Position numbers and translations under genes: made by a program
Notes under the pieces: generated by a model
The model's database searches: none
What the model was told of the DNA's origin: nothing
The model's input: the letters and a program-made list of their open reading frames with translations, nothing else
NCBI GenBank assembly: GCA_015066365.1
Contig: SVON01000003.1
Location: 61,416 to 125,415, forward strand
Length of the DNA stretch: 64,000 bases
Direction of reading: 5' to 3'
Source: Oscillospiraceae bacterium
Lineage (GTDB): Bacteria > Bacillota > Clostridia > Oscillospirales > Acutalibacteraceae
Shown here: positions 1-64,000 of the stretch, piece by piece
Layout of the letters: every line of letters begins with the position of its first letter
Position numbering within the stretch: the stretch's first letter is position 1

Positions 1-619
1 GCACGCGGTGCACAACGCCACCTACGTCCTCATCGCTTCTCCGGTGGGTTCGTACTACAAAGAAGGCATCAACCCGGTGAAGATTATGATCGAGACCGAA
101 GATGTGCGTGCGGTGCGCGGCGGCACCGGTGAAGCCAAGTGCGGCGGCAACTACGCCGCATCCAACCGGGCCGGCAAGCGGGCGGAGGAAAAGGGCTATT
201 CTCAGGTGCTGTGGCTGGACGGTGTCCACCGCAAGTACATTGAGGAGGTGGGCGCCATGAACGTGATGTTCAAGATCAAGGGCGAGATCGTCACCCCGGC
301 GCTGTCCGGCTCCATCCTGCCCGGCATCACCCGCAAGTCCATCATCGAGGTGCTGAAAGACAAGGGCTACACCGTGTCCGAGCGGCTCTTATCCATCGAC
401 GAGCTGACCGCCGCTATGGCGGACGGCACCTTGGAAGAGGCCTGGGGCTGCGGTACCGCCGCGGTGGTGTCTCCCATCGGCGAGCTGGCCTATGAGGGCA
501 GGCAGTATCCCGTCAACGGCGGCGAAATCGGCCCCGTGACCCAGATGCTGTACGATACCCTCACCGGCATTCAGTGGGGCAAGACCCCCGACCCCTACGG
601 CTGGACCGTGCAGCTGTAA
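1..619 (+). CDS. ilvE: branched-chain amino acid aminotransferase, C-terminal part (5' end outside window; reading frame of ORF 8..619)
   Basis: ORF is open to the window edge. Translation resembles fold-type IV aminotransferases (GGTGEAKCGGNYAAS, EEVGAMNVMF, GITRKSIIE). A terminator follows. Confidence 0.85.
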   Translation, partial: HAVHNATYVLIASPVGSYYKEGINPVKIMIETEDVRAVRGGTGEAKCGGNYAASNRAGKRAEEKGYSQVLWLDGVHRKYIEEVGAMNVMFKIKGEIVTPALSGSILPGITRKSIIEVLKDKGYTVSERLLSIDELTAAMADGTLEEAWGCGTAAVVSPIGELAYEGRQYPVNGGEIGPVTQMLYDTLTGIQWGKTPDPYGWTVQL

Positions 620-629
620 ATTGAGAGAA

Positions 630-665
630 AGGCTCACAAGGTCATCCACCTTGTGAGCCTTTTTA
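630..665 (+). terminator. rho-independent terminator of ilvE
   Basis: aggctcacaagg / ccttgtgagcct stem followed by a T-run. Confidence 0.75.
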
Positions 666-687
666 TGTGTGGTGAATAGACCAAAGG

Positions 688-817
688 CCCCCTTGTGCAA
701 AGGGGGCTGTCAGCCGTTAGGCTGACTGGGGGATTGTTAATTGACAAAACGTGTGTGTAGTTGACAATCCCTCCGACCTCGCTATCGCTCGGCCACCTCC
801 CTTTACACAAGGGAGGC
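688..817. repeat. hairpin-rich intergenic repeat element (three short GC hairpins)
   Basis: Hairpins at 688-706 (cccccttgtgcaaaggggg), 709-726 (gtcagccgttaggctgac) and 796-816 (cctccct..agggagg). Segment 772-817 is closely similar to 19518-19562. Confidence 0.5.
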
Positions 818-842
818 TACGGGGAACTTCGTTGTTTGAAAG

Positions 843-871
843 TTGACTTTTAATAGGTGTAATGATACAAT
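843..871 (+). promoter_or_regulatory. sigma-A type promoter for the AT-rich orphan gene
   Basis: TTGACT (843-848), 17-bp spacer, TACAAT (866-871). Confidence 0.5.
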
Positions 872-906
872 TAATAAAGGTTGTGTTGTAAAAGGAGTTG
901 TGCTTT

Positions 907-1575
907 ATGGGTATATTTGCAGATTTAAGAGCGATTGCCAATGTTCAAAAAATCAGAAATGGTAGCACTGCAAAACTCTCTATATCTCAGATTACGAATT
1001 TACTTGTAAATATGATGGATGCTAGAAACAATCTTTCAGTGCAGCAGTACAGAGAAGTTTGTATACTTTTCGAACGACTTCGCAAGGATAAGAAGAAAAT
1101 AAAAGTTGATTACAGGGAATATTTGCGCATTGCTTTAGGAATAATTATGGAATTTGATTTGATTGCACCCTATGAACTCTTTTGTGGAGGGGATAGCGAG
1201 GAGTTCTCTTTGTTATTGAATGCGGTGCGACAAGAAACTAGGCCAAGTGCTGATTTTGAATTGAGTATGGAAGAAAAACAGTACGCCAAAGAATTAGTGA
1301 AAAAGTCAAATGGAATAATTACCGAGGAAGAATCAATAGGTTTTGTCAAAATACTATTATTGCAAGCAAGGTTTGACAAAGAGAAAATTATAGATGCGTT
1401 TGACGACTTTTCATATGATATCGTTAATAAGTGTGGCGAGATTTCCTCTATAGCTAAAGTATCGTTTTTTATAGGAGCTTTGAATGCTAATGGTATCATT
1501 AGCGAAAGTGAAATGCATGAAATGAATGATTCTTTTAATAAAGTGATTATGGAAACACTTATGAATAAACAATAA
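907..1575 (+). CDS. hypothetical protein encoded in an AT-rich island
   Basis: ATG at 907 lies 9 nt after AAAGGAG. The 222-aa protein looks mostly helical and I recognise no motif. Composition is sharply A/T-rich compared with the flanks. Confidence 0.7.
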   Translation: MGIFADLRAIANVQKIRNGSTAKLSISQITNLLVNMMDARNNLSVQQYREVCILFERLRKDKKKIKVDYREYLRIALGIIMEFDLIAPYELFCGGDSEEFSLLLNAVRQETRPSADFELSMEEKQYAKELVKKSNGIITEEESIGFVKILLLQARFDKEKIIDAFDDFSYDIVNKCGEISSIAKVSFFIGALNANGIISESEMHEMNDSFNKVIMETLMNKQ

Positions 1576-1593
1576 AAAATCTCGCCGCCCCAC

Positions 1594-1622
1594 TTGACAA
1601 ACCGGTGGGGTGGTGCTATAAT
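1594..1622 (+). promoter_or_regulatory. consensus sigma-A promoter of the T-box operon
   Basis: TTGACA (1594-1599), 17-bp spacer, TATAAT (1617-1622). Confidence 0.7.
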
Positions 1623-1644
1623 TCCTTTAACACTTTAACTTGTG

Positions 1645-1911
1645 AAATGCGTTGACGGAGAATTTCTCGTTCATCCGAACGTCCCAGAGAGCCGCCGTTG
1701 CTGTGAGGGCGGCACGTTCCGAATGAGAGTCTGGCTCCTGAGCAGAGTGCCCCAACCCTTTTGGCAGTAGGGCATTACGGCTTGCCCCGTTACCATGGCA
1801 GGAGGCTTGTTGGAGCCTTGCAGAGTGACCGCTTATGCGGTAATTAGGGTGGTACCACGGAATGACATTTCGTCCCTAAGGCATAGTATTGCCTTAGGGT
1901 TTTTTATTTTT
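1645..1911 (+). promoter_or_regulatory. T-box riboswitch leader (tRNA-sensing transcription attenuator)
   Basis: Stem I K-turn pair GCGUUGACGGAG / CUCCUGAGC. AG-bulge CAGAGAG with a distal loop. T-box motif AATTAGGGTGGTACCACGG at 1842-1860. Terminator ccctaaggc/gccttaggg (1874-1899) plus T-run, whose 5' arm can pair with TAGGG of the T-box as an antiterminator. Confidence 0.85.
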
Positions 1912-1948
1912 GGCGTGCCAACACGCGCACACAGAGGAGAGAGTTTGT

Positions 1949-3313
1949 ATGAAACACATCCGCATCGCCGACACGACCTTGTGTCAGGGTAACTACACCT
2001 TCAAGGAGAAGATCGAGATGGCCCGCCAGTTGGAAAAACTGGGGGTGGACGTGATCGAGCTGCCCGCCATCACCGAGGTGCGCTCCGACACCCTGTTGGT
2101 GCGCACCATGGCCTCCTTTGTGAAGAATGCCATTCTGTCGGTGGCGGCGGGTGTCACCGCCGAGAGCGTGGAGTTGGCGGCTGCCGCCCTGGAGGGTGCC
2201 GCCAAGCCCCAAATCCGTATTCAGCTGCCGGTGTCCCCGGTGGGGATGGAATACACCTGCCACAAAAAGGCGGATAAGATGCTGGGTTGGATCTCCGAGA
2301 TCGTTGCCGCCGCCAAGCAAAAGGGCGTGGCGGTGGAATTCTGCGCCGTGGACGCCACCCGTGCCGACGACGGCTATCTGCAGAAAGCCATTGATGCCGC
2401 CACCGAGGCCGGGGCGGATACCGTCTCCGTGTGGGATTCCACCGGTGGTCGTCTGCCGGACGATTTCGCCGCCTTTGTGAACGAGATCAAGACCGACCTG
2501 CCCCTGGGCGTGGCCTGCGATAACCAAAACGGCCTGGCCGCTGCCTCCGCCATTTTGGCGGTGCAGGCCGGCGCCGACTGCGTCAAGACCGCCATCGGCG
2601 GTGCCATCACCGACCTTGTCACCTTTGCAACGATGGTGAAAAACTGCGGCGACAGCTACGGCTTTGCCACCGGCATCCGTTACACCGAGATGGGCCGCAT
2701 CGTGGGGCAGATCGCCTGGATCACCGACCCGGCCCGCAACGAGAAGCCCGCCGGTGTCACCGCCACCGCCGCTGAGGGTATCCAGCTGGACGCCAACGAC
2801 GACCGGGAGGCGGTTGCTGCTGCGGTAGCCAAACTGGGCTACGACCTGTCCGAGGAAGACTCCGCCCGCGTCTATGAGGAGTTTTGCCGGGTGGCGGAGA
2901 AAAAGACGGTGGCCGCCAAGGAACTGGAGGCCATCGTGGCCAACGTGGCTATGCAGGTACCGGACGCTTATCAGTTGGTCAGCTACGTCATCAACTCCGG
3001 TAACATCATCTCCGCTTCCGCACAAATCTCGTTACAGCGCGACGGAAAAACCCTCCAGAGCGTGTCCATCGGGGATGGCCCCATCGACGCCGCCTTCAAG
3101 GCGATTGACCAGATCATCGGTCACCACTACGAGCTGGACGATTTCCAGATTCAAGCGGTCACCGAGGGCAAAGAGGCGGTGGGTCAGGCGCTGGTGAAGC
3201 TCCGTGACCGGGGACGGCTCTATTCCGGCACCGGTATCTCCACCGACATTCTGGGCGCCTCTCTGCGGGCCTATCTCAACGCCGTTAATAAGATCATTTA
3301 TGAGGAGGGTTAA
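1949..3313 (+). CDS. 2-isopropylmalate/citramalate synthase-like protein with degenerate catalytic motifs and an intact LeuA-type C-terminal regulatory domain
   Basis: ATG at 1949 follows GAGGAGAG. The HMGL-like fold is recognisable (IADTTL.., VDVIELP, EFCAVDATR), as is a C-terminal LeuA_dimer-like region (GDGPIDAAFKAID...TEGKEAVGQA...G.GISTDILGAS). The canonical RDGEQ and HxH motifs are replaced. Confidence 0.75.
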   Translation: MKHIRIADTTLCQGNYTFKEKIEMARQLEKLGVDVIELPAITEVRSDTLLVRTMASFVKNAILSVAAGVTAESVELAAAALEGAAKPQIRIQLPVSPVGMEYTCHKKADKMLGWISEIVAAAKQKGVAVEFCAVDATRADDGYLQKAIDAATEAGADTVSVWDSTGGRLPDDFAAFVNEIKTDLPLGVACDNQNGLAAASAILAVQAGADCVKTAIGGAITDLVTFATMVKNCGDSYGFATGIRYTEMGRIVGQIAWITDPARNEKPAGVTATAAEGIQLDANDDREAVAAAVAKLGYDLSEEDSARVYEEFCRVAEKKTVAAKELEAIVANVAMQVPDAYQLVSYVINSGNIISASAQISLQRDGKTLQSVSIGDGPIDAAFKAIDQIIGHHYELDDFQIQAVTEGKEAVGQALVKLRDRGRLYSGTGISTDILGASLRAYLNAVNKIIYEEG

Positions 3314-3316
3314 CGA

Positions 3317-5821
3317 ATGAAACTCTCTTTTTCAACCAAGGGGTGGCATAGTCCCACCTTTGAGCAGTTCTGCGACGTGGCGAAAGACCTGCGTTTTCAG
3401 GGCATTGAACTGCACAATATCTACAACCGCCTGTTCACCGACAAGGACGGCGCTTTTCACGATTACGCTGCCGCGGCGACCCGTCGCCGCCTGTTTGAAA
3501 AGGGGCTGGATATCCCCTGCATCGACACGGTGTGCAACGCTTCTGACGGTCCCACCGACCGGGCGGTGGAGGAGATCACCCGGTGCGTGGAGATCGCCGC
3601 CAATCTGTCCATCCCCTGCGTGCGGTTGAAGGCCGCTGACGCCGAGGATAAAGAGGCCGCTGTGGCGCAGGTGTCGGCGTTGGTTCAGCGGATGCTGCCC
3701 ACCGCCGAGTCACAAAAGGTGACGCTGATTATCGAAACCTCCGGTCTGTTTGCCGATACGGCGGTGCTCCGCGATCTGCTGGACCGCTTTGCCAGCGATC
3801 ACGTAGCGGCGCTGTGGCATTGGTCTGCCGCCTATTTCGGCGGCGGCGAAACGCCGGAGCAGGTGATTAAGAACCTGGGTGCCTACGTGCGCCACGTCCA
3901 CGTCAGCGATGCCGTCTGTCACGAGGCGGGTCTGGAATACTGTCTGATGGGGGAGGGCGATCTGCCGGTCAAGGAGCTGATGCTGGCTCTGCGCTCGGTC
4001 AACTACGACGGCTTTATCTCGCTGGTGTGGGATCCGGTCTGGTGCCCCGAACTGGACGATATGGAGGTGATCCTCACCCAGTTTGTCCACTATATGCGCC
4101 AGTTTGGGGATACCTCCCGCAACGAGAGCGCCCTCTACTGGAATCGCGCCCATACCGGTAAATACGTGTGGGAAAAGGACCGGCTTATCGACTGCACCTT
4201 CTCTCAGGTGCTGGATCGGATGGTGGAGGAATTCCCCGATCAGTACTGCTTCAAGTACACCACCCTGGATTACACCCGCACCTACGCCCAGTTCCGGGAC
4301 GACGTGGACGAGTGTGCCCGCGCCCTGATCGCCATGGGGGTCAAGGCCGGCACCCACGTGGCGGTATGGGCCTCCAACGTGCCCCAGTGGTACATCGCCT
4401 TTTGGGCGACGGTAAAGCTGGGCGCGGTGCTGGTGACGGTGAACACCGCCTATAAGATTCACGAGATCGAGTATCTTCTGCGCCAGTCGGATAGCCACAC
4501 CCTGATTATGACCGAGGGGGCCAAGGATTGCCACTACGGCAAGATCGTGGCAGAGCTTTGCCCGGAACTGGCCTCGCTGAAACCCGGTCAGCCCCTCCAC
4601 GCCAAGCGCCTGCCTTTTCTGCGCAACGTGGTGACGGTGGGCTATCGGCAAAAGGGCTGTCTGGAGTGGAACGACCTGATGGAGCGGGCATCGCAAACCC
4701 CGCTGTCTGAGGTGCACCGGATGGCCGCCTTGGTCAACAAGGACGACGTGTGCAATATGCAGTATACCTCCGGCACCACCGGCTTCCCCAAGGGCGTGAT
4801 GCTGACCCACTACAACGTGGTGAACAACGGCAAATACATCGGCGACCACATGGAGCTGTCCACCGCCGACCGGATGATGATCCAGGTGCCGATGTTCCAT
4901 TGTTTCGGTATGGTGTTGAGTATGACCGCCAGTATGACCCACGGCACCACCATGTTGCCCCTGCCGTATTTCTCGCCCAAGCCGGCGCTGGCCTGCGTCC
5001 ACAATGAGCACGTCACCGCCTTTAACGGCGTGCCCACCATGTTTATTGCGATGATGCAGCACCCGGATTTTGAAAAGACGGATTTCTCCTATCTGCGTAT
5101 CGGCATTATGGCGGGCTCCAACTGCCCCGCCGACCTGATGAAGGAGGCCGCCAACGGACGGATGGGGATGAAGGAGATCGTGTCGGTGTATGGCCAGACC
5201 GAGGCCGCCCCCGGCTGTACGATGAGCAGCTACTACGACTCGCTGGAGGTGCGTACCGAAACGGTGGGCAGCGCCTTTGCCAACGTAGAGTGCAAGATCA
5301 TTGACCCCGAGACCGGTGCCGATTGTCCGGATGGGGTCAATGGCGAGTTCGTGGCCCGGGGCTATAACATTATGAAGGGGTATTACAAGATGCCCGCCGC
5401 CACCGCCGAGGCCATCGACGCTCAGGGCTGGCTTCATACCGGCGACCTGGCCTGCCGCCGCCCCGACGGCAACTATAACATCACCGGCCGTCTGAAGGAT
5501 ATGATCATCCGGGGCGGCGAAAATATCTATCCCAAAGAGATTGAGGAATTTATCTATACCTGCCCCAAGGTGCGGGACGTGCAGGTCATCGGTGTGCCGG
5601 ACGAGAAGTACGGCGAGGAGATCATGGCCTGCGTCATTCTCAAGGAGGGGGAACGGATGACCGAGACGGAAATGTCTCAGTATATCGCCGCCCATATGGC
5701 CCGGCACAAGGTGCCCCGCTACATCCGATTTGTGGAAAAATTTCCTATGAATGCCGCGGGCAAAATTCTTAAATATAAGATGAGAGAAGAAGCCGAGGCG
5801 TGGATCAAAAGTAAGGAGTGA
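3317..5821 (+). CDS. fusion protein: N-terminal xylose-isomerase-like TIM barrel (sugar phosphate isomerase/epimerase family) plus C-terminal AMP-dependent acyl-CoA synthetase/ligase
   Basis: RBS GAGGAGGG precedes the ATG. Residues 1-~270 are TIM-barrel-like (GIELHN.., IIETSG, HVHVSD, ISLVWD). The C-terminal ~560 aa carry ANL motifs (YTSGTTGFPKGVMLTH, GYNIMKGYY, TGDL, GRLKDMIIRGGENIYP). Confidence 0.8.
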   Translation: MKLSFSTKGWHSPTFEQFCDVAKDLRFQGIELHNIYNRLFTDKDGAFHDYAAAATRRRLFEKGLDIPCIDTVCNASDGPTDRAVEEITRCVEIAANLSIPCVRLKAADAEDKEAAVAQVSALVQRMLPTAESQKVTLIIETSGLFADTAVLRDLLDRFASDHVAALWHWSAAYFGGGETPEQVIKNLGAYVRHVHVSDAVCHEAGLEYCLMGEGDLPVKELMLALRSVNYDGFISLVWDPVWCPELDDMEVILTQFVHYMRQFGDTSRNESALYWNRAHTGKYVWEKDRLIDCTFSQVLDRMVEEFPDQYCFKYTTLDYTRTYAQFRDDVDECARALIAMGVKAGTHVAVWASNVPQWYIAFWATVKLGAVLVTVNTAYKIHEIEYLLRQSDSHTLIMTEGAKDCHYGKIVAELCPELASLKPGQPLHAKRLPFLRNVVTVGYRQKGCLEWNDLMERASQTPLSEVHRMAALVNKDDVCNMQYTSGTTGFPKGVMLTHYNVVNNGKYIGDHMELSTADRMMIQVPMFHCFGMVLSMTASMTHGTTMLPLPYFSPKPALACVHNEHVTAFNGVPTMFIAMMQHPDFEKTDFSYLRIGIMAGSNCPADLMKEAANGRMGMKEIVSVYGQTEAAPGCTMSSYYDSLEVRTETVGSAFANVECKIIDPETGADCPDGVNGEFVARGYNIMKGYYKMPAATAEAIDAQGWLHTGDLACRRPDGNYNITGRLKDMIIRGGENIYPKEIEEFIYTCPKVRDVQVIGVPDEKYGEEIMACVILKEGERMTETEMSQYIAAHMARHKVPRYIRFVEKFPMNAAGKILKYKMREEAEAWIKSKE

Positions 5822-5826
5822 CCGCT

Positions 5827-6630
5827 GTGGTCGGACAATATAAAGTGATGGACGCCCACTGTCACGTCTATCCCGCCGCCATCGCCGCCAAAGCGGTGGC
5901 GGGGACCGATGCCTTTTATGGGGTCAAATCGGTGTACGACGGCACGGTGGAAACCCTGCTGGACAAGGAGATCGCCGCCGGGGTGGACCACTGTGTCATC
6001 CAGTCGGTGGCCACCACCCCTAAGCAGGTTAGTAGCATCAACGAGTTTATCGCCCGCACCGTGGCGGCGGGGGAGGGTCGGTTCACCGGCCTGGGCACCC
6101 TCCATCCGGACAGCACCGATTTGGTCGGGGATGTGAACCACATTCTGGAATTGGGGCTCAAAGGCGTAAAACTCCATCCCGACATTCAGGCGTTCAAGAT
6201 CGACGATTATCGGTGCCTGAAAATCTACGAACTGTGTGAACAGCACCACCTTCCGGTGCTGCTCCATACCGGAGACGACCGATACGATTATTCCAACCCC
6301 AACCGCCTATTGCCGGTGCTGGAGATCTACCAGGATCTCACCTTTATCGGCGCTCATCTGGCGGGCTATTCCATCTGGGAGGAGGCCTGCGACAAGCTGG
6401 GCCACGCCCCCAACCTGTACGTGGATTGTTCCTCGTCCTTCTTCTGCCTGTCTACGGAAAAGGCGGAGGAACTGATGCGCCGCTGGGGCGCTGACCGCGT
6501 GCTATTCGGCACGGATTACCCCATGTGGGCGGCGGATAAGGAGCTGGCCACCCTGCTGTCGATGCACTTTAGCGAAGAGGAGTTCAAAAAGATTTTGTGG
6601 GATAATGCGTACCGTCTGTTTGTGGAATAA
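5827..6630 (+). CDS. amidohydrolase-2 family metal-dependent hydrolase/decarboxylase-like protein
   Basis: Motifs MDAHCHVYP, GVKLHPD, PVLLHTGD, AHLAG, LFGTDYPMW. Start is uncertain: GTG 5818 overlaps the upstream stop, GTG 5827 lies 8 nt after AAGGAG, and ATG 5848 is also possible. Confidence 0.8.
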   Translation: MVGQYKVMDAHCHVYPAAIAAKAVAGTDAFYGVKSVYDGTVETLLDKEIAAGVDHCVIQSVATTPKQVSSINEFIARTVAAGEGRFTGLGTLHPDSTDLVGDVNHILELGLKGVKLHPDIQAFKIDDYRCLKIYELCEQHHLPVLLHTGDDRYDYSNPNRLLPVLEIYQDLTFIGAHLAGYSIWEEACDKLGHAPNLYVDCSSSFFCLSTEKAEELMRRWGADRVLFGTDYPMWAADKELATLLSMHFSEEEFKKILWDNAYRLFVE

Positions 6631-6641
6631 CAGAACCAAAA

Positions 6642-6670
6642 AAGAGCCGAGGCGTTAGCCTCGGCTCTTT
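6642..6670. terminator. bidirectional rho-independent terminator between convergent genes
   Basis: aagagccgaggc / gcctcggctctt 12-bp arms with a 4-nt loop. Confidence 0.7.
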
Positions 6671-6678
6671 CCGATTTC

Positions 6679-6885
6679 TCACGTCTGATATTCCAAAATG
6701 TCACCGACGTTGCACTCCAGCGCCTCGCAAATGGCCGCCAGGGTGGAAAAACGCACCGCCGTCACCTTGTTGTTTTTGATCTTGGAGAGGTTGACGTTGG
6801 AGATGCCCACCCGCTCAGCCAGTTCATTGAGGGACATTTTTCGCTCCACCATCATCCGGTCCAATCGGAGAACGATCTTACCCAT
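6679..6885 (-). CDS. small XRE/Cro-type helix-turn-helix transcriptional regulator
   Basis: 68 aa starting MGKIVLRLDRMM..., with HTH segment SLNELAERVGISNVNLSKI. RBS AAGGAGG. Sits directly downstream of the membrane-protein gene. Confidence 0.85.
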   Translation of the reverse strand: MGKIVLRLDRMMVERKMSLNELAERVGISNVNLSKIKNNKVTAVRFSTLAAICEALECNVGDILEYQT

Positions 6886-6895
6886 ACCGCCCTCC

Positions 6896-7456
6896 TTACA
6901 GCAGACCGTCCACGTCCTGCTCCAGCTGGGCACCGTGGACGAAGATCTGGGTCAGGCACAGCACGAGCACCCCCATAAAGACGCCGTTCATATCCATACT
7001 GTTCTCGGTGGCGTCCACGCCGGTGATCAGACGGACGACGATACTCATGATCAGGCCCACCACCGGCACGGCGATGGAGAAATAGCCGATCTCCCGCATC
7101 CTGCGGATGTTGTCCTTTTGGAAGGGGGAGGCGTTTTCGGAGTTCTTAAAGATCAAATGCAGGTTGCGGAATACCAGCGCCATCACCGCCAGGATAAGGG
7201 TGGCCCCGATGCCAAACAGCAGAAAGGCGGTCCAATCCATCTCACCGTGGATCACCGGCACGTTGGTCTGAAAGCCGTACACCGTCAGGGTGGCACCGCA
7301 GCACTCCTTGGCCTCAAAGCCTACAAAGTATTTGACCCACTCCGGCTGAATGGCGGCACATACGGTGGCGGCGGCCATCAGGGCGGTTCCCACCCAATGG
7401 AATACCTCCAAAATCTTAGCCAGTATGTTTCCGAGTTTATAGAAATTCTTTTTCAT
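6896..7456 (-). CDS. multi-pass membrane protein (DUF2975-like partner of the small HTH regulator)
   Basis: ATG at 7456 follows AGGAGG. Several hydrophobic segments. The gene pair arrangement is typical of DUF2975 plus HTH; the family assignment is from memory. Confidence 0.65.
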   Translation of the reverse strand: MKKNFYKLGNILAKILEVFHWVGTALMAAATVCAAIQPEWVKYFVGFEAKECCGATLTVYGFQTNVPVIHGEMDWTAFLLFGIGATLILAVMALVFRNLHLIFKNSENASPFQKDNIRRMREIGYFSIAVPVVGLIMSIVVRLITGVDATENSMDMNGVFMGVLVLCLTQIFVHGAQLEQDVDGLL

Positions 7457-7489
7457 AAAGCAGACCTCCTTGGTGGTTTCTTTACCACA

Positions 7490-7544
7490 AGCATAGCACA
7501 AATTTTAATGTTTGTCAATAGGAATTTATCGATAAACATTAAAA
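7490..7544 (-). promoter_or_regulatory. promoter overlapped by a 14-bp-arm palindrome (candidate operator of the XRE regulator)
   Basis: On the minus strand: TTGACA (7513-7518), 17-bp spacer, TATGCT (7490-7495). Inverted repeat ttttaatgtttgtc (7503-7516) / gataaacattaaaa (7531-7544) has one mismatch and overlaps the -35. Confidence 0.5.
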
Positions 7545-7556
7545 ACAAGCCAAAAC

Positions 7557-7584
7557 AAGAGCCGAGGCAGATGCCTCGGCTCTT
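7557..7584 (-). terminator. terminator hairpin downstream of plsC
   Basis: aagagccgaggc / gcctcggctctt, with arms identical to the hairpin at 6642-6669. Confidence 0.6.
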
Positions 7585-7637
7585 TCTCATACGGGTTGTG
7601 AGGAATGGAGGAATGCCTTTTGGAACGGGTGCAACCG

Positions 7638-8432
7638 TTACATTTCTAAATCTTCGCGGATCCTATGGTCCGCCCGTGCCGCCATGGCGGCGGTGTTGTT
7701 CTCTTTCACGTAATCGGTGTCCATCACGTCCACCACGTGCAAATGCACCCGTTTATACCCCGGCAATACCCGGCGCTTCTCATAGCGAATGGAGGCCACC
7801 ACCACCGGGCAGTCTGCCAGCTTGGCGATCTTAAAGCTGCCGCCGTGAAAGGGGAGCAGGTCGCCGGTGCGGCTGCGGGTGCCCTCGGGATAGATGCCCA
7901 TACAGCGCTCCTGCTGGGTGATCACCTCGGCTCCGTGCTTGATGGCGGTGACGGCGTTGCGGGGGTTTTCCCGGTCGATGGGGAAGAAGCCGGCACGGCG
8001 CATGGCGGCGCCCAGCACCGGCACCTGAAACACCTCCGGCTTGCCTACAAAGCACATCTGCGTCTTTTTGAACAGAGCAAAGGTGGCGATGGGGTCAAAG
8101 GCGGAGCGGTGGTTGCACACAAACAGGAAGGGGGTGTCGGGAAGCCTTTCCGCCCCTACCAGTTTCTTGCGGATGCCCAGCTGAGCCATCACCCAACTGA
8201 GTGTATGTACCTCGCACCAGTGATAAAAATTCTTCAGCCTTTTCGAGGGGGTGTCGGTCTGGGGGGTCATCAGAAGAGCGGAGAACAGCCAGATAACGTA
8301 CAAAAGCACCGCCGCTACGTAGTAGCCCAGCCACACCGGCAACAGCCACCACAGGGAGAGGCCGTTGCAAAAGAAAAAGGTCAGCGCCGTGGCCGTGCTG
8401 CTGGCAGCGATAAAACTCAACAACAAAAGCAT
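7638..8432 (-). CDS. plsC: 1-acyl-sn-glycerol-3-phosphate acyltransferase
   Basis: NHRSAFD (HX4D) and IYPEGTRSRTG motifs, an N-terminal TM segment, and RBS GGAGG. Confidence 0.85.
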   Translation of the reverse strand: MLLLLSFIAASSTATALTFFFCNGLSLWWLLPVWLGYYVAAVLLYVIWLFSALLMTPQTDTPSKRLKNFYHWCEVHTLSWVMAQLGIRKKLVGAERLPDTPFLFVCNHRSAFDPIATFALFKKTQMCFVGKPEVFQVPVLGAAMRRAGFFPIDRENPRNAVTAIKHGAEVITQQERCMGIYPEGTRSRTGDLLPFHGGSFKIAKLADCPVVVASIRYEKRRVLPGYKRVHLHVVDVMDTDYVKENNTAAMAARADHRIREDLEM

Positions 8433-8562
8433 AGAGGAACCTCCGTTGATCGGATAAATATCCCTTTTATTTTACCTGTTTTTGCCGGTTTCGTCAAGTG
8501 CCAGCCAATGAAAAAGACCGCCCACCATCCGGTGAACGGTCTTAGTCAAGACTAATGATGAA

Positions 8563-8841
8563 TTAGTTCTCGCCCTTCATGCTGGCGAAGCACTCGCTGC
8601 AGTAAACGGGGCGGTCCTCACGGGGCTTGAAGGGCACCTTGCACTCCTTGCCGCAGTTGGCGCACACAGCGTCGTGCATCTCGCGCTCGGGACGACCGGC
8701 GTTCTTGCGGGCGTCACGGCAGGCCTTGCAGCGCTGGGGCTCGTTAACGAAACCCTTCTCGGCGTAGAACTCCTGCTCACCGGCGGTGAAGATGAACTCG
8801 TTACCGCACTCTTTGCATACTAAAGTCTTGTCCTCGTACAT
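8563..8841 (-). CDS. zinc-ribbon protein with four CxxC pairs
   Basis: Begins MYEDKTLVCKECGNEF..., then CKACRD, CANCGKEC and CSECF. ATG at 8841 follows GAGGT. Confidence 0.75.
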   Translation of the reverse strand: MYEDKTLVCKECGNEFIFTAGEQEFYAEKGFVNEPQRCKACRDARKNAGRPEREMHDAVCANCGKECKVPFKPREDRPVYCSECFASMKGEN

Positions 8842-8888
8842 TGTGGTTACCTCACTCTGATAGATATATTGCAACCGGCCTCATGCCG

Positions 8889-9425
8889 TTATTGCCTGGT
8901 TAATTTGCGCCGCAGGCGCTGTATCGCATTGTCCACCGCTTTTTTGTTGGTGTTCAGCCGGATGGCGATCTCCTCATAGGAGCATTCGCTCAGCCTGAGC
9001 AGCATCACCTTGTATTCCAGCGGGGTCAGGCGCTGTTGCATCCGCGCCAGAAAATCGGCGGATGTCTCCAGATCCTGTATGCGCAGGGCCGGATCTGCAG
9101 AGGGGTCCGGCAGGTCGGTATCCTCTTTGAGAGGTACCTCGTTGACCACTTTGCCGCCCACACGCCGGATGGCATCTAACAGCCGATGGCGGATGCAGGT
9201 GGTGGCGTAGGTGGTAAAGGCGGCGCCGCCCTCGGGGCGGTAGGTGCGTACTGCGGCCAGCAGACCGATGAGCGCCTCTTGGGCCAGGTCCTCGGCCTCG
9301 AGGCCCTCGCAGGCAAGGCGGCGGATCTGGTCGTGGATGAGCGGCTCCATCCGGCAGACGATCTGGCCAAAGGCCTCTCCGTCACCGGCGGCAGCTTGAT
9401 GGATGGGTAGTGATTGGTGTTCCAT
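8889..9425 (-). CDS. sigma-70 family RNA polymerase sigma factor (small, regions 2 and 4)
   Basis: Region 2-like DLAQEALIGLLAAVRTYRPEGGAAFTTYATTCIRHRLLDAIR. Region 4 HTH-like YEEIAIRLNTNKKAVDNAIQRLRRKL. Confidence 0.8.
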   Translation of the reverse strand: MEHQSLPIHQAAAGDGEAFGQIVCRMEPLIHDQIRRLACEGLEAEDLAQEALIGLLAAVRTYRPEGGAAFTTYATTCIRHRLLDAIRRVGGKVVNEVPLKEDTDLPDPSADPALRIQDLETSADFLARMQQRLTPLEYKVMLLRLSECSYEEIAIRLNTNKKAVDNAIQRLRRKLTRQ

Positions 9426-9639
9426 ATCATCCCTCCGTCAAACCCTCGGAATAGGCATACCTATTCCATACTGGTGTTTTCACGCACCTACCCTACTATA
9501 CTGGAATTCCGTTCCCTTGTCAACACCCATTTTGTCAGAATGCTAGAAAATCGTGAAAATAGTGCAAAATCTCTCGTGCTATTTTAACAAAATGCCCAAG
9601 AATTTGCTGCTTTTTGCGGAATTTACGGTGGAATAGCGG

Positions 9640-9668
9640 TTGACTTTTCCTGCTATTCATATTAAAAT
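9640..9668 (+). promoter_or_regulatory. candidate sigma-A promoter of glyQS
   Basis: TTGACT (9640-9645), 17-bp spacer, TAAAAT (9663-9668). Confidence 0.45.
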
Positions 9669-9722
9669 GATTAGGTATATTGCCGGAAAGCCATTCCGGA
9701 TGAATATGGAGGTAGAAACACT

Positions 9723-11144
9723 ATGAAAAACACCGAAAAAACCATGGAAAAAATCGTGACCTTGTGCAAAGGCCGCGGTTATATCTTCCCCGGCTCCGAG
9801 ATCTACGGCGGTCTGGCCAACACCTGGGACTACGGTCCTTTGGGCGTGGAGCTGAAGAACAACGTCAAAAAGGCGTGGTGGAAGAAGTTTGTTCAGGAGA
9901 ACCCCTATAACGTGGGTCTGGACGCCGCCATCCTGATGAATCCCCAGACCTGGGTTGCTTCCGGTCACCTGGCCGGTTTTTCCGACCCGCTGATGGACTG
10001 CAAAGAGTGTAAAGAGCGTTTTCGCGCGGATAAGATCATCGAGGACTGGTGTCAGGAGACCGGTTATGAGTTGCCCAAGCCCATCGACGCCTTCTCCCAG
10101 GCGGAGATGAAGGAGTTTGTGGAGGAGCACACCATTCCCTGTCCCACCTGCGGCAAGCACAATTTCACCGACATCCGTCAGTTCAACCTGATGTTCAAGA
10201 CCTTCCAGGGTGTCACCGAGGACGCTAAGAACACCGTGTATCTGCGTCCCGAGACCGCCCAGGGCATCTTTACCAACTTTGTAAACGTTCAGCGCACCAC
10301 CCGCCGGAAACTCCCCTTTGGTATCGCCCAGATCGGTAAGTCTTTCCGTAACGAGATCACCCCCGGTAACTTCATTTTCCGGGTGCGCGAGTTCGAGCAG
10401 ATGGAGCTGGAGTTCTTCTGTATGCCCGGCACCGACCTGGAGTGGTTCAGCTACTGGCGTGAGTTCTGCCACAACTGGCTGCTGGCCATTGGTCTGAAAG
10501 AGGAGAACATCCGTCTGCGCGACCACGACCCGGAGGAGTTGTGCTTCTATTCCAAAGCGACCACCGACTTTGAGTTCCTGTTCCCCTTCGGCTGGGGTGA
10601 GCTGTGGGGCGTGGCGGATCGTACCGACTACGACCTGACCCAGCACCAGAACACCTCCAACAAGGACCTGACCTACTTCGATCAGGAGTCCGGCCAGCAC
10701 GTGATCCCCTACGTGGTGGAGCCCTCTTTGGGCGTGGAGCGTACCGTGCTGTCCGTTCTGTGCGACGCCTATGACGAAGAGGTGGTGGACGCCGAGAAGA
10801 ACGACGTGCGTACCGTGCTGCGTCTGCATCCCGCCCTGGCTCCTTTCAAGTGCGCTGTGCTGCCCCTGTCCAAGAAGCTGGGCGACAAGGCCCGGGAGAT
10901 CCAGCTGGAGCTGTCCAAGTACTTTATGGTGGACTACGACGACGCCGGCTCCATCGGCAAGCGGTATCGCCGCGAGGACGAGATCGGTACCCCCTATTGC
11001 ATCACCGTGGACTTTGAGACGGTGGGTGATGACAATACCCCCGCCGATAATGCCGTCACCGTTCGTGACCGTGACACCATGGAGCAGGTGCGTGTGCCGA
11101 TCGCTGAGCTGAAGGATTACATTGAGTCTAAGATCGCATTCTGA
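9723..11144 (+). CDS. glyQS: glycine--tRNA ligase (homodimeric class II type)
   Basis: [23 protein letters not shown], class II motifs ([25 protein letters not shown]), and a C-terminal anticodon-binding region. Confidence 0.9.
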
Positions 11145-11157
11145 TCAAACCTATTTT

Positions 11158-11193
11158 GAAAGGTCTGTGGCAAAAGCCACAGACCTTTTTTTG
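11158..11193 (+). terminator. rho-independent terminator of glyQS
   Basis: aggtctgtggc / gccacagacct stem plus a T-run. Confidence 0.8.
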
Positions 11194-11284
11194 GGGGGCG
11201 GTCGAGGGCGCCCTCTCCTACATCCCATCAATACGGGAGAGAACTTGTAGGGCGGGGACATGCTCCCGCCGTTTCAATCTTTGC

Positions 11285-11313
11285 TTGCATAATTGCCACG
11301 TTTGCGGTATAAT
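11285..11313 (+). promoter_or_regulatory. sigma-A promoter of the FTR-like/thioredoxin operon
   Basis: TTGCAT (11285-11290), 17-bp spacer, TATAAT (11308-11313). Confidence 0.55.
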
Positions 11314-11335
11314 CTATTTAGAAAGAGGTGATACG

Positions 11336-11536
11336 ATGGCGGTACGGTTGAACGAAGACAAAGACGTGGTGGAACGCATCAAGGCGGGGCTCAAAGCCAA
11401 GGGTGGCTATTGTCCTTGTCGGCTTCCCAAAAAAGAAGAGTTTAAGTGCATCTGTCAAGAATTTCGCGAGCAGATCGCCGACCCGGAGTTTGAGGGGTAT
11501 TGCCACTGTAGGCTGTATTATAAGAGTAAAGATTAA
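11336..11536 (+). CDS. small ferredoxin-thioredoxin-reductase catalytic-subunit-like Cys-rich protein
   Basis: 66 aa with CPC..CIC..CHC cysteine spacing (GGYCPCRLPKKEEFKCICQEF...GYCHCRLYY). RBS AGAGGTG. Lies immediately upstream of trxA. Confidence 0.7.
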   Translation: MAVRLNEDKDVVERIKAGLKAKGGYCPCRLPKKEEFKCICQEFREQIADPEFEGYCHCRLYYKSKD

Positions 11537-11548
11537 GGAGAACGGATT

Positions 11549-11860
11549 ATGGCGGTATTACACATTACAGAAGAGAATTTTGAAAAAGAAGTGTTGCAGG
11601 CGGAGAAACCGGTGCTGCTGGATTTCTGGGCTACCTGGTGTGGTCCCTGCAGGATGATGGGCCCCATTTTGGAGGAGTACGCCGCGTTGCACCCCGAGTA
11701 CGCGGTGGGCAAGGTGAATGTGGATGAGCAGGAGGCTCTGGCGGCGGCTTTTCGCATTGAGAGCATCCCCACGCTGGTGGTCATCAAAGAGGGTAAGACT
11801 ACCGCTCTGGCGGTGGGGGTGCAGACCCCGGAGCAGCTGGACGCTTTGATGGCAAAATGA
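11549..11860 (+). CDS. trxA: thioredoxin
   Basis: WCGPC active site in a 103-aa protein. Confidence 0.92.
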   Translation: MAVLHITEENFEKEVLQAEKPVLLDFWATWCGPCRMMGPILEEYAALHPEYAVGKVNVDEQEALAAAFRIESIPTLVVIKEGKTTALAVGVQTPEQLDALMAK

Positions 11861-11883
11861 CGCTGTAAAGCATAGTGCCTTTA

Positions 11884-11919
11884 CACCTCTCGGCGAGTCT
11901 GCTGAGAGGTGCTTTTTTA
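11884..11919 (+). terminator. rho-independent terminator of trxA
   Basis: cacctctc / gagaggtg stem plus TTTTTT. Confidence 0.7.
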
Positions 11920-11957
11920 TGCTCAAAATCTCCGAAAAACCCATTAACCGTAGGGAT

Positions 11958-11974
11958 TGTCGAACTTTGTCGGA
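11958..11974 (+). promoter_or_regulatory. two adjacent 0A-box-like sites upstream of spo0A
   Basis: TGTCGAA (11958-11964) and TGTCGGA (11968-11974), compared with the 0A-box consensus TGNCGAA. Confidence 0.45.
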
Positions 11975-12073
11975 AAGAAAATACCATTTTTTGTCATTTT
12001 GCTATTGCCATTTTTTGGTAATTGTGGTAAGATAATCTCGCCGGCAAACAAAACAGAGGAGAATCGGAGAACG

Positions 12074-12835
12074 ATGAGCAGAAAAATCAATGTCCTATTA
12101 GCGGATAACAGCGACTATTTTGCCATTCCCTGTGCCAACGTGATGAAGGCTCACGGACTGGATGTGACCCTGACGGAAAAGGATGGAAAAGCGGTATTGG
12201 AGGCGATTTCCGACAATCCGCCGGACGTATTGCTGATGGATCTGTTTTTACCCCGTCTGGACGCCTTGGGTGTGTTGGAGGGGATGAAGCAGCTGGAGTT
12301 ACCTGTTCGCCCCCAGGTGATGGTGATGTCCGGATTTGACAATCCGGCGTTGGAGCGGGAGATTATGAGTGCCGGGGCGGATTATTATTTTCTCAAGCCC
12401 TTTGATGCCGGTGCCATGAGTCAACGCATTCTGACCCTGTGCGGGGAGCATACCGAGCCACCGACCGGTCGTCCGGTATCCCGCAATCTGGAGATGCAGG
12501 TCACCGAGATCATCCACCAGATCGGTGTCCCCGCCCACATTAAAGGCTACCAGTATCTGCGGGACGCCATCCTGATGGCCATTGAGGACGGGGAAATCAT
12601 CAACGCCGTTACCAAACGCTTATACCCGGCGGTGGCCAAGCGCCACGGCACCACCTCCTCCCGGGTGGAGCGGGCCATCCGTCACGCCATAGAGGTGGCG
12701 TGGGATCGGGGTGACGTGGATACCCTTACCGCCTATTTTGGCTATACCATCCATAACGAGAGGGGTAAGCCCACCAACTCGGAATTCATCGCCATGATTG
12801 CGGATAAATTCCGTTTGCAGTTAAAGATTTCCTGA
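12074..12835 (+). CDS. spo0A: sporulation master regulator Spo0A
   Basis: Receiver domain (LLADNS.., [13 protein letters not shown]) plus a Spo0A-specific C-terminal domain ([51 protein letters not shown]). Confidence 0.93.
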
Positions 12836-12905
12836 TTTGGCACTTTCCACCGAAAAAATGGCATAAATTTCTCCCCAAAAACATAAAATAAATTGGTTCG
12901 TGAGG

Positions 12906-12934
12906 TTGACAACGCGGACCGCTTCGGGTAAAAT
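12906..12934 (+). promoter_or_regulatory. candidate sigma-A promoter
   Basis: TTGACA (12906-12911), 17-bp spacer, TAAAAT (12929-12934). Confidence 0.5.
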
Positions 12935-12988
12935 TGTAAGGTAAAGTCGCGGAATTTGTCCATTTTTTGCGACAGGGGAGTTTATGGT

Positions 12989-13588
12989 ATGAATCGAGTT
13001 ATTGTTATCAGTCGTGAATACGCCAGTGGCGGCAGCGAGATCGGACGGCGGTTGGCTGCCCGGTTGGGGATACCATTCTATGACCGTAAGTTTGTGGACG
13101 AGGCGGTTAAGAGCAGTGGCCTGCCGGAGGATTTTGTCCAGCACGAAGAACGAAAGTTTATCAGCAGTCTGCTGTTTAATCTGTCCACCGGTGGCTATCA
13201 TTACGCCAACGACCGGTCGGTGTCCGACCAGATACATATCGCCGAGTGCAACGCACTGAAAAACGTGGCCGCCCAGGGGGATTGCGTCATCGTGGGTCGG
13301 TGTGCCGATTACATCCTGCGGGATGAGGCAGAGATCTTCAGCGTGTTTGTTCACGCCAGTATGGCCACCCGTGTGCGCCGTTGCGTAGAGGAATATGGGA
13401 TGGATGAGCGCCGTATCGAGCAGACCATCCGGGATAAGGACCGCACCCGGGCCCGCCATTACGAATATTATACCGACCGCACCTGGGGTGATCGCAACAA
13501 CTATCACCTGAGTCTTAATGCCGGCCGTCTGGGGATCGACCAGTCGGTAGAGCTGATCTGCCAGGCGTTGGATCTTGTCAAAAAATAA
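12989..13588 (+). CDS. cytidylate-kinase-like family protein (P-loop-like N-terminus)
   Basis: MNRVIVISREYASGGSEIGRRLAARLGIPFYD is typical of this family. RBS GGGGAG. Confidence 0.7.
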   Translation: MNRVIVISREYASGGSEIGRRLAARLGIPFYDRKFVDEAVKSSGLPEDFVQHEERKFISSLLFNLSTGGYHYANDRSVSDQIHIAECNALKNVAAQGDCVIVGRCADYILRDEAEIFSVFVHASMATRVRRCVEEYGMDERRIEQTIRDKDRTRARHYEYYTDRTWGDRNNYHLSLNAGRLGIDQSVELICQALDLVKK

Positions 13589-13601
13589 GGCGGTGCAAGG
13601 A

Positions 13602-13886
13602 ATGGGAAATAACAGACACGGACATCATCATCGGGAACCCAGAGAGGCCTATCTTTTTGGCGAGCACGATATCGGCAACCACCACTATCGTTTTAAGTAC
13701 GACGGCAAGGTGTATACCATCACCGAGCAGGTCATCATCCCGGAAAAAGAGACCGAGGAAAAGGTGCTTCTGGAGGAGACCGACAGCCGCGCCGCCTACG
13801 AGGCGTGGAATCACATCAAACGCCCTGAGCGGTTCGGTGGCATCGTGGTGCTGCCCCAACCAAAAAACGCCGGGGAGAACGAATAA
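13602..13886 (+). CDS. hypothetical small His-rich protein
   Basis: The ORF is followed by a strong terminator. Start is uncertain (ATG 13602, GTG 13593 or TTG 13575). No recognisable motif. Confidence 0.45.
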   Translation: MGNNRHGHHHREPREAYLFGEHDIGNHHYRFKYDGKVYTITEQVIIPEKETEEKVLLEETDSRAAYEAWNHIKRPERFGGIVVLPQPKNAGENE

Positions 13887-13891
13887 AAAAA

Positions 13892-13927
13892 GAATCGACG
13901 GCCATCCGGCCGTCGGTTCTTTTTTTG
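13892..13927 (+). terminator. rho-independent terminator
   Basis: gaatcgacggcc / ggccgtcggttc stem plus a T-run. Confidence 0.8.
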
Positions 13928-13991
13928 CCCTTGACACAACGGTGCGATGGATGTATGATGTGTATAAATTTACTTTTTAGGAGTGATTCGT

Positions 13992-14672
13992 ATGAAAAAA
14001 GCATTGTCCCTGTGTTTAGTTGTGTTGCTGTGTCTGACCTTCGCCGCCTGCGGTGACGAGGACAAGGCGGCGGCCCCTGCCGCTACCGATAACGCCGCCA
14101 CCACGGATGCCGCTCTGGTTGGCACTTGGGTCGCGGCCGATGGCGAGACGGCTATTTTCAATGCGGATGCCACCGGCTCCATTGACGGTGATCCCTTTGA
14201 TTGGTCCGTTTCCGGCAATAAGCTGACCGTGACCGAGCAGAATGGCGGCACCGGCAAACTGGTATTCACCTATGCGGTGGCAGGAAATACTCTGACTCTG
14301 ACCAACGATGAGGGTAGCTCTATGGTGTACAACAAGACTGTCGCCTCTGCAGAGCCTTCCGGCACCACCGCGCCCACTCAGACTCCCGACCCGGTGACCC
14401 CCACCGTCGCCAACCCCTCTCAAGTTGTGAGCGACGGCAGCGACCTGATCGGCATCTGGAAGGCTGACGACGGCTTGGTGATGACCATCAATGCCGACGG
14501 CACCGGTTCGATGGATGACGATGCCATCACCTGGAGCGTTAGTGGCAGCACCCTGGCTTTGACCGAGAAGGCCAGCGGCGAGACCATCTCGGTGGTGTAC
14601 GGCACCTCCGGCGATACTTTGACCTTCTTCACCCCCGAAGGCATCGTGATTATGATGTTCACCAAGCAGTAA
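13992..14672 (+). CDS. lipoprotein with two internal ~90-aa repeats
   Basis: Signal peptide plus lipobox (LTFAAC). Repeats GTWVAADGETAIFNADATGS...WSVSGNKLTV and GIWKADDGLVMTINADGTGS...WSVSGSTLAL. Confidence 0.8.
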   Translation: MKKALSLCLVVLLCLTFAACGDEDKAAAPAATDNAATTDAALVGTWVAADGETAIFNADATGSIDGDPFDWSVSGNKLTVTEQNGGTGKLVFTYAVAGNTLTLTNDEGSSMVYNKTVASAEPSGTTAPTQTPDPVTPTVANPSQVVSDGSDLIGIWKADDGLVMTINADGTGSMDDDAITWSVSGSTLALTEKASGETISVVYGTSGDTLTFFTPEGIVIMMFTKQ

Positions 14673-14799
14673 GCGTAAAACGTAAGCAAAAAAGCAGGCA
14701 CCCCACGGGGCGCCTGTTTTTTTGTGCTTTTCTCTTGCACTTTTTGACGGAAAGGTTTACAATAAAAGAGTATATGTCATTAAGGAAAGGCGGACACCT

Positions 14800-16188
14800 A
14801 TGCTGCTGCAAAAGAACCAGTTCATTGAATTGACCGTCACCGGCATCACCGGCGAGGGGAACGGCGTAGCCCGGTACGTAGCGGAAGAATACCCTGCACC
14901 GGGCTTCGTGGTGTTTATCCCCGGCACCGCTCTGGGTGACCGGTTGGTGTGCCGTATCCTCAAGGTGCAGAAGAACTGCGCCTTTGGTAAGATTGAAGAG
15001 CTGTTGGAACGATCCCCCGACCGTAAAGAGACTCAGGATTGCCCTGCCTACGGCAAGTGCGGAGGATGCAACTGGCGGCACGTGACCTATGAGGCGGAGT
15101 GCCGGTATAAGCACGCCTGGGTGCAGGATACCATCCGGCGGGTGGGGGGCATTGACGCCCCGGTGTTGCCGCTGATGGGGGGCGTGCGGGCCAACCGCTA
15201 CCGCAACAAAGCCCAGTTCCCGGTGGCTCCCGGCCCGGACGGTCGTCCGGTCATCGGCTTTTACGCCCCCCGGAGTCACCGCATTATTCCCTGCCGGGAT
15301 TGCAAGTTACAGCCCAAGGGCTATGCCGCCGTGCTGGAGGTGGTGGAGCGTTGGATGGTGGAGAACGCCGTCCCAGCCTACGATGAGACCGCCCACACCG
15401 GCTTGGTGCGGCATATCTATATCCGTCAGGCCGCCGTCACCGGAGAGATGATGGTGTGCCTCGTGTGTAAAGAGCGCAAACTGCCTGCCGAGGAGGCCCT
15501 GGTGTCCTTGCTGGTGGAGGCGGCGCCCCAGATGGTGTCCCTGTCGGTGAACGTAAACCCCGACAAGACCAACGTGATCCTGGGTAAGCGCACCGTCACT
15601 CTATGGGGGGCAGACTCCATCGTGGACCGGCTGTGCGGTCTGCATTTCCGGTTGTCGCCCCACTCTTTCTATCAGGTGAACCACGCCCAAACCGAGCGGT
15701 TGTACCGTTTGGCGGCCCAGGCCGCCGCGCTGACCGGAAAAGAGACCTTGCTGGACCTGTACTGCGGTACCGGCACCATCGGTCTGTCTATGGCGCACAC
15801 CGCCGGCGCTGTCATCGGCGTAGAGGTGGTGGAGGCGGCGGTGCGGGACGCCAAGAAGAACGCCACCGCCAACCGCATCCGCAACGCCCGGTTTATCTGC
15901 GCCGATGCGGCGCAGGCCGCCGCTCAGCTGGCGGCGGAGGGCACCCAGGTGGACGTGGTGGTGCTGGACCCGCCCCGCAAGGGCTGTTCCCCCGACCTGA
16001 TCGACACCGTAGCCGGGATGAACCCGGAGCGGGTGGTGTACGTGTCCTGCGACCCGGCCACGTTGGCGCGGGATCTGAAGCTGTTTAGGGAAAAGGGGTA
16101 TTACACCGAATGGGTGCAGCCCGTTGACCTATTCCCCAGAACGGCTCATTGTGAAAACGTGGTGCGCCTATCCAAACATAACGCATAA
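14800..16188 (+). CDS. 23S rRNA (uracil-5-)-methyltransferase, RumA/RlmD type with TRAM domain
   Basis: N-terminal TRAM-like barrel, Cys cluster (CPAYGKCGGCNW), SAM motif (LDLYCGTGTIGL), and DPPRKG..YVSC. Confidence 0.85.
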   Translation: MLLQKNQFIELTVTGITGEGNGVARYVAEEYPAPGFVVFIPGTALGDRLVCRILKVQKNCAFGKIEELLERSPDRKETQDCPAYGKCGGCNWRHVTYEAECRYKHAWVQDTIRRVGGIDAPVLPLMGGVRANRYRNKAQFPVAPGPDGRPVIGFYAPRSHRIIPCRDCKLQPKGYAAVLEVVERWMVENAVPAYDETAHTGLVRHIYIRQAAVTGEMMVCLVCKERKLPAEEALVSLLVEAAPQMVSLSVNVNPDKTNVILGKRTVTLWGADSIVDRLCGLHFRLSPHSFYQVNHAQTERLYRLAAQAAALTGKETLLDLYCGTGTIGLSMAHTAGAVIGVEVVEAAVRDAKKNATANRIRNARFICADAAQAAAQLAAEGTQVDVVVLDPPRKGCSPDLIDTVAGMNPERVVYVSCDPATLARDLKLFREKGYYTEWVQPVDLFPRTAHCENVVRLSKHNA

Positions 16189-16202
16189 AACAGAGGTAAC
16201 CT

Positions 16203-17351
16203 ATGAGCAAACCGGTCTTACACTGCCCCCACGCCAAAAAGTGCGGTGGCTGTCAACTGCAGAATATGACCTATGAGCGTCAGCTCAGCTTTAAGCAGGT
16301 CAAGGTGATCAAGCTGCTGGGTAAATACCGCCACGTGGACGAGATCATCGGGATGCCCCACCCCTATCACTACCGCAACAAGGTGCAGGCCGCCTTCGGT
16401 GAGCGGGGGCGGGAGATCATCTCCGGCATCTACCAGTCCTCCACCCACAAGATCGTGCCGGTGGATCGTTGTCTCATCGAGGACGAAAAAGCCGACGAGA
16501 TCATCGTCACCATCCGCAAGCTGGTTAAGAGCTTTAAGCTGCGCGCTTTCAACGATGAGATTATGAAAGGCTTTCTCCGCCACGTGCTGATCAAACGGGG
16601 ATTTTCCAGCGGTCAGGTGATGGTGGTGCTGGTGACCGGCACGATGGAGTTCCCCAAAGAGGAGCCGTTTGTCAATGCCCTCTTGTCCCGCCACCCGGAG
16701 ATTACCACCATCGTCCAAAACGTGAACAACAAGCGCACCAGTCTGCTTCTGGGTGAGGAGAGCCGGGTGCTGTTTGGTGACGGCTATATTGAGGAAGATC
16801 TGTGCGGCTTCCGGTTCCGCATTTCCCCCAAGGCGTTTTACCAGATCAACCCCACCCAGACCGAGGTGCTGTATAATAAAGCGCTGACCTTTGCCGAACT
16901 CACCGGCAAGGAGACGGTGCTGGACGCCTATTGCGGCACCGGTACCATCGGCATCATCGCCTCGCCCCGCGCTAAGGGGGTGGTGGGCGTGGAGCTCAAC
17001 GCTGACGCCGTCAAGGACGCCAAGGTCAACGCCGGGCTGAACGGCGTGGAGAATATTGAGTTCTACGAGGACGACGCCGGCCGCTTTATGGTGAAAGAGG
17101 CTCAGCGCGGGGCCCGGTACGACGTGGTGCTGATGGATCCGCCCCGGGCCGGTGCCAGCCAGGAGTTTCTCAGATCTCTGGTGACTCTGGCCCCTAAGAA
17201 GGTAGTCTATATCTCTTGCAACCCGGAGACCCAGGCTCGTGACCTGGCGTTTTTGGTGAAAAACGGTTACCGGGTGAAGAAAATTCAGCCGGTGGATATG
17301 TTCCCCCACACCGAGCACGTGGAGTGCGTGGTGAGCCTTATGCGGAAATAA
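16203..17351 (+). CDS. second RumA-family RNA (uracil-5-)-methyltransferase, lacking TRAM
   Basis: CPHAKKCGGCQLQ, LDAYCGTGTIGI, DPPRAG and YISCNP motifs. Confidence 0.85.
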   Translation: MSKPVLHCPHAKKCGGCQLQNMTYERQLSFKQVKVIKLLGKYRHVDEIIGMPHPYHYRNKVQAAFGERGREIISGIYQSSTHKIVPVDRCLIEDEKADEIIVTIRKLVKSFKLRAFNDEIMKGFLRHVLIKRGFSSGQVMVVLVTGTMEFPKEEPFVNALLSRHPEITTIVQNVNNKRTSLLLGEESRVLFGDGYIEEDLCGFRFRISPKAFYQINPTQTEVLYNKALTFAELTGKETVLDAYCGTGTIGIIASPRAKGVVGVELNADAVKDAKVNAGLNGVENIEFYEDDAGRFMVKEAQRGARYDVVLMDPPRAGASQEFLRSLVTLAPKKVVYISCNPETQARDLAFLVKNGYRVKKIQPVDMFPHTEHVECVVSLMRK

Positions 17352-17391
17352 ATCCAAGCTTCCTACATATCCTAACAAACAGAGGTGCCTT

Positions 17392-17649
17392 ATGAAGAAA
17401 CCAAAGATACCGTGGAAGACTGCCTTTTGGGAGATCGTAGGGGAGTTGGCGCTCTACGTGGCGTTTTTTGTCGTGGGGGCGTTGGTGCTCGACCTATGCG
17501 GTGTGGATTTTATCGGCAGTGACGTAGATTTTGAATGGATCGTGCTGATCGGTTTAGGCGTTTTGGTGGTGCTTGCGGTAGTCGGGTACATCGTCTATCG
17601 TCTTGTGAAGAAGAAAGCCGAGCCCACAGAGAATAAAACCGACGAATAA
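17392..17649 (+). CDS. small two-TM membrane protein
   Basis: Two hydrophobic segments and a plausible RBS. No known motif. Confidence 0.5.
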   Translation: MKKPKIPWKTAFWEIVGELALYVAFFVVGALVLDLCGVDFIGSDVDFEWIVLIGLGVLVVLAVVGYIVYRLVKKKAEPTENKTDE

Positions 17650-17675
17650 CATTTATGAAAAAGGAGGTGCCCGGT

Positions 17676-19025
17676 ATGGAGCAGAGCGAAAAGTACATCC
17701 AAATGACCACTGCGCCGGTGGGGCGCCTCATCGGTAAATTGGCGGTGCCTACCGTTATTACCATGCTGATCACCTCCATCTACAATATGGCGGACACCTT
17801 CTTCGTGGGGCTGCTGGACAACACCTCTGCCACCGGTGCGGTGGGGGTGGTGTTCTCCTTTATGGCCATCATCCAGGCCTGCGGCTTTTTGTTCGGCCAG
17901 GGCTCCGGCAATTACATCTCCCGCGCCCTGGGTCGCCAGGAACGGGAAAAGGCGGAGAAAATGGCTTCGGTGGGCTTTTATTCCTCCATTTTGGCGGGGT
18001 TGCTGATTGCGGTGTTGGGCACGATCTTTTTGGACCCCCTGTGTCGGGTGTTGGGTGCCACCGAAACCATCCTGCCCTATGCCCGAAACTATCTGCGCAT
18101 CATCCTGATGGGTGCGCCCTATATGACCGCGGCGCTGACCCTCAACAACCAGCTCCGGTTTCAGGGCGCGGCCTTTTATAGTATGATCGGCATCGGCTCC
18201 GGCGGCGTGCTGAATATCCTTTTAGATCCCCTTTTCATTTTCACCTTTGAGATGGGTGTCACCGGCGCGGCGGTGGCTACGGTCATTAGCCAGGCGGTGA
18301 GCTTTTTGCTGCTTCTGTTCGGCACCTTCCAAAAGGATAACCTGCGGGTGCGGCCCGGTCTGTTCCGTCCGAAATGGGCGGACTTTGCCGAGATGCTGCG
18401 GGGTGGATTTCCCTCTCTGTGCCGGCAGGGTCTGTCCAGTCTGTCCACCATCGTGCTGAATCTCACCGCCGGCGGTATCGGTCAGGATGCCGCGATTGCC
18501 GCTATGTCGGTGGCAGGGCGGGTGATGCATATGGCCTTTGCGGCGATTTTGGGCTTCGGTCAGGGATTTCAGCCGGTGTGCGGGTTTAACTACGGTGCCG
18601 GGTTGTATCACCGGGTGAAAGAGGCTTTTTGGTTCTGTGTGCGGTTGGGCACCTGCCTATTGCTGGTGGCCTCGGTGGCGGGCTTTGTGTTCGCGCCGGA
18701 GCTGGTGAGCCTATTTAGTAGTGACCCGCAGGTGCTGGAATACGGTCGGGTGGCTCTGCGTCTGCAGTGCGTCAGCTTTCCGCTGATGGCGTGGACCGTG
18801 ATGTGCACCATGCTTACCCAGACCATCGGACGGGTGGTACCGGCCAGCTTTCTGTCCATGGCCCGGCAGGGGCTGTTCTTTATCCCGTTGGTGGCCGGTC
18901 TGCCTTTGTTGATCCGCGGTTTGCTGGGCGTGCAGATGGCGCAACCTCTGTCGGATCTGCTGACGGCGGCGGTGTCGGTGCCGGTGTATCTGACGGTGGC
19001 GCGGCGGTATTTGCAAGAACCGTAA
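17676..19025 (+). CDS. MATE family efflux transporter
   Basis: Twelve-TM-like profile with a typical N-terminus (LAVPTVITMLITSIYNMADTFFVG). ATG 17676 follows AAAGGAGG. Confidence 0.85.
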   Translation: MEQSEKYIQMTTAPVGRLIGKLAVPTVITMLITSIYNMADTFFVGLLDNTSATGAVGVVFSFMAIIQACGFLFGQGSGNYISRALGRQEREKAEKMASVGFYSSILAGLLIAVLGTIFLDPLCRVLGATETILPYARNYLRIILMGAPYMTAALTLNNQLRFQGAAFYSMIGIGSGGVLNILLDPLFIFTFEMGVTGAAVATVISQAVSFLLLLFGTFQKDNLRVRPGLFRPKWADFAEMLRGGFPSLCRQGLSSLSTIVLNLTAGGIGQDAAIAAMSVAGRVMHMAFAAILGFGQGFQPVCGFNYGAGLYHRVKEAFWFCVRLGTCLLLVASVAGFVFAPELVSLFSSDPQVLEYGRVALRLQCVSFPLMAWTVMCTMLTQTIGRVVPASFLSMARQGLFFIPLVAGLPLLIRGLLGVQMAQPLSDLLTAAVSVPVYLTVARRYLQEP

Positions 19026-19092
19026 AAAAACACTTGACATTGCAAAATTTTATGGTAGAATACTATTCGTGACTGAACGAGATCACATCTAT

Positions 19093-19169
19093 GGGCCTTT
19101 AACTCAGTTGGTTAGAGTAGCCGGCTCATAACCGGTCAGTCCCGGGTTCAAGTCCCTGAAGGCCCACCA
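19093..19169 (+). tRNA. tRNA with CAU anticodon (elongator Met or lysidine-modified Ile2; not initiator-like)
   Basis: Cloverleaf: acceptor GGGCCTT/AAGGCCC, D stem ACTC/GAGT, anticodon loop CTCATAA, T loop TTCAAGT, encoded CCA. Confidence 0.9.
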
Positions 19170-19235
19170 GAGTTCATTCGGACCTCGCGGTCCGTTTTTA
19201 CATAGCGGCCCACCCCACGGTGGACTCGCCCATAT

Positions 19236-19311
19236 AGGGGTATAGCTCAGTTGGTAGAGCAGCGGTCTCCAAAACCGCGTGTCGTGAGTTCGAATCTTAC
19301 TGCCCCTGCCA
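19236..19311 (+). tRNA. tRNA-Trp (anticodon CCA)
   Basis: Acceptor AGGGGTA/TGCCCCT, anticodon loop CTCCAAA, T arm GTGAG-TTCGAAT-CTTAC, encoded CCA. Confidence 0.92.
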
Positions 19312-19348
19312 AGCAAAAAGGCCGTCCGCAAGGACGGCCTTTTTGCTT
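19311..19348 (+). terminator. rho-independent terminator after the tRNA pair
   Basis: aagcaaaaaggccgtcc / ggacggcctttttgctt long stem. Confidence 0.8.
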
Positions 19349-19460
19349 GGCAGGAGAAACAAGCACCGCTCACGGACACGCCGAAAATGCTCCCTTGGGA
19401 GCATTTTCACAAGGAGTTGCGAGTAGAAACTGCGACAAGCACAATCTTGGCGCAACTCCA

Positions 19461-19484
19461 CGTGTCGTGAGTTCGAATCTCACT
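19461..19484 (+). repeat. partial copy of the tRNA-Trp 3' part (variable/T-arm region)
   Basis: cgtgtcgtgagttcgaatctcact compared with tRNA positions 19278-19301 (cgtgtcgtgagttcgaatcttact): one mismatch. Confidence 0.8.
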
Positions 19485-19517
19485 ACAAGTTTGTACGGAC
19501 TCCATCGAACCACCTTA

Positions 19518-19562
19518 TCCGACCTTGCTTACGCTCGGTCACCTTCCCCTCGAGGGGAAGGC
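19518..19562. repeat. second copy of the hairpin repeat element seen at 772-817
   Basis: tccgaccttgcttacgctcggtcaccttcccctcgaggggaaggc compared with tccgacctcgctatcgctcggccacctccctttacacaagggaggc. Confidence 0.55.
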
Positions 19563-19576
19563 TTTTTCGCCGCCCA

Positions 19577-19598
19577 CGTGTCGTGAGTTCGGAAATCT
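19577..19598 (+). repeat. second, more degenerate partial copy of the tRNA-Trp 3' part
   Basis: cgtgtcgtgagttcggaaatct: same core with a 2-nt insertion. Confidence 0.65.
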
Positions 19599-19675
19599 TT
19601 TTCTTGCGCAACACCGTGGTGTATGGTATAATACCTGCATTGTGTAATTTGGATGTTTAACCAGGAGGTTTTTCT

Positions 19676-20434
19676 ATGGCATTTTGCAGAAATTGTGGTT
19701 TTCAGGTAGCGGATTTGTCCGTTTATTGCCCCAATTGTGGAAACAAAGTATGGCGTCCGGCACAGTCCGTGAGCCGGGTGGTGGAACAGCCTCAGACACC
19801 GCCGGTGCAGGCCTACGCCGCCCCCGAGGCTCCGGTGCAGACCTATGCCGCCCCCGAGGTGCCGGTGCAGACCTACGCCGCCCCTGAGGCTCCGGTGCAG
19901 ACCTACGCCGCCCCCGAGGTGCCGTTGCAGTCTTTTGCTCAGACCCCTCTGTACGTTTCTGCTCAGGCACCGATGCAGCCGACCGCTCCGACGCAAGCCT
20001 CCGTTTATACTCGCCCCCGGAGTGTGTCTAAGGGCGGTCGAGGTCTCGGCATTATCTCTTTGCTGTTGGGCCTGGTTAATTTGCTCCCAGCGCTGATCAT
20101 CACGATCATGACCATCTATGTCTCTATTGCAGGCATTGTTCAGTATAGTGAGCTTGCGAATCAGGTCGGCGATGAGGTGATGGGCTTTGTTGAGGAGGCC
20201 AGAGACGAACTTGGTGCACACCTTGACGCCAGCGATATCAGTGGTGACTATGTGGCATGGCTTGGTCTTGTTTTTGTGGCAGCGGTGGGCACCGTGGTAT
20301 GCGCCGTTATCGCGAAAAAGAGAGGTTCTCGCCGAGGGGCGCGAATAGGCGGCCTTGTTCTAGGGGTTATGGAACTGGTACTATGTGTGACGGCGATTGT
20401 GGCGCTGGTTTTGCTGTTTTGCATTGTTGGATAA
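19676..20434 (+). CDS. zinc-ribbon membrane protein with Pro/Ala-rich decapeptide repeats
   Basis: N-terminus CRNCG...CPNCG, then (PVQTYAAPEA/V) repeated about 4 times, then three or four C-terminal TM segments. Confidence 0.75.
   Translation: MAFCRNCGFQVADLSVYCPNCGNKVWRPAQSVSRVVEQPQTPPVQAYAAPEAPVQTYAAPEVPVQTYAAPEAPVQTYAAPEVPLQSFAQTPLYVSAQAPMQPTAPTQASVYTRPRSVSKGGRGLGIISLLLGLVNLLPALIITIMTIYVSIAGIVQYSELANQVGDEVMGFVEEARDELGAHLDASDISGDYVAWLGLVFVAAVGTVVCAVIAKKRGSRRGARIGGLVLGVMELVLCVTAIVALVLLFCIVG
19801..19935 (+). repeat. in-frame 30-bp tandem repeat, about 4.3 copies
   Basis: gccggtgcagacctacgccgcccccgaggy units at 19801, 19831, 19861 and 19891, plus a partial unit. Confidence 0.9.
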
Positions 20435-20442
20435 ATAAAAAA

Positions 20443-20472
20443 AGCACCTGTTCTGCGGAACAGGTGCTTTTC
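20443..20472. terminator. bidirectional terminator between convergent genes
   Basis: agcacctgttc / gaacaggtgct stem flanked by A-run and T-run. Confidence 0.8.
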
Positions 20473-20474
20473 GT

Positions 20475-21326
20475 TTACTCCGTTTTTCCCAGTATCGCCA
20501 TGGCGCCGGCCCGGTATTTTCGGGGGGAGACGTGGTATTTTTCTTTGAACAGCTTATTGAAATAGGAGGTGTTCTGGAATCCCACGTCCAGCATCACCTC
20601 AAACACCGGTCGTTCGGTGGTGGCCAACTCTTCTGCTGCTCGCTCCAGCCGGATCGTGTTGACGTAGGCGGAGGGGGTGGTGCCCATATACTTGCGCATG
20701 CTGCGGGTCAGATGCTCCTGGGTCTTGCCGGACAGCTCCACCAGGCGAGCAATCCCCTGCACCATATTTTCCTGCTTCCGCATTTCGCTGCAGGCTTTAC
20801 GGAGCCAATAGGGGTTCAGGTTCACGTTGCCGCTGCCCACCGCGCACAGTACCAGGATGTCGATGAGCAGGGTGATGCCTTCCGTCGTTTGCACCTCTTG
20901 GGGGATGGGGTTGGTCACGTCCCGCAGCCATTTCATACGGCGGAGCAGCAACCGGCTTAATTCGTGGGTCAGCGTCACCTTGTCCGCCAGAGGGGTCTGG
21001 GCGGTGGAGGGGGCGCACAGCGCCGCCAATTTTTTGGCTTGCTCAAACTGCTCCTGGGAAAAAGCCAGATTAAAAAACTGAGCAGGGGCTTGATCCTTGC
21101 GGGAGAAGAAATGATAGTCCGCCGGATGCACCAGCACCAGCGTGTCGGGATAAAGGGTCTCCACGTGGCCGTTGATATGGTGCAGGATGGGGCCCTCCTC
21201 CACGATAAACACCTCGTAAAAGTCGTGGTGGTGGGGCACCGAGTGGCCGGTGGCCTCGTTCAGCACCGTGCGGCGGGAATAAAAGGAAACGTAAGGAAAA
21301 ACGTCTTTTTTTCGCAGTTGGCTCAT
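20475..21326 (-). CDS. AraC family transcriptional regulator (cupin N-domain plus HTH)
   Basis: C-terminal AraC HTH (LTRSMRKYMGTTPSAYVNTIRLERAAEELATT...GFQNTSYFNKLFKEKYHVSPRKYR). Divergent from cassette 1. Confidence 0.85.
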   Translation of the reverse strand: MSQLRKKDVFPYVSFYSRRTVLNEATGHSVPHHHDFYEVFIVEEGPILHHINGHVETLYPDTLVLVHPADYHFFSRKDQAPAQFFNLAFSQEQFEQAKKLAALCAPSTAQTPLADKVTLTHELSRLLLRRMKWLRDVTNPIPQEVQTTEGITLLIDILVLCAVGSGNVNLNPYWLRKACSEMRKQENMVQGIARLVELSGKTQEHLTRSMRKYMGTTPSAYVNTIRLERAAEELATTERPVFEVMLDVGFQNTSYFNKLFKEKYHVSPRKYRAGAMAILGKTE

Positions 21327-21476
21327 AATTATCACCCAATATCAAAATAACACGAAAAATATCAATAGTCAAGTAGACTTTTCTCTTATATTGATATAGT
21401 ATGGTAGCAATAAATTGTTTCTCTGCGGTGGCTTCTCTGGCGATTTGGCACCTCAGGCGAGAAAGGAAGTGTGACA

Positions 21477-23396
21477 ATGCAGAACTATACACGCAATCTG
21501 CTGGCCTTGTTGTGTGCGGTAGCGATGCTTTTCTCTCTGGTTTCCTGCGGCACGCAGGCTCAGGGTGAGGAGGGCGAAGCCCCCAACAAGGTGGAGGCTA
21601 ACAGCGTGGCGAAGATCTTGGAGCGGGACGGCTATCTGGAGGGGATCTGGTGGCCTTGGTTTACCCACGACGATCTGGGCCATGGTCTGACCGCCAACGA
21701 GACTATGGTAAAGTATGTGAGCAACGCTTGGTCTACGGTGGGCGTGGACAAGTATAGCGATAAATATCTGCTGGAGCAGATCTATAACCTGAAGGCTTTG
21801 GGCTTTAACATTATGGGTTATGAAGGCTCGATCTACGCAGAGGGCGTCATTTTTGACGAAGCCGGCGATGTGCTGGGCATTAAGGAGGATTACCTCCAGA
21901 ATGTCCGCCGTCTGCTGAACGTCTGCCGTCAGGCCGAGATGCCGGTGCTGTGGACGGTGTGCTGTCACTCCACCTCGGCGGTTTCCTATTACAATCTGGA
22001 GGTTTGGTACCGGATGACCCAGATGTATGCGGTCAAGGAGGTAGCCGACCACTATGTTGAGCGATTTGTCAAACCGTTGTGCGCGGTGCTGGCAGAATAT
22101 CCGGACGTGGTGGTGATGTGTGCCACCACCTCTGAGGTAGAGAACGAGATGAACGACCCCGATATGGGCAACTTCACCGAGCATCGGGAAACCTATGGCG
22201 TCACCAAAGAGTCGATGCTATATTTTGTCAACGCGGTGGCGGATACCCTGGCGGCAGAGCTGCCGAACGTGGATCGCACCCTCTGCGGTAGCACCGACAA
22301 TATGACCATGTACTCCGAGACCAACCTGACCTTTATCGGTCACCAAGAGTATAATGCCAACGCTTCTGCCGACGACATTTCTAAATTCCGTTCTCCGTTG
22401 CCGATGTTGGCCACCGAGTTCGGCTTGGGCGACGGCAAATATCCCACCGAGGACGAGCTGGTCGATGCCCAGCTTACCTTCCGGAATAATTTCAAGAGCA
22501 AGGGCTGGAGCGGATGGTTTATGTGGTGCTGGTCCAATCAGTCCGGCGGTAGTTCTTATGACCTGATTGCCAAAAACGGTGGGATTACCGATTTCCGCAA
22601 GGTGGCCTATGAGATCCACGATTATATTGAGGAATACCGGGCGGAGTATCGGGGCGAGACCCTTTCGGTCAACACCCCCACTATGTTCTTTCACTCCGGC
22701 GACGGCCTGGTAGAGTGGATAAAGCCTACCCAGTCTCACACCTATAAGCTGGAGCGATCGCTGAACGGCGGCGCTTGGACCACCATCGCCACCACCGGCG
22801 CTACGGTGGATTCTGTGGGCCGTAAATACACCTATCAGGACACCACCCTGCCCACCAACGGCAAGGTGCAGTACCGGGTGATTGTTACCTCCGGCGGCAA
22901 GACCGTCACCTCCCTCTCCAACGTGGTGGACGTTCTGCCTCCTGCCCAGAACCTGGCGCAGAATGGCGGCTTTGAGGATGGACTGACCGGCTGGACCAAG
23001 TTTGGTAGTGACGGCACCTACCGGGCTACCAACGCCACCGCCCACACCGGCTCTTACAGTTTGGAGCTGGATTATGGCAGCGGCGAGTGGCAGGGGATGT
23101 ATCAGCCCGCCCTTCAGGTGAAGCCGAACACCAACTACACCCTGACGTATTACTACAAACACGCCGGCGACGATACCGCCAACAACTGCTATTGCTTTGT
23201 ACGCGGCGGGGATGGCACCATTAATGCGGCGGAGATCGTTGGCCAGGCCTATATGAACGGCGGCAACACCACCGAATGGAAGAAGGAGACCATTTCCTTC
23301 CGCACCGGTGACAGCGATAAGCTGTGCATCGACTTCCGTGTGGTAGCCGGCACGCACACCTATATCGACGACGTTATGTTGGTCGAATTGCTGTAA
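21477..23396 (+). CDS. secreted lipoprotein glycoside hydrolase, clan GH-A-like (beta/alpha)8 (GH5-like, family unresolved), plus Fn3/Ig-like and C-terminal CBM4/9-like domains
   Basis: Lipobox LVSCG. IYNLKALGFNIMGYEGS, VENEMND (candidate acid/base) and LATEFGLGDG (candidate nucleophile). C-terminus NGGFEDGLTGW...KPNTNYTLTYYYK. Paralogs at 47129 and 55013. Confidence 0.7.
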   Translation: MQNYTRNLLALLCAVAMLFSLVSCGTQAQGEEGEAPNKVEANSVAKILERDGYLEGIWWPWFTHDDLGHGLTANETMVKYVSNAWSTVGVDKYSDKYLLEQIYNLKALGFNIMGYEGSIYAEGVIFDEAGDVLGIKEDYLQNVRRLLNVCRQAEMPVLWTVCCHSTSAVSYYNLEVWYRMTQMYAVKEVADHYVERFVKPLCAVLAEYPDVVVMCATTSEVENEMNDPDMGNFTEHRETYGVTKESMLYFVNAVADTLAAELPNVDRTLCGSTDNMTMYSETNLTFIGHQEYNANASADDISKFRSPLPMLATEFGLGDGKYPTEDELVDAQLTFRNNFKSKGWSGWFMWCWSNQSGGSSYDLIAKNGGITDFRKVAYEIHDYIEEYRAEYRGETLSVNTPTMFFHSGDGLVEWIKPTQSHTYKLERSLNGGAWTTIATTGATVDSVGRKYTYQDTTLPTNGKVQYRVIVTSGGKTVTSLSNVVDVLPPAQNLAQNGGFEDGLTGWTKFGSDGTYRATNATAHTGSYSLELDYGSGEWQGMYQPALQVKPNTNYTLTYYYKHAGDDTANNCYCFVRGGDGTINAAEIVGQAYMNGGNTTEWKKETISFRTGDSDKLCIDFRVVAGTHTYIDDVMLVELL

Positions 23397-23402
23397 GGAG
23401 GG

Positions 23403-25997
23403 ATGGCTGTGAAACTGAAACAAATACTTTCTTTTGCGCTGTCCCTTTCTTTGCTGATCGGTCTGCTGTTGGTGGTGCCGATCATCCGAGTCGCCGCCGC
23501 GGACAATCTGGCGGCTAACGGCGACCTGGAGATGGGTAACACCAACGGCTGGGAGGTTGCCAACGCGTCGGTGGACAGCAGTGTGAAATACGCCGGCAAC
23601 TATTCCTTGAAGCTGACCGCTATCTCTGCGTACAGCGGCGCGGCCTATAAGATCGTGCCGGTGGGCAAGGGCGCTACCGTCACCGTGTCCTTCTATTATC
23701 GGTACGCCTCTGATCCCGGCAGCAAGACCTATCACGTGTATACCTATATGGGCTCAAACGCCAACGCAGGACCTTACAACAACGCGGATAAAACGTTTAG
23801 CGCTCCCAGCGGGTGCGAGTCTATCTCCACGTGGAAACAGATCTCCTACACCTTCAACAGCGGCGACTACGCCAATATTTATCTGAAGTTCTGCCCCGGC
23901 GGCAGCGGCGGTACCGCTTGCTACATCGATAATCTGGTGGTCACCTCCACCGGCGGTACGACGGAGAAGGTAGACCCTTATCTCACCTCCTTTGGCACCA
24001 AGTACAACCGCCCCGCATCCGCCAGCTATAACCTGATCAAAAACGGTGGCTTTGAGTCCACCTCCGACGCTCCGTGGAACACCGCCTCTTTCTTAAAGGG
24101 GAATCTGTCGGTGATTACCGATCTAGGTGCCTACGCAGGCGAAAAAAGCCTGTATTTTGACGCGGGCGACACCGCCACCTCCGCCTGGCACACCTTCCCG
24201 GTGGCGGTGGAGAAATACACCCAATACACCTTCTCGGCGTGGGTGAAAGCGCCCCGCTTGAGCGCTACCAACCGGGCCACCGCCACCTTTGGCGTGGCCA
24301 ATGCGGAGACCGGCAACTTCCTCGTCTATGAGCCGTATAACGGCAACGGTTATGGCGCAGCATCGATTTCCACTCCGGAAATGCAGTTGATGGCACCCTC
24401 TCCGGATGGGGCGTGGCACCTGCGGTCGGTGACCTTCTATTCCGGCACCGCCTCTCAGGTCAACGTGGCGATCTCCGGCAGCCAGAGTCAGCTGTATTTG
24501 GACGATATCGCTCTGTATAAGAGCGCCTACGGCGTGGAGTACATCAGCGAACGGCGGACCGGCACCATCACCGCCCAGAACAATACTGGCAATAAATACT
24601 GTGCGGATGCGGATTCTCTGATTCCCGCCCCCCAGATGACCGGTAAAGCGGCGCAGCAGCATTGGTCGGACAATCCGGCGTGGCGCAACGGCTTTATGTC
24701 CTTTACGGACACCGGCGACAGCCACGGCACGGCGCTGAAATACACCGCCTCGGCCAGGCCGCTGAAGCTGGCTTACATCGACTGGATCGACGTGCAGCCG
24801 AATACCTCCTACACCCTAACGATGGACGTAAAGCGGGTGCGTGCCGGCGATGGGCGCATAGCGCTGCTGGATGATCAGATTCTGAATCCGGCTGAGTTCT
24901 ATACGGTGCCTTTCTCTGCGACGGATACCGCCTGGAAGACCTATTCCATCACCTTTAACACCGGGGTGTATTCCCGCATTGGTTTTGCCATTGTGGATGG
25001 CGGCGGTACGGTATATCTTGATAAAACCCGCCTGTTTAAGACCTCTCAAGCCGTTGCTACCGAGCCGGAGGATAGCGAAATGCCGGTGCTCAAGCCCACC
25101 GGTGGCAAGACCAGCGTAATGGAGATGGGGGATACCGCCCCCACCGACGTCATCCGAAACGGCGGATTTGAGCAGGGCTCCCTGACGGATTATATCGGGT
25201 ATCAGTCCACGGTGATTTCCGCTGCGGCGGCGCATACCGGCGCCTATGGTGCCCATCTGAAGGGGGATGGCTCTTGGGGCGCTATGCTGGAGCAGGTCAA
25301 CATCCCGGTGAAGGACGGTAAGGTCTACACCTTCACGTATTGGTACAAAGCCAATTCCAGCGGTGCGAATATCACGCTCAAGGGCAATACCACCAACACC
25401 CAGTACGCCTATGCTTGGGTGAACAACGGAGAGTGGACCAAGGTGACGGCCACCTTTGCGGTAGAGGGGGACACCGCTCTATGGCTTAACGCTTGCGGTG
25501 GCGGAGACGGCAAAAAAGAGGACGTGTATCTGGATGAACTTTCTCTTGTGGAGCGGGATTCCGGGTCCACCCTGGGTATCGCTTTTATGATGGAACTGGA
25601 CGCTTTGGGCGTGATGCGCAATGAGCGATTGGAAACGGTCCTCTCCAACGCGACGGTGGATGCCTATGGCAACGGAGAGGCGTACCGTCTGGTGCAGATG
25701 GGTGCGGTGATGACCAATAAGGCCTCGGTGGGCACCGATCCTGCGTTGTTCAAACGGGATAACCTGGACGCCGAGAGCCGTATAGTGGACATACCGGCGG
25801 TGTATCTGAACAGCGTTTCCGAAGCCAACGTTACTTTTGCGGTGCGTGTGATCAACGTACCCCGCCGTTCGGCCAACGTGGTGGTCTATGCTCGTCCTTA
25901 CTACGTGTTTGCAAAGGATGGGGAAGAGATCGTGGTGTACGGCGACATTTACAGTCGCAGCTATAACAATTCCGGCGAGGATATTTTGCTGGATTAA
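23403..25997 (+). CDS. secreted multi-CBM (CBM4/9-like jelly-roll array) protein with no recognisable catalytic domain
   Basis: Signal peptide. At least four modules of the form NG(D/G)(L/F)E..(G/S)...W...(K/Q)PNT.YT(F/L). The start could instead be GTG 23409, which has better spacing from AAGGAGG. Paralog at 48757. Confidence 0.7.
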   Translation: MAVKLKQILSFALSLSLLIGLLLVVPIIRVAAADNLAANGDLEMGNTNGWEVANASVDSSVKYAGNYSLKLTAISAYSGAAYKIVPVGKGATVTVSFYYRYASDPGSKTYHVYTYMGSNANAGPYNNADKTFSAPSGCESISTWKQISYTFNSGDYANIYLKFCPGGSGGTACYIDNLVVTSTGGTTEKVDPYLTSFGTKYNRPASASYNLIKNGGFESTSDAPWNTASFLKGNLSVITDLGAYAGEKSLYFDAGDTATSAWHTFPVAVEKYTQYTFSAWVKAPRLSATNRATATFGVANAETGNFLVYEPYNGNGYGAASISTPEMQLMAPSPDGAWHLRSVTFYSGTASQVNVAISGSQSQLYLDDIALYKSAYGVEYISERRTGTITAQNNTGNKYCADADSLIPAPQMTGKAAQQHWSDNPAWRNGFMSFTDTGDSHGTALKYTASARPLKLAYIDWIDVQPNTSYTLTMDVKRVRAGDGRIALLDDQILNPAEFYTVPFSATDTAWKTYSITFNTGVYSRIGFAIVDGGGTVYLDKTRLFKTSQAVATEPEDSEMPVLKPTGGKTSVMEMGDTAPTDVIRNGGFEQGSLTDYIGYQSTVISAAAAHTGAYGAHLKGDGSWGAMLEQVNIPVKDGKVYTFTYWYKANSSGANITLKGNTTNTQYAYAWVNNGEWTKVTATFAVEGDTALWLNACGGGDGKKEDVYLDELSLVERDSGSTLGIAFMMELDALGVMRNERLETVLSNATVDAYGNGEAYRLVQMGAVMTNKASVGTDPALFKRDNLDAESRIVDIPAVYLNSVSEANVTFAVRVINVPRRSANVVVYARPYYVFAKDGEEIVVYGDIYSRSYNNSGEDILLD

Positions 25998-26006
25998 ATA
26001 AGCCCC

Positions 26007-26036
26007 AAAAGGATGTCGGTTAACCGGCATCCTTTT
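26007..26036 (+). terminator. rho-independent terminator
   Basis: aaaaggatgtcgg / ccggcatcctttt. Confidence 0.75.
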
Positions 26037-26130
26037 TGCTTATTTTGGCTCGTTGACACGGCGCGGACACCGTGGTATAATGAGGGGCGTAGCGGCGTGA
26101 TGCCGTAATTTCCGCAAGAGAGGCTAGATT

Positions 26131-27537
26131 ATGAAACGATGGCTTAGTATCCTGCTGGCTGTGCTGATGTTGGTGGCGATGACCGCCTGCGGCGACAGCG
26201 GCAAAGAAAAAAACGAAACCAAAAGACCTTCGATGGATCCGGCGGATTACGTGGCGCCGGAGCCGTTGGTGTACACCGAGCTGCCCAAGAACCTTAAGGC
26301 GGAACAGGTGGGCTCCTTCTCCGGTGAGGCCAAAGCCACCAACGGAGGTCTGTATTACAAAGAGGGGGACAAATACGGCATTATGACCCTCAACGGCCTG
26401 GTGGATTCCGGCCCGATTTACACGGTTTGTCAGCCCAATAAGCAGTATTTTATGGTGGCAAAGACGGTGGGCGATACCACCAAGGTGACCACCGCCAACG
26501 TGGTGGGTCTGGTGGATGCCCTGGGTCGGGAGATCATCCCGATGAAATACGCCTCCATTGAGCTGATCGGTGAGCGTTTTGCCCGTGTGGCGGAGCTGAC
26601 CGGTACCACCGATAAGGAAGAGGAAAAACTCACCAAATTTGCCGATCAGAAGGGAAATACCGTGCTGTGCACCGGTAATTGGTACCTCTATGACCTAAAG
26701 ACCGGTCAGCCGGTACCCGGCGCCACCGGCACCAAGCCGTATATCAGCTTTGACTGCGGCGGCTACGTCAAATACGTGACCGACGCCAAAAAATCGGTGG
26801 TGGCCACCCCGGACGGCAAAGCCCTGCCGGAAGAACCCATTCACCTGAAAAACGGCTATTACGCCATCAAGTCCACCCATACGGTGTACAGCAGCGAGGG
26901 CGTGAAGCTGTTCTCCTACGACCCCAAGGTGTATACACCGGTAGAAAGTGAGAGCATCGAGGGCTTTATTCTGGCTGAAAAGCAGGAGAAGGGCAACAAG
27001 ACCTACGTCCTGCTCAACGAAAAGGGTGAGGTTGCCTCAGCGGTGTTTGATCACAAACCGGAGCAACACGGTACGCTGTTCCACGTGGGCAAGGCACTGG
27101 TAAAGCTGGACGGCACTCCGGTGGTAAAGGCCGGTTGCAACAGCGTGTATTGGGAGCCCGTTTACGGTCAGAGCTGGGCGGTCAGCGACGGCAAGACCAC
27201 CAAAGTGGTGGATGCCACCGGTCGGGTGGTGTTTGAGAATAAGACCACCGGCTCTAAGGTGGATACCAAGCTGATGCTGTGCTATAAGAGTGGCAGCGAG
27301 AAGCGGTATTACTATTCTTCTAAAGACAAGGGCTTTACCGTCGGCGGTGCCGGTCTGGCCCCCTTCCTGGTCAAAAAGGCCAACGGCACCACCAGCTACG
27401 ACGTGGTGAACGTGCTCAATGGCGAGGTGATTTTGACTGGTTATACCGACTATACCGTGTCGGATGCCGGCGATACGTTAGTGTATGTATATGCAAAAAA
27501 GCCGGATGGCAACACCGACGTTTTCGTAGTGCGATAA
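26131..27537 (+). CDS. lipoprotein, probable WG-repeat (KWG-like beta-repeat) protein
   Basis: Lipobox MTACG. Repeated (K)YG(I/L)..(L)NG/(D)..G(R/K)E(I)IP.KY-type segments. Confidence 0.6.
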   Translation: MKRWLSILLAVLMLVAMTACGDSGKEKNETKRPSMDPADYVAPEPLVYTELPKNLKAEQVGSFSGEAKATNGGLYYKEGDKYGIMTLNGLVDSGPIYTVCQPNKQYFMVAKTVGDTTKVTTANVVGLVDALGREIIPMKYASIELIGERFARVAELTGTTDKEEEKLTKFADQKGNTVLCTGNWYLYDLKTGQPVPGATGTKPYISFDCGGYVKYVTDAKKSVVATPDGKALPEEPIHLKNGYYAIKSTHTVYSSEGVKLFSYDPKVYTPVESESIEGFILAEKQEKGNKTYVLLNEKGEVASAVFDHKPEQHGTLFHVGKALVKLDGTPVVKAGCNSVYWEPVYGQSWAVSDGKTTKVVDATGRVVFENKTTGSKVDTKLMLCYKSGSEKRYYYSSKDKGFTVGGAGLAPFLVKKANGTTSYDVVNVLNGEVILTGYTDYTVSDAGDTLVYVYAKKPDGNTDVFVVR

Positions 27538-27554
27538 TCCAATAGATACAAATA

Positions 27555-27597
27555 ACAGACAGGCACCGTTCGTAAGAGGGTGTCTGTTTGTTTTTTT
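27555..27597 (+). terminator. rho-independent terminator
   Basis: acagaca...tgtctgt stem plus a long T-run. Confidence 0.7.
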
Positions 27598-27715
27598 GGG
27601 TGCGTTGGGAGGGGGGTGTGAAACAACCGCATACCGCCCTCTAACGACCGCATAGAGCAAACGGCTTGCTCGGAGCAAGCGCGTGTGTTATTCTGAAATG
27701 GGAAGGAGGAAGCCT

Positions 27716-28150
27716 ATGAAAGTGACCACCATCGTGGATCCGACCTGTAAAGAAGAAGAAGTGATCATCCGGGTGCGTAGCCGCAACGAGCTGAGTGAAA
27801 AAATGGAACGCCTGGCAGCAGGAGAAACCGCAGAACTAATGGGTTTTCTGGAAGATAAAGCGGTGATTCTCGACTATGTGAAGGTGCATCGCTTTACAGT
27901 GGAGAAGGACAAGATCTATGCCCATTGTGCCGATAATGTCTATTGGGTCAAGCGCCGCTTGTATCAAATTGAGCAGAATGCCCCGGATTGCTTTGTGAAG
28001 ATTCATCAATCCTGCCTGGCAAACGTGCATCAGATCGCTCGGTTTGAGACGGCTTTCACCGGCACCCTGCGCGTGGTGTTTAAGAACGGGGACGTGGACT
28101 ACGTTTCCCGGCGCAATCTCAAACAAGTGAAAGAAAGGTTTGGGCTGTAA
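27716..28150 (+). CDS. LytTR-domain DNA-binding protein without a receiver domain
   Basis: C-terminal LytTR-like segment FVKIHQSCLANVHQIARFE....LRVVFKNGDVDYVSRR. RBS GGAAGGAGG. Confidence 0.8.
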   Translation: MKVTTIVDPTCKEEEVIIRVRSRNELSEKMERLAAGETAELMGFLEDKAVILDYVKVHRFTVEKDKIYAHCADNVYWVKRRLYQIEQNAPDCFVKIHQSCLANVHQIARFETAFTGTLRVVFKNGDVDYVSRRNLKQVKERFGL

Positions 28151-28153
28151 GTT

Positions 28154-28558
28154 ATGAATAAATATGCAAAAGAATTTTTCCACCGCGGCTTGCTGTTTGC
28201 CGGCTTTGGGCCGGTGGTGGCCGGGGTGGTGCTCGCCTGTGTCCCGGCGGAAAACCTGACCGGAGGCCAGGTGCTTCTGGCGGTGGTGTCCACCTATCTC
28301 CTGGCGTTTATCCACGCCGGAGCCAGCGTGTTTCAACAGATCGAGCATTGGCCCCTGGCCAAATCTCTCCTCTGCCATTTTGGTTCACTCTATCTGGCCT
28401 ATTCGCTGTGTTACCTGGTGAATTCCTGGATTCCGTTCGACCCGGTGGTGCTGGGCATCTTTACCGGCATCTTTGTGGCGGTGTACTTCGTGGTGTGGGG
28501 TGTGGTGGTGCTTTGCCTGCGTGCCGCTGGCAAAGCGCTGAACCGGCATATCCATTGA
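28154..28558 (+). CDS. four-TM membrane protein (DUF3021-like partner of LytTR proteins)
   Basis: 134 aa with four hydrophobic segments. Starts 3 nt after the LytTR stop. Family assignment is from memory. Confidence 0.65.
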   Translation: MNKYAKEFFHRGLLFAGFGPVVAGVVLACVPAENLTGGQVLLAVVSTYLLAFIHAGASVFQQIEHWPLAKSLLCHFGSLYLAYSLCYLVNSWIPFDPVVLGIFTGIFVAVYFVVWGVVVLCLRAAGKALNRHIH

Positions 28559-28569
28559 ACAAAAACAAA

Positions 28570-28601
28570 AAACGCCTCTCCCAACCGGGAGAGGCGTTTT
28601 T
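28570..28601. terminator. bidirectional terminator
   Basis: aacgcctctcc / ggagaggcgtt stem flanked by A-run and T-run. Confidence 0.8.
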
Positions 28602-28612
28602 GCTTTTCGGTT

Positions 28613-29308
28613 TTAGCGAACCAGTCCCTCGCGGTAGAGGTGGGCGTCGCCGGAATGCTGGACGATCTGGGGGATCACCATGCCGTCGCCGTGGTGATAG
28701 AAGAGGATTTCGGTCACGCCGGTGTGGCATATATTGAACCGGGGGTAGAATACATTGTAGGGAATGTCCATCACACTGCTGAGGAAGGCCAGACCAAAGC
28801 CGTAGTGGGCGAACAGAGCCACCCGGGCCGGGTTATCCCCGATGATGTGATAACAGCCGTTTTCCCGGTCGTGGCGATAGCCCAACTCTTCCAGAAACGT
28901 GTCCACGGCGGCGTCCACCCGGTTGACCCCCCGGGCAAAGTTGGTGTCGGCAAAATAGGGGTGGGTGTACCACGCTCGGCCCAGCTTTTTCACTTCCGGG
29001 TCGTTGAGCTTGCGCACCATCTCCGGCACTTCCAGAATCCACTGGAGGTTGCCGCCTTGATCCTTGGCGCTGAAATCGTCAAAAGCGTGTGCTTCGTGAG
29101 CCCAGTCGCAGAGAATGGGCTCTTTCCCCAGCAGGTCGCAGGTGGGTTGGGCGGTTTGAATGGCCCGGGTGGAGGTGGAGGAATACACCTTGTTTAGCCC
29201 CAAATTCAGAAACCGTTTGGACAAGGCCTTGGCCTGCTCGTGTCCCAGAGGGGTCAGGCTGTCGGGGTCGTAGATGGGCTGACCGTGACGGATGAAATAC
29301 AGACGCAT
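28613..29308 (-). CDS. histidine phosphatase (phosphoglycerate-mutase-like) family protein
   Basis: RHG motif at the N-terminus (MRLYFIRHGQP), then LTPLGHEQA and a downstream H (FAHYG). Paralog at 46062..46790. Confidence 0.8.
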   Translation of the reverse strand: MRLYFIRHGQPIYDPDSLTPLGHEQAKALSKRFLNLGLNKVYSSTSTRAIQTAQPTCDLLGKEPILCDWAHEAHAFDDFSAKDQGGNLQWILEVPEMVRKLNDPEVKKLGRAWYTHPYFADTNFARGVNRVDAAVDTFLEELGYRHDRENGCYHIIGDNPARVALFAHYGFGLAFLSSVMDIPYNVFYPRFNICHTGVTEILFYHHGDGMVIPQIVQHSGDAHLYREGLVR

Positions 29309-29641
29309 AACGCAACACTCCTTTGCTGTTCGCCGGTGGCGAAATGTGTTTTTTTCATCCTACCAGTTTCCGGCGGGAAAAGCAACCGTTTTTCGCAAAA
29401 AAGCGAAAAAAGCAGAGAGGTTACTTAGGAGGTCAAACAGGGCGATTTCTTGGCAAGTTGCACAAAAAACGCCGGTGTGGCGCTGTTTTTGGCGATGATG
29501 AAATTTTATTGTTGATTTTGCCTAACGAATGCCGACGAAAAATAGGCAAAATTCCATAAGTGATTGCTGATTTTGCTAAAAAAAGTAGTCGTTTTTCAGA
29601 GAAATCGTTAAATTTTTATATGTAACAATGGATAAATGCTA

Positions 29642-29670
29642 TTGCAAAATTGCTCTTTTTTTAGTAAAAT
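29642..29670 (+). promoter_or_regulatory. candidate sigma-A promoter of the GH2-ABC-GH130 block
   Basis: TTGCAA (29642-29647), 17-bp spacer, TAAAAT (29665-29670). Confidence 0.5.
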
Positions 29671-29718
29671 ATATGTAAATGTGAGTTAGTGTGGACAAAT
29701 CCATCCAAAAGAAGGTGA

Positions 29719-32571
<2,853 letters not shown>

Positions 32572-32659
32572 TGCCAGTTCCGTAATCTCTATTTTATTTA
32601 TTTCTTTATTATAAGACTTAATCGCAAGCAAAATTTTCAAGGAAAGTGAGTTGTAGACC

Positions 32660-35600
32660 ATGAGACGCTTTGGATTGATTCTGTGCGTGATCGCGCTGAT
32701 GTGTCAGTTCTTGGCTATGCCTGTTTACGCAGAGCCTATCGCCGACGACACGTTGGTTACGGACCACATCCCGGATCTGAACGCTGCAGCGAATTTCGTG
32801 GACGAAGAGTATGACTATAACCAGTACGTTAAGGATCAGAACTCTTCCGTGATGGCTCAGCAGGCCGTCACCATTAACGCCACGGACGTTGCCGAGAAGA
32901 CCGACAGTGTGGTCGTACAGGGCAGCCACCTTCTGTGGGGCACGGAGAAAGACTCCTCTGCCACCTGGAACGTGGAGGTGCCGGCTGATGGCTGGTACAC
33001 CGTATCCTTTACCTATGCCGCCGTACCCGGCGGTAGCTCGGACATTGAGTTGGGTTTCCTGCTCAATGGCAACGTCCCCTTCCCGGAGGCAGAGCGCTTT
33101 ACTCTGCCCCGCATCTGGGTGGATGACGGTGGCATCCGTGAATCCAACGGCAACCAGTTTGCTCCCGAGCAGAAGCAGCTCTACACCAAGCAGACCCGTC
33201 CTCTGCGCGACGTGAACGGCTTTGTGAGCGAGGATCTGCGTGTGTATCTGACCGCCGGCAGCAACTACGTATCCCTGGTTTCCTACGGAGAGGGCTTTAA
33301 GCTGTACGGCATCGAGCTGGGCGTCCCCAAGACGGTCCCCACGCTGAAGCAGGCTCTGGCCCAGTGGAAGGCGCAGGGCATCCAGTATTATTCCGGCCAG
33401 GAGCTGGTGCTGGAGGCTGAGAATACCGACAGAAAGAACGACCGTTCCGTGATCGGTAAGTCGGATAACAGTAACCCCGGTGTTACCCCCTGCAACCCCT
33501 ATAAGCAGATGGTGAACTACATCGGTGGCAGCAACTGGTCTATGCCCGACGAGTACATCACCTGGAAGGTGAGCGCCCCCAAGGCCGGCATCTATAAGCT
33601 GGGCTTCCACTTCCGTCAAAACTATCTGATCAACGCCACCTCCTACCGCAGTCTGAAGGTCAACGGCGAGTATCAGTACGCTGAGCAGGAGAGCCTGGCC
33701 TTTGATTACGGCAACGGCTGGCAGTTCAGCGATACCGTGCTGAAGGGCAAGGAGCTGTTGGTGTACCTGGACAAGGGATCCAACGAGCTGACCATGTCGG
33801 TCACCCTGGGCGATATGAGCACCTTTAGTGCTAAGATGGAGACCATGGTGCTCCGTCTGGGCCGTATGTATCTGGATATCGTGTCCATCGTGGGTGAGAC
33901 CCCCGACTCCAACCGTGACTACGACCTGTTTAAGCGGATCTCCGACCTGGAGCAGCGTATGCGGGATGAGTACAAGCGCATCGAGGGTCTGATCGCTGAG
34001 CGTACCGATGCCGATGGCAACATTGACGATATCGCCGCTCTGCTGCAGAAGATGAACGTGGTTATCGAGAAAATGGTGGAGAAGCAGTACGAGGCGCAGC
34101 TCTACAAGGGCACTTTCTACGATTGTTACGCTTCTCTGTCTGCTCAGCTGCAGGAAATGAAGAATATGGCTCTGGACATCGACTGCATCGTGTTCACCGC
34201 CCCCGGTCGCGAGTGCCAGCGCACCACCGCCGGTTTCTTTTCCACCCTGCAGTTCGAGGCCGAGCGTTTCATCGCCTCCTTTATGCTGGACTACAACAAC
34301 ACCGCCAGCTCCCAGGGTAAAGAGAACCTGACCATCTGGGTCAACTGGTCCCGTGACCAAACGCTGGTTCTGAACTCTCTGATCACCAGTAAGTTTACCC
34401 CCCAATACAACATCGGCGTAACGGTGCGTATGACCAACGCCTCTCTGTTGCAGGGTATTATGTCGGGCAACGGTCCCGACTGTAGCTTGTCCGATTCCCG
34501 TACCACCCCCATTAACTTGGCTATGCGTGGTGCTCTGGTGGATCTGAGCAAGATGGAGGGCTACGACGACCTGTTCTACGGCCCCAACGATACCTATGGC
34601 GAGATCCCCGCGGGTAAAACGATCAAACCCTTCTTTGCCCACGGCTCCGACGAGCCCTACCGTTACGGCGACGGCGTTTACGCCCTGCCGGCAACCCAGC
34701 AGTTCTATATGATGTTCTATCGTACCGACGTGTTTGAGAAATACGGTATCGTGGACGAGAACGGCGTGGCCAAGCCGCCCAAGACCTGGGACGAGTTCCT
34801 GGAAATTGCCAGTATCTTTATGCTGAACAATATGCAGGTGGGTCTGCCCTATACGGAACTGAAAGACATCGGTCAGGTGAACGGCGGTGTGGCATCGCTG
34901 AACATCTTCCCGACCCTGCTGATGCAGGAAGGCCTGTCTATTTATAATAAGGATATGACCGGCACCTCCTTTGCAGAGGTGGATACCATGCGTGTGTTCG
35001 AGGAGTGGACCGATTACTATACTAAGTACAACCTGCCTAAGGAATACAGCTTCTTCAACCGTTTCCGCGTGGGTCAGGTACCGATGGCCATTCAGGCTTA
35101 CGGTCAGTACAGTGCGTTGGCCGCCGCTGCCCCTGAAATCAAGGGCCGCTGGGAGATGGCTGAGATCCCCGGAACTCCCGTGGTGGATGAGAACGGCAAC
35201 CCCGTCATCGACCCCGCGACCGGTGAGCAGAAGATCGACAACCGTCAGGCCGGTTTCGGCAGCGCCTGTATGATTCTGGAGCTGTCCGAGCATAAAGAGG
35301 CTTCTTGGAAACTGCTGAAGTGGTGGATGAGTGAGGAAACCCAGTACAGCTACTCCCTGGATATCGAGTCCATTCTGGGTGTGGCCGGTCGTTATTCCTC
35401 CGCCAACGTGGACGCTACCCTGAACCTGGATTGGGGTAAAGAAGCCAGCAATATTCTGGGTGCCCAGTGGAAGAAAGTGGACGAGATCCGTGAGATTCCC
35501 GGCGGCTATTACGTCTCCCGCGCCGTTGACCAGGCTTTCTGGAACGTGCTGTCTATGAACGCCAACCCCAAGGATATGATGAAGAAGTGGGGCGAGGTTG

Positions 35601-35665
35601 CTGACGTGGAGATCACCAGTAAGATCGAACAGTATAAACATCTTGGGAAAGGAGGAGCCAACTAA
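32660..35665 (+). CDS. giant extracellular solute-binding protein: signal peptide, two CBM6/35-like modules, a coiled-coil linker and a C-terminal family-1 SBP domain
   Basis: N-terminal modules carry ATWNVEVPADGWYTVSFTYA and ITWKVSAPKAGIYKLGFHFR signatures. The C-terminal ~450 aa are SBP-like (NLTIWVNWSRDQ..., KTWDEF, AIQAYGQY..). Permease genes follow directly. Confidence 0.7.
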   Translation: MRRFGLILCVIALMCQFLAMPVYAEPIADDTLVTDHIPDLNAAANFVDEEYDYNQYVKDQNSSVMAQQAVTINATDVAEKTDSVVVQGSHLLWGTEKDSSATWNVEVPADGWYTVSFTYAAVPGGSSDIELGFLLNGNVPFPEAERFTLPRIWVDDGGIRESNGNQFAPEQKQLYTKQTRPLRDVNGFVSEDLRVYLTAGSNYVSLVSYGEGFKLYGIELGVPKTVPTLKQALAQWKAQGIQYYSGQELVLEAENTDRKNDRSVIGKSDNSNPGVTPCNPYKQMVNYIGGSNWSMPDEYITWKVSAPKAGIYKLGFHFRQNYLINATSYRSLKVNGEYQYAEQESLAFDYGNGWQFSDTVLKGKELLVYLDKGSNELTMSVTLGDMSTFSAKMETMVLRLGRMYLDIVSIVGETPDSNRDYDLFKRISDLEQRMRDEYKRIEGLIAERTDADGNIDDIAALLQKMNVVIEKMVEKQYEAQLYKGTFYDCYASLSAQLQEMKNMALDIDCIVFTAPGRECQRTTAGFFSTLQFEAERFIASFMLDYNNTASSQGKENLTIWVNWSRDQTLVLNSLITSKFTPQYNIGVTVRMTNASLLQGIMSGNGPDCSLSDSRTTPINLAMRGALVDLSKMEGYDDLFYGPNDTYGEIPAGKTIKPFFAHGSDEPYRYGDGVYALPATQQFYMMFYRTDVFEKYGIVDENGVAKPPKTWDEFLEIASIFMLNNMQVGLPYTELKDIGQVNGGVASLNIFPTLLMQEGLSIYNKDMTGTSFAEVDTMRVFEEWTDYYTKYNLPKEYSFFNRFRVGQVPMAIQAYGQYSALAAAAPEIKGRWEMAEIPGTPVVDENGNPVIDPATGEQKIDNRQAGFGSACMILELSEHKEASWKLLKWWMSEETQYSYSLDIESILGVAGRYSSANVDATLNLDWGKEASNILGAQWKKVDEIREIPGGYYVSRAVDQAFWNVLSMNANPKDMMKKWGEVADVEITSKIEQYKHLGKGGAN

Positions 35666-36591
35666 TGGGTGCTAAAATGAAGAATCCCTTGCGGAGAAAC
35701 AAAAAAGTCAGCTTTGCACAGGACGCACTGCGTACGCCCTTTATTATGATGCTGCTTCCTTTCTTGCTTCTGTTTGTTCTGTTTACCTTGATTCCCATCG
35801 GTGCTTCCGTGGTACTGAGCTTCTTCGATTACGACGTGGTCAACACCCCCACCTTTACGGGTTTGGCCAACTATCTGAAGATGTTCGTCAACGACTACGA
35901 GTTCCCGATCGCTTTGGCCAACACGCTGAAGTTCGCTCTGGTCACCGGCCCTATCAGCTTCGCTCTGGCGTTCCTGCTGGCCTGGATGATCAACGAGTTT
36001 GGTCCCAAGACCCGCAGCGTGCTGTCCTTCCTGTTCTACTCTCCCGCTCTGGTGGGTAACGGCTATTTCATCTGGCAGATCATGTTCTCCGGTGATAGCT
36101 ACGGTTACGTCAACAGCTTGTTGATCTCTATGGATCTGATTACCGATCCCATCATTTGGTTCCGTGATCCCAACTATGCCTTCACCATCGTGATGATCGT
36201 GCAGTTGTGGATGAGTATGGGTATCTCCTTCCTGGCCAACATCGCCGGTCTGAATAACGTGGACGAAGCGATGTACGAGGCGGGTGCTATCGACGGTATC
36301 CGTAACCGTTGGGCAGAGCTGTGGTACATCACCATTCCGTCTATGAAGAGCATTCTGCTGTTCTCGGCGGTTATGCAGGTGCAGGCCACCTTCTCCATCA
36401 GCTCGGTGGCGACCACTCTGACCGGTTTCCCCTCTGTGAACCACTCGACCGAAACCATTCTGACCCATATTACCGACGTGGGTACCATCCGATTTGATAT
36501 GGGTTATGCCTCGGCGTTGTCCGTGTTCCTATTTGCCATTATGATGATTGTGCGACTAGGCCTTGGACGATTGCTTGTAACTAAGGATTAA
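35665..36591 (+). CDS. carbohydrate ABC transporter permease (MalF/LplB-like)
   Basis: Six-TM profile and EAA loop (DEAMYEAGAIDGIRNRWAELWYITIP). The ATG overlaps the upstream TAA. Confidence 0.85.
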   Translation: MGAKMKNPLRRNKKVSFAQDALRTPFIMMLLPFLLLFVLFTLIPIGASVVLSFFDYDVVNTPTFTGLANYLKMFVNDYEFPIALANTLKFALVTGPISFALAFLLAWMINEFGPKTRSVLSFLFYSPALVGNGYFIWQIMFSGDSYGYVNSLLISMDLITDPIIWFRDPNYAFTIVMIVQLWMSMGISFLANIAGLNNVDEAMYEAGAIDGIRNRWAELWYITIPSMKSILLFSAVMQVQATFSISSVATTLTGFPSVNHSTETILTHITDVGTIRFDMGYASALSVFLFAIMMIVRLGLGRLLVTKD

Positions 36592-36605
36592 AGGGGGGAA
36601 GCGTT

Positions 36606-37505
36606 GTGAAGTTATTTAATTCCGGCAAGCTTAAGCTGACGGCCCACAAGAAAAAGAACTACAAGCGCTTCACCCGTTCCAGAGCAGCCAACGTGGTATT
36701 CGTATCCTTTCTGCTGTTGGCCGGCTTGTTTATGGTTCTGCCGCTGATTTATTCGGTGATGACCTCCTTCAAGCCTCTGGATGAGTTGTTGGCGTTCCCG
36801 CCCAAGTTTTACGTGACCCGTCCCACGATGCAGAACTACGCGGTTCTGCCCAGTCTGCTGGACAACCTGCAGGTGCCGTTCTCCCGTTACCTGTTCAACA
36901 GCTTGTTCATCAGTGTGGCCATTACGGTGGGCCACATCATCGTGGCCGGTATGGCGGCTTTTACGCTCTCCAACTGTAAGCACAAGTTCATCTCCGCCGT
37001 GTTCTGGGGCGTTCAGATCGCTCTGTTGTTCAACGGCTACACTCTGGGTATTCCCCAGTATTTGATCTTCTCCAAGATTGGCATTATCGACACCTATTGG
37101 GTCTACATACTGCCGGCGTTGCAGTCCACCACCGGTGTATTCTTGATGAAGCAGTATATGGACGTCAGTGTGCCGAAGGCCCTGATGGAGGCGGCGCTGT
37201 TGGATGGCGCCGGCTACTACCGTATTTTCTGGAGATTGGTGATGCCTCTGGTAAAACCGGCTTGGCTGACCCTGGCTCTGTTCTCCTTCCGTGACGCATG
37301 GGCGCTGCAGCCCGGCGGCACCATCTTCGACGAAAGTCTGAAGACTCTGCCTGTGGCGATGAACCAGATTGCTGCCAGCGGTATTGCCCGTTCCGGTAGC
37401 GTGATGGCGGCCACGGTGCTGCTGATGATTCCTCCGATTCTTGTGTATTTGGTTTCTCAGTCCAACGTTATGGAAACCATGAGTTCGGCAGGTATGAAGG
37501 ATTAA
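36606..37505 (+). CDS. carbohydrate ABC transporter permease (MalG/LplC-like)
   Basis: EAA loop (LMEAALLDGAGYYRIFWRLVMP). GTG start follows a G-rich RBS. Confidence 0.85.
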   Translation: MKLFNSGKLKLTAHKKKNYKRFTRSRAANVVFVSFLLLAGLFMVLPLIYSVMTSFKPLDELLAFPPKFYVTRPTMQNYAVLPSLLDNLQVPFSRYLFNSLFISVAITVGHIIVAGMAAFTLSNCKHKFISAVFWGVQIALLFNGYTLGIPQYLIFSKIGIIDTYWVYILPALQSTTGVFLMKQYMDVSVPKALMEAALLDGAGYYRIFWRLVMPLVKPAWLTLALFSFRDAWALQPGGTIFDESLKTLPVAMNQIAASGIARSGSVMAATVLLMIPPILVYLVSQSNVMETMSSAGMKD

Positions 37506-37507
37506 GT

Positions 37508-40500
37508 ATGAGTAGTATGAAGAAAAGAAAGGGGGACCACAGGATGATACGCATGAAAGCGCGGCGTGTTCTGGCGTTTATGCTGGTGCTGATGATGCTT
37601 CTCAGCGGCACCACCGCATTTGCGGCAGACGTTGAAGACGTCCCGTATTATTCCTACTGCTATTGGGAAGGCCCCAGCCGCTTTGAGGCTGTTCCCATGC
37701 GCGCGATGTTTGAAGCAACTAAGTACATCAACGGCGATACCCTAGGTACCAAAGCCCTTGAGAGTGCTGAATACGTTACCCTGTCTCCGGATAAGACGGA
37801 ATTGTACGTTCTGGATAGCGGTAACAGCCGTATCCTGGTGATCGATACCAACACCTTCACCCTGAAGAAGGAGATCGCCACCATTCCGTTTAGTCAGACG
37901 GATTACGTGATTGCCAAGCAGACCCAGAAGGTGAAACCCAACACCGACTACGTGCTGTTCTGGTGGACCAAGCTGATGGAGGGCGAGGGTAACCTGGAGC
38001 TGTCCATCCGCAACACTGCCACCAACGCCGCCATCGCCTATCAGGGCGAGGCTTTCTCCAAGGAGTTGGAGGCGTGGGGCAAGAACGTTATGACCTTTAA
38101 CACCGGCGACGCCTCTGAGATCGCGGTCGAGATCGGCCAGTCCTCGGATGACCGCTGTGTGTATCAGCTGGATGAGGCCTTTTTGGTGGAGAAGGCGGTG
38201 CTGGAGGCTACCGCTACCTCCTTCAATCTGGAGGGCCCCATTAAGTTGGAGTTCTACGAAGAAGGCGGCACCTACCGTCTGGTCACCTCCACCAAGGTGG
38301 GGGACAAGACCCTCGAGACCAAGTATAACCTGATCGTCGACGGTTATTATCAGGAAACTTGGGCTTATGCCGAAGAGGCTATGGCGGCGGTGTTTGCTAA
38401 CGAGGCGAATCTGTACGATCATCTGAGCACTTCCGATTTTGAGATCACGCTGGAGCCCAGTGATCGGGGCGACGGTAGCTTTGACGTGTCGATGAGCATT
38501 CCCGACACCGACAACGTCGAGGATCTGAAAGCACAGATGGCCGCCTTTAAGGTGGAGCTGCAGAAGATTACGCTGAAGGAGACTCTGGACAGCCTGGAGG
38601 CGGTGTTTGCCACCGACTTTAACAGCGACATGGGCTCCTGGACCGGCGACTGCGGTTCCTCCCGCGACGTGGTGCAGGATCTGGACGAGGCTTCCGATGC
38701 CGGTTCGATGAAGATCGAGAGCACCCTGAGCTATAAGGGCGCTTTGGGTATGTACGTCAGCGCCAAGGGCGAGATTTATCTGGCCGATACCGAGAACTTC
38801 CGTATTCTCATTATGGATTCCAACGGTTATCTGAACCGCTTGATCCTGAAGCCGGAGGACCCGGAGAACAAGAAGGGCATCCCCAAGGATCTGGAGTTCA
38901 AGCCCAAGCGGATCGTGATGGACAACAAGGGCTATCTCTTTGTGGTCAGCAGCGGCTGCTACTACGGTATGCTGGTGTACGATGAGACCGAGGATTTCAA
39001 AGGCTTCCACGGCTCTTACAAGGTTGAGGCGACGGTTCTGGATACCATCGAGGGTTGGATCACCGGTCTGTTTATGACCAATGAGAAGAACGCTCAGTCC
39101 CAGAAGAAGCTGCCTCAGGAAATCCTGGACATCTCCATTGATGCCGACGGTATGCTGTATACCTTGTCCGGCGGTGGTGCCGGTCAGGTGAAGCGTCTGG
39201 GCCTGAACGGTAACCAGACCCTGAACCATAAGTTCGGCTTCCAGACCCAGAGCGGTGACCTGGTCAACTTCTCTGAGAACCCGGCCATGTACTGGCATAA
39301 GCACGATCAGTATATCCTGAGTATGGCGGCTATCACCGTTGACTCTCAGGGCTTCTCCTACGTTCTGGATAAGAACCGCGGCCGTATCTTCATGTACGAC
39401 GAAGAGTGCCGCGCCGTGTGTTCCTTCTCTACCGGCTTTGGTGCCGGTGATCAGGTGGGTACCTTTGTTACCCCCCAGTCCATCGTGTGCAGCGACAACC
39501 GTCTGTTTGTGGTGGACTTCGTGACCGGTGGTATCACCGTGTTTGAGCTGACCGAGTACGGTCGTCTGTTCAAGCAGGCTGACGTGCTGACCATCGACGG
39601 TGAGTACGAGAAGGCGCTGCCCATCTGGCAGAAGGTGCTGAAGATGGACGCCAACAACCAGCGCGCCTACGAGGGCGTCGCCAAGGCGATGCTGTCCCTG
39701 GGCAACAAGGCGAAAAACGCCGGCGATATGGTGAAGGCCAATGAGTATTACGAGGCTTGTATGAATTACGCCGAGATGGGTCACGATCAGCAGACCTATT
39801 CCGAGGCCTTCAGCGAGGTACAGACCGAGTGGTTGACCAACAACTTCTGGTGGATCTTCCTGCTGTGTCTGGCTTTGGTGGGCGGTATTGCGGCCCTGCT
39901 GGTGCTGTCCAAGAAGCGTAAGCTCATCAACATCAAGAACGATAAGCTGCGCGTGGCGCTGACCGTTCCCTTCCATCCCTTCCAGGCCTTCCAGGCGATG
40001 AAGTATCAGAAGTTTACTTCGGCTAAGCTGAGCATTGCATTCCTGGTAATCTTCTACCTGTGCAGTGTGTCGGAGGACCTGTACGGCGGCTTTATGTACG
40101 TGATTACCGACGTAGCCAACTACAACGCCATTTATACCTTGATCGGTACGGTGGGTATTCTGTTGCTGTGGGTGATCGTCAACTGGGGCATCTGTATTCT
40201 GAACGACGGTAAAGGCTCTCTGAAAGAGGTCTTTACGATGTCTGCGTACAGTATGACTCCCTTGATCGTCTACTCGGTGATCTTTACGGTGGGCTCCCAC
40301 GTGATTGCTGCTTCCGAGACCTCTACTTTCGGAATCATCAGCACGATTATGTTTATATACACGGCACTGCTGCTGCTCATTGGTATGACGGTGGTGCACG
40401 AGTATACCTTCTTCAAGTCGATGAAGATGGCCATTTTGACAATTCTCGGTATGTTGTTGGCGGCGTTCGTGATCTTCTCGGTCATTCTGTTGACCCAGCA

Positions 40501-40549
40501 GTTCGTCGTATTCTTTGTCAACATCATCGATGAGATCGCACTACGATAA
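37508..40549 (+). CDS. large membrane protein: signal/anchor, NHL-type beta-propeller with inserted CBM-like module, TPR segment and a C-terminal Yip1-like multi-TM domain
   Basis: NHL-like blades (LDSGNSRILVIDTN, LADTENFRILIMDSNG, LDKNRGRIFMYDEE, RLFVVDFVTGGITVFE). KPNTDYVLFWW module. TPR-like DGEYEKALPIWQKVLKMDANNQRAYEG. About six TM segments in the last ~230 aa. Confidence 0.65.
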   Translation: MSSMKKRKGDHRMIRMKARRVLAFMLVLMMLLSGTTAFAADVEDVPYYSYCYWEGPSRFEAVPMRAMFEATKYINGDTLGTKALESAEYVTLSPDKTELYVLDSGNSRILVIDTNTFTLKKEIATIPFSQTDYVIAKQTQKVKPNTDYVLFWWTKLMEGEGNLELSIRNTATNAAIAYQGEAFSKELEAWGKNVMTFNTGDASEIAVEIGQSSDDRCVYQLDEAFLVEKAVLEATATSFNLEGPIKLEFYEEGGTYRLVTSTKVGDKTLETKYNLIVDGYYQETWAYAEEAMAAVFANEANLYDHLSTSDFEITLEPSDRGDGSFDVSMSIPDTDNVEDLKAQMAAFKVELQKITLKETLDSLEAVFATDFNSDMGSWTGDCGSSRDVVQDLDEASDAGSMKIESTLSYKGALGMYVSAKGEIYLADTENFRILIMDSNGYLNRLILKPEDPENKKGIPKDLEFKPKRIVMDNKGYLFVVSSGCYYGMLVYDETEDFKGFHGSYKVEATVLDTIEGWITGLFMTNEKNAQSQKKLPQEILDISIDADGMLYTLSGGGAGQVKRLGLNGNQTLNHKFGFQTQSGDLVNFSENPAMYWHKHDQYILSMAAITVDSQGFSYVLDKNRGRIFMYDEECRAVCSFSTGFGAGDQVGTFVTPQSIVCSDNRLFVVDFVTGGITVFELTEYGRLFKQADVLTIDGEYEKALPIWQKVLKMDANNQRAYEGVAKAMLSLGNKAKNAGDMVKANEYYEACMNYAEMGHDQQTYSEAFSEVQTEWLTNNFWWIFLLCLALVGGIAALLVLSKKRKLINIKNDKLRVALTVPFHPFQAFQAMKYQKFTSAKLSIAFLVIFYLCSVSEDLYGGFMYVITDVANYNAIYTLIGTVGILLLWVIVNWGICILNDGKGSLKEVFTMSAYSMTPLIVYSVIFTVGSHVIAASETSTFGIISTIMFIYTALLLLIGMTVVHEYTFFKSMKMAILTILGMLLAAFVIFSVILLTQQFVVFFVNIIDEIALR

Positions 40550-40579
40550 GCCGATCGGCAAAGAAAGGAAGAGCTAGTT

Positions 40580-42979
40580 ATGATGAAAAGAACAGTTTGT
40601 CTGTGCCTGGTTATGTTGCTCTTGTTGCCGATGGTGCTGACCGGATGCGGTACCGAACTGGAGAAAACGACCAAAGGCTTTAACGAAAAGTTCGGCGATA
40701 AGCGAGTTGCCATCCACACGGTGGATAACGAGCGCTTTCAGCTGATCTATCAGGATTACGGCCTGCAGCATGTGATCATGCTGTACGATAAGCAGGCGGG
40801 CAAGGTGTATAGTTCCGTCCCGTATGACTACTATCTGGGTCAGAACCCGCTGAGCGCGGACAACGCCTATGCCGATAGCATCCTGTCTAACCCCCTCAGC
40901 ATTAGTTACATCAAGACCAACGAAGAGACCAATATGAGCAACATCGACTATGCCGATGCTTCTACCGACTGTATTGAAAAGCAGCAGTCCATTCAGAAGC
41001 CTCTGCTGGACGAGAACGGTAAGCAGCAGGTGGATGCCGACGGCAATCCGCTGTATGAGACCGAGTGGTTGTTCATCGACAGCCCTGCCGGTGACGGCAC
41101 CCAGTGGGAGAAGAACGGCATCACCAGCGAGATCATTGACAACGGTGTGCGTGTGACCTACTCCTTCCCGGAGCTGCGCATCGCGGTGGCGGTGGAGTAC
41201 GTCCTGGAGAGCAACGGCCTGGTGGTGCGCATCCCCATGGATCGCATCGAAGAGGATGACAACCTGCTGTTTGAGGTTTCGGTGCTGCCCTACTTTGCGT
41301 CTGCTGCTCACGAGCAGGAGACCAAGGGTGACTCTTATCTGATGCTTCCCTCTGGTGGCGGTGCTCTGGTGTACGGCCAGAAGCTGAACAAAAAGGCAAC
41401 CTACTCCGAGGCTGTGTACGGTACGGATGCCAGCGAGCCGGTCTCGATGATCAAGCGCATTGATCGTCAGGTGCATATGCCGGTGTTCGGTGCCAAGATG
41501 GGTAAGACCACGGTTGCTGAGAACACCGATGCCAGCGTGCTGGGCATTCTGGAGAACGGCGCCAGCTGTGGCCGCATTAACGCCACCATCGGCGATGCCG
41601 ACGTGGGTTATTCCTGCGCCTACGCCTCCTTCCGTGTCCGCGGTCAGGATGAGGTGCTGTACAACAGCATGGGCAACCAGGAGCTGGCTGCCCCTAGCTT
41701 CAGCAAATCCATTGTGGATTACAAAGAACTGTCTGTGCGCTACATCCCGGTGGATGGCGATGCCTCCTATATGGGTATGGCCAACACCTATCGCAGCTAT
41801 CTGCAGAGTAAGGGCTATCTGAAGTCCCGTCCCACCAGCACTCCGGCTCTGTCGGTCAGCCTGCTGGGCGGCACCCAGACCCGTGAGTCCTTCTTCGGCA
41901 TCCCCTACGATACCACCACAACCACCACCACGGTGGAGCAGTCCCTGACCATTTCCAAGGAACTGAAGAAATTGGTGGGTAACGACCAGCTGCTGGTGAC
42001 CCTGATGGGTTACGGCGAGGGCGGCTTGGCCAACACCGTAGTTGGTGGTGGCTATGAGCTGGAGGGCGACGACGACGCCTGGGCGGCTCTGCGCGATTAC
42101 GCGAAGAAGAACAACATCGTTCTGTCTCTGGATTATGAGACCATCAAGTTCAATGAGAGCGGTTCCGGCTTCTCGGTCGGGGACGACGCGGCCTATACCA
42201 TCTCCCAGCTGGAGGCGAAGATGCGCACCTACGTGCTGAACACCGCTGTGGAGAATGAGGCTAAGTACTGGTATTTGCTGACCCGTAGCCAGCAGGCTGA
42301 GGCGGTGCGCAAGGCAATCGAGAACGCTAAGGAGAACGGCTTCAATTCCGTTTCCTTCGCCACCTTGAGCAGTGTGGCCTATTCCGACTATCACGACGGT
42401 CACTATACCGCCAAGGCGCATATGGCCGAGGACGTGGCCGCCCTGCTGAAAGAGGTCAAGAAGAACGGCCTCGGCATTGTGTCCACTAAGGCCAATGAGT
42501 ACGCCGCTCTGAATGCGGATTACATCATCGAGACGCCCTTGCAGTCCTCTAAGCTGAGCCTGTTCGATGAGGAGATTCCCTTCTACTCCATCGTGTTCCA
42601 GGGCTACAAGGCGCTGACCTCGACCTCCATCAATACCTCTGTCAACGTGAAGAACGCGTATCTGAACGCGGTGGCCACCGGTGCTGCACTGCAGTTTACT
42701 CTGTGCGACACCCCCCACGATTCTCTGCGGTTTGAAGAGGATACCGCCTACATCACCAGTCGCTACGCCAACTGGAAGAAAGATATTGCCGCGATGGTCA
42801 AGGAGTACGACGCTGTCCACGACAGGGTGGGCAACAAGGCCATTGTGGAATACACCAAGAAGGACGGCGTGTCCAAGACGGTGTTTGAGGACGGTACCAC
42901 CATCTACGTAAACTACAATAAAACCGCTACCGGTTGCCCCGCGGGTGAGATTCCTGCTCAGGGCTTCATCGTCGGTTAA
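40580..42979 (+). CDS. large uncharacterised lipoprotein (possibly DUF5696-type)
   Basis: Lipobox LTGCG. 799 aa with no catalytic motif I can name. The DUF assignment is a recollection of similar loci and is not verified. Confidence 0.55.
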   Translation: MMKRTVCLCLVMLLLLPMVLTGCGTELEKTTKGFNEKFGDKRVAIHTVDNERFQLIYQDYGLQHVIMLYDKQAGKVYSSVPYDYYLGQNPLSADNAYADSILSNPLSISYIKTNEETNMSNIDYADASTDCIEKQQSIQKPLLDENGKQQVDADGNPLYETEWLFIDSPAGDGTQWEKNGITSEIIDNGVRVTYSFPELRIAVAVEYVLESNGLVVRIPMDRIEEDDNLLFEVSVLPYFASAAHEQETKGDSYLMLPSGGGALVYGQKLNKKATYSEAVYGTDASEPVSMIKRIDRQVHMPVFGAKMGKTTVAENTDASVLGILENGASCGRINATIGDADVGYSCAYASFRVRGQDEVLYNSMGNQELAAPSFSKSIVDYKELSVRYIPVDGDASYMGMANTYRSYLQSKGYLKSRPTSTPALSVSLLGGTQTRESFFGIPYDTTTTTTTVEQSLTISKELKKLVGNDQLLVTLMGYGEGGLANTVVGGGYELEGDDDAWAALRDYAKKNNIVLSLDYETIKFNESGSGFSVGDDAAYTISQLEAKMRTYVLNTAVENEAKYWYLLTRSQQAEAVRKAIENAKENGFNSVSFATLSSVAYSDYHDGHYTAKAHMAEDVAALLKEVKKNGLGIVSTKANEYAALNADYIIETPLQSSKLSLFDEEIPFYSIVFQGYKALTSTSINTSVNVKNAYLNAVATGAALQFTLCDTPHDSLRFEEDTAYITSRYANWKKDIAAMVKEYDAVHDRVGNKAIVEYTKKDGVSKTVFEDGTTIYVNYNKTATGCPAGEIPAQGFIVG

Positions 42980-43000
42980 TGAAAGGAGGATGACGATACA

Positions 43001-43894
43001 ATGAAACGATCTTTGAAAGACTTTAGTCAAAAAAGAAGAATGTATGGCCGTATGTTCATCCTCCCTTGGGAGATTGGCTTTGTCATTTTCTTCCTGATCC
43101 CGTTGGCTCAGTCTCTGATGTTCGTGTTCTCCAACGTAACCATCGGTCAAAGCGACTTTAATACGGTTTGGACCGGTATGGACAACATCAACTACATCTT
43201 CAACCAGTCTCCCAAGTATGTGGAGAACTTGGTGGATTCGCTAACCTCCTTCACTTACTCCATCCCCCTGGTGGTGGCCCTGAGTTTGATCGTGGCGGTT
43301 ATGCTGAATCAGAAGTTTAAGGGCCGCGTGATCTTCCGTTCCATTTTCTTCCTGCCTGTGATCATTGCCACCGGTGTGGTAATGAACTACATCCAGGGCG
43401 ACGCCGCCGCAGAGGCTCTGCGTAGCGGCGGTGCGGAGGCTTCCTCCTCCGGTGTGAACGTGACCGAGATCCTGCAGGGTATGAACCTGTCCACCGAGAT
43501 CACGGACTTCTTAGTAGGCTTTGTTAACCAGATCTTCAACCTGTTCTGGGATTGCGGCGTGCAGATCGTTCTGTTCATTTCCGGTCTGCAGTCCATTCCT
43601 GAGCAGCTGTACGAGGTGTGCAAGGTTGAGGGTGCCAACGAGTGGGAAAAATTCTGGTACGTGACCTTCCCGATGCTGAGTGGTACCACGCTGCTGGTGG
43701 TGGTGTTCACCGCCATTGAGATCTTCACCGACTCCGCCAACCTGGTGATGAAGCAAGCCTACGCCGCCATGCAGCAGCAGATTTACGATCGCAGTGCGGC
43801 GATGCTGTGGGTCTACTTTGCTCTGGTCGGTTTGATCCTAGGTGTGGTCGTGCTCCTGTTGCAGAAGAAGATATTCGCCAAATGGGCGACCTGA
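43001..43894 (+). CDS. carbohydrate ABC transporter permease (MalF-like), second pair
   Basis: TM profile and EAA-type loop (IPEQLYEVCKVEGANEWEKFWYVTFP). RBS AAAGGAGG. Confidence 0.85.
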   Translation: MKRSLKDFSQKRRMYGRMFILPWEIGFVIFFLIPLAQSLMFVFSNVTIGQSDFNTVWTGMDNINYIFNQSPKYVENLVDSLTSFTYSIPLVVALSLIVAVMLNQKFKGRVIFRSIFFLPVIIATGVVMNYIQGDAAAEALRSGGAEASSSGVNVTEILQGMNLSTEITDFLVGFVNQIFNLFWDCGVQIVLFISGLQSIPEQLYEVCKVEGANEWEKFWYVTFPMLSGTTLLVVVFTAIEIFTDSANLVMKQAYAAMQQQIYDRSAAMLWVYFALVGLILGVVVLLLQKKIFAKWAT

Positions 43895-43918
43895 TGCCGA
43901 TATGTGAGGTGATGAAAA

Positions 43919-44878
43919 GTGTTTAATTTTAAGAAAATCAAGAACGACCCGCAGTCGGCTCTGTTGATGAAAAAACGCTTAACTCATGGTATCGTGTCGT
44001 TTGTGCGTTATTTCTTCCTGCTGGCATTGAGCTACGTGGTTCTGTTCCAGCTGATCTTTATGATCAGCTACTCCATCCGTCCCCCTGTGGACGCCTACAA
44101 CCCCAGCGTTGTGTGGATTCCCTCCGAGTTCACCCTGGAGAATTTTACGGTGGCATATGACTCGTTGGATTATCTGAACTCCGGTCTGGTTTCTGTGTAC
44201 ATTATGATGATCGCCGCGTTGATCGAGGTGTTTACCTGTGCGGTGATCGCTTACGGCTTCGCCCGCTTCGACTTCAAGGAGAAAGGACTCGTTTTCTTCC
44301 TGGTGCTGGTCACCATTATGGTGCCGGTGCAGATGCTGGTGGTGCCTATGTACCTGAACTTCTCGCACTTTGACATCTTGGGCATCGGTAACCTGATCCG
44401 TGAGTGGACCGGCACCGACATCCGTCCCAATATGCTGAACACCGCCTGGACCTTCTATCTGCCGTCCCTGTTTGGTGTTGGCGTGCGTTCCGGTCTGTTC
44501 ATCTTCATCTACCGTAAGTTCTTTGAGGGTCTGCCCCGCGAGTTGGAAGAGGCTGCTTACGTGGATGGTGCCGGCCCCCTGCGCACCTTCCTGTCGGTCA
44601 TCCTGCCTTCTTCCGGTGTGGTGTTCCTGACGGTGACCATCTTCTCCAGCATTTGGCACTGGAACGAAAACTATCTGTCCGGCTTGTTCCTGCAGGAGAA
44701 GCCCAGCCTGGCTGTGATGATGGATCTGCTGGATACCTCGCTGGAGCAGAACGGCGGCGACAACCGTATGACCCGTATGGCGGCTTGCTTGCTGTTCATT
44801 CTGCCGATGCTCATTATGTATATGATTCTGCAGCGTAAGTTCGTGCAGAGTATCGACCGTGTGGGTATCGTTGGTTAA
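43919..44878 (+). CDS. carbohydrate ABC transporter permease (MalG-like), second pair
   Basis: EAA loop (LPRELEEAAYVDGAGPLRTFLSVILP). GTG start follows GAGGTG. Confidence 0.85.
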   Translation: MFNFKKIKNDPQSALLMKKRLTHGIVSFVRYFFLLALSYVVLFQLIFMISYSIRPPVDAYNPSVVWIPSEFTLENFTVAYDSLDYLNSGLVSVYIMMIAALIEVFTCAVIAYGFARFDFKEKGLVFFLVLVTIMVPVQMLVVPMYLNFSHFDILGIGNLIREWTGTDIRPNMLNTAWTFYLPSLFGVGVRSGLFIFIYRKFFEGLPRELEEAAYVDGAGPLRTFLSVILPSSGVVFLTVTIFSSIWHWNENYLSGLFLQEKPSLAVMMDLLDTSLEQNGGDNRMTRMAACLLFILPMLIMYMILQRKFVQSIDRVGIVG

Positions 44879-44917
44879 TGCCCACCACACAACTGTAACT
44901 GAAAAGGAGTTTTTACT

Positions 44918-45904
44918 ATGGCTAAGATTGTAAACGGTGTTTCTCTGCCCAACATCCCCTGGCAGGATCGTCCCGCCGGCTGCGACAACGTGGTGTGGCG
45001 TTATTCCGAGAACCCCATCATTAAGCGCAACCCCGCTAAGAATTGTCAGCGCGTGTTTAACAGCGCCGTCGTGCCGTGGGGCGACGAGTTTATCGGTGTG
45101 TTCCGCGCCGATACTACCATCACCACCCCCAACCTGCACGTGGGTCATTCCAAGGATGGTATCAACTGGGAGATCGAGCCCGAGGCCATCGACTGGCGTG
45201 ATGAGAACGGCGAGCCCTTCGTTTCTACCTACTATTACGATCCCCGCGTCACCTGGATCGAGGATGCTTACTATGTGATGTGGTGCACCGAGCAGGGCGG
45301 CCCCGTTCTGGGTCTGGGCAAGACCAACGATTTCAAGAACTTCACCCGTCTGCCCAACGTCACCCTGCCCTTCAACCGTAACGGCGTGCCCTTCCCCCGC
45401 AAGGTGAACGGCAAGTACCTGATGTTTAACCGTCCCTCCGACGACGGCCACACCCCCTTCGGTGACATTTGGCTGTCTGAGTCTCCCGACCTGGTTTACT
45501 GGGGCAACCACAAGCACGTGATGGCCCGTGGCACCAACGTGTGGTGGGAGTCCACCAAGATCGGTGCCGGTAATGTGCCGATCGAGACCGATGAGGGCTG
45601 GCTGGTGTTCTACCATGGTGTTATCAATACCTGTAATGGTTTTGTGTACTCCTTTGGTGCGATGCTGTGCGACCTGGACGATCCCTCCAAGGTGATCTAT
45701 CGCGGCCGCGAGTACCTGATCACCCCCGAAGAGGATTATGAGACCGTGGGCTTTGTTCCCAACGTTTGCTTCCCCTGCGCTTGCCTGGCGGATGCCGACA
45801 CCGGTCGTATCGCCATCTACTACGGTGCGGCTGACACCTATGTGGCCCTGGCCTTCACCACCGTGGACGAGGTTCTGGACTACCTGAAGAACAACCATCA
45901 GTAA
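44918..45904 (+). CDS. GH130 family beta-mannoside phosphorylase/hydrolase-like protein
   Basis: 328 aa. NPIIKRNP...VFNSAVVPWGDEFIGVFRAD...DPRVTWIED.YYVMW...NGVPFPRKVNGKYLMFNRP...GAG..PIETDEGWLVFYHGV is typical of five-bladed-propeller GH130. Confidence 0.8.
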   Translation: MAKIVNGVSLPNIPWQDRPAGCDNVVWRYSENPIIKRNPAKNCQRVFNSAVVPWGDEFIGVFRADTTITTPNLHVGHSKDGINWEIEPEAIDWRDENGEPFVSTYYYDPRVTWIEDAYYVMWCTEQGGPVLGLGKTNDFKNFTRLPNVTLPFNRNGVPFPRKVNGKYLMFNRPSDDGHTPFGDIWLSESPDLVYWGNHKHVMARGTNVWWESTKIGAGNVPIETDEGWLVFYHGVINTCNGFVYSFGAMLCDLDDPSKVIYRGREYLITPEEDYETVGFVPNVCFPCACLADADTGRIAIYYGAADTYVALAFTTVDEVLDYLKNNHQ

Positions 45905-45910
45905 TGCATA

Positions 45911-45945
45911 AAAAACGCCCCTGCGTAGGCAGGGGCGTTTTTTTT
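45911..45945 (+). terminator. rho-independent terminator ending the 16-kb block
   Basis: aacgcccctgc / gcaggggcgtt stem plus a T-run. Confidence 0.85.
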
Positions 45946-46061
45946 GCGCTCATTTACCGATTATCGTAGGATTTTATTATGAGTGGGGGAGATTTTGCAA
46001 TTCTTCCTGTGCTATACTGTACTTAAGATAAGGTAATACACTGAAAAGGAGGAATTCTGGG

Positions 46062-46790
46062 ATGATTTTTTATTATGTGCGTCACGGTGACCCCGTCTAT
46101 AATCCCGACAGCCTGACCCCGCTGGGGGAGCGGCAGGCAGAGGCGGTGGCGAAGCGTTTGTGTATGTTTGGGGTGAACAAGATCTATGCCTCCACCTCCA
46201 ACCGGGCGATCTTGACCGGTAAGCCCACCGCCGATATCCTGGGCAAGGAGATCGAGCAGTTGGAGTTCTGCAACGAGGCCAACATCGCTAAGGATTTTAT
46301 GATCGGCGAGTGGCCCCATCCCGATCAGGACTGGGCCTGGCGGCATAAGGATGTGCGTCCTTTGTTCCTGGATCCCGAGGTGATCGCTATGGGCCACGAC
46401 TGGTACAAGCACCCCAAACTGGCTCAGTATACCTTTGCCCACGGCATTGAGGCGATGTACGAGGGGGTAGATAAGCTGTTTGCCGAGCTGGGCTATGAGC
46501 ACGATCGCTACACCGGCACCTACAAGCCGGTTAATGACAACGATAAGCGGGTGGCGCTGTTTGCCCATCAGGGCTGCAGCACGGTGTTTCTCAGCTGTCT
46601 GTTGGATATTCCGTATCCCATTTTCTCCACCCGGTTTGATATGTGTCACAGCGGCTTCACCGCCATCGACTTCCACCCGGACAAAAATGGCGTGGTGGTG
46701 CCCCGTATTATGACTCTGTCCAACGACTCTCACTTGTACCGGGAGGGTTTGCCGCTGAAGTACAATCACGACAACCGTTGCCGATTTTGA
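46062..46790 (+). CDS. histidine phosphatase family protein (paralog of 28613..29308)
   Basis: MIFYYVRHGDPVYNPDSLTPLGERQA..., VALFAHQG, SNDSHLYREGL. Colinear with the other copy. Confidence 0.8.
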   Translation: MIFYYVRHGDPVYNPDSLTPLGERQAEAVAKRLCMFGVNKIYASTSNRAILTGKPTADILGKEIEQLEFCNEANIAKDFMIGEWPHPDQDWAWRHKDVRPLFLDPEVIAMGHDWYKHPKLAQYTFAHGIEAMYEGVDKLFAELGYEHDRYTGTYKPVNDNDKRVALFAHQGCSTVFLSCLLDIPYPIFSTRFDMCHSGFTAIDFHPDKNGVVVPRIMTLSNDSHLYREGLPLKYNHDNRCRF

Positions 46791-46797
46791 TTTTCCC

Positions 46798-46828
46798 AAT
46801 GCCGAGCCGAATGGCTCGGCATTTTTTA
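46798..46828 (+). terminator. rho-independent terminator
   Basis: aatgccgagcc / ggctcggcatt stem plus a T-run. Confidence 0.8.
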
Positions 46829-46923
46829 TCGTGTATACGGGGGAGAGAAGAGGGCGTTTTTTTCAAAAAATACAGAAATTAAAGAAAAATTAAAAATTTT
46901 TTCAACTTTTTATCTAAAAATGA

Positions 46924-46952
46924 TTGCATTTTGCAAAAACTTTTGTTATGAT
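46924..46952 (+). promoter_or_regulatory. candidate sigma-A promoter of cassette 2
   Basis: TTGCAT (46924-46929), 17-bp spacer, TATGAT (46947-46952). This leaves a ~170-nt leader. Confidence 0.5.
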
Positions 46953-47128
46953 ATCAGTGTGTTGTATTATGGGTTGATAGTATACCCTTATTATCTGTGT
47001 TGTCAAATCACAATACAACAGATACCGAGTGTTCGCTGCGGAAAAGGGCGGATAATTCCCATAAGCAAGCGGACGGCACCGGGTGTGACCGCCGCAAAAA
47101 ATATTTTTTGAGAGGAAGCGTGAAACAC

Positions 47129-48736
47129 ATGCGTAGAATCGCGAAAAAGACCCTGTTGCCCTTGCTGTGTGTGGTGGCGCTGATGGCCTGCACCTTTGGT
47201 GCGCTCTCCATCTCCGGCGCTACTCCTAGTGTGGAAAAAAGCGAGGCAATCCTGTCGAAATACGACGTCGACTCCTGGAACGGTACCATCCAGACCGGTA
47301 AGGCCGGCGACGGCATCGTCACCGCCTGGGATATTCTGAAGGTGGATGGCTATATCGAGGGTGTCTGGATCCCCTGGTTGACCCACTCTTGGTTGGGTTC
47401 CAGTTTGGCCCCCAACGACCTGGAGGCTTACGATAGTTATCTGGGTGACGATGGCTCTACCAAGGATTATTGGCAGAATATGAGCCAGACTGGTATTGAT
47501 CAGTATGACAACACCCAGTTGGAGATGGAGATCTTCAACCTGAAGGCTCTGGGCTTTAATGTGATGGCCTATGCGGGCTCCCCCTGGGGCGAGGGCCGTA
47601 TCAACGATACGAACACCTGGGAGTGCACCGGTGTTAAGCCGGAGTACCTGACCAATATGCGCCGTCTGTTGGATATTTGCCGCAAGGTGAATATGCCCGT
47701 TTGCTGGTACCTCCACTTCCACTCTTCCGCCGTGCCCGGCTACGCTAATTTGGATATGTGGTATAAGATCGCTCAGGTACAGGGCAATAAGGAGTACGCC
47801 GATTCCTACGCCGAGAACTTCGTTAAGCCCGTCTGCGAGGTGCTGGCTGAGTATCGCGACGTAGTCGTGATGTGCGGCATCGCTGACGAGACCTTTAACG
47901 AGATCAACGACTCCGATTTGGGCGATAAGTTCGAAGCGGGCCGTGACCAGTACGGCGTCACCGAAGAGGACTCTATGTATTTCCATGCCCAGATCGGCAA
48001 GATGGTCAAGCAGGTGATGCCGGATATGCCCACCACCTGTGCCGACAACGCCGACCAGTACGCTATGTACGGCGACGCCATCCTGGATATGCCCGGCCGT
48101 AACCAGTATTCCGACAGCGCCAACGCCTCCACTGATGTGACCAGCGCCTGGGCTACCGGTCCTCTGATGGCGGGTGAGTACGGTATGAGCGGCTCCTCCG
48201 GTGAGTACACCGAGGAAAACTGGTCCTCCACCATGATCGCCAAGCGCGAGGATTATCTGGACGCCGGCTACAGCGGCTTCTTCCAGTGGGCCTATGAGCC
48301 GGTCTTTAAGACCGCCGGCGCCGCCGCCCCCAACGGCAACCAGATGATCTATCAGGGCGGCACCACCCCCTACGACCTGCGTCTGGGCTGCTACAAGGCC
48401 TATTACTGGGCGATGGAACAGCAGGGCAAATCTGCCGATGCTCCCTCCGCTATGTACTATTGCGGCAAGACCATCTCTCTGACCAGCGGCGGCAGCTATG
48501 CCGGCAACGGTAAGGTTTACTACATCCGTCCCGAGAACGACGCCACCGTTACGGTGCAGCGTTCCACCGATGGCGGTGCCACCTGGACCACCATCAGTGG
48601 TACCACCACCTATGACACCAACGCAGACAACCGCCGCGCTTGCCTGACCGACCCCAACCCCGTGACCAGCGGCACCGTGCAGTACCGCGTCACTGCCAAC
48701 GGCTATACGTCCTACACCAACGTGTGGGCCTACTAA
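47129..48736 (+). CDS. secreted clan GH-A-like glycoside hydrolase paralog plus Fn3/Ig-like domain (no terminal CBM)
   Basis: Signal peptide (possible lipobox LMAC). IFNLKALGFNVMAYAGS, ETFNEIND and MAGEYGMSG align with the cassette 1 and 3 enzymes. Confidence 0.7.
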   Translation: MRRIAKKTLLPLLCVVALMACTFGALSISGATPSVEKSEAILSKYDVDSWNGTIQTGKAGDGIVTAWDILKVDGYIEGVWIPWLTHSWLGSSLAPNDLEAYDSYLGDDGSTKDYWQNMSQTGIDQYDNTQLEMEIFNLKALGFNVMAYAGSPWGEGRINDTNTWECTGVKPEYLTNMRRLLDICRKVNMPVCWYLHFHSSAVPGYANLDMWYKIAQVQGNKEYADSYAENFVKPVCEVLAEYRDVVVMCGIADETFNEINDSDLGDKFEAGRDQYGVTEEDSMYFHAQIGKMVKQVMPDMPTTCADNADQYAMYGDAILDMPGRNQYSDSANASTDVTSAWATGPLMAGEYGMSGSSGEYTEENWSSTMIAKREDYLDAGYSGFFQWAYEPVFKTAGAAAPNGNQMIYQGGTTPYDLRLGCYKAYYWAMEQQGKSADAPSAMYYCGKTISLTSGGSYAGNGKVYYIRPENDATVTVQRSTDGGATWTTISGTTTYDTNADNRRACLTDPNPVTSGTVQYRVTANGYTSYTNVWAY

Positions 48737-48756
48737 TCGAAAGGAGGAACTGAATT

Positions 48757-51003
48757 ATGAAACATTTTAGAAAAGTTAGCGCAGTCCTCCTGGCTGTGGT
48801 GATGCTGGCGGTTATGTTACCTTCCTTCATCAGCATAGATGCCCCCGTTGAGGCCGCCGAGGTCGGCGTGGTTGAAAACGGCAATTTCAGTAGCTACGAG
48901 TCCTATACCGGCAGCAGCGGCCAGACTGCCTGGAAGGCCACCGGTTGGGACGTGCGTGACTGGGGTGTTACTATGGGTGCCTCCGGTCAGAGCGGCAAGG
49001 GCGTCCAGCTGTCTAAGGATCCCTCCCACGCCGGAGCTACCTCTCTGACCCAGGTGGTGCCTGTCAACACCAACGCCACCTACACCTTCTCCTTTTACGC
49101 TAAGGCTCCCAAGACCGACTGCGACTACGTGGCGTGCTTCACCTACTCTCTGGATTTGGGCACTACTTCCGGTGACTGCAACACCTCTTTGGTGAGTCAG
49201 GCTACCATCAACCCCGGTAGCACCAGCTGGAAGAAGTTTACCTATACCGTGAACACCGGCTCCAACAAGTATCTGAAGATTCGTTTCATCAGTACCGGTG
49301 TCGGTTCCGGTGACTCCTATCTGGATACCGTGGCCCTGACCGTGGTCAATGCCGGCGACACCGGCACCCACGCCAAGCCCACCCTGAAGAGCTTCACCAC
49401 CGAGAAGAACCGCCCCAATTCCGACAGCAACAATGTGATTAAGCAGCCCGGCTTTGAGGCCACCACCAGTGCTCAGTGGAACACCTCTGCTTTCCTGACC
49501 AACGGTGTGTCCCACGTCACCGGCGATGCCGCCGGCGCTCACTCCGGTAGTGGCTATCTGAAGTATTATCGCGGCAGCGTGGCTCCCGGCACCTGGTCTC
49601 AGTTCAGCGTGGATCTGCCCTCTGCCGGTGAGTACGTCTTCTCCGCCTGGGTGCGTACCCCTGGGCTGTCCGCCAATAACAAGGGTGTGGCCAGCATCGG
49701 TATTATGGACGAGGACACCAATAAGTTCCTGACCTATGATGACGGTTACTACGGTCACTATTCCACCCCCGAGATCCAGATCCGTTCCACCGCCACCGAT
49801 AACGACTGGCACCTGCGTGCCGTCACCTTCTACGTGGGCGGCGCTTCCACCATTCGGATCGCTATGTACGGTCTGTCCTCCGAGATGTACGTGGACGATA
49901 TCTCCATCCACCTGTTGACCAATGGTGTGACCTATTCCGGCAACCAGAAGGGCACCCTGTCTGCCAGCACCTCTGTCAGCAATAAGTATTGCGAGGCCGA
50001 GGATAGCCTGATCCCCGACAGCGCCTTTAACGGCGATGCATCTAAGACGTTCTGGAGCCAGTCCTCCGGTTGGAACAACGGTATGCTGGAGTTTGCCAAG
50101 GATGCTACTGCTACTACCCGTGGCACCACGCTGCACTACAAGGGCACCAACACCGGCTCTAAAAAGCTGTACAACTACATCAAGTTTGTCTATGTGGAGC
50201 CCAACACCAGCTACACCGTATCCTTCGACTATCGTGTGGCTACCGCCGGCAACCAGCTGATGTTCATTGATAACAACATCGAGAATCCCCAGATTTTCCA
50301 CACCGCCTCTTTGGGCTCTGCCAGCAACAGCTGGAAGACCTATGCCTTCACCTTCAGCTCCGGTAACTACAACCGCATCGGTATTGTGTTCCGCAACCAC
50401 GCTTCCGCCGAGTCCTACTTCGACGATTTCCGCTTCTTCAAGTATTCCGACGGTATCGCTACCGAGCCGGAAGAGGAAGTATTCCCCACCCTGAAGCACA
50501 CCGGTGGTGAGAAGTCTCGTATGGAGATGGATACCGGCAAGCTGGGTCTGGCCTTCCGCTTTAATCTGGATTGCACCGGCGTGACCCTGAATGGTCAGCA
50601 CATTGGTAACTACGCCAACGGTAAGGTGCAGGCCTTTGAGGACGGCGTGGATTATACGCTGAAAGCTGCCGGCGCCGTGATGACCAACGACGCTTCTGTG
50701 GGTAATGATAAAAATGCCTTTGTGCGCGAGAACACCAACACCGCCAAGACGGTGATCGACGTCAATGCCAAGTATCTGTTCAACGTGTATCACAAGAACT
50801 ACTATGGCATCGATCAGGATGGTATCACCTATGCGGTGCGTATCACCAACATCCCTGAGAGTCACATCTCTACGGTAATCTATGCCCGTCCTTACTATAT
50901 CTTTGATTACAACGGCCGCGATGTGATTGTGTACGGTGATATCGTCTCTGCTTGCTACGAGACCTTCCCCGACATCAACGACGGTTGGCTGGAGTGGGAT
51001 TGA
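48757..51003 (+). CDS. secreted multi-CBM protein, paralog of 23403..25997
   Basis: Same module order and the same conserved C-terminal domain (GAVMTNDASVG...YARPYYIF...VIVYGDIV). Confidence 0.7.
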   Translation: MKHFRKVSAVLLAVVMLAVMLPSFISIDAPVEAAEVGVVENGNFSSYESYTGSSGQTAWKATGWDVRDWGVTMGASGQSGKGVQLSKDPSHAGATSLTQVVPVNTNATYTFSFYAKAPKTDCDYVACFTYSLDLGTTSGDCNTSLVSQATINPGSTSWKKFTYTVNTGSNKYLKIRFISTGVGSGDSYLDTVALTVVNAGDTGTHAKPTLKSFTTEKNRPNSDSNNVIKQPGFEATTSAQWNTSAFLTNGVSHVTGDAAGAHSGSGYLKYYRGSVAPGTWSQFSVDLPSAGEYVFSAWVRTPGLSANNKGVASIGIMDEDTNKFLTYDDGYYGHYSTPEIQIRSTATDNDWHLRAVTFYVGGASTIRIAMYGLSSEMYVDDISIHLLTNGVTYSGNQKGTLSASTSVSNKYCEAEDSLIPDSAFNGDASKTFWSQSSGWNNGMLEFAKDATATTRGTTLHYKGTNTGSKKLYNYIKFVYVEPNTSYTVSFDYRVATAGNQLMFIDNNIENPQIFHTASLGSASNSWKTYAFTFSSGNYNRIGIVFRNHASAESYFDDFRFFKYSDGIATEPEEEVFPTLKHTGGEKSRMEMDTGKLGLAFRFNLDCTGVTLNGQHIGNYANGKVQAFEDGVDYTLKAAGAVMTNDASVGNDKNAFVRENTNTAKTVIDVNAKYLFNVYHKNYYGIDQDGITYAVRITNIPESHISTVIYARPYYIFDYNGRDVIVYGDIVSACYETFPDINDGWLEWD

Positions 51004-51041
51004 TCCTTTTAATCAGCCCCGCTGATTTGTAACCAAATAAT

Positions 51042-51076
51042 AAAATCCCGGTCACGGTTCCCGTGACCGGGATTTT
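51042..51076 (+). terminator. rho-independent terminator
   Basis: aaaatcccggtcacgg / ccgtgaccgggatttt. Confidence 0.85.
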
Positions 51077-51141
51077 TAAAGACCGCCTGGATGGCTGTGC
51101 TCATCTGTGGCATACAGAAACTTCAAAATGAGGAGAGCACA

Positions 51142-51927
51142 ATGGAAGCTTTTAATCATTGGTTGAATCAAATACAGCATAACGGCCAGGGTGTTGAACT
51201 GTACAATCTGGTGGGCACCCTTTGTTTTGTCGTGCTGGTTATTAGCGGTATTTGGTATGTTTGGCGGCAAAAACTGAGTTTTTTTAAGGCGATGCCCATT
51301 GTGGTGATGGCCTGTGTGTTTTTGATTTACGCTCAGCATCTGATGACCTGGTATCGCCGAGATTTTGCGCTGGAGAGTTACATGGGCACCGCTAACGTTG
51401 GCTATGCTTTTACGCTGTTGCCGCTGTTTTGTTGGCTGTGTGCAAAGGCCTTTTCCGTTTCCACCGCTACGGTGGGGGAACTGGTGGCGGTCACCACCCT
51501 CTCTTGGCACGTAATCGGCCGCTCCGGTTGCACCTTTTCCGGTTGTTGCCGTGGTGTTGACTGCCCGTGGGGCGTCTATTCCGTCTATGCCGGCGGAAAC
51601 ACGTTTCCGGTCTGCTGGCTGGAGAGTTTGATCGCTCTGGGCGTATTGGTGTTTCTGCTGGTGCGTCTGTTCCGCCGGGAGCGCGGTGTGCCGGATGATG
51701 GGCGCGCCTTACCGTACGCTCTGCTGCTGTACGGTAGTGGCCGCTTTTTCTCCGAGTTTTTGCGGCACCACCCTCAGGAGGATATCCTCTTTGGCTTTTT
51801 GCCGGAGTTCTCGGTTCACGCCCTGCTGATGGCGATGGTGGGCGGTATTCTGCTGTACAGCGTTATACGGGGACACCGGCCTGCTGTTTCGTCTGCAACG
51901 GCGGATACGGCGGTTTCACAAGAATAA
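51142..51927 (+). CDS. Lgt (prolipoprotein diacylglyceryl transferase) family membrane protein, Cys-rich variant motif
   Basis: Aligns by eye to the C-terminal two thirds of Lgt. GRSGCTFSGCCRG corresponds to the GR.GNF.N.E..G signature, FPVCWLESL to P.QLYE, and YGSGRFFSEFLR to YG.FRF..EF.R. Confidence 0.6.
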   Translation: MEAFNHWLNQIQHNGQGVELYNLVGTLCFVVLVISGIWYVWRQKLSFFKAMPIVVMACVFLIYAQHLMTWYRRDFALESYMGTANVGYAFTLLPLFCWLCAKAFSVSTATVGELVAVTTLSWHVIGRSGCTFSGCCRGVDCPWGVYSVYAGGNTFPVCWLESLIALGVLVFLLVRLFRRERGVPDDGRALPYALLLYGSGRFFSEFLRHHPQEDILFGFLPEFSVHALLMAMVGGILLYSVIRGHRPAVSSATADTAVSQE

Positions 51928-51988
51928 GTTTACAAAAATGTGGGTCTGGGTCTGTTTGGCTCCGCCCCCATGAAACGAGGTTTCATAA

Positions 51989-52843
51989 ATGGAACAATTC
52001 AACAACTGGCTTAATGAAATTCAGCACAATGGAAGAGGCATCGAGCTGTACAATCTGACCGGTACCGTCTGTATAGCGCTGTTGGCGGTTTCGATACTGC
52101 TATACGTTTGGCGGCAGAGGCTGAATCCGTTTAAGGCGATTCCCATCGGGATAATCGTGTACTATTTTCTCGGCTATGCCCAGCATATCATGACCTGGTA
52201 CCGACGCGATTTTGCGTTCGGCGAGGGGTATTATGGCACCGCCAACATCGGGTATGCGTTCGTCCTGCTGCCGCTTCTCTGCTGGCTGTGCGACGTCACC
52301 TTTAACCTGCCCAAGCACACCTCCGGCGAGCTGGCGGCGATCACCACGCTGGGATGGCACTTTGTGGGTCGCTCCGGCTGCACCTTTACCGGCTGTTGCC
52401 ACGGCATTCCCAGCAGTTGGGGTATCTACACCCACAAAATTGACAGCCTTGCCTTCCCGGTCTGTTGGCTGGAGAGCCTGCTTACTCTGGGCATCCTGAT
52501 CTTCCTGCTGGTGCGGCTGTTCCGCCGTGGTCTTATGCCGGAAGGGAAACAGAGCCGCTTCCGTCTGGTGAACTGGTATTACCGCAAGCGCCGTATGCTG
52601 GATAACGGTCGGGCGCTTCCCTATATGTTGCTGTTTTACGGCACCGGCCGTTTCTTCACCGAGTTTTTGCGGTACCACCCCGAGGACGATATCCTCTTCG
52701 GTTTCCTGCCGGAGTTCTCCATTCACGCCCTGCTGATGGCAGTGGTGGGCGGTTATCTTTTGTACCGCCTGATTAAAAAAGAGAAGGCTGCGGCTGTACC
52801 GGAAGAGGAAGCGCTTCCTACCCTCAAGGGTCAGCGGCACTAA
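51989..52843 (+). CDS. second Lgt-family membrane protein (tandem paralog)
   Basis: MEQFNNWLNEIQHNG..., GRSGCTFTGCCHG, FPVCWLESL and YGTGRFFTEFLR. Colinear with the upstream gene. Confidence 0.6.
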   Translation: MEQFNNWLNEIQHNGRGIELYNLTGTVCIALLAVSILLYVWRQRLNPFKAIPIGIIVYYFLGYAQHIMTWYRRDFAFGEGYYGTANIGYAFVLLPLLCWLCDVTFNLPKHTSGELAAITTLGWHFVGRSGCTFTGCCHGIPSSWGIYTHKIDSLAFPVCWLESLLTLGILIFLLVRLFRRGLMPEGKQSRFRLVNWYYRKRRMLDNGRALPYMLLFYGTGRFFTEFLRYHPEDDILFGFLPEFSIHALLMAVVGGYLLYRLIKKEKAAAVPEEEALPTLKGQRH

Positions 52844-52857
52844 TCGATAACACAAGC

Positions 52858-52890
52858 AAAAGGCTGTGGCGGTTGCCACAGCCTTTTTTT
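52858..52890 (+). terminator. rho-independent terminator
   Basis: aaaggctgtggc / gccacagccttt stem plus a T-run. Confidence 0.85.
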
Positions 52891-53015
52891 GCTTTTTTCA
52901 CCCTTTTGCAACTCTTTGAATGGAGTAGGGGAGAGAGGCTTTCCATTAAATGGAATTATGGCGTTGCTTCATTATAAAAATGACTAAAATTCTTGCAGAA
53001 ATGACAGATTTTCTA

Positions 53016-53044
53016 GCGGAAAAGTATTGCAAAAAAAGTCCATC
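53016..53044 (+). promoter_or_regulatory. candidate sigma-A promoter, giving a ~280-nt leader before the SBP gene
   Basis: TTGCAA (53016-53021), 17-bp spacer, TATGAT (53039-53044). Confidence 0.5.
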
Positions 53045-53333
53045 TATGATATGATTACTATGCAGAATAGCATCAGTGTGGGTTTTTGTCCCCGAAGCAA
53101 GCGAAAGCGGCGTTTTTCATCGTGAAATCAGCCGGTTTCCGGCTGTCCGCTGATGGCACTGCGATGCTTGTTCGGATGGTTTTCACCCGCACCGATCTCG
53201 ACATTCGAAAACCAGATGAAACCTGCGACACTTTTTTGAAAAGGGAGGCGAACAATCGGGCTGTAACGGATTAGCCCTCCGGTATTTTACTTAACTTGTC
53301 TCTAATAAAAATTTTATTTAGGAGGAAACCAAT

Positions 53334-54896
53334 ATGAAAACAGCAAAGTTCAGCCGTATTCTCAGCCTGTTGGCTCTGGTGCTGGTTGCCACGATGCTGC
53401 TGACCCTGGTCAGCTGTGGCAGCACCACCCCGGTTGGGGATATCCCCGCTGCAGAAGAGGACGTTTCTAGCGATCCCTCTGACGGCAATGGCGACGTTGC
53501 GGATCCCTCTGTGACCGATCCCAGCGACACCGACCCCACTTCTTCTGACCCTACTGCCAGTGACCCCACTAGCAGCACTCCCACCAGCAGTGGCACCGGT
53601 GGTATTCCGATCATCACCAAGCCCAACCCCAGCGGCAGTGGCACCACCCAGACCACCACTTCTCTGACCAACCCCACGGTGGATCCTGGCAAGGATGTTC
53701 TGAAGGCTGTTCCGAAGGAGCTGAAGGGCACCAGCATCAAGATGCTGATCTGGTGGACCGCCGGTAAGGACGATAAGGCCGAGGCCGCTAAATTCGAGAA
53801 GGCCACCGGCATCAAGGTTTCTTATGAAACCGCCGCTCTGACCAAGTATCAGACCAACCTGTCCGCTAAGGTTATGGCTAAGAACGCTCCCGCTCTGGCC
53901 GCCATCATCAACGAGTGGTATCCCCAGCCCATCACCCGTGGTCTGATGCAGCCCCTGACCAACGTAAAGGGTTGGAACTACAAGGATAGCAAGCTGTACT
54001 CTCTGTCTCTGATGGATCAGTTCGGCTACAAGGGCAAGCACTACGGCGTGGCTCTGAAGGGCTCCAACATGACCACCTTCGAGGTGATGTTCTTCAACAA
54101 GAACATCCTGAAGAAGCAGGGCGTCAAGCAGGATCCCTATCAGCTGTGGAAAGCCGGTAAGTGGAACTGGGATACTTGCTTGGATATCGCCAAGAAGTGC
54201 ACCGATTCCAAGCGCAAGCTGTTTGGTATGTCCAACGTTGGTCAGTATTTCTGGATGCTGTCCGCCGGTGAGGACTTTGTTAAGTCCACCAAGGCCGGTC
54301 TGAAGAACAACATCGGCTCCGCCGGCGTTCTGAACGCCTGGAACCACAACTGGAACCTGACCTACACCCACAAGGTTATCGATACCTCTTACACCGGCCA
54401 GACTCCCTTCTTCCAGGGCAAGGCCGCTATGCTGGGCGCCGGTTCCTACATGATGCAGGCCGATGCCAGCCACTCCAACTACGTTCCTCAGAACATGAAG
54501 GACGAGTGGGGTGTCGTTCCCTTCCCGTCTCCCAAGGGCAAGTCTGTTGCCGCTTGCGAGGGTACCGTTTGGGGCTTCCCCACCAGCGTCTCCGGCAACA
54601 AGCTGCAGGCCGCTGCCTGGTACCTGCGTTACTTCCTGGATGACTACAACTATTCCGCCCGTGACTTCTATCCCAAGTCTGAGTGCTGGGAGGTCATGAA
54701 GTGGATGTGGGATCAGACCATCCAGTCCTACAACTCCGTCGGTGTTCTGACCTACGGCGGTGAGTACAACGCTTACTCCATCCAGTATTCTCTGGTTGAC
54801 GAGGCTGACACCACCGGTAAGCTGAAGGCTAACCTGGAGTCCTGGATCGGCGTTCTGGATGCCAACATCAAGAAGATCGAGAACGAGTTGGCTTGA
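53334..54896 (+). CDS. extracellular solute-binding lipoprotein (carbohydrate ABC, family 1) with Ser/Thr/Pro/Asp-rich tether
   Basis: Lipobox LVSCG, linker DPSDTDPTSSDPTASDPTSSTPTSS, then an SBP-like body (IKMLIWW.., KAAMLGAGSYM). RBS TAGGAGG. Confidence 0.8.
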   Translation: MKTAKFSRILSLLALVLVATMLLTLVSCGSTTPVGDIPAAEEDVSSDPSDGNGDVADPSVTDPSDTDPTSSDPTASDPTSSTPTSSGTGGIPIITKPNPSGSGTTQTTTSLTNPTVDPGKDVLKAVPKELKGTSIKMLIWWTAGKDDKAEAAKFEKATGIKVSYETAALTKYQTNLSAKVMAKNAPALAAIINEWYPQPITRGLMQPLTNVKGWNYKDSKLYSLSLMDQFGYKGKHYGVALKGSNMTTFEVMFFNKNILKKQGVKQDPYQLWKAGKWNWDTCLDIAKKCTDSKRKLFGMSNVGQYFWMLSAGEDFVKSTKAGLKNNIGSAGVLNAWNHNWNLTYTHKVIDTSYTGQTPFFQGKAAMLGAGSYMMQADASHSNYVPQNMKDEWGVVPFPSPKGKSVAACEGTVWGFPTSVSGNKLQAAAWYLRYFLDDYNYSARDFYPKSECWEVMKWMWDQTIQSYNSVGVLTYGGEYNAYSIQYSLVDEADTTGKLKANLESWIGVLDANIKKIENELA

Positions 54897-55012
54897 TGAC
54901 GACGCATACGTCCGGATTTTCGGTCGTATGATGGAACAGTAATGTATTCCGGCGGGGCCCCGGTTAGCCGAGGTCCCGCTTTGGGATTTCTTGTGAAGAA
55001 AGGATGAGTGAG

Positions 55013-57058
55013 ATGAGTAGAGCCAAAACAAAGGCAATACTGCCCATTCTGTGCTCAATCGCCTTGTTGTTCTGTGCCTTTGGTGCGACCTACGCCTCCG
55101 GTAAAAACCCGGAGGAGCGCAGCACCGCCACCGGCATTGATATGATCTTGGAGCGCGACGGCTATATCGAGGGTATTTGGTACCCCTGGTTCCAGCATAC
55201 CTGGCTGGGTCACTGCTTGACCGGCAACGATATGATGGCCGATGTGCTCAACAGCGATAACCCCTTGAAGGTTGGTCTCGACCAGTATGGTGAGATCAAC
55301 ATTTATCGTGAGATCTACAACCTGAAGGCTTTGGGTTTCAACCTCCTCGGTTACGAAGGTTCTCCCTTCGGCGAGGGTGTTATTTATGATCAGAACGGCG
55401 ACGTGCTGGGCATCAAAGAAGAGTACCTGAACAATGTCCGCCGTTTCCTGGACATCTGTCGAGAGGTCGGTATGCCGGTTCTGTGGACCGTTTGCTTCCA
55501 CACCACCGCCGCCAACGATCTGTACGACGATGGTCGTCTGATTTGGGACCGTGTGTCTCAGGCTTATGCCAACCCCGAGGTGGCCGATCACTACGCCGAG
55601 CGTTTTGTGAAGCCCCTGTGTAAGGTGTTGGGCGAGTATCCCGAGACCGTTGTGATGGTCTCTGCCGGCGTTGAGCTGGAGAATGAGATCAACGATAGCG
55701 AGATCGGTAACTACTTCGATCAGCGTTACAACTACGGTGTTACCCAGGAGGCGATGCTGTACTTCATCAATGCGGTGAACTCTATGGTGAAGAAGCAGCT
55801 GCCCAACGTGGACACCACCATCGCTTCCACCTCCAAGGATATGTCCATCTACGAGGGGATCGATTTCGATTACATCGGTAAGAACCACTACACCATCAGC
55901 GCTCACGCTCCCGACATTGCCGAGATGCGTGGCACCACCCCCATGCTGGTCACCGAGTTCGGTCTGGGTGACGGCGTCGTGGTGGAGGATGAGGTTTGGA
56001 CCATTAAGCAGATTCAGTTCCGTGACAACTTTGTCAACGCCGGCTATAAGGGCTGGATGTACTGGTGCTGGTCCAACCAGGGCTACGGCGGTCCCTACGA
56101 CCTGCTGGTGGCCGGTGGTAAGTCCACCACCGAGTTCCGCGCCGGTGCTTTTACCATTAAGTACAACGCGGATTATATGAAGGCGATGCACAAGGGCGAA
56201 GAGATTGTTCTGGATGCGCCGGTCCTGTTCTGTAACAAGGGCTCCGGCACCGTGGAGTGGATCTCTTCCCGCCAGGCTACCAAGCTGTCCCTGCTCCGTT
56301 CTCTGGACGGTGGTAAGAGCTGGAAGACCCTGCTGAAGAAGGTGGATCCCACCGAGTACGAGGCAGACTTCAAGGGCACTTACGTGGACGAGGTTGTGGC
56401 CAATATGCAGCCGGATGGCACCAAGGTGATGTATAAGATGGTCGCTTATGACGACGACGGCAACGTGCGTGAGTCTGAGCCCTCCAACAACGCCACCGTG
56501 GTTGGCCCTCCCGTGAACATTCTGGCCAACTACAACTGCAGCTTCGAGGACGGCCTGGATGGCTGGCAGGAGTTTGGTACCAATGGTGAGACCGGTAACT
56601 ATACCGCCACCATCGTGGATCTTGGCAAGGACGCTCCCGACGGCAAAAAGGTTCTGGAGTTCAAGCAGAACACCGGTAAGGGCGAGTGGTCCGGTATCCA
56701 CATGGATGGTATCGACGTTAAGCCCAACACCCAGTATAAGATCATCTTGAAGTACAAGATCGCTCCCGAGGCCGAGTTTGGGTACGACGTATCCGACGAG
56801 GTCAACAAGATGTCCGGTTACTTCTTTATCCGCGGCATCGGCGCCGATGGCACCGGTACCGGTAAGGGCGACATCTACGATGAGTCTATCGCCTGTATGT
56901 ATATGCTGCGCGGTAGCAAACTGGAGTGGAAGGACGACAGCATCAGCTTTAAGACCAACGAGAGTGGCAAGCTGGGTCTGGACCTGCGTTGCGTCCACTA
57001 TCTGGGCGTCCCGGTCCACTATTACATCGACAGCATTGAGTTGTACGAAGTTCTGTAA
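55013..57058 (+). CDS. secreted clan GH-A-like glycoside hydrolase paralog plus Fn3/Ig-like and C-terminal CBM4/9-like domains
   Basis: ILERDGYIEGIWYPWF, IYNLKALGFNLLGYEGS, ELENEIND and LVTEFGLGDG. An alternative ATG at 55004 is possible. Confidence 0.7.
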   Translation: MSRAKTKAILPILCSIALLFCAFGATYASGKNPEERSTATGIDMILERDGYIEGIWYPWFQHTWLGHCLTGNDMMADVLNSDNPLKVGLDQYGEINIYREIYNLKALGFNLLGYEGSPFGEGVIYDQNGDVLGIKEEYLNNVRRFLDICREVGMPVLWTVCFHTTAANDLYDDGRLIWDRVSQAYANPEVADHYAERFVKPLCKVLGEYPETVVMVSAGVELENEINDSEIGNYFDQRYNYGVTQEAMLYFINAVNSMVKKQLPNVDTTIASTSKDMSIYEGIDFDYIGKNHYTISAHAPDIAEMRGTTPMLVTEFGLGDGVVVEDEVWTIKQIQFRDNFVNAGYKGWMYWCWSNQGYGGPYDLLVAGGKSTTEFRAGAFTIKYNADYMKAMHKGEEIVLDAPVLFCNKGSGTVEWISSRQATKLSLLRSLDGGKSWKTLLKKVDPTEYEADFKGTYVDEVVANMQPDGTKVMYKMVAYDDDGNVRESEPSNNATVVGPPVNILANYNCSFEDGLDGWQEFGTNGETGNYTATIVDLGKDAPDGKKVLEFKQNTGKGEWSGIHMDGIDVKPNTQYKIILKYKIAPEAEFGYDVSDEVNKMSGYFFIRGIGADGTGTGKGDIYDESIACMYMLRGSKLEWKDDSISFKTNESGKLGLDLRCVHYLGVPVHYYIDSIELYEVL

Positions 57059-57073
57059 GGAGGTGGAGAGAAT

Positions 57074-60000
57074 ATGTTGAATATGAAAAAAGCATTGGCT
57101 CTCCTGGCCTCCTTGCTGCTGTTGTGCAGCTTGGTTCCTGTGGGTGCTCTGTTGGCCGCCAATGCGGACGACAACAACATCGTGGTCAACGGTGATTTTG
57201 AAAACGGCAGCAACGGCTGGAATATGAGCAGCTATGCTACCATTGTGGATACTGCTCACGCCGGCAACGGCGCTCTGAAGCTGGAGAATCCCTCCGCTTG
57301 GGGCGAGGCCGCCACTCAGATTGTGAACGTTGATTCCAACACTGAGTACACCGTGATCTGGTATTCCAAACGCGTGTCCGGCACCGGCGCTTTCGATCTG
57401 TTCATTATGAACAACAACGGCTACGCCAATCTGGACCGCGAGGGTCCCAACTGGATGAACGAGACCTCCGGCAACTGGGTTAAGAATCAGTGCGTGGTGA
57501 AGACCGGCACCGCTACCCAGGTGATGCTGAAGTTCTCCTGCGAAGTGCCCAATGCCGGCGTCATCCTGGTGGATGACCTGACTATGGTCAAGAAGGGTGG
57601 CAGCACCCCCGAGCCCGATCTGCCGGGTTCTGATACGGTCCTGTCTCTGGACTTCAACGACGGTTCCGTCAACGGCTTCTCCGGTGGCGCCTCTGTCGTT
57701 GCCGACGGTCCCGACGGTAGCAACTGCCTGAAGTGGACTGCTGCCGGCAACTGGGGCTGTACCGAAAAGGCTGGCGTGATCGTTAAGCCTAACACCGATT
57801 ATACCGCTACCTTTATGGTGAAGGCCAGCGTGGCCGGCTCCATGGGTATCACCATCCAGAATGGTGACTGGGGCGCTTGGCTGAACTGCCCCGCCTTTGC
57901 GGTTACCACCGAGTGGAAGAAGGTTGTCTATACCTTTAACACCGCTACTTATCCCAACGCCAGCGGCGCCATCCTGTTCAAGTTCCAGGATGTGGGTCAG
58001 GCGATGGATCTGTACATTGACGACCTGGTTATCGTTGAGGGCACCGGCACCCCCGATGAGCCCGATAATCCCCCCGAGGTGACCGTCGCCAACGGCGATT
58101 TTGAGACTGGTGATGAGACCGGTTGGCAGATTCACCAGTCTACCGCGATTGAGGCTGGCGCTGCCCACGACGGTTCGTATGGTGCCCATCTGAAGGGCGT
58201 CGGCGGCTGGGGCGGTATGCTGAATCAGGCTATCACCGTCACTGCCGGCAGCTCCTATGAGCTGACCTTCTGGATCAAGGTGAATGCCAACGGCGTGAAT
58301 ATGCAGCTCAAGGACGGCGGCGAGACCGGTTCTAACCTGGTCGGCGACTGGTTCGACGTCAGTGGTGCCGGTGACTGGACTGAGAAGAAGTACATTGTTA
58401 CCCCCACCACCGAGGTGCTGTTCATTAACTTCTGCGGCGCCGGTAACGGCACCGCCGAGGACGCTTACGTGGATAGCTTTACCATCACCGAGCTGAAAGA
58501 GGCTTCTTTTGACGGCTATATCACCAATGGTGATTTCGAGACCGGCAAGATCGACGGCTGGGAGAACCTGTGGGGTTCCTGCAGCGTGGAGATCGTGGGT
58601 GGCCGTAACGGCGGCTCCGCTCTGAAGCTTTCCTGCAACCAGTGGCAGCTCTTCCGTCAGATCGTTGAAGTAGAGCCCAACACCGATTACGTGGTGCACG
58701 CTTACTCCAAGGATGCGGCCAATATGGCTCTGATCGCCAAGACCTGTCCTGCCGACCAGAACATACCCGGTGCCAACGTATCCTTTGCCTCCGGTTCCGG
58801 CTGGTCTAAGACCACTATGGAGTTCAACTCCGGCAATACCAACCAGATTTATCTGGCTCTGATGGGTGCCGATAATGGTGCTACCGGTATCTTTGATGAC
58901 TTTGCTATGTACAAGAAGGGTGACGAGCCCGGCGGCGACGACCCCGATCAGCCTATCGATCCTGCCTATCCCACCGAGTTGGTTAACGGCGACTTCGAGA
59001 AGGGTGAAGAGGGCTGGACCCTGGCCGCTTCCGCCAGCATTGTGAGCGACAACACCCATAAGGGTACCGGCGCTCTGAAGATCGAGAATCCCTCTTTATG
59101 GAGTGAGGCTGTTGTGCAGGCCGTGTCCGTGCAGAAGGACACCAACTACGTGATCACCTGGTACTCCAAGCGCGTGAGCGGTGCAGGCTCCTTCAACCTG
59201 ATCCTGATGAACGATGCCGACCACAACTATTCCGTGGTAAGCGGTCAGAACTGGATGAACGAGACCTCCGGCGACTGGGTGAAGAACGAGGTTATTATCA
59301 ACACCGGTTCTCAGAATGTGATCAAGTTTAAGTTCACCTCTGAGGTCAACGACGCCGGTGTCATCCTGATCGACGACGTTCAGATGATCATTGAGGGCTC
59401 TGAGCCGGTGGATCCCACCGCCAGCCTGATCAAGAACGGCTCCTTTGAGGACGGTAAGGACGATTGGTCTTGGGGCGGCGAGTCTGCCGTAGCCGACGAT
59501 CCTTACGAGGGTTCTCACTCTGCGAAGTTGGTCAACAACTCTGCTTGGGGTGTAGGTATCGAGCAGGTCGTTAAGGTGGAGAAGAACACCGACTACGTGC
59601 TGCGTTTCTACACCAAGCGTGTCACCGGCGCTGGTGTCTGGGTTCTGTCTCTGATGGACAACGACACCGTCAACGTGACCAACGTCAACATCGAGGCTAC
59701 CTCCGGTCAAAAGTGGTTTAGCCACACCACCACCAACAAGTGGGAGGAGCACATCATCGAGTTCAACTCCGGTGAGGTGACCAAGGTTCTGGTGAAATTC
59801 GGCCCCGAGGCCGACAATGCCGGTTCCTTCCTGGTGGACTATATCGGTATGTGGACCAAGGGCAACGAGCCCTCTCCCGACAACCCCGATAACCCCGACA
59901 ATCCTGTGGTGCCTCCCAAGGCCCAGATGTTTATGACCTCGTTCGGCGTGTTGAACAACCGTCCCATCAGCAACGAGGACAACCTGCTGACCAACGCCAG

Positions 60001-61354
60001 CTTTGAGAAGTCCGGCGGTCAGTGGAAAGAGGGCTTCACCGGCGAGACCGTCTCTGTGGTGAAGGATTCTACCACTCTGTTTGGCAGCAAGAGCCTGTAC
60101 TTCAATACCGCCGGTATCAAAGAGGAGACCAAGATGATCTTCTGGCTCGACCTGGCTCCTGAGACCGACTATGTATTCTCCACCTGGCTGAAGGGTGCCT
60201 TCCTGGCCGACGATAACAGCGGTCTGGCCACCATCGGTATCGTGGATGAAAACGGTCGTTTCCTAGCCCAGTACGTTGAGAGCGACATCAAGCGCTTCCT
60301 CAATGGTAAGCGTCAGATCGTCCCCACCGCCTGGGATAACGAGTGGCACATTCGCGGTATTGAGTTCAACACCGGCGAGTGCACTAAGGTGGGTATCGCT
60401 TTGGCCGGTACCAACTCTCAGATGTGGATCGACGATATGGCTCTGTTTGAGGTCGGCCAGGGCAAGAAGTATATGTCTGCCAATGCGGCCGGTAACGTCT
60501 CTCTGAGCTACGATATCGACTCCAACGCCATCGCCTGTAAGGATAAGGACAGCCTGATTCCCGATCCTACCTTTAGCAAGGGTACCAACGATTTCTGGAA
60601 ATCCAGCTATGGTTGGAAGAATGGCTTCCTGAGCGTTGTCGGCAACAAGTACGAGTACGGCAAGTCTCTGAAGTACACCTACTCCAAGGATACGGCGCCT
60701 CTGTCGGTCATCAAGACCATTGAGGTTGAGCCCAACACCGATTACACCTTTGTTGTGGATCTGAAGATTCTGGAGGATGGTTGGGGCAAGCTGATGCTGT
60801 GCGACGGTAAGAAGCGTGAGCCCGTCTCCTTCCTGGAGGTCAGCTTCGACTCTTACGATTACGACCCCGAGGCCAGCTACTATGGTTGGTATACCACCGT
60901 CTGCAAGTTCAATACCGACGTATACGACAAGATCTCTCTGGTCATCCTCAACGATGGTGGTCAGGCGTTGTTGGATAATATGCGTCTGTTCAAGAGCGAG
61001 AAGGGCATCAAGAACACCGATGCGTTTACGCCTCCTCCCGAGGAGCCTACGCCCGATGTTCCGCCCTCTGACAACAACTGGTGGACCGACTATCCTGTGA
61101 TCGATGATCCCGTGATCGATGATCCCGTGATCGACGATCCCCTGCAGGGTGGTACCGACGATCCCTACGTGGAGGATGAGCCCATCGAGGCGCCCAGCAA
61201 GCCCATCAAGCTGGTTCCCACCGTGGCCAAGACGGACAACAGTGCTTGGCTGTGGGTCGGCATTGGCGGCGGCATCCTGCTGTTGGCCGGTGCCAGCGCG
61301 TTCCTGTTCTTCTTCCTGAAGAAGAAAAAGAGCACTCCTCCTGCTGCGGAATAA
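57074..61354 (+). CDS. 1426-aa cell-surface multi-CBM array protein with a C-terminal TM anchor
   Basis: Signal peptide. At least eight NG(D/S)FE..(G)W...PNT(D/E)Y modules. PVIDD repeated three times. Terminal hydrophobic segment plus KKKKS tail, with no LPXTG motif. Confidence 0.75.
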   Translation: MLNMKKALALLASLLLLCSLVPVGALLAANADDNNIVVNGDFENGSNGWNMSSYATIVDTAHAGNGALKLENPSAWGEAATQIVNVDSNTEYTVIWYSKRVSGTGAFDLFIMNNNGYANLDREGPNWMNETSGNWVKNQCVVKTGTATQVMLKFSCEVPNAGVILVDDLTMVKKGGSTPEPDLPGSDTVLSLDFNDGSVNGFSGGASVVADGPDGSNCLKWTAAGNWGCTEKAGVIVKPNTDYTATFMVKASVAGSMGITIQNGDWGAWLNCPAFAVTTEWKKVVYTFNTATYPNASGAILFKFQDVGQAMDLYIDDLVIVEGTGTPDEPDNPPEVTVANGDFETGDETGWQIHQSTAIEAGAAHDGSYGAHLKGVGGWGGMLNQAITVTAGSSYELTFWIKVNANGVNMQLKDGGETGSNLVGDWFDVSGAGDWTEKKYIVTPTTEVLFINFCGAGNGTAEDAYVDSFTITELKEASFDGYITNGDFETGKIDGWENLWGSCSVEIVGGRNGGSALKLSCNQWQLFRQIVEVEPNTDYVVHAYSKDAANMALIAKTCPADQNIPGANVSFASGSGWSKTTMEFNSGNTNQIYLALMGADNGATGIFDDFAMYKKGDEPGGDDPDQPIDPAYPTELVNGDFEKGEEGWTLAASASIVSDNTHKGTGALKIENPSLWSEAVVQAVSVQKDTNYVITWYSKRVSGAGSFNLILMNDADHNYSVVSGQNWMNETSGDWVKNEVIINTGSQNVIKFKFTSEVNDAGVILIDDVQMIIEGSEPVDPTASLIKNGSFEDGKDDWSWGGESAVADDPYEGSHSAKLVNNSAWGVGIEQVVKVEKNTDYVLRFYTKRVTGAGVWVLSLMDNDTVNVTNVNIEATSGQKWFSHTTTNKWEEHIIEFNSGEVTKVLVKFGPEADNAGSFLVDYIGMWTKGNEPSPDNPDNPDNPVVPPKAQMFMTSFGVLNNRPISNEDNLLTNASFEKSGGQWKEGFTGETVSVVKDSTTLFGSKSLYFNTAGIKEETKMIFWLDLAPETDYVFSTWLKGAFLADDNSGLATIGIVDENGRFLAQYVESDIKRFLNGKRQIVPTAWDNEWHIRGIEFNTGECTKVGIALAGTNSQMWIDDMALFEVGQGKKYMSANAAGNVSLSYDIDSNAIACKDKDSLIPDPTFSKGTNDFWKSSYGWKNGFLSVVGNKYEYGKSLKYTYSKDTAPLSVIKTIEVEPNTDYTFVVDLKILEDGWGKLMLCDGKKREPVSFLEVSFDSYDYDPEASYYGWYTTVCKFNTDVYDKISLVILNDGGQALLDNMRLFKSEKGIKNTDAFTPPPEEPTPDVPPSDNNWWTDYPVIDDPVIDDPVIDDPLQGGTDDPYVEDEPIEAPSKPIKLVPTVAKTDNSAWLWVGIGGGILLLAGASAFLFFFLKKKKSTPPAAE
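61094..61138 (+). repeat. in-frame 15-bp tandem repeat, 3 copies (PVIDD)
   Basis: cctgtgatcgatgat / cccgtgatcgatgat / cccgtgatcgacgat. Confidence 0.9.
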
Positions 61355-61372
61355 GCAGTAGCCTAACCTAAT

Positions 61373-61410
61373 AAAAACCGGCAAGCAAACATATTTGCTT
61401 GCCGGTTTTT
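61373..61410 (+). terminator. rho-independent terminator
   Basis: aaaaaccggcaagcaaa / tttgcttgccggttttt. Confidence 0.85.
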
Positions 61411-61437
61411 CTATGTCCTGCGACACCCAGCACAACA

Positions 61438-61480
61438 CAAAAAGGCCCGGAACCTAGTGGCTAGGTTCCGGGCTTTTTTT
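61438..61480. terminator. second, bidirectional terminator (serves the convergent AraC gene)
   Basis: aaaaaggcccggaacctag / ctaggttccgggcttttttt. Confidence 0.8.
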
Positions 61481-61488
61481 GTGATGGA

Positions 61489-62406
61489 TTATAGGTCGTA
61501 GGAGTCAGCGATCTCGGTCTGGATTTCTTTTTCCTTATACTGGCTCTTAAACTGATTTTGATACTCCTTGGGGGTGATACCGTAACGGGATTTGAACACC
61601 GAAATAAAGTAGGAGGTGGCAGAGAAACCGGACTGGGCCGACACCGTCTCGATGTTCAGGTTGGGGTTCTCCAGCAGCTTGGCGGCGTATTGCAGACGCA
61701 GATCGGCGATCATCTGCATACAGGTGGTGCCGGTGGACTGCTTAAACAGCAGGGCCAGATGGTTGGGGGAGACGTGGGCCTTTTCACCCAACTCCTGCAT
61801 GGTGATCTTTTTGCGGAAGTTATAAAAAATATACTGCAGGGTCTGGTGGACCACCGGGTTGGCGGCGCTGTATGTAGGCAGCCCTTGCTTTTCAGTGTGG
61901 GTATCCCGAATGATGTGCAGACAGATATAGGACAGCATCAGCTGGATCCGCAGGCTCTGCGGGTTGGCCATTGCAAAGCAGTAGATGAGCTCGTTGAGCA
62001 GCATCAGAAGCCGGTTGTAATCCGCCTCGTTCAGCTTGGCGGTATGGATATGGTTGTGCTGCAACAGCAGATCTCGCACCTCGTTGGAGATGGCTTGCTC
62101 GTCAAACCGCAGGTGTACCACGTGCAGGTCGGTGCCGGGGTCCGGCACCAGAGCGTGGATGTCCATCGGGGTCAGCAGATAGGCACAGCCGGCCGATAGG
62201 GGATAGTTATTGCCGTTGTACTGGTGCACGCCGGTGCCGTCCAGCACGATCTCGATCTCAAAATAGTCGTGCCAGTGCAGGTCACGGCTCTCCCATTGGT
62301 CTTTGACGATGCGCTCGTCCAGCGCCAAAAAGAAGGGACTTTGCATCCGATACATATAGCCTTGATCGGCGGAAATAAAATGCGAGGGAGCAATCGGCTT
62401 AATCAT
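61489..62406 (-). CDS. AraC family transcriptional regulator
   Basis: Cupin-like N-terminus. C-terminal HTH pair (MQELGEKAHVSPNHLALLFKQSTG...GFSATSYFISVFKSRYGITPKEYQ). Confidence 0.85.
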   Translation of the reverse strand: MIKPIAPSHFISADQGYMYRMQSPFFLALDERIVKDQWESRDLHWHDYFEIEIVLDGTGVHQYNGNNYPLSAGCAYLLTPMDIHALVPDPGTDLHVVHLRFDEQAISNEVRDLLLQHNHIHTAKLNEADYNRLLMLLNELIYCFAMANPQSLRIQLMLSYICLHIIRDTHTEKQGLPTYSAANPVVHQTLQYIFYNFRKKITMQELGEKAHVSPNHLALLFKQSTGTTCMQMIADLRLQYAAKLLENPNLNIETVSAQSGFSATSYFISVFKSRYGITPKEYQNQFKSQYKEKEIQTEIADSYDL

Positions 62407-62577
62407 ACATACCTCCCTAGGGTACTAAACTTTTAATCTCCACAATCATTATATCAATATTTCACAAAAAATCAAGTATTTTTTTATGAACATATCATTT
62501 TTTAACGAAAAAAGCCCCCTGTTCCGGGTGTTCCGGGACAGGGGGCCTGGTTATTGGGGTTGGAATGTCAGCGCGTT

Positions 62578-64000
62578 TTAGCCGGTGTACTCCTCATCGG
62601 AGGTAGCGGTAACCACACGCCAGGATTCGTAAACGGTGGGATCGGCTTCCATGGTGTCGCCCTTATCGGTGTTTTTCGCACCGGCACTCTTCAGGTTATG
62701 GATACCATTGGCATCATAACGACCGAGGATGACCGAACCATCCTTCTGAATGCGGAACACAGACATAGTCAGAGCGCCGTCAGCGCCATTGACAGTCGTA
62801 CCGTAGTAGCCGATGTAACCGGCGGTCATGTAGGTGAAGTTGAGGGTCACCTCAGCGGGTACCAGATAGTTGGCGTAATCCGGGATCAGCATGGTGTCGC
62901 CCTTCTTCAGATACACAGAGCCGCCGCCAATGTAGTTATCGTAACCGCTGGAGTGGTTGTGCCCATACAGGAAGATGATGTTCAGACCAGCCTCACCTGC
63001 CTCGTTCAGAACCTCTACGATGGGGGCGGCAGTACGGGCGTTCTTGCCGCTAACGGTACGCATAGAGAAGTTCAGCGGCACGTGGCTCACCACGAAGATG
63101 GGCTTGTTCCAATCGGAAGCCACCTTCTCATCCAGATAGGCATCCAGCTCCTTAGCGGCAAATTCACCGCCTTCGCCCAGGTCGGTGTAGCTATCTTCGT
63201 TGATGATGTACAGACCATAGGGGGCGTTGAAGGGATCGTTGTTGCCCTCCTTGGTCAGGCCAACGGTTTCTTTAGGATCGTGGTTGCCCTGAGAGTAGAA
63301 CTTGTTGTTGTACACAACCTTGGAGATCTCCGCATCCAGACCGGCCAGACCGGCAGAGGTCTCCGGCTCGGAAGTGCCGGCGGAATAGTCACCGCCGGAG
63401 ATGAAACCGTCAAACAGACCGTAGCCATCGTCCGCCATAGCGCCCAGAATGCTACGCACGGTCTCACGACCGGCTTCGATGTTACCACCGATGGGCTGGA
63501 AGTCAGAGCCAGCGATGATGATGGTCTCGGACAGATCCGACACGTTGGCGGGATCGTACATGGCGTGGGCCACGGAGCGGGCGATGTCATAATAGTCGTC
63601 GGCGATCTCGGCGGGGTAGTAGCCTACCTGGTCCAGGGTGTCGCCGGTGATCAGCGCGTACCAAGCGGTGGCGGTGATATAGTCGGCGATGGCGTCGTTC
63701 ATCACGCCATCAATACCGCGGAAGTTCTCCACAGCGGTATAGGAGGGGACGGACTCGGCGCCGGTCAGAGCGGCAATGCCCAGGCTCTCATCGTTGTCAA
63801 AGTAGAGAGTGGCATCGGTAGCAGCATCCACCTGGTTGATGAGAGCCTGCGCCTCATCATCGGCAGAGTCGATGATGACGTAGTCCCAATCCTCTGCCAA
63901 AACAGCATCGGCAGTGGTCTCGATGGTGGTCCACTGACCGTACTGGTAGCGGGCATAGGTGTCGCCCACCAGGCTACCCAGCACCAGGCTGTCATAGTCG
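62578..64000 (-). CDS. calcineurin-like metallophosphoesterase domain protein (5' end probably outside window)
   Basis: GSDFQ, SGGDY, SQGNHD and FLYGHNHS metallophosphatase motifs. The frame stays open to the window edge beyond the GTG at 63984. Confidence 0.75.
   Translation of the reverse strand, partial: DYDSLVLGSLVGDTYARYQYGQWTTIETTADAVLAEDWDYVIIDSADDEAQALINQVDAATDATLYFDNDESLGIAALTGAESVPSYTAVENFRGIDGVMNDAIADYITATAWYALITGDTLDQVGYYPAEIADDYYDIARSVAHAMYDPANVSDLSETIIIAGSDFQPIGGNIEAGRETVRSILGAMADDGYGLFDGFISGGDYSAGTSEPETSAGLAGLDAEISKVVYNNKFYSQGNHDPKETVGLTKEGNNDPFNAPYGLYIINEDSYTDLGEGGEFAAKELDAYLDEKVASDWNKPIFVVSHVPLNFSMRTVSGKNARTAAPIVEVLNEAGEAGLNIIFLYGHNHSSGYDNYIGGGSVYLKKGDTMLIPDYANYLVPAEVTLNFTYMTAGYIGYYGTTVNGADGALTMSVFRIQKDGSVILGRYDANGIHNLKSAGAKNTDKGDTMEADPTVYESWRVVTATSDEEYTG

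Follow-up and report, generated by a model that had tools for sequence, protein, structure and literature searches.

What does a paralogue of 2-isopropylmalate synthase (LeuA) do when the catalytic elements of LeuA are missing from it, and why does its gene stand directly before one for an acyl-CoA ligase? These questions are raised by a LeuA-like coding sequence at positions 1949..3313 on the + strand of the window, by which we mean the whole stretch of DNA analysed (64,000 nucleotides from an Oscillospiraceae bacterium). HMM searches and alignment assign its product of 454 aa as a catalytically degenerate 2-isopropylmalate synthase paralogue. The reading that we favour, with a probability of roughly 0.55, is that this protein would serve as a leucine-sensing regulatory partner of an isovalerate-activating ligase, within a cluster predicted to convert isoacids to branched-chain amino acids (BCAAs). 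No description of the LeuA-like family, or of the genes of the isoacid-to-amino-acid pathway, was found in the literature searched.

Domain architecture and lost catalytic elements

The ATG at 1949 is the correct start of the LeuA-like gene, with a GAGGAG Shine-Dalgarno sequence 9 nt upstream. A longer open reading frame from TTG-1910 was rejected as the coding sequence, as its start would fall inside the T-box terminator. Three regions were delineated, all on the + strand: an HMGL-like (beta/alpha)8 barrel that lacks the metal site (residues 1-235, 1949..2653; alignment, AF2 and Foldseek), a shortened linker/subdomain region (residues 236-320, 2654..2908), and a LeuA_dimer (allosteric) domain with a GDGPIDAAF motif (residues 321-454, 2909..3310). 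The Pfam models HMGL-like (PF00682, 1.2e-29) and LeuA_dimer (PF08502, 6.7e-33) match residues 5-230 and 321-449, respectively, the latter over model positions 2-130 of 131.

Over its whole length the protein scores below the cutoffs of the LeuA equivalogs (272.8 vs 532 bits for NF002086; 249.3 vs 598.7 bits for TIGR00973). For residues 276-454, the C-terminal 179, the score is 148.8 bits with bacterial LeuA (NF002086), compared to 32.5 and 22.1 bits with the CimA models. An AlphaFold model was superposed on LeuA structures, as the preliminary description of this DNA, made from its sequence alone, had proposed: the AF2 barrel, with a pLDDT >90, superposes on 3rmj, 3ewb and 3eeg at an rmsd of 1.8-2.1 Å (Foldseek). 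In the model, the barrel fold is intact. The regulatory domain is modelled with low confidence (pLDDT about 45-58).

The preliminary description had reported that the N-terminal, metal-binding and GIGERAGNA-type motifs are altered, and the strings that it quoted are all found in the open reading frame: IADTTLCQGNY at residues 6-16 (nt 1964-1996), GVACDNQNG at 187-195 and AIGGAITDL at 215-223. In HMMER alignments to 3ewb and 3rmj, the LeuA segment DTTLRDGEQtpgvN is matched by DTTLCQG and, after a six-residue gap, N, so that Arg and Asp are replaced by Cys12 and Gln13, and SHCHDDLG is matched by vaCDNQNG, with both metal-binding His residues replaced by Ala189 and Asp191. These substitutions are as first proposed. 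The supposed Glu-to-Asn change is part of the six-residue deletion, through which the Glu-Gln of RDGEQ has gone.

The losses at all of the sites first listed were thus borne out, with that one reinterpreted, and the list was incomplete. FSPEDATR of 3ewb and FSCEDALR of 3rmj align with FCAVDATR, and the Glu of the F-S-x-E-D motif, which, over and above an E218A entry in a review table, we take to be the general base of LeuA, is replaced by Val134. The table in question places substitutions of R80 and E218 in M. tuberculosis IPMS among the changes that destroy activity (PMC10464499). The GxGERAGN loop, already described as divergent, proves to be 5 residues shorter, and ~30 residues that carry the subdomain-I HESGIHQ motif are absent by comparison with P0261 and P0262, which have the length of LeuA and keep the canonical motifs. 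Of the Asp-Arg-Glu signature of the DRE-TIM metallolyases, Arg and Asp are lost and only Glu remains (E37 of VIELP); its equivalent is present in 75 of 106 family representatives. The protein lacks the catalytic elements of LeuA, and is predicted to lack the synthase activity.

Conservation and selection in the LeuA-like family

Related loci were gathered with single-protein queries, with relatives down to 41% identity. Clustering at 50% identity divides the family into >100 groups, and an unbroken reading frame of 454-474 aa was found in 160 genomes. Purifying selection acts on the LeuA-like gene and there is no decay: dN/dS values lie at 0.08-0.20 in the barrel and at 0.04-0.06 in the regulatory domain. 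A decaying pseudogene is ruled out by the dN/dS values and the size of the family.

The NCBIfam LeuA equivalog scores, all far under cutoff, and the NCBI annotation of the family as 'hypothetical protein' would suit an artefact or relic, that is, a decaying pseudogene or a real synthase with ligands shifted by the alignment. The preliminary description had itself raised such a shift. We consider this reading close to negligible in probability, given the intact frames and dN/dS values well below 1, and given that none of 106 family representatives has an HxH at the site or close to it and that HMM, MAFFT and structure comparisons independently agree on the catalytic-site losses.

No part of the protein is better conserved than the regulatory domain, whose sequence indicates that it is intact, as had been proposed. 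The C-terminal strings cited in support of that proposal were located at residues 375-387 (GDGPIDAAFKAID), 405-418 (TEGKEAVGQALVKL) and 429-448 (GISTDILGASLRAYLNAVNK). Mean within-family identity is 57% in this domain and 34% in the barrel, and 42 of the 68 columns conserved at a level of at least 85% fall within the last 134 residues, almost all of them matching canonical LeuA. The motifs GDGPIDAAF, T..G..A.G, G.G.STDI and AY..A.N are held in common with LeuA, and the GxGPxDA loop is among the conserved columns.

The barrel raises the possibility of a neo-functionalised enzyme, in which a new, metal-independent chemistry on an intermediate of the leucine pathway, for instance isovaleryl-CoA or 2-oxoisocaproate, would still be gated by the regulatory domain. 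Selection on the barrel and its confidently predicted fold agree with this, as do polar barrel residues that are near-invariant across the family (D8, T10, S96, E101, Y102, K107, D135, R138 and D163) and cysteines at positions 12, 190, 233 and 104, which are shared by close relatives and could form a new site. However, canonical LeuA has most of these barrel residues conserved as well, pointing to structural roles, and the cysteines do not extend to the wider family; Cys12 is conserved in 77/81 close relatives only.

The positions that replace catalytic residues also vary across the family, which argues against a new enzymatic role. Residue 12 is R, K or C in the wider family and is followed by variable residues. 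Among the 106 representatives, eight or more alternatives occur at residue 13, E, Q, S, C, R or A at residue 189, and S, A, N or R at residue 191; residue 134, in the column of the LeuA base Glu, is E, L, I or V. Moreover, the HESGIH subdomain, which caps the active site, is deleted. A new enzymatic function is on balance unlikely. A barrel that remains under purifying selection is also something that a purely passive scaffold would not obviously need, an observation that counts against a sensor.

Leucine T-box and pairing with an acyl-CoA ligase

The preliminary description had placed the gene under T-box control, and the covariance model agrees. A T-box leader, a tRNA-sensing transcription attenuator, occupies 1643..1880 on the + strand (RF00230, 114.8 bits vs a gathering cutoff of 93, full-length model match). 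A sigma-70-type promoter (1594..1622, + strand; TTGACA, 17 nt, TATAAT and a TG extension, with 12/12 consensus matches) lies 20 nt upstream of the leader and is the best site in 600-7000. The specifier codon is CUG (Leu) at 1731..1733 (+ strand), with the purine G1734 next to it and then the basal-helix strand CUCC. CUG-G occupies the model columns that read AUC-A (Ile) and GUA-G (Val) in the leaders of the related locus L032. The conserved T-box sequence AGGGUGGUACCACG is at 1846..1859 (+ strand; RF00230 motif alignment, with the posterior probability given as an asterisk), and the ACCA end of uncharged tRNA with discriminator A73 would pair with its UGGU (1850-1853). An intrinsic terminator at 1874..1909 (+ strand), found by a terminator scan, overlaps the 3' end of the T-box and consists of a 10-bp stem (to 1899) followed by the U-run UUUUUUAUUU.

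Homologous leaders before the LeuA-like gene read Leu codons (CUC, CUG or CUA) in 105/132 cases, while those before two MbcS-like ligases in the neighbourhood read AUC in 43/46 and GUN in 38/46. The specifier calls were checked against covariance-model alignments. The T-box of this operon is Leu-specific by its specifier, and a response to tRNA-Leu is predicted.

The LeuA-like stop codon TAA (3311-3313) is followed after 3 nt by the ATG of the next gene at 3317, and the Shine-Dalgarno sequence of the latter, GAGGAGG (3302..3308, + strand), lies within the last Glu-Glu-Gly codons of the LeuA-like gene. This next gene (3317..5821, + strand) encodes an 834-aa fusion of a xylose-isomerase-like (XI-like) TIM barrel (residues ~1-285, nt 3317-4171; PF01261, 6e-21) to an AMP-forming acyl-CoA ligase (residues ~300-816; PF00501, 1.4e-89, and PF13193, 1.2e-17). 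The ligase domain is intact, and its translation contains the ANL motifs YTSGTTGFPKG, YGQTE, TGD, GRLKD and AAGK. Its best NCBIfam match, at 641 bits and below cutoff, is PRK12583, a generic fatty-acid-CoA ligase family, a point that speaks against the favoured reading. The XI-like barrel is largely degenerate as judged from its sequence, the metal tetrad of the window protein being E-H-H-V; some XI-like domains still have E-D-H-E. A PDB sequence search with the XI-like domain returned only a weak match (Art22, 2.9e-05) and no functional lead, and NCBIfam has no model for this domain.

The pairing extends well beyond the window. The XI::ligase fusion follows the LeuA-like gene in 160 loci, wherever the sequence extends, with a gap of 0-10 nt in 97/106 measured loci; no LeuA-like::ligase gene fusion was found among the 160 loci. 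The link to the ligase fusion that was first noted in the window holds in all of these loci. The preliminary description had further suggested that the C-Q-G-N variant might form a clade that always neighbours the fusion; the neighbour is indeed constant, and the string does not define a clade. With the LeuA-like gene always directly before an acyl-CoA ligase in gut Clostridia, the protein is probably the leucine sensor of an isovalerate-to-leucine pathway.

Invariant adjacency and translational coupling would also fit a leucine-independent structural partner, such as an assembly factor, an MbtH-like chaperone or a scaffold between ligase and Vor, with the C-terminal domain used for dimerisation only. 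The Pfam name of PF08502 marks it as the domain by which LeuA dimerises, and the presence of two degenerate barrels in the same system hints at a structural role. Against this, the conserved GxGPxDA loop and the columns shared with feedback-regulated LeuA go beyond a generic interface, and the Leu-specific T-box is in keeping with a sensor of the end product at the committed step. We think it improbable that the protein works independently of leucine.

Retention of the dimerisation domain also bears on another alternative, in which the protein would modulate a genuine LeuA: under leucine starvation, heterodimers formed through swapped accessory and regulatory domains would alter the activity or feedback sensitivity of LeuA. 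LeuA is described in PMC9860122 as a domain-swapped dimer, in which the accessory and regulatory domains lie on the catalytic domain of the partner. However, no canonical leuA was found in the window or within +-10 kb of the 160 loci, where the ligase fusion is always the neighbour, and the subdomain that contacts the active site of the partner is truncated. Such a role is very unlikely.

The operon continues with an Amidohydro_2 gene of 270 aa (5818..6630, + strand; PF04909, 4e-31), an accessory member that begins with a GTG overlapping the stop codon of the ligase gene. Apparently intact, it lies directly downstream in 44 of the 78 loci with room for it (56%). The nearest solved structure is 3irs, of unknown function, and the PDB sequence search gave no functional lead. 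The isovalerate-to-leucine route needs neither the XI-like domain nor the amidohydrolase, an observation that speaks against the sensor reading.

Proposed isoacid pathway and comparison with known systems

The window begins within ilvE, with which the upstream part of the cluster ends. The 3' end of this branched-chain amino acid aminotransferase gene (8..619, + strand, 203 codons) is 98% identical to ilvE of the related locus L001, and stands alone upstream in the window, in which the Vor genes and the other ligases are not seen. In a further locus, L071, the full-length ilvE orthologue matches the NCBIfam equivalog NF009897 (483 bits, cutoff 307) and VorB scores 535 bits (cutoff 399), with beta, gamma and delta subunits also present. 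Across dozens of loci the gene set of the cluster is constant, with order and orientation differing between genomes: the neighbourhoods hold a VorB-type 2-oxoacid:ferredoxin oxidoreductase, IlvE, and the two MbcS-like ligases behind Ile- and Val-specific T-boxes. These two ligases have MbcS as their best NCBIfam match (422-437 bits, short of the cutoff, which is 850). At the N-terminus they have additional HTH and cupin domains, a region for which NCBIfam has no model.

This neighbourhood points to the salvage of branched-chain fatty acids into branched-chain amino acids. Carboxylation of isovalerate to leucine is established rumen physiology (PMC7356843). MbcS, a branched-chain carboxylic acid CoA synthetase of S. 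aureus, activates 2-methylbutyrate and isobutyrate that the cell takes up from its surroundings and is poor with isovalerate (PMC10026030), which is consistent with a separate type of ligase for the leucine branch. A catabolic, Stickland-type direction of the cluster was considered and rejected, since it does not suit AMP-forming ligases and T-boxes that switch genes on when amino acids run short.

We propose that external 2-methylbutyrate, isobutyrate and isovalerate would be activated with CoA, reductively carboxylated and transaminated, to give Ile, Val and Leu, respectively. The enzymes would be three ligases, each behind a T-box specific for Ile, Val or Leu, together with the VorB-type oxidoreductase and IlvE, and the operon described here would be the leucine branch, with isovalerate as the proposed substrate of its ligase, judging from context. 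Uncharged tRNA-Leu would switch the operon on through the Leu-specific T-box, and the ligase fusion would be produced in translational coupling with the LeuA-like gene. The LeuA-like protein would then most probably bind the ligase as a regulatory subunit, and leucine occupancy of its allosteric domain would be relayed to the ligase, providing end-product feedback on an ATP-consuming committed step. Since PF08502 domains bind Ile in CimA, the specificity of the T-box and the likeness to LeuA are what point to leucine as the ligand. The PF08502 domain alone has been found to work as a branched-chain amino acid recognition module (PMC13381585).

In its broadest form the proposal is more tentative. 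The pseudo-isopropylmalate synthase family may be a dedicated leucine sensor that gates isovalerate activation, the first committed step, in an isoacid pathway of gut and rumen Clostridia. Every branch would be served by a separate, amino-acid-specific T-box and by a separate sensor attached to the ligase: an HTH-cupin region for Ile and Val, and a dead LeuA together with a degenerate XI-like barrel for Leu. If true, an allosteric enzyme would have been stripped of catalysis and its end-product sensor reused on another enzyme, one that serves a different route to that amino acid. The gene set of three T-box-controlled ligases, Vor and IlvE would be a candidate for the long-known ability of anaerobes to build isovalerate, isobutyrate and 2-methylbutyrate into Leu, Val and Ile, and would explain in terms of genes the use of isoacids that is classically known from rumen bacteria, a physiology on which isoacid feed supplements depend. 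As a tool, the regulatory domain may prove to be a leucine-sensing module that occurs naturally and works on its own. For annotation, the family should not be named 2-isopropylmalate synthase, and counting matches to HMGL-like plus LeuA_dimer as LeuA would wrongly imply a de novo leucine pathway.

Compared to LeuA itself (EC 2.3.3.13; TIGR00973 / NF002086; 3ewb, 3rmj, 1sr9 and 3fig), the LeuA-like protein has the same order of HMGL-like barrel, linker and LeuA_dimer domain, and like the ilv-leu genes of Firmicutes its gene sits behind a T-box. Unlike LeuA, it is ~50 residues shorter and lacks the Arg-Asp pair, the base Glu, HxH, GERAGN and HESGIH, and its gene never adjoins leuBCD, always an acyl-CoA ligase. 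CimA has the same PF08502 sensor domain; however, CimA is an active enzyme, and the C-terminal region of the LeuA-like protein is closer to LeuA (148.8 bits vs 22-33 for CimA).

Plant MAM (6e1j), the top Foldseek match of the LeuA-like barrel, is likewise a descendant of IPMS that was recruited to another pathway. MAM kept catalysis and lost the regulatory domain; the LeuA-like family underwent the opposite change, keeping the regulatory domain and losing catalysis. MbcS of S. aureus, the best match of the neighbouring Ile- and Val-controlled ligases, feeds fatty-acid synthesis and not amino-acid synthesis, and the ligase that goes with the LeuA-like protein is from another ANL subfamily, which is PRK12583-like.

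As an analogy for the proposed function we suggest HisZ, a catalytically dead paralogue of histidyl-tRNA synthetase that serves as the histidine-sensing regulatory subunit of the ATP phosphoribosyltransferase HisG. Both would be paralogues that lost catalysis, kept an amino-acid site and are encoded beside the enzyme of a committed step, with retention of the site in the LeuA-like protein suggested by its sequence motifs. The two belong to unrelated folds and families, and the complex and allostery demonstrated experimentally for HisZ are what we would expect, by inference, of the LeuA-like protein and its ligase.

Catalytic and regulatory domains of the LeuA-like protein

The LeuA-like gene is an uninterrupted open reading frame of 454 codons (window 1949–3313, + strand), and all peptide strings quoted from it in the preliminary description were found at the expected residue numbers. 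Translation was assigned to the ATG at 1949, preceded by GAGGAG at 9-nt spacing; the alternative start TTG-1910, which yields a longer, mechanically listed ORF, was rejected, as it would fall inside the leader terminator. Pfam identified an HMGL-like domain (residues 5–230, 1.2e-29) and a LeuA_dimer domain (residues 321–449, 6.7e-33), the latter covering model positions 2–130 of 131, in line with the earlier view that the C-terminal domain is intact.

Losses in the barrel were mapped by aligning the protein with HMMER to LeuA catalytic domains of solved structure, and by a MAFFT alignment with LeuA-length proteins retaining the canonical motifs. The LeuA motif DTTLRDGEQtpgvN is reduced to DTTLCQG, a six-residue gap and N, with Arg replaced by Cys12 and the metal-ligand Asp by Gln13. 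Both substitutions had been proposed before; the third one proposed, E to N, is instead a deletion, because Glu-Gln falls within the gap. The Glu of FSPEDATR/FSCEDALR (sxED), which we take to be the LeuA general base, is Val134. SHCHDDLG corresponds to vaCDNQNG, so that both metal His residues are lost as originally described (Ala189 and Asp191), and the divergent GxGERAGN segment proved to be a loop shortened by five residues. Subdomain I lacks ~30 residues, HESGIHQ among them. In M. tuberculosis IPMS, substitutions of R80 and E218 are among the activity-destroying changes tabulated in a review (PMC10464499). Judged from its sequence, the LeuA-like protein should be incapable of Claisen condensation.

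An AF2 model built with 48 family sequences as input gave a confident barrel (pLDDT >90 across most of residues 1–240) and an uncertain C-terminal domain (pLDDT about 45–58). The top Foldseek matches in the PDB were exclusively LeuA, MAM, homocitrate and citramalate synthases, and the barrel superposed on the LeuA structures 3rmj, 3ewb and 3eeg with an rmsd of 1.8–2.1 Å over ~270 columns. The protein has retained the LeuA fold and apparently lost the chemistry. It is a LeuA-family member by fold and descent, named 'hypothetical protein' by NCBI; since it lacks every catalytic feature used to assign LeuA membership and matches all NCBIfam LeuA equivalogs at scores far under their curated cutoffs (best 272.8 bits vs 532), it should not be filed as a 2-isopropylmalate synthase.

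A large family conserved in its regulatory domain

An exhaustive search of representative sequences returned more than 100 LeuA-like clusters at 50% identity, with lengths of 453–480 aa and identities to the query down to ~32%; LeuA-length proteins (503–516 aa) entered only under ~220 bits. Three proteins of that length (P0251, P0254 and P0260) show partial motif loss, e.g. DTTLCDGEQ, R-A-Y replacing H-C-H, or no HESGIH, and may represent intermediates, or else LeuA lineages that degenerated independently. In proper alignments, which would reveal metal ligands that had merely shifted, HxH was found in 0/106 full-length family representatives. Across these, the residue that takes the place of Asp varies widely and the one that takes the place of Arg is R in 34, K in 26 and C in 18, so that Cys12, present in 77/81 close relatives, characterises only the close clade. 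The suggested C-Q-G-N variant therefore does not define the family. The family's link to the ligase fusion was borne out. Cysteines 12, 104, 190 and 233 are kept in close relatives (≥57% identity) but not family-wide; a metal or redox site peculiar to this lineage might be built from them.

Mean within-family identity is 57% in the regulatory domain, 34% in the barrel and 26% in the linker. Conservation reaches ≥85% in 68 columns; 42 of them fall within the last 134 residues, nearly all of these holding the canonical LeuA residue. Among close relatives, dN/dS is 0.04–0.06 for the regulatory domain and 0.08–0.20 for the barrel. No fused or truncated version occurs in the 160 loci compared (454–474 aa). 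The family is large and under selection, and the reading of the gene as a relic or alignment artefact is effectively refuted by the family size, the dN/dS values and the uniform absence of HxH. Barrel constraint of this kind could also reflect a new, metal-independent enzyme activity, which we consider improbable: the conserved barrel columns include no new invariant polar cluster in place of the metal site, and the residues conserved there are mostly also conserved by canonical LeuA. Taken by themselves, the last 179 residues reach 148.8 bits with a bacterial LeuA model, compared with just 32.5 and 22.1 bits for models of CimA, a preference that points to a leucine-regulated enzyme as the ancestor of the putative sensor.

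Operon and conserved gene neighbourhood

Upstream of the gene lie a sigma-70 promoter with a perfect TTGACA-17-TATAAT (1594–1622, +), a T-box leader (1643–1880, +; 114.8 bits, Rfam), which bears out the T-box control noted earlier, and the leader terminator (1874–1899, +) followed by UUUUUUAUUU. The gene is followed by the 834-aa XI::ligase fusion (3317–5821, +), which starts 3 nt past the TAA stop and whose Shine-Dalgarno sequence, GAGGAGG, is supplied by the Glu-Glu-Gly codons that end the LeuA-like gene, in keeping with the proposed translational link. This double use of codons may explain the conservation of the C-terminal Tyr-Glu-Glu. The two ORFs share a reading frame, with only TAA-CGA between them (3299–3319). 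An Amidohydro_2 gene follows (5818–6630, +), its start codon overlapping the ligase stop; the metal motif of its product (DAHCH...) is apparently intact, and the nearest structure is 3irs, the uncharacterised BB4693. Upstream, the window opens within ilvE (8–619, +). Between ilvE and the promoter, an ORF of 225 aa (898–1575, +) has 34–35% GC within a ~60% GC region, no Pfam or PHROG match and no equivalent in any of 80 related loci, and thus looks like a foreign insertion.

The fusion combines an N-terminal xylose-isomerase-like TIM barrel (PF01261, 6e-21) with a complete AMP-forming acyl-CoA ligase (PF00501, 1.4e-89; PF13193, 1.2e-17; top NCBIfam match PRK12583, 641 bits) in which the ANL core motifs are legible. 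In the XI-like domain (3317–4171), the canonical E-D-H-E metal tetrad, at positions assigned from the Art22 alignment and the motifs of the family, occurs in only 26/102 orthologues and reads E-H-H-V in the window protein. The two barrels of the leucine branch have largely lost their catalytic sites, which favours structural or regulatory roles.

The 160 loci come from species-representative genomes, mostly Acutalibacteraceae, Oscillospiraceae, Ruminococcus and Faecousia MAGs from the guts of ruminants, horses, chickens and humans, with a few labelled Lachnospiraceae, Peptococcaceae, Tissierellia or Synergistaceae. Wherever the contig extends, the LeuA-like gene (41–93% identity) is followed by the fusion, with a spacer of 0–10 nt in 97/106 measured loci; the amidohydrolase lies directly downstream of the ligase in 44/78. 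Gene order and orientation differ between loci, and the content is the same: two ligases that carry HTH and cupin domains at the N-terminus, a 2-oxoacid:ferredoxin oxidoreductase of four subunits, of which the alpha subunit clears the VorB model (535 bits vs cutoff 399), and IlvE (483 bits vs 307). The HTH-cupin ligases match MbcS best (422–437 bits, under the cutoff of 850); S. aureus MbcS activates 2-methylbutyrate and isobutyrate and is poor with isovalerate (PMC10026030). Their HTH + Cupin_2 + AMP-binding architecture is unusual, and an enzyme joined in this way to a cupin and a DNA-binding domain may be self-regulating; these paralogues and their T-boxes were seen in related loci L071 (279–5282), L032 (54–297, 2684–2939) and L001 (899–1149).

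Rfam placed further T-boxes ahead of both MbcS-like ligases. In covariance-model columns, CUG-G of the window leader corresponds to AUC-A and GUA-G in the ligase leaders. A parser run on all loci read Leu codons in 105/132 leaders of the LeuA-like gene (CUC 88, CUG 16, CUA 1), AUC (Ile) in 43/46 leaders of one ligase type, and GUA, GUC or GUU (Val) in 38/46 of the other. The remainder were mostly parser failures; those inspected by eye had CUC in Leu leaders and AUC or GUA in ligase leaders. The bases directly 5′ of the codon vary while its meaning is constant, the signature of a real specifier. T-boxes activate their genes in response to uncharged cognate tRNA.

Elsewhere, the glycyl-tRNA synthetase gene (9723–11144) has no T-box at the Rfam gathering score; glyQS is under T-box control in many Firmicutes. 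Spo0A (11957–12835) marks a spore-forming Firmicute. Tandem paralogue pairs encode tRNA (uracil-5)-methyltransferase-like proteins (14722–17351) and Lgt, prolipoprotein diacylglyceryl transferase (51091–52843). A large glycan-utilisation block (21471–61354) includes several giant CBM_4_9 proteins, the longest of 1426 aa, a GH2 beta-galactosidase, a GH130 phosphorylase, DUF5696, an NHL/Yip1 protein and ABC sugar-transporter components. In L032, an FMN riboswitch (18778–18908, 115.7 bits) lies a few kb downstream of the cluster.

Proposed role and comparison with known systems

Three AMP-forming ligases lie together with Vor and IlvE, and each of the three would be switched on by a shortage of one branched-chain amino acid. 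This gene set is read most economically as a salvage route for branched-chain acids, in which the acid would be converted to its acyl-CoA, reductively carboxylated to the 2-oxo acid and aminated. Formation of leucine from isovalerate by carboxylation and amination is classical rumen physiology (PMC7356843); no assignment of these cluster genes to the isoacid route was found in the literature searched. For the ligase encoded next to the LeuA-like protein, we infer isovalerate as the substrate.

The LeuA-like protein is best preserved in the domain that confers allosteric control on a leucine-inhibited enzyme, and an isolated PF08502 domain can act as a module that recognises branched-chain amino acids (PMC13381585). 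Coupling on one message suggests that protein and ligase are made in similar amounts. Considering the lost catalytic residues, the kept allosteric domain and the shared message, we hypothesize that the LeuA-like protein serves the ligase as a regulatory subunit that senses leucine (probability about 0.55). Free leucine would then give fast feedback on the ATP-consuming committed step, on top of the slower T-box response to tRNA charging. A role in assembly or as a scaffold, independent of leucine, would also fit the coupling, and is an unlikely reading beside the preserved allosteric domain. Heterodimerization with a genuine LeuA, which the retained dimerisation domain might allow, is very doubtful; leuABCD was found neither in the window nor within ±10 kb in the loci.

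A LeuA-derived regulatory pseudoenzyme was not described in the literature searched, and together with the T-box-partitioned isoacid salvage cluster it appears to be undescribed there. Pseudoenzymes acting as regulatory subunits are a known kind. Plant MAM synthase is the reverse case, having kept catalysis and lost the sensor, and HisZ would be a functional analogue of the LeuA-like protein: the regulatory logic proposed for it and its ligase would be that of HisZ–HisG.

Follow-up and report, generated by a model that had tools for sequence, protein, structure and literature searches.

What would a bacterium gain from placing under the control of a leucine-specific T-box a degenerate relative of 2-isopropylmalate synthase (LeuA), an acyl-CoA synthetase of the ANL superfamily fused to a TIM barrel, and an amidohydrolase? 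This question is raised by a stretch of 64,000 nucleotides from the Oscillospiraceae bacterium contig SVON01000003.1 (hereafter, the window), in which these genes form a three-gene operon that follows a promoter and a Leu T-box and precedes a terminator. The relevant features, in window positions, are as follows:

8..619, plus strand: 3' part of ilvE (branched-chain aminotransferase; NCBIfam ilvE models), which closes the upstream operon
1594..1622, plus strand: sigma-70 type promoter, TTGACA-17 nt-TATAAT, 12/12 consensus matches, the best site within 600-7000
1643..1880, plus strand: T-box leader, leucine-specific by its specifier (Rfam RF00230, 114.8 bits against a gathering score of 93)
1874..1905, plus strand: intrinsic terminator of the T-box, a hairpin at 1874-1899 with a 10-bp stem, CCCTAAGGCA/TGCCTTAGGG, followed by a T run
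1949-3313, plus strand: LeuA-like ORF, 454 aa counted from the ATG
3317-5821, plus strand: ORF of the TIM-barrel/acyl-CoA-synthetase fusion, 834 aa
3317..4111, plus strand: xylose-isomerase-like TIM-barrel domain of the fusion (PF01261), with a decayed active site
4214..5821, plus strand: ANL-superfamily acyl-CoA synthetase domain of the fusion (PF00501 and PF13193), the proposed isovalerate-CoA ligase
5818-6630, plus strand: amidohydrolase ORF as called mechanically, 270 aa, its GTG overlapping the TGA of the fusion
5827..6630, plus strand: predicted metal enzyme of the PF04909 amidohydrolase-2 family, 267 aa from GTG 5827 (Pfam, 109.3 bits against 26.4)
6639-6672, no strand assigned: GC-rich hairpin with a 15-bp stem at the operon end, with convergent genes on either side

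The ORF architecture agrees with that described in an earlier note on this DNA, namely an 834-aa fusion with a LeuA-like ORF 3 nt upstream and a PF04909-like ORF downstream. The placement of all three genes behind one T-box also holds: the leader is the sole Rfam T-box match in the window, spanning model positions 1-219 of 219, and a terminator scan detected no plus-strand terminator-like site between the operon genes. The GTGA overlap at 5818-5821, which the same note took for the junction between the last two genes, probably does not contain the true start of the amidohydrolase. A ribosome-binding site, AAGGAG (5813-5818), lies 8 nt ahead of GTG 5827, the Met of the orthologues aligns with residue 4 of the 270-aa call, and independent gene calls yield 267 aa; the amidohydrolase therefore most likely starts at GTG 5827, so that it abuts the fusion across a 5-nt gap, with no overlap.

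Judging from its sequence, the leader is a T-box with a Leu specifier and alternative terminator and antiterminator structures, and is predicted to bind tRNA-Leu. The CUG specifier (1731-1733) lies in the Stem I loop and is followed by a purine, G1734; the T-box sequence GGGUGGUACCACG, of the UGGNACC type, is located at 1847-1859. A Leu T-box precedes the LeuA-like gene in 50 related loci, and wherever such a T-box occurs there, it stands ahead of the LeuA-like/fusion pair; at some related loci a T-box is undetectable. The specifier position is occupied by CUC or CUG in all readable orthologous leaders (about 50 loci); this swap is synonymous, so leucine specificity is kept. The Val and Ile leaders of the same loci carry the specifiers GUA/GUC and AUC, respectively.

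The LeuA-like protein consists of an HMGL-like barrel and a LeuA_dimer domain (Pfam; PF08502, 113.8 bits, model positions 2-130 of 131) and scores below the cutoff of all NCBIfam models for LeuA, CimA and homocitrate synthase (at best, 272.8 vs 532 bits). Alignment to the LeuA structures in the PDB (3ewb and 3rmj) shows DTTLCQG at the RDGEQ position, that is, CQG with a 6-aa deletion; AVDATR where LeuAs have an ExEDAxR-type motif; and ACDNQNG in place of HCHNDLG, so that HxH is changed to AxD. A functional 2-isopropylmalate synthase was accordingly rejected, given the scores below the cutoff and the loss of the DRE-TIM catalytic and metal residues, and the disappearance of RDGEQ and HxH bears out the earlier description of this protein as a degenerate LeuA. 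Across 70 orthologues, the catalytic-motif positions are variable, and the motifs of the regulatory domain (GDGP.DA.F, ELDDF and STD...AY..A.NKI) are at least 95% conserved; identity to the orthologues is 69% in the C-terminal domain and 49% in the N-domain. Both domains evolve with dN/dS of 0.01-0.20 in pairs with unsaturated dS. These features point to a catalytically dead protein with an intact regulatory domain that is predicted to bind leucine.

The fusion was described previously with the proviso that a sequencing frameshift could have joined two genes. This artefact is excluded and the single ORF is real: the protein is full length, with all three domains, in 120/120 best protein clusters (78-93% identity), and its relatives are encoded in at least 600 stretches of species-representative genomes. 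The three domains are PF01261 (residues 20-236, 75.7 bits vs a gathering score of 31.1), PF00501 (residues 300-690, 301 bits) and PF13193 (65 bits). The TIM barrel (AF2 model, pLDDT 90.6) is matched by Foldseek to sugar epimerases and isomerases with a probability of 1.0 and TM of 0.7-0.78. The canonical metal and catalytic residue set of such barrels is E-D-H-E, embedded in the wider subfamily in the motifs ET.G, LWD.HHPYR, H.KDS and SLEW; in family alignments, the domain in the window shows D168H, K197S, E237V and HH170-171SA, with E140 and H195 retained; the active site has decayed in this lineage. Because the canonical residues are present in about half of the 79 orthologues, the barrel may still catalyze some reaction in these; they are also intact in a distant relative (L095). 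Among the orthologues, the catalytic residues were lost repeatedly and the gene was retained, with dN/dS of 0.03-0.20 for the domain (pairs with unsaturated dS). The strong purifying selection on the LeuA-like protein and the TIM barrel suggests that both perform non-catalytic, possibly leucine-sensing, roles.

The amidohydrolase appears to be an accessory enzyme. Its DxHxH motif (D12, H14, H16) along with H96, H120, H150, H180 and D233 is invariant in 28 orthologues, and the protein is subject to purifying selection. The AF2 model (pLDDT 92.7) has the (beta/alpha)8 fold and matches the structures 3irs, 2dvt and 3s4t; the nearest structures are those of the uncharacterized proteins BB4693 and CAC3332, together with non-oxidative decarboxylases. 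Loci with a degenerate TIM barrel have the amidohydrolase alongside more often (32/38 vs 21/36), a weak trend that is phylogenetically confounded.

The gene neighborhood, proposed earlier as a check, is conserved: the LeuA-like gene is directly upstream of the fusion in 71 and the amidohydrolase directly downstream in 55 of the 80 related loci. The same note suggested searching the genome for 2-oxoacid:ferredoxin oxidoreductases (OFOR); in the organism's own genome, a four-subunit VorB-class enzyme (hereafter VOR) is encoded immediately upstream. The upstream operon on the window's own contig (locus L004) comprises a Val T-box (87 bits, specifier GUA), an HTH-Cupin-ANL ligase, a ParA-like protein, adjacent OFOR delta, alpha, beta and gamma subunits, and IlvE; the alpha subunit passes the VorB model NF005507 (538.9 vs 399 bits). 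The ligase had been said to lie next to ilvE; this gene (8-619) is indeed nearby upstream, but belongs to a separate operon that is not controlled by the Leu T-box, from which it is separated by a foreign ORF with 34% GC. IlvE would be a functional partner of the fusion operon encoded on a separate transcript. VOR and IlvE are found within 10 kb in about 38-40 of the 80 related loci, in several gene orders. Locus L040 is a single string of Leu T-box, ParA, VOR, IlvE, LeuA-like, fusion and amidohydrolase; in L082, the order is Leu T-box, LeuA-like, fusion, ParA and VOR, with IlvE absent from the operon; and L071, L073, L077, L081 and L086 combine LeuA-like, fusion, IlvE, ParA and VOR. The anticipated co-regulation of an oxidoreductase by a Leu T-box is therefore found, in L040 together with IlvE and the fusion, and in L082 without IlvE.

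Related clusters also contain two orthogroups of ligases similar to MbcS, the methylbutyryl-CoA synthetase of Staphylococcus aureus, one behind Val and the other behind Ile T-boxes, and the T-box type matches the ligase orthogroup in 18/18 Val and 9/9 Ile cases. MbcS (NF047394) is the best-scoring family for these Cupin-ANL ligases, which contain an extra HTH-Cupin N-terminus; nevertheless, at 437.8 bits against a cutoff of 850, they were rejected as MbcS equivalogs. Their identity to the ANL domain of the fusion is 22-27%. Taken together, the system includes three ligases, each paired with one of three sensors for branched-chain amino acids, and a common, putatively carboxylating oxidoreductase with a transaminase.

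The ANL domain of the fusion itself is 79% identical to its orthologues and has the hallmarks of the superfamily: AMP-binding and AMP-binding_C domains, motifs A3, A5, A7 and A8 and the A10 lysine, with YTSGTTGFPKG, YGQTE, HTGD, GRLKDMIIRGGENI and AAGKILK all intact in the translation. Its best NCBIfam model is PRK12583 (NF009233), a broad model named 'fatty acid CoA ligase family' that sets no chain-length preference, and it falls below the cutoff of this model (641.5 vs 832 bits). Distant TIM-ANL fusions, too, score best with this PRK12583/ACSF2-type family, at 775 and 536 bits, all three values being below 832; the members of the model itself have no TIM fusion, and their substrates are mostly uncharacterized. 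The distant fusions, which belong to the same ANL subfamily, occur in unrelated settings where LeuA-like, VOR and T-box are all missing, so this architecture did not arise for leucine. Given the Leu T-box and the linkage to VOR and IlvE, the most likely substrate of the domain in the window is isovalerate.

We propose, with a probability of roughly 0.6, that the operon constitutes the leucine arm of a salvage system with three arms, in which branched short-chain acids are built back up into branched-chain amino acids. Uncharged tRNA-Leu would pair both at the CUG specifier and at the T-box bulge and stabilize the antiterminator, so that transcription from the promoter at 1594-1622 would proceed across all three genes. 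The ANL domain would then convert isovalerate, ATP and CoA to isovaleryl-CoA, from which the neighboring VorB-class oxidoreductase would produce 4-methyl-2-oxopentanoate by reductive carboxylation, and IlvE would transaminate the latter to leucine. For isobutyrate and 2-methylbutyrate, the presumed precursors of valine and isoleucine, respectively, activation would fall to the two MbcS-like ligases with Val and Ile T-boxes, and the oxidoreductase and transaminase steps would be common to all three arms. The earlier idea of branched-acid salvage thus gains support from the conserved linkage, the Leu specifiers, VOR and IlvE, and the Val and Ile sister ligases, each of the computational checks suggested in the note having turned out in its favor; from this context, we infer both the substrate and the direction of the flux, from acid to leucine. 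AMP-forming ligases are effectively irreversible. The requirement for a ligase of another subfamily in the leucine arm would be explained by the properties of MbcS, which activates 2-methylbutyrate and isobutyrate but is poor with isovalerate (PMC10026030).

Counting against the proposed route, the TIM barrel, the LeuA relic and the amidohydrolase are all dispensable for the activation of isovalerate alone, which leaves about 1000 residues unaccounted for. The below-cutoff score of the ANL domain, the unrelated settings of the distant fusions, the canonical TIM residues in about half of the orthologues and the loci with no detectable T-box likewise weigh against it. One alternative, which we consider unlikely, is that leucine carbon is salvaged from another precursor than free isovalerate, for example, a C5/C6 branched acid in conjugated, hydroxylated or carboxylated form; the amidohydrolase (as a hydrolase, decarboxylase or hydratase) and intact TIM barrels would carry out preparatory steps, either ahead of CoA activation or following it. 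Such a role would fit the three conserved extra folds of catalytic type that accompany the ligase, the retention of all metal ligands of the amidohydrolase under purifying selection, the canonical TIM residues in about half of the orthologues and in L095, the different ligase family, free of such extras, in the Val and Ile arms, and the weak, confounded association between degenerate barrels and the amidohydrolase mentioned above. It is at odds, however, with the 21 loci that have room beside the fusion and no amidohydrolase there, with the position of IlvE directly after the fusion in L071, L073, L077 and L086, and with the repeated loss of TIM catalytic residues without gene loss; moreover, the structure searches yielded generic superfamily matches only, and no neighboring transporter or enzyme points to a candidate substrate.

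The product could also be destined for membranes, isovaleryl-CoA being used chiefly to prime the synthesis of iso-odd branched-chain fatty acids and leucine being sensed as the normal source of the primer. The presence of MbcS-like ligases in the same clusters agrees with this possibility, given that MbcS has such a role in S. aureus (PMC10026030), and a Leu T-box would equally report a shortage of leucine-derived primer. It seems quite improbable nonetheless: VOR and IlvE themselves are under Val, Ile or Leu T-boxes, and their induction upon amino-acid starvation makes sense only in the biosynthetic direction; FabH or fatty-acid synthesis genes were found at none of the inspected loci. Leucine synthesis and fatty-acid priming are not mutually exclusive. 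Finally, the LeuA-like gene might be a functionless leftover of an ancestral T-box-leuA arrangement and the TIM domain one of an older, bifunctional enzyme, with the ANL domain alone being important. A Leu T-box directly ahead of leuA is already known, for example, in Geobacter (PMC2700814), and in both proteins of the window the catalytic residues are gone, with hypervariability in the regions of the active-site motifs. Relics would hardly be expected to show dN/dS of 0.01-0.2 (unsaturated-dS pairs), to be retained as ORFs of full length at almost every related locus, in hundreds of species, or, in the case of LeuA, to conserve the regulatory domain better than the barrel, and we regard this explanation as very improbable.

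Within the proposed leucine arm of branched-acid salvage, a tentative role can be offered for the two pseudoenzymes: the dead LeuA may be a leucine sensor that, with the decayed TIM barrel, forms a regulatory or scaffolding module exerting feedback control over the ligase. The more specific version, in which the two constitute a leucine-sensing allosteric device acting on an isovaleryl-CoA synthetase and the HTH-Cupin domains are the equivalent sensors of the Val and Ile ligases, is rather doubtful. HisZ, a catalytically dead paralogue of histidyl-tRNA synthetase that functions as the regulatory subunit of the ATP phosphoribosyltransferase HisG, provides a precedent by analogy only: here too, a dead paralogue from the same pathway keeps its end-product-binding part and is encoded beside a possible target enzyme; the proteins are unrelated, though, and binding of leucine or of the ligase by the LeuA-like protein is conjectural. 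If real, the device would add fast, protein-level feedback to T-box control, and the HisZ principle would have a second example in nature, one drawn from the very pathway that the salvage replaces.

A literature search revealed no paper on the LeuA-like/fusion/amidohydrolase cluster, and its parts resemble known systems to different extents. Like MbcS, the relatives of which are present in the same clusters, the ligase in the window would be an AMP-forming enzyme that salvages exogenous short branched acids to CoA esters; unlike MbcS, it belongs to a PRK12583-like subfamily and has an N-terminal TIM barrel, a dead-LeuA partner and T-box control, its linkage to VOR and IlvE placing it in amino-acid synthesis rather than in fatty-acid initiation. 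The operon shares with the T-box-controlled ilv-leu and leuA operons (B. subtilis ilv-leu; Geobacter leuA, PMC2700814) a Leu-specifier T-box directly ahead of a leuA-type gene and, as predicted here, induction by uncharged tRNA-Leu, but its leuA-type gene would make no isopropylmalate, and a ligase and an amidohydrolase replace leuBCD.

With rumen reductive carboxylation and the archaeal-type 2-ketoisovalerate:ferredoxin oxidoreductase (VOR), the system shares the proposed sequence from acid to acyl-CoA, to 2-oxoacid through a ferredoxin-dependent OFOR, and to amino acid. Branched short-chain acids are abundant in herbivore guts, have been recognized since the 1960s as growth factors of fibre-degrading rumen bacteria, and are fed to cattle for this reason. 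In the 1960s, Allison, Bryant and co-workers reportedly found carboxylation to be the way in which ruminococci build isovalerate carbon into leucine; the classical work on this route (Leu from isovalerate, Val from isobutyrate and Ile from 2-methylbutyrate) is physiological and isotopic, and we know of no gene assignment for the activating ligases or their regulation, including in the literature searched. Here, by contrast, there are three dedicated ligases, each with its own T-box. If our reading is correct, genes can be named for the growth-factor effect, a testable set of three T-box-wired ligases with a common VOR and IlvE is available in hundreds of uncultured herbivore-gut Clostridia, and gut organisms dependent on isovalerate, isobutyrate or 2-methylbutyrate would become predictable from metagenomes. 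The locus would also be a clean system for the study of the reuse of dead enzymes as regulatory or structural parts, the new observations in this respect being the catalytic loss in the LeuA-like protein with a conserved regulatory domain, the repeated decay of the TIM barrel, and the strong purifying selection on both.

We read this locus as the leucine arm of a system that salvages branched acids and, judging from comparative sequence analysis, put the probability of this reading at about 0.6. The predicted operon consists of the following features.

1594-1622, plus strand: promoter TTGACA-17-TATAAT, a perfect match
1643-1880, plus strand: T-box (Rfam, 114.8 bits against a gathering score of 93)
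1874-1899, plus strand: terminator hairpin of the T-box
1949-3313, plus strand: LeuA-like gene, 454 aa from ATG, with HMGL-like and LeuA_dimer domains (Pfam)
3317-5821, plus strand: fusion gene, 834 aa
5818-6630, plus strand: amidohydrolase ORF, 270 aa, PF04909 (Pfam)
6639-6672: 15-bp hairpin that closes the unit

The fusion protein combines a xylose isomerase-like TIM barrel (PF01261, residues 20-236) with an ANL-family acyl-CoA synthetase (PF00501 and PF13193, residues 300-816). The ORF list confirms three co-directional genes, with a gap of 3 nt between the LeuA-like gene and the fusion gene. Their control by one T-box, as proposed in the earlier note, agrees with the Rfam search, in which this T-box is the only one in the window, and no plus-strand terminator-like site was found between the three genes. 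The same note had the fusion and amidohydrolase genes overlapping or abutting at a GTGA; the genes do abut, but the overlap is not the probable start. The most probable start of the amidohydrolase is GTG 5827: it is preceded at a distance of 8 nt by an AAGGAG box, so that the ribosome-binding site is located within the 3' end of the fusion gene, residue 4 of the ORF aligns with the initiator methionine of the orthologues, and independent gene calls yield a 267 aa protein; given this start, the gap between the two genes is 5 nt.

The possibility that the fusion is a frameshift artefact joining two separate genes is excluded, and the 834-aa protein is a genuine single ORF: all of the best 120 protein clusters (78-93% identity) consist of full-length proteins of about 835 aa with all three domains, and a scan in which each species was represented by a single genome returned at least 600 confirmed matches. 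The best 80 of these are in MAGs of Acutalibacteraceae, Oscillospiraceae and Ruminococcus, most of them derived from the guts of ruminants and other herbivores. A sequence search of the PDB with the three proteins of the operon identified only generic or uncharacterised relatives (Art22; BB4693; FadD13 or feruloyl-CoA synthetase).

As aligned by Rfam, the window T-box has GAGU-CUG-G on the 3' side of its specifier loop, in which the leucine codon CUG is followed by the usual purine. Across 46 aligned orthologous leaders, the specifier is nearly always CUC, with CUG found in the window and in two related loci (L013 and L022); this change is synonymous and is predicted to preserve the leucine specificity. 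With a family-specific nhmmer profile and a fixed register, the leader ahead of the LeuA-like gene reads leucine in 50 loci.

The genomic context is conserved well beyond this contig. Among the best 80 loci, the LeuA-like gene is located directly 5' of the fusion in 71 (the exceptions are mostly contig ends), the amidohydrolase directly 3' in 55, and genes for a VorB-class 2-oxoacid:ferredoxin oxidoreductase (VOR), IlvE and a ParA-like protein lie within 10 kb, in several orders, in approximately 38-40. Position 1 of the window falls within ilvE; in L004, a public metagenome locus on the same contig, the region just upstream of the leucine operon contains, in order, genes for two HTH-Cupin_2-ANL ligases (755 and 762 aa), a ParA/Mrp-like protein, a four-subunit 2-oxoacid:ferredoxin oxidoreductase and IlvE, then a foreign low-GC ORF, after which the T-box operon begins. 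The alpha subunit of this oxidoreductase scores above the NCBIfam VorB cutoff (538.9 vs 399 bits). An oxidoreductase co-regulated by a leucine T-box, which the earlier note suggested looking for, was found in two related loci: in L040, a leucine T-box (86 bits, CUC) is followed by ParA, VOR delta, alpha, beta and gamma, IlvE, the LeuA-like gene, the fusion and the amidohydrolase, and in L082 the leucine T-box operon runs on past the fusion into ParA and VOR.

The Cupin-ANL ligases have MbcS as their best model but, at 437.8 bits, stay under its equivalog cutoff; MbcS itself, when purified, is active on 2-methylbutyrate and isobutyrate, with isovalerate being a poor substrate (PMC10026030). In L004, a further T-box (359-609) with a valine specifier (GUA) precedes the second of these ligases; it was missed at the default threshold because its score of 87 bits is just under the Rfam gathering score. 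The related locus L075 contains isoleucine (AUC) and valine (GUA) T-boxes ahead of two consecutive Cupin-ANL genes. Across the loci, such genes are preceded by a valine T-box 19 times and by an isoleucine T-box 9 times, and the ligases form two orthologous groups that match the type of T-box (18/18 for valine and 9/9 for isoleucine).

The conversion of branched acids into branched-chain amino acids by reductive carboxylation is classical chemistry of rumen anaerobes. Under the proposed scheme, three ligases, for isovalerate, isobutyrate and 2-methylbutyrate, would each be controlled by the charging of the amino acid they supply, and all three would feed one VOR and one transaminase. Three such acid-activating ligases are the simplest reading of these genes. 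AMP-forming ligases operate in the direction from acid to thioester, and with VOR and IlvE induced upon accumulation of uncharged branched-chain tRNA, only the carboxylating, biosynthetic direction would make sense. The route from isovalerate to leucine put forward in the earlier note thus gains support from comparative genomics, including the co-regulated oxidoreductase. The VOR, IlvE, T-boxes and MbcS themselves are already known; a literature search on the cluster, the fusion, YngI and T-box/VOR regulons returned nothing specific, and in particular no description of a Leu/Val/Ile T-box triad tied to three dedicated ligases, of the TIM-ANL fusion, or of a dead LeuA that is conserved as a partner in an operon.

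The LeuA homologue is indeed degenerate, as noted earlier. Compared with solved LeuA structures, it has DTTLCQG in place of DTTLRDGEQ and lacks the next 6 residues, V replaces the E of the EDA motif, and ACDNQNG replaces HCHNDLG; the protein scores below the cutoff in all NCBIfam models for LeuA, CimA and homocitrate synthase. The positions of the catalytic motifs are hypervariable among 70 orthologues, and therefore the loss of the catalytic residues is old and unconstrained. The LeuA_dimer domain, in contrast to the barrel, is well conserved (69% vs 49% identity to orthologues); it matches the Pfam model end to end (113.8 bits), and its motifs GDGP.DA.F, ELDDF and STD...AY..A.NKI are at least 95% conserved. 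Together with dN/dS values of 0.01-0.20 (for pairs with unsaturated dS), these features indicate a protein that is predicted to be catalytically dead yet maintained rather than decaying. In genuine LeuA, the LeuA_dimer domain binds leucine for feedback inhibition; because this regulatory domain is retained, we propose the LeuA-like protein as a putative leucine sensor, a speculative role for a pseudoenzyme that we consider rather doubtful.

A search of 1.84 billion cluster representatives with the TIM domain revealed relatives in two forms, as stand-alone barrels (about 268 aa) and as TIM-ANL fusions with identities as low as 33%. In the wider family, the motifs ET.G, LWD.HHPYR, H.KDS and SLEW, which we take to be the E-D-H-E metal-binding and catalytic set of sugar epimerases, are nearly invariant; the window protein instead contains LWHWSAAYF, HVSDA and SLVW. 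Across 79 orthologues, position 168 is occupied by D (43 proteins), N (26), H (5), Q (3) or E (2), and position 237 by E (43), V (29) or I (6) in nearly all of them; K197 is retained in 40. Orthologues with a canonical and those with a degenerate active site are intermixed and similar in overall identity, and therefore the active-site residues appear to have been lost repeatedly. With 54% identity to orthologues vs 79% for the ANL domain, and a dN/dS of 0.03-0.20, the barrel has a decaying active site and is nonetheless maintained as a domain. A lower-GC relative (L095) shares the leucine T-box, and its LeuA-like gene is just as dead, but its TIM barrel is canonical, so that the association of the fusion with the T-box and the dead LeuA is older than the decay of the barrel. 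The distant fusions contain the same ANL subfamily (PRK12583-like, 775 and 536 bits). The contexts of the stand-alone barrels (L088-L091) and of the distant or frameshifted fusions (L092-L094 and L096) are unrelated to the present one and, for the fusions, this shows that the architecture predates the leucine role; the neighbourhoods of L088-L094 and L096 gave no lead on the ancestral function of the barrel beyond the age of the fusion.

The expected ligands of the amidohydrolase (DxHxH, four further His and Asp233) are invariant in orthologues, and we treat it as an accessory, predicted metal enzyme; in 21 loci the gene is missing beside the fusion although there is room for it. Structurally, it comes closest to BB4693 and CAC3332, both uncharacterised, and then to gamma-resorcylate, LigW and ACMSD-type decarboxylases (15-24% identity). 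Foldseek comparison of the confident AlphaFold2 models of the amidohydrolase (pLDDT 92.7) and the TIM domain (pLDDT 90.6) with the PDB matched both at the superfamily level only and gave no functional lead; for the TIM domain, these matches are sugar epimerases/isomerases, Art22, C-deglycosidase subunits and AsbF. The amidohydrolase accompanies 32 of 38 degenerate barrels vs 21 of 36 canonical ones, a weak trend confounded by phylogeny, and we do not claim that it replaces the lost TIM activity.

Several additional observations concern the neighbourhoods. In L071, L073, L077 (7600-8700), L081 and L086, the fusion is directly followed by IlvE, ParA and VOR, behind the LeuA-like gene; a T-box is not detectable upstream (for L077, with Rfam at E<=1), and therefore another form of control must operate. 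The ParA/Mrp-like P-loop protein of L004 (2967-3635, 222 aa), with a weak match to the MrpORP Fe-S carrier, is always encoded between the ligase and VOR delta, in L004 and at the equivalent position in about 37 of the 80 loci, and may serve specifically in the Fe-S maturation or assembly of VOR. The two ligases of about 760 aa, encoded in the part of L004 just before window position 1 (L004, 1-7303), have an unusual architecture (HTH_3/HTH_19, Cupin_2, MbcS-like ANL) that joins a DNA-binding/cupin sensor module to a CoA ligase.

Between ilvE and the T-box promoter, a 34% GC island (801-1600) interrupts a region of about 60% GC. Its ORF (898-1575, plus strand, 225 aa) has no match in Pfam, NCBIfam, PADLOC or PHROGs, and looks like a recent foreign insertion parting the two salvage operons because it is absent from all 80 related loci. 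Two stand-alone TIM barrels of the same subfamily on unrelated Clostridia contigs (L088, 7001-10659; L090, 7001-9354) have intact active-site motifs and lie near a gene for a LigT-like 2',5' RNA ligase/2H phosphoesterase, which may be a clue to what the barrel originally did. A distant, frameshift-split fusion with an active TIM barrel (L093, 15438-17149, minus strand) has leuB/leuD/leuC-like genes at a distance of about 5 kb on the other strand, which may be a coincidence.

Directly after the operon in the window, and convergent with it, is a conserved pair (6679-7501, minus strand) that consists of a DUF2975 membrane protein and a small Cro/C1-type HTH_26 protein overlapping its start. In two 79%-identical relatives (L001, 13640-22511; L003, 5315-14186), the leucine module is directly followed by a complete aromatic amino-acid operon encoding an aminotransferase, chorismate mutase/prephenate dehydratase, DHQ synthase, chorismate synthase, shikimate dehydrogenase/kinase, DHQase II, EPSP synthase, prephenate dehydrogenase and DAHP synthase. 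Farther downstream, the window contains tRNA-Met(CAT) and tRNA-Trp(CCA) genes (19093-19311, plus strand) and an unrelated carbohydrate block (21471-36600) with two CBM_4_9 proteins, a GH2 beta-galactosidase-like enzyme and a 1001-aa solute-binding protein.

Follow-up and report, generated by a model that had tools for sequence, protein, structure and literature searches.

The window, a 64-kb stretch of DNA, contains three paralogous two-gene cassettes on the + strand, at 21477-25997, 47129-51003 and 55013-61354, each comprising an enzyme gene (E1-E3) followed by a partner gene (P1-P3). The ORFs of E1 (21471/21477-23396, 641 aa), E2 (46997/47129-48736) and E3 (55004/55013-57058) are separated by 6, 20 and 15 nt, respectively, from those of P1 (23403-25997, 864 aa), P2 (48757-51003, 748 aa) and P3 (57074-61354, 1426 aa). 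These coordinates bear out the cassettes, the spacing of 6-20 nt and the partner sizes of 748-1426 aa given in a first-pass annotation of this DNA, and every motif that it quoted was found. It had also judged by eye that roughly half of the positions are identical between the enzymes of cassettes 1 and 3, in agreement with the 50% identity measured over the catalytic domain alone and the 42% across 680 aa (E 2e-174). E1 and E2 are 34% identical (E 7e-83), giving a range of 34-50% among the enzymes, and the partners are 29-34% identical (P1 and P2, 34%, E 1e-98; P1 and P3, 29%, E 5e-63). The paralogy of the three cassettes is far beyond chance, and the whole window holds exactly three such catalytic domains and exactly three partner cores.

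No terminator was found between the enzyme and partner genes in any of the three cassettes, and a hairpin follows each partner gene. After cassette 1 this is a terminator-like hairpin with a 13-bp stem and a subsequent T run (26007-26036, + strand), after P2 a palindromic 16-bp hairpin with T runs on both strands (51042-51076), and after P3 a 13-bp hairpin located between the partner gene and a convergent AraC gene (61445-61473). Each cassette is a bicistronic operon. Downstream of the cassette 1 hairpin there is also a perfect sigma-70 consensus at 26053-26081. Consistent with the first reading, AraC-family regulators lie beside cassettes 1 and 3: one is divergent from cassette 1 (20475-21335, - strand; Pfam HTH_18 and AraC_binding), with orthologues beside cassettes in 7 related loci, and the other is convergent with cassette 3 (61489-62406, - strand; identified with Pfam) and conserved in 7 related loci. 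Upstream of cassette 2, and near this cassette only, is a gene for a GH130_2-type beta-1,4-mannoside phosphorylase (44918-45904, + strand; Pfam E 4e-83), whose synteny with the cassette is kept in three related loci (L026, L032 and L042). Directly upstream of cassette 3 is a lipoprotein solute-binding protein (SBP) with an LVSC lipobox (53334-54896, + strand; Pfam SBP_bac_8); SBPs are the commonest cassette neighbour in related loci (11 loci in the synteny comparison, and a cluster of 14 members among the neighbouring proteins). SBP, permease and AraC genes near the cassettes are syntenic in other MAGs. No additional CAZymes recur across 44 related loci, and no epimerase, alpha-galactosidase or esterase of the kind usual in mannan loci is present in the window.

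All three enzymes carry a signal peptide, a GH5-like catalytic domain and an Fn3-like domain. In E1 (21477-23396) the signal peptide has an LVSC lipobox, as read from the sequence, and the catalytic domain (21588-22670) is followed by the Fn3-like linker domain and a C-terminal CBM_4_9 module (22950-23321). E3 (55013-57058; catalytic domain 55118-56218) likewise ends in a CBM-like module, and E2 (47129-48736; catalytic domain 47297-48406) is without a CBM. The catalytic domains gave no match to Pfam even at E<=10, PF00150 included, to NCBIfam, or to PDB sequences searched directly. The AF2 model of the enzyme is a (beta/alpha)8 barrel (pLDDT 81, pTM 0.86), which upholds the earlier proposal of a clan GH-A-type glycosidase that standard domain libraries leave unclassified. 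In a Foldseek search of the PDB with this model, the best 7 matches are all GH5_10 mannanases (2c0h, 4oou/4ooz, 3vup and 5y6t), with E values of 2e-12 to 5e-11 and TM scores of 0.54-0.61. Similarly, a profile of the enzyme family places Mytilus Man5A (2c0h) first among PDB sequences (E 2.4e-18), with 5y6t, 3vup and 4oou next (E 6e-8 to 2e-7). Down to E ~0.07 its catalytic-domain matches are all GH5 enzymes, and the only other matches are Fn3/Ig-type domains on the linker region of the profile; the first glycoside hydrolases from outside GH5 are two GH35-type beta-galactosidases at E 0.3-0.5. In addition, the weakest matches in a search of 1.84 billion proteins with the enzyme family were Pfam PF00150 proteins, and hhalign of the family against Pfam-positive GH5 proteins returned a probability of 100% (E 5e-57). 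The profile, hhalign and Foldseek results therefore overturn the initial view that the enzymes cannot be placed in a named GH family: E1-E3 can be placed, from alignments and the model, as remote and highly divergent relatives of GH5 that are nearest to the GH5_10 beta-mannanases. Because identity to the GH5_10 structures is 11-16% and PF00150 finds no match, this placement stops short of assigning them confidently to a characterised GH5 or GH26 subfamily of known specificity.

The predicted acid/base of E1 is Glu222 (22134-22136, + strand), at the end of strand beta4 directly after model strand 175-182, and the predicted nucleophile is Glu316 of the TEFG motif (22416-22418, + strand), on strand beta7 inside model strand 273-279. 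The corresponding predicted + strand codons are 47888-47890 and 48176-48178 in E2, and 55673-55675 and 55955-55957 in E3. In the profile alignment, E222, which lies within S-E-V-E-N-E, is aligned with the Glu of NEPE in 2c0h, and E316 with IGEFN; hhalign likewise pairs E222 with the Glu of NE in Pfam-positive GH5 proteins. The two residues fall on 163 and 294 of the 2c0h chain, which we take to be E177 and E308 of MeMan5A in the numbering published by Larsson et al. (2006), with a 14-residue offset. Among 87 family members, E222 is kept in 81, E316 in 83, Y294 in 85 and H166 in 77. The nucleophile proposed at the outset is retained, and the acid/base moves four residues upstream: the Glu of NE(M/I)ND, E226, was rejected, as it is conserved in 35/87 members (N225 in 32/87) versus 81/87 for E222, and the catalytic NEPE of MeMan5A aligns with E222. 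Three of the eight GH5 hallmark residues are replaced in E1-E3, namely the beta2 Arg (by G/A/G, with Arg present in 16/87 members only), the Asn preceding the acid/base (by S/D/V) and the beta6 His (by Q/N/N). The -1 subsite is therefore predicted to be unlike that of known mannanases, and given these replacements the substrate may be something other than mannan.

The partners match only CBM_4_9-type models in Pfam, and neither Pfam nor the AF2 model of the core revealed a catalytic fold. P1 (23403-25997, + strand) consists of a signal peptide, a CBM, a two-module core (23958-25082), a CBM_4_9 module and a C-terminal domain of ~150 aa (25548-25994). P2 (48757-51003, + strand) has a signal peptide, a CBM_4_9 module, the core (49354-50481) and a C-terminal domain (50521-50958); in both proteins every residue is assigned to the signal peptide, CBM-like modules or the C-terminal domain. 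P3 (57074-61354, + strand) has a signal peptide, ~6 CBM_4_9 modules and the core (59906-61018), along with a linker rich in Pro and Asp and, at the C-terminus, a transmembrane anchor (61244-61324). Every partner protein carries a signal peptide of its own, so enzyme and partner are genuinely separate genes. The conserved core of ~370 aa is modelled as two beta-sandwiches (pLDDT 82), whose fold matches include the CBM22-1/CBM22-2 tandem, CBM-like domains of Cry and Vip3, GH101 accessory modules and SGBP-B (7kwb). It bears the invariant motifs NRP, WHLR, C..(D/S)L and W.NG, and CBM_4_9 recognises it in P1 (43.9 bits) and poorly or not at all in P2 and P3. Consistent with the catalytic-domain-free CBM arrays first described, the partners are pure beta-sandwich CBM arrays with a predicted role in carbohydrate binding. 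Relatives of known function were not found for the C-terminal domain of P1 and P2, so surface anchoring through it is only a guess.

Comparison with related gut MAGs ties the core to the enzyme. The core lies downstream of the catalytic gene on the same strand in 43/44 related loci, the exception (L043) being cut by a contig end, and follows the enzyme in 69/69 enzyme-core pairs scored. Enzyme and core are fused in a single ORF in 44 of these pairs (for example P0025-29, P0032, P0040 and P0045) and split in 25, where a gap of 1-20 nt precedes the next ORF. The linkage persists in L045 and L046 at 25% catalytic identity, and core homologues were found only beside or fused to the enzyme family. 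Because enzyme and core are fused in most related gut bacteria, the two-gene arrangement is the less common, split version of an enzyme that is normally a single modular protein. Fusion after the Fn3 domain in most homologues also marks the core out as an ancillary binding region belonging to the enzyme itself. The conserved pairing proposed earlier is thus more strongly supported as a functional unit than at first, and the two-gene form is not the norm. The enzyme family is an unnamed and unannotated lineage related to GH5. It occurs exclusively in uncultured Acutalibacteraceae/Ruminococcaceae gut MAGs, each genome carrying 2-11 copies.

Among characterised systems, GH5 subfamily 10 has metazoan and bacterial members (PMC3526467), and its mannanases (Mytilus edulis Man5A 2c0h, Cryptopygus 4oou, Aplysia 3vup, Eisenia 5y6t) share with E1-E3 the clan GH-A barrel, the exactly aligned Glu residues at beta4 and beta7, an E-P-E motif after beta4, the beta2-alpha2 segment EG..FD..G.V.G....L.N, the beta6 Tyr and the beta8 Trp. 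Unlike GH5_10, whose hallmark Arg, Asn and His are replaced here, the E1-E3 family always has the Fn3-like domain and the specific tandem CBM-like core, and its activity is a prediction. In Roseburia intestinalis, the cell-attached modular mannanase RiGH26 (CBM27-GH26-CBM23) works with the MnBP ABC transporter and GH130 phosphorylases, including GH130_2 (PMC6385246). The predicted system resembles this one in its extracellular cell-associated endo-enzyme, polymer-recruiting CBMs, SBP-dependent ABC import, cytoplasmic GH130_2-type phosphorylase and Gram-positive gut host, but the catalytic domain is GH5-like rather than GH26, the CBMs are on a separate secreted protein rather than the same polypeptide, multiple tandem paralogues are present, and the epimerase, esterases and alpha-galactosidase are not nearby. 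The partners also resemble the SusE/F-like SGBPs of Bacteroides PULs (PMC7157763), which are non-catalytic multi-beta-sandwich glycan-binding proteins encoded beside a surface endo-glycanase with which they act. However, SGBPs are lipoproteins of the Gram-negative outer membrane, are coupled to SusC/D transport and are not known to occur fused to the enzyme, whereas the binder here is the modular enzyme's own C-terminal half in detached form. The core is a tandem jelly-roll beta-sandwich like CBM22-1/CBM22-2 of Paenibacillus barcinonensis Xyn10C (4xup) and CBM4/9-type modules, from which its own invariant motifs set it apart.

We consider it reasonably probable that the two proteins of each cassette are halves of a modular, retaining endo-beta-glycanase system that works at the cell surface and belongs to a GH5-related lineage nearest to GH5_10. 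The first gene product would be exported, E1 as a lipoprotein, and its (beta/alpha)8 domain would use Glu222 as acid/base and Glu316 as nucleophile, with the Fn3-like domain as a spacer. The separately exported second product would be retained at the surface by its transmembrane helix (P3) or C-terminal domain (P1 and P2) and display an array of CBM4/9/22-like beta-sandwiches, including the family-specific core. Polysaccharide captured by the partner would be cleaved by the enzyme, and the products imported by way of the nearby SBP lipoprotein and ABC permeases for degradation in the cytoplasm, under control of the AraC regulators. If the substrate is a beta-1,4-mannoside, the adjacent GH130_2 phosphorylase may complete its degradation.

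The loss of the hallmark Arg, Asn and His, together with the failure of PF00150 to recognise the domain, could also suggest catalytically dead or non-hydrolytic GH5-like proteins, such as lectin-like pseudo-enzymes or strict transglycosylases. This is very unlikely, as conservation across 87 sequences diverging to ~20% identity extends to the catalytic Glu pair, Tyr at beta6, His at beta3 and the aromatic residue at beta8, which, judged from the alignment, is the pattern of an active retaining site under selection. The variable size and CBM module number of the partners, their different anchors and the absence of detectable docking modules joining them to the enzyme would fit general surface adhesins or scaffolds, S-layer- or cellulosome-like, with no dedicated link to the enzyme. 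The enzyme-core fusions and the persistent linkage largely refute this idea, and Pfam found no dockerin or cohesin; we regard it as most improbable.

With the GH130_2 phosphorylase adjoining cassette 2, a beta-mannan-type substrate is possible, though we hold it only tentatively. The nearest solved relatives are all endo-beta-1,4-mannanases, and the best PDB matches of the phosphorylase are TM1225 (9e-157) and the mannooligosaccharide phosphorylase RaMP2 (1.5e-128). The same architecture and mechanism could instead act on other hemicelluloses, C2-modified sugars, microbial or fungal exopolysaccharides, or structures derived from host N-glycans, which we judge rather unlikely. Consistent with such a substrate, the residues lost from the remodelled -1 subsite contact O2/O3 and the nucleophile in GH5, paralogues within genomes are only 40-57% identical, the partner cores diverge faster than the enzymes, and the SBP is more like binders of cycloalternan and beta-1,2-glucan than known mannan binders. 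Some beetle GH5_10 proteins were also inactive on the substrates tested (PMC5576741). For N-glycans, on which the enzyme would be used with a GH2 beta-galactosidase and a Man-GlcNAc-type GH130, the window does contain a LacZ-type GH2, and the phosphorylase is also similar to UhgbMP (6e-122), which acts on N-glycan Man-GlcNAc, but GH18/85, GH20, GH92 and sialidase were not seen in the window.

A surface endo-beta-glycanase with a detached binding subunit is most likely what each cassette encodes. The family is an unannotated modular enzyme, putatively active on plant fibre, which is split in these cassettes into an enzyme and a separately exported partner.

The window carries three two-gene cassettes, each encoding a secreted enzyme and, directly after it, a CBM protein. 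As the first-pass annotation had placed them, the ORF listing and translations put all six genes on the + strand: E1 (21477-23396) with its partner P1 (23403-25997), E2 (47129-48736) with P2 (48757-51003), and E3 (55013-57058) with P3 (57074-61354), the enzyme-partner gaps being 6, 20 and 15 nt. The proposed paralogy of both proteins is upheld, with pairwise identities of 34-50% among the enzymes and 29-34% among the partners. E1 and E3 are 42% identical over their full length (E 2e-174) and 50% identical in the catalytic domain, and E1 and E2 share 34% identity (E 7e-83); for the partners, the values are 34% across 613 aa plus 41% across the C-terminal 150 aa (P1 and P2) and 29% across 547 aa (P1 and P3). 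By tblastn, the window holds exactly three catalytic domains, three copies of the partner core (a conserved two-module region of ~370 aa) and two copies of a C-terminal domain of ~150 aa. Because each of P1, P2 and P3 begins with its own signal peptide, the division into two genes is genuine. We rejected a frameshift or assembly artefact on the basis of these signal peptides and of orthologous split pairs in independent MAGs. A strong hairpin lies 3′ of each partner gene (26007-26036, 51042-51076 and 61445-61473) and none lies between enzyme and partner genes in any cassette, which makes each cassette look like a bicistronic unit. AraC genes do lie beside cassettes 1 and 3, as had been noted.

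The enzymes had been left without a place in a named GH family. Direct searches of Pfam, NCBIfam and PDB sequences with single enzymes return CBM matches only: the N-terminal catalytic domain (~360 aa) has no single-sequence match in NCBIfam or among PDB sequences, and the domains of E1-E3 match nothing in Pfam, including PF00150 (Cellulase), even at E<=10. The fold and more sensitive comparisons revise this view. An AlphaFold (AF2) model built from 15 homologues is a (beta/alpha)8 barrel of alternating strands and helices (pLDDT 81, pTM 0.86), the barrel of clan GH-A, and the best 50 of its 854 Foldseek matches in the PDB (E<=1e-3) all belong to that clan (GH5, GH1). Among 1.84 billion representative proteins, an exhaustive HMMER search gives only 219 matches, 88 of them below 1e-30, and the weakest are ordinary PF00150 (GH5) proteins. 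A search of PDB sequences with a family profile of 33 sequences finds Mytilus Man5A (2c0h; E 2.4e-18) and three other GH5_10 structures (E about 1e-7). Its further catalytic-domain matches are all GH5, down to E about 0.07, and the remaining matches in that range are Fn3/Ig-type domains only, aligned to the linker region of the profile. Consistently, hhalign comparison with eight PF00150-positive proteins gives a probability of 100% (E 5e-57). Sequence similarity to GH5 is therefore present, at a level that does not reach the PF00150 gathering threshold. Together, the structural, profile and profile-profile matches indicate that the family is a remote GH5 relative, closest to GH5_10. All four solved GH5_10 enzymes are top matches by both structure and profile, with other GH5 and GH1 enzymes next by structure; at an identity of 11-16%, a position as sister lineage of GH5_10 is more probable than membership. 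GH5_10 has metazoan and bacterial members, and endo-mannanase is the sole activity reported for it (PMC3526467).

The alignments to 2c0h and to the Pfam-positive GH5 proteins also bear on the catalytic residues, numbered here as in E1. In both, E222 and E316 align to the catalytic Glu residues, and the family motif x-E-p-E-n-x-i-N-D falls on the N-E-P-E of GH5. This register predicts E222 of E1 (tS-E-vENE), E298 of E2 and E224 of E3 as the acid/base. In the model, E222 directly follows strand beta4 (175-182, domain numbering) and E316 lies within beta7 (273-279, domain numbering), matching the placement of the clan GH-A pair at the ends of these strands; among 87 family members, 81 keep E222 and 83 keep E316. 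The first-pass annotation had assigned the nucleophile to (T/G)E(F/Y)G and the acid/base to NE(M/I)ND. The former assignment stands, as the Glu of TEFG (E316) aligns to IGEFN of 2c0h, but the latter shifts to E222: the NE originally chosen is N225-E226, which sits in the turn beyond the strand, is kept in 32/87 and 35/87 members, respectively, and has Gln at the site in two close homologues. Counted along the alignment, E222 and E316 match residues 163 and 294 in the 2c0h chain, which we take to be the published E177 and E308 at a 14-residue offset.

GH5 enzymes carry eight hallmark residues: Arg on beta2, His on beta3, Asn-Glu on beta4, His and Tyr on beta6, Glu on beta7 and Trp on beta8. The PF00150-positive comparison group retains all of them, whereas the family keeps five of the eight (H166, E222, Y294, E316 and W352) and not the full set. 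The beta2 Arg is replaced by G/A/G in E1/E2/E3 and is present in only 16/87 members, the Asn preceding the acid/base is S/D/V in the three enzymes and variable across the family, and the beta6 His is Q/N/N, with N or D in 70/87 members. Five residues kept and three lost argue for E1-E3 being active retaining enzymes with a remodelled -1 subsite.

The partners had been described as lacking a catalytic domain, and their full lengths bear this out: each protein is filled by its signal peptide, its CBM-like modules and a terminal anchor (putative in P1 and P2), which leaves no space for one. Pfam detects only CBM_4_9-type modules, scoring 120.7 bits over three stretches in P1, 38.2 bits over one in P2 and 171.9 bits over six in P3. 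The AlphaFold model of the core, which is common to P1-P3 and has the invariant motifs NRP, WHLR, Cys followed by (D/S)L, and W.NG, consists of two beta-sandwiches (pLDDT 82). By fold, it is close to the CBM22-1/CBM22-2 tandem of Xyn10C, to CBM-like domains in Cry1 protoxins and in Vip3, to accessory modules of GH101 and to SGBP-B of Bacteroides. The partners thus combine above-threshold Pfam matches with the beta-sandwich jelly-roll of CBM4/9/22-type modules; the core taken alone scores 43.9 bits against CBM models in P1 and 22.1 bits, below the cut-off, in P2, and has no match in P3. At the C-terminus, P3 has a transmembrane helix (61244-61324), and in this position P1 (25548-25994) and P2 (50521-50958) carry the ~150-aa domain with the motif ...YARPYY.F...VYGD.... 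This domain turned up solely where partner or fused proteins end, and it has no Pfam or PDB-sequence relative; it is a candidate for a new cell-surface anchoring module, a role that is a guess. Pfam finds no Dockerin_1 or cohesin, the modules expected of cellulosome or amylosome components, in the six cassette proteins.

The pairing of enzyme and partner, proposed from the window, is conserved well beyond it. Across GTDB species representatives, a scan recovered 44 related loci in 14 MAGs, labelled Acutalibacteraceae, Clostridia or "uncultured Ruminococcus", from goat cecum, sheep rectum and samples labelled TS/YK, with 2-11 copies per assembly. In 43/44 loci the catalytic domain is followed by the partner core on the same strand, and the one exception (L043) is truncated where its contig stops. 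Among 69 enzyme-core pairs, 44 are fused, with catalytic domain, Fn3, core and additional modules in one ORF, and so are the database representatives P0025-29, P0032, P0040 and P0045; in the other 25, the second ORF begins 1-20 nt past the stop. Split forms are spread across several clades of a rough neighbour-joining tree, and therefore fission or fusion occurred more than once. Even at only 25% catalytic identity, in UBA1734 and UBA5891 (both Ruminococcaceae MAGs), the linkage holds; scanning with one distant member, P0048, gave no loci, and scanning with a subgroup alignment gave 4. Orthologues in other species (81-85% identity for E1, 76-86% for E2 and 65-81% for E3) are closer than the paralogues within the window (34-50%), which indicates that the duplications came before those speciations. 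Divergence is faster in the partner cores than in the enzymes. Enzyme and partner are one evolutionary unit.

The family comprises ~100 clusters at 50% identity among the 1.84 billion representative proteins, none of them named in any source. Word-indexed homology searches return only 24 matches for the enzyme, all unnamed metagenomic proteins; the partner core has 13 matches and the C-terminal domain 17, the latter all fragments. Looking up the clusters of 10 diverse members gave no names, and we found no literature description of the enzyme family. Most MAGs with members are uncultured Acutalibacteraceae and Ruminococcaceae from ruminant hindguts. At least one more distant member occurs in the uncultured Ruminococcaceae MAG UMGS974, which presumably comes from the human gut.

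The surroundings of the cassettes suggest how they might be used. Cassette 2 is preceded by a conserved block with genes for DUF5696, two permeases, GH130 and histidine phosphatase. This GH130 belongs to the GH130_2 type and is matched best by TM1225 (9e-157), the beta-1,4-mannooligosaccharide phosphorylase RaMP2 (1.5e-128) and UhgbMP (6e-122). A lipoprotein solute-binding protein (SBP) is encoded directly upstream of cassette 3, and SBPs of this type are the commonest cassette neighbours elsewhere. Regulator, SBP/ABC transporter and glycanase are thus co-located with conserved synteny, as in a Gram-positive polysaccharide utilisation locus. This layout resembles the mannan system of Roseburia intestinalis, in which a cell-attached modular mannanase with CBMs is coupled to ABC import and GH130 phosphorolysis (PMC6385246). 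On this parallel, we propose that the polysaccharide would be captured at the surface by the CBM protein and endo-cleaved by the GH5-like enzyme, and that the products would be imported and undergo phosphorolysis in the cytoplasm. The weak point is the substrate. The adjacent GH130_2 is a circumstantial pointer to GH5_10-type activity, but it adjoins only cassette 2, and the active site is altered. The SBP relatives in the PDB, Lmo0181 and Lin1841, do not indicate a ligand. In a neighbour census of the 44 related loci, the recurrent genes are SBPs, AraC, Lgt, histidine phosphatase, ABC exporter, RecG, and glycyl-radical enzyme with its activase; no additional CAZymes recur, and the context therefore does not settle the substrate.

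Several neighbouring genes merit description in their own right. The operon at 32660-42979 encodes a 1001-aa SBP whose SBP domain spans only aa 593-902, two permeases, a 1013-aa membrane protein with Yip1 and NHL repeats, and a 799-aa DUF5696 protein (Pfam E 6e-125). For DUF5696 we found neither a sequence relative in the PDB nor a paper mentioning it; the order DUF5696-permease-permease-GH130 recurs in three related loci (L026, L032 and L042). Histidine-phosphatase (branch 1) paralogues lie at 28613-29308 (- strand) and 46062-46790 (+ strand). The latter sits immediately between GH130 and cassette 2, and its position, conserved in 6-8 related loci, suggests a role on the sugar phosphate from phosphorolysis. 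Two paralogues of Lgt, the prolipoprotein diacylglyceryl transferase, stand in tandem (51091-51927 and 51989-52843) between cassette 2 and the lipoprotein SBP gene, and seven related loci have an Lgt homologue at the equivalent position, with one Lgt-like gene there (e.g. L011:4829-5719). As E1 and the SBP both have LVSC lipoboxes, a dedicated lipoprotein-maturation link with these paralogues is conceivable. Directly 3′ of cassette 1, a perfect sigma-70 consensus promoter (26053-26081) precedes the gene for a 468-aa lipoprotein (26131-27537) that has no Pfam or NCBIfam match and whose orthologues also come after cassette 1 in L003, L004 and L009. The cassettes of several related MAGs have as neighbours a glycyl-radical enzyme of unusually small size (718-737 aa, PFL-like plus Gly_radical), its radical-SAM activase and AraC (L007:4880-7036, L001:2120-4333 and L008:4813-5592), a group absent from the window. 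Between LeuA-like and amidohydrolase genes, 3317-5821 encodes an 834-aa protein in which a xylose-isomerase-like TIM barrel (AP_endonuc_2) is joined to an AMP-binding adenylating enzyme; this gene may be part of a small biosynthetic cluster. Nearly all + strand genes also carry a near-full-length antisense ORF of up to 1334 aa (e.g. 55055-59059, 32618-35641 and 48817-50865, all on the - strand). We rejected these as genes because the sense codons TTA, CTA and TCA are nearly absent (0.3-0.8 per 1000 codons), which explains the long ORFs.

From sequence and predicted structure, the most fitting description of the family is a new and divergent GH5-related glycanase of clan GH-A with CBMs. What sets it apart is the depleted set of hallmark residues, a tandem binding core that is both obligatory and family-specific, and repeated switching between fused and two-gene forms. 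A more ambitious joint reading is tentative, and we consider it rather unlikely to hold in full. Here, the catalytic domain would be the founder of a new subfamily or family in clan GH-A. Its -1 subsite, which lacks three residues near-universal in GH5 (Arg, Asn and His), would be specialised for a beta-glycan other than classical mannan. The invariant tandem beta-sandwich core would be a new CBM family needed for productive catalysis, and the split cassettes would form a genuine two-component capture-and-cleave system on the Gram-positive surface, a functional analogue of Bacteroides GH and SGBP pairs that arose by repeated gene fission.

Given that standard annotation detects the CBMs only, CAZyme censuses of these fibre-degrading communities have probably overlooked the whole family. 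For CAZy curators and enzymologists, it provides a defined target with predicted catalytic residues. The series of fused and split forms offers a natural test of what ancillary binding modules add, and the loss of three hallmark residues makes its GH5-type active site of interest in itself. If the substrate is mannan, the family would represent one further mannanase lineage; should it prove unusual, the family might account for a niche that these bacteria occupy.
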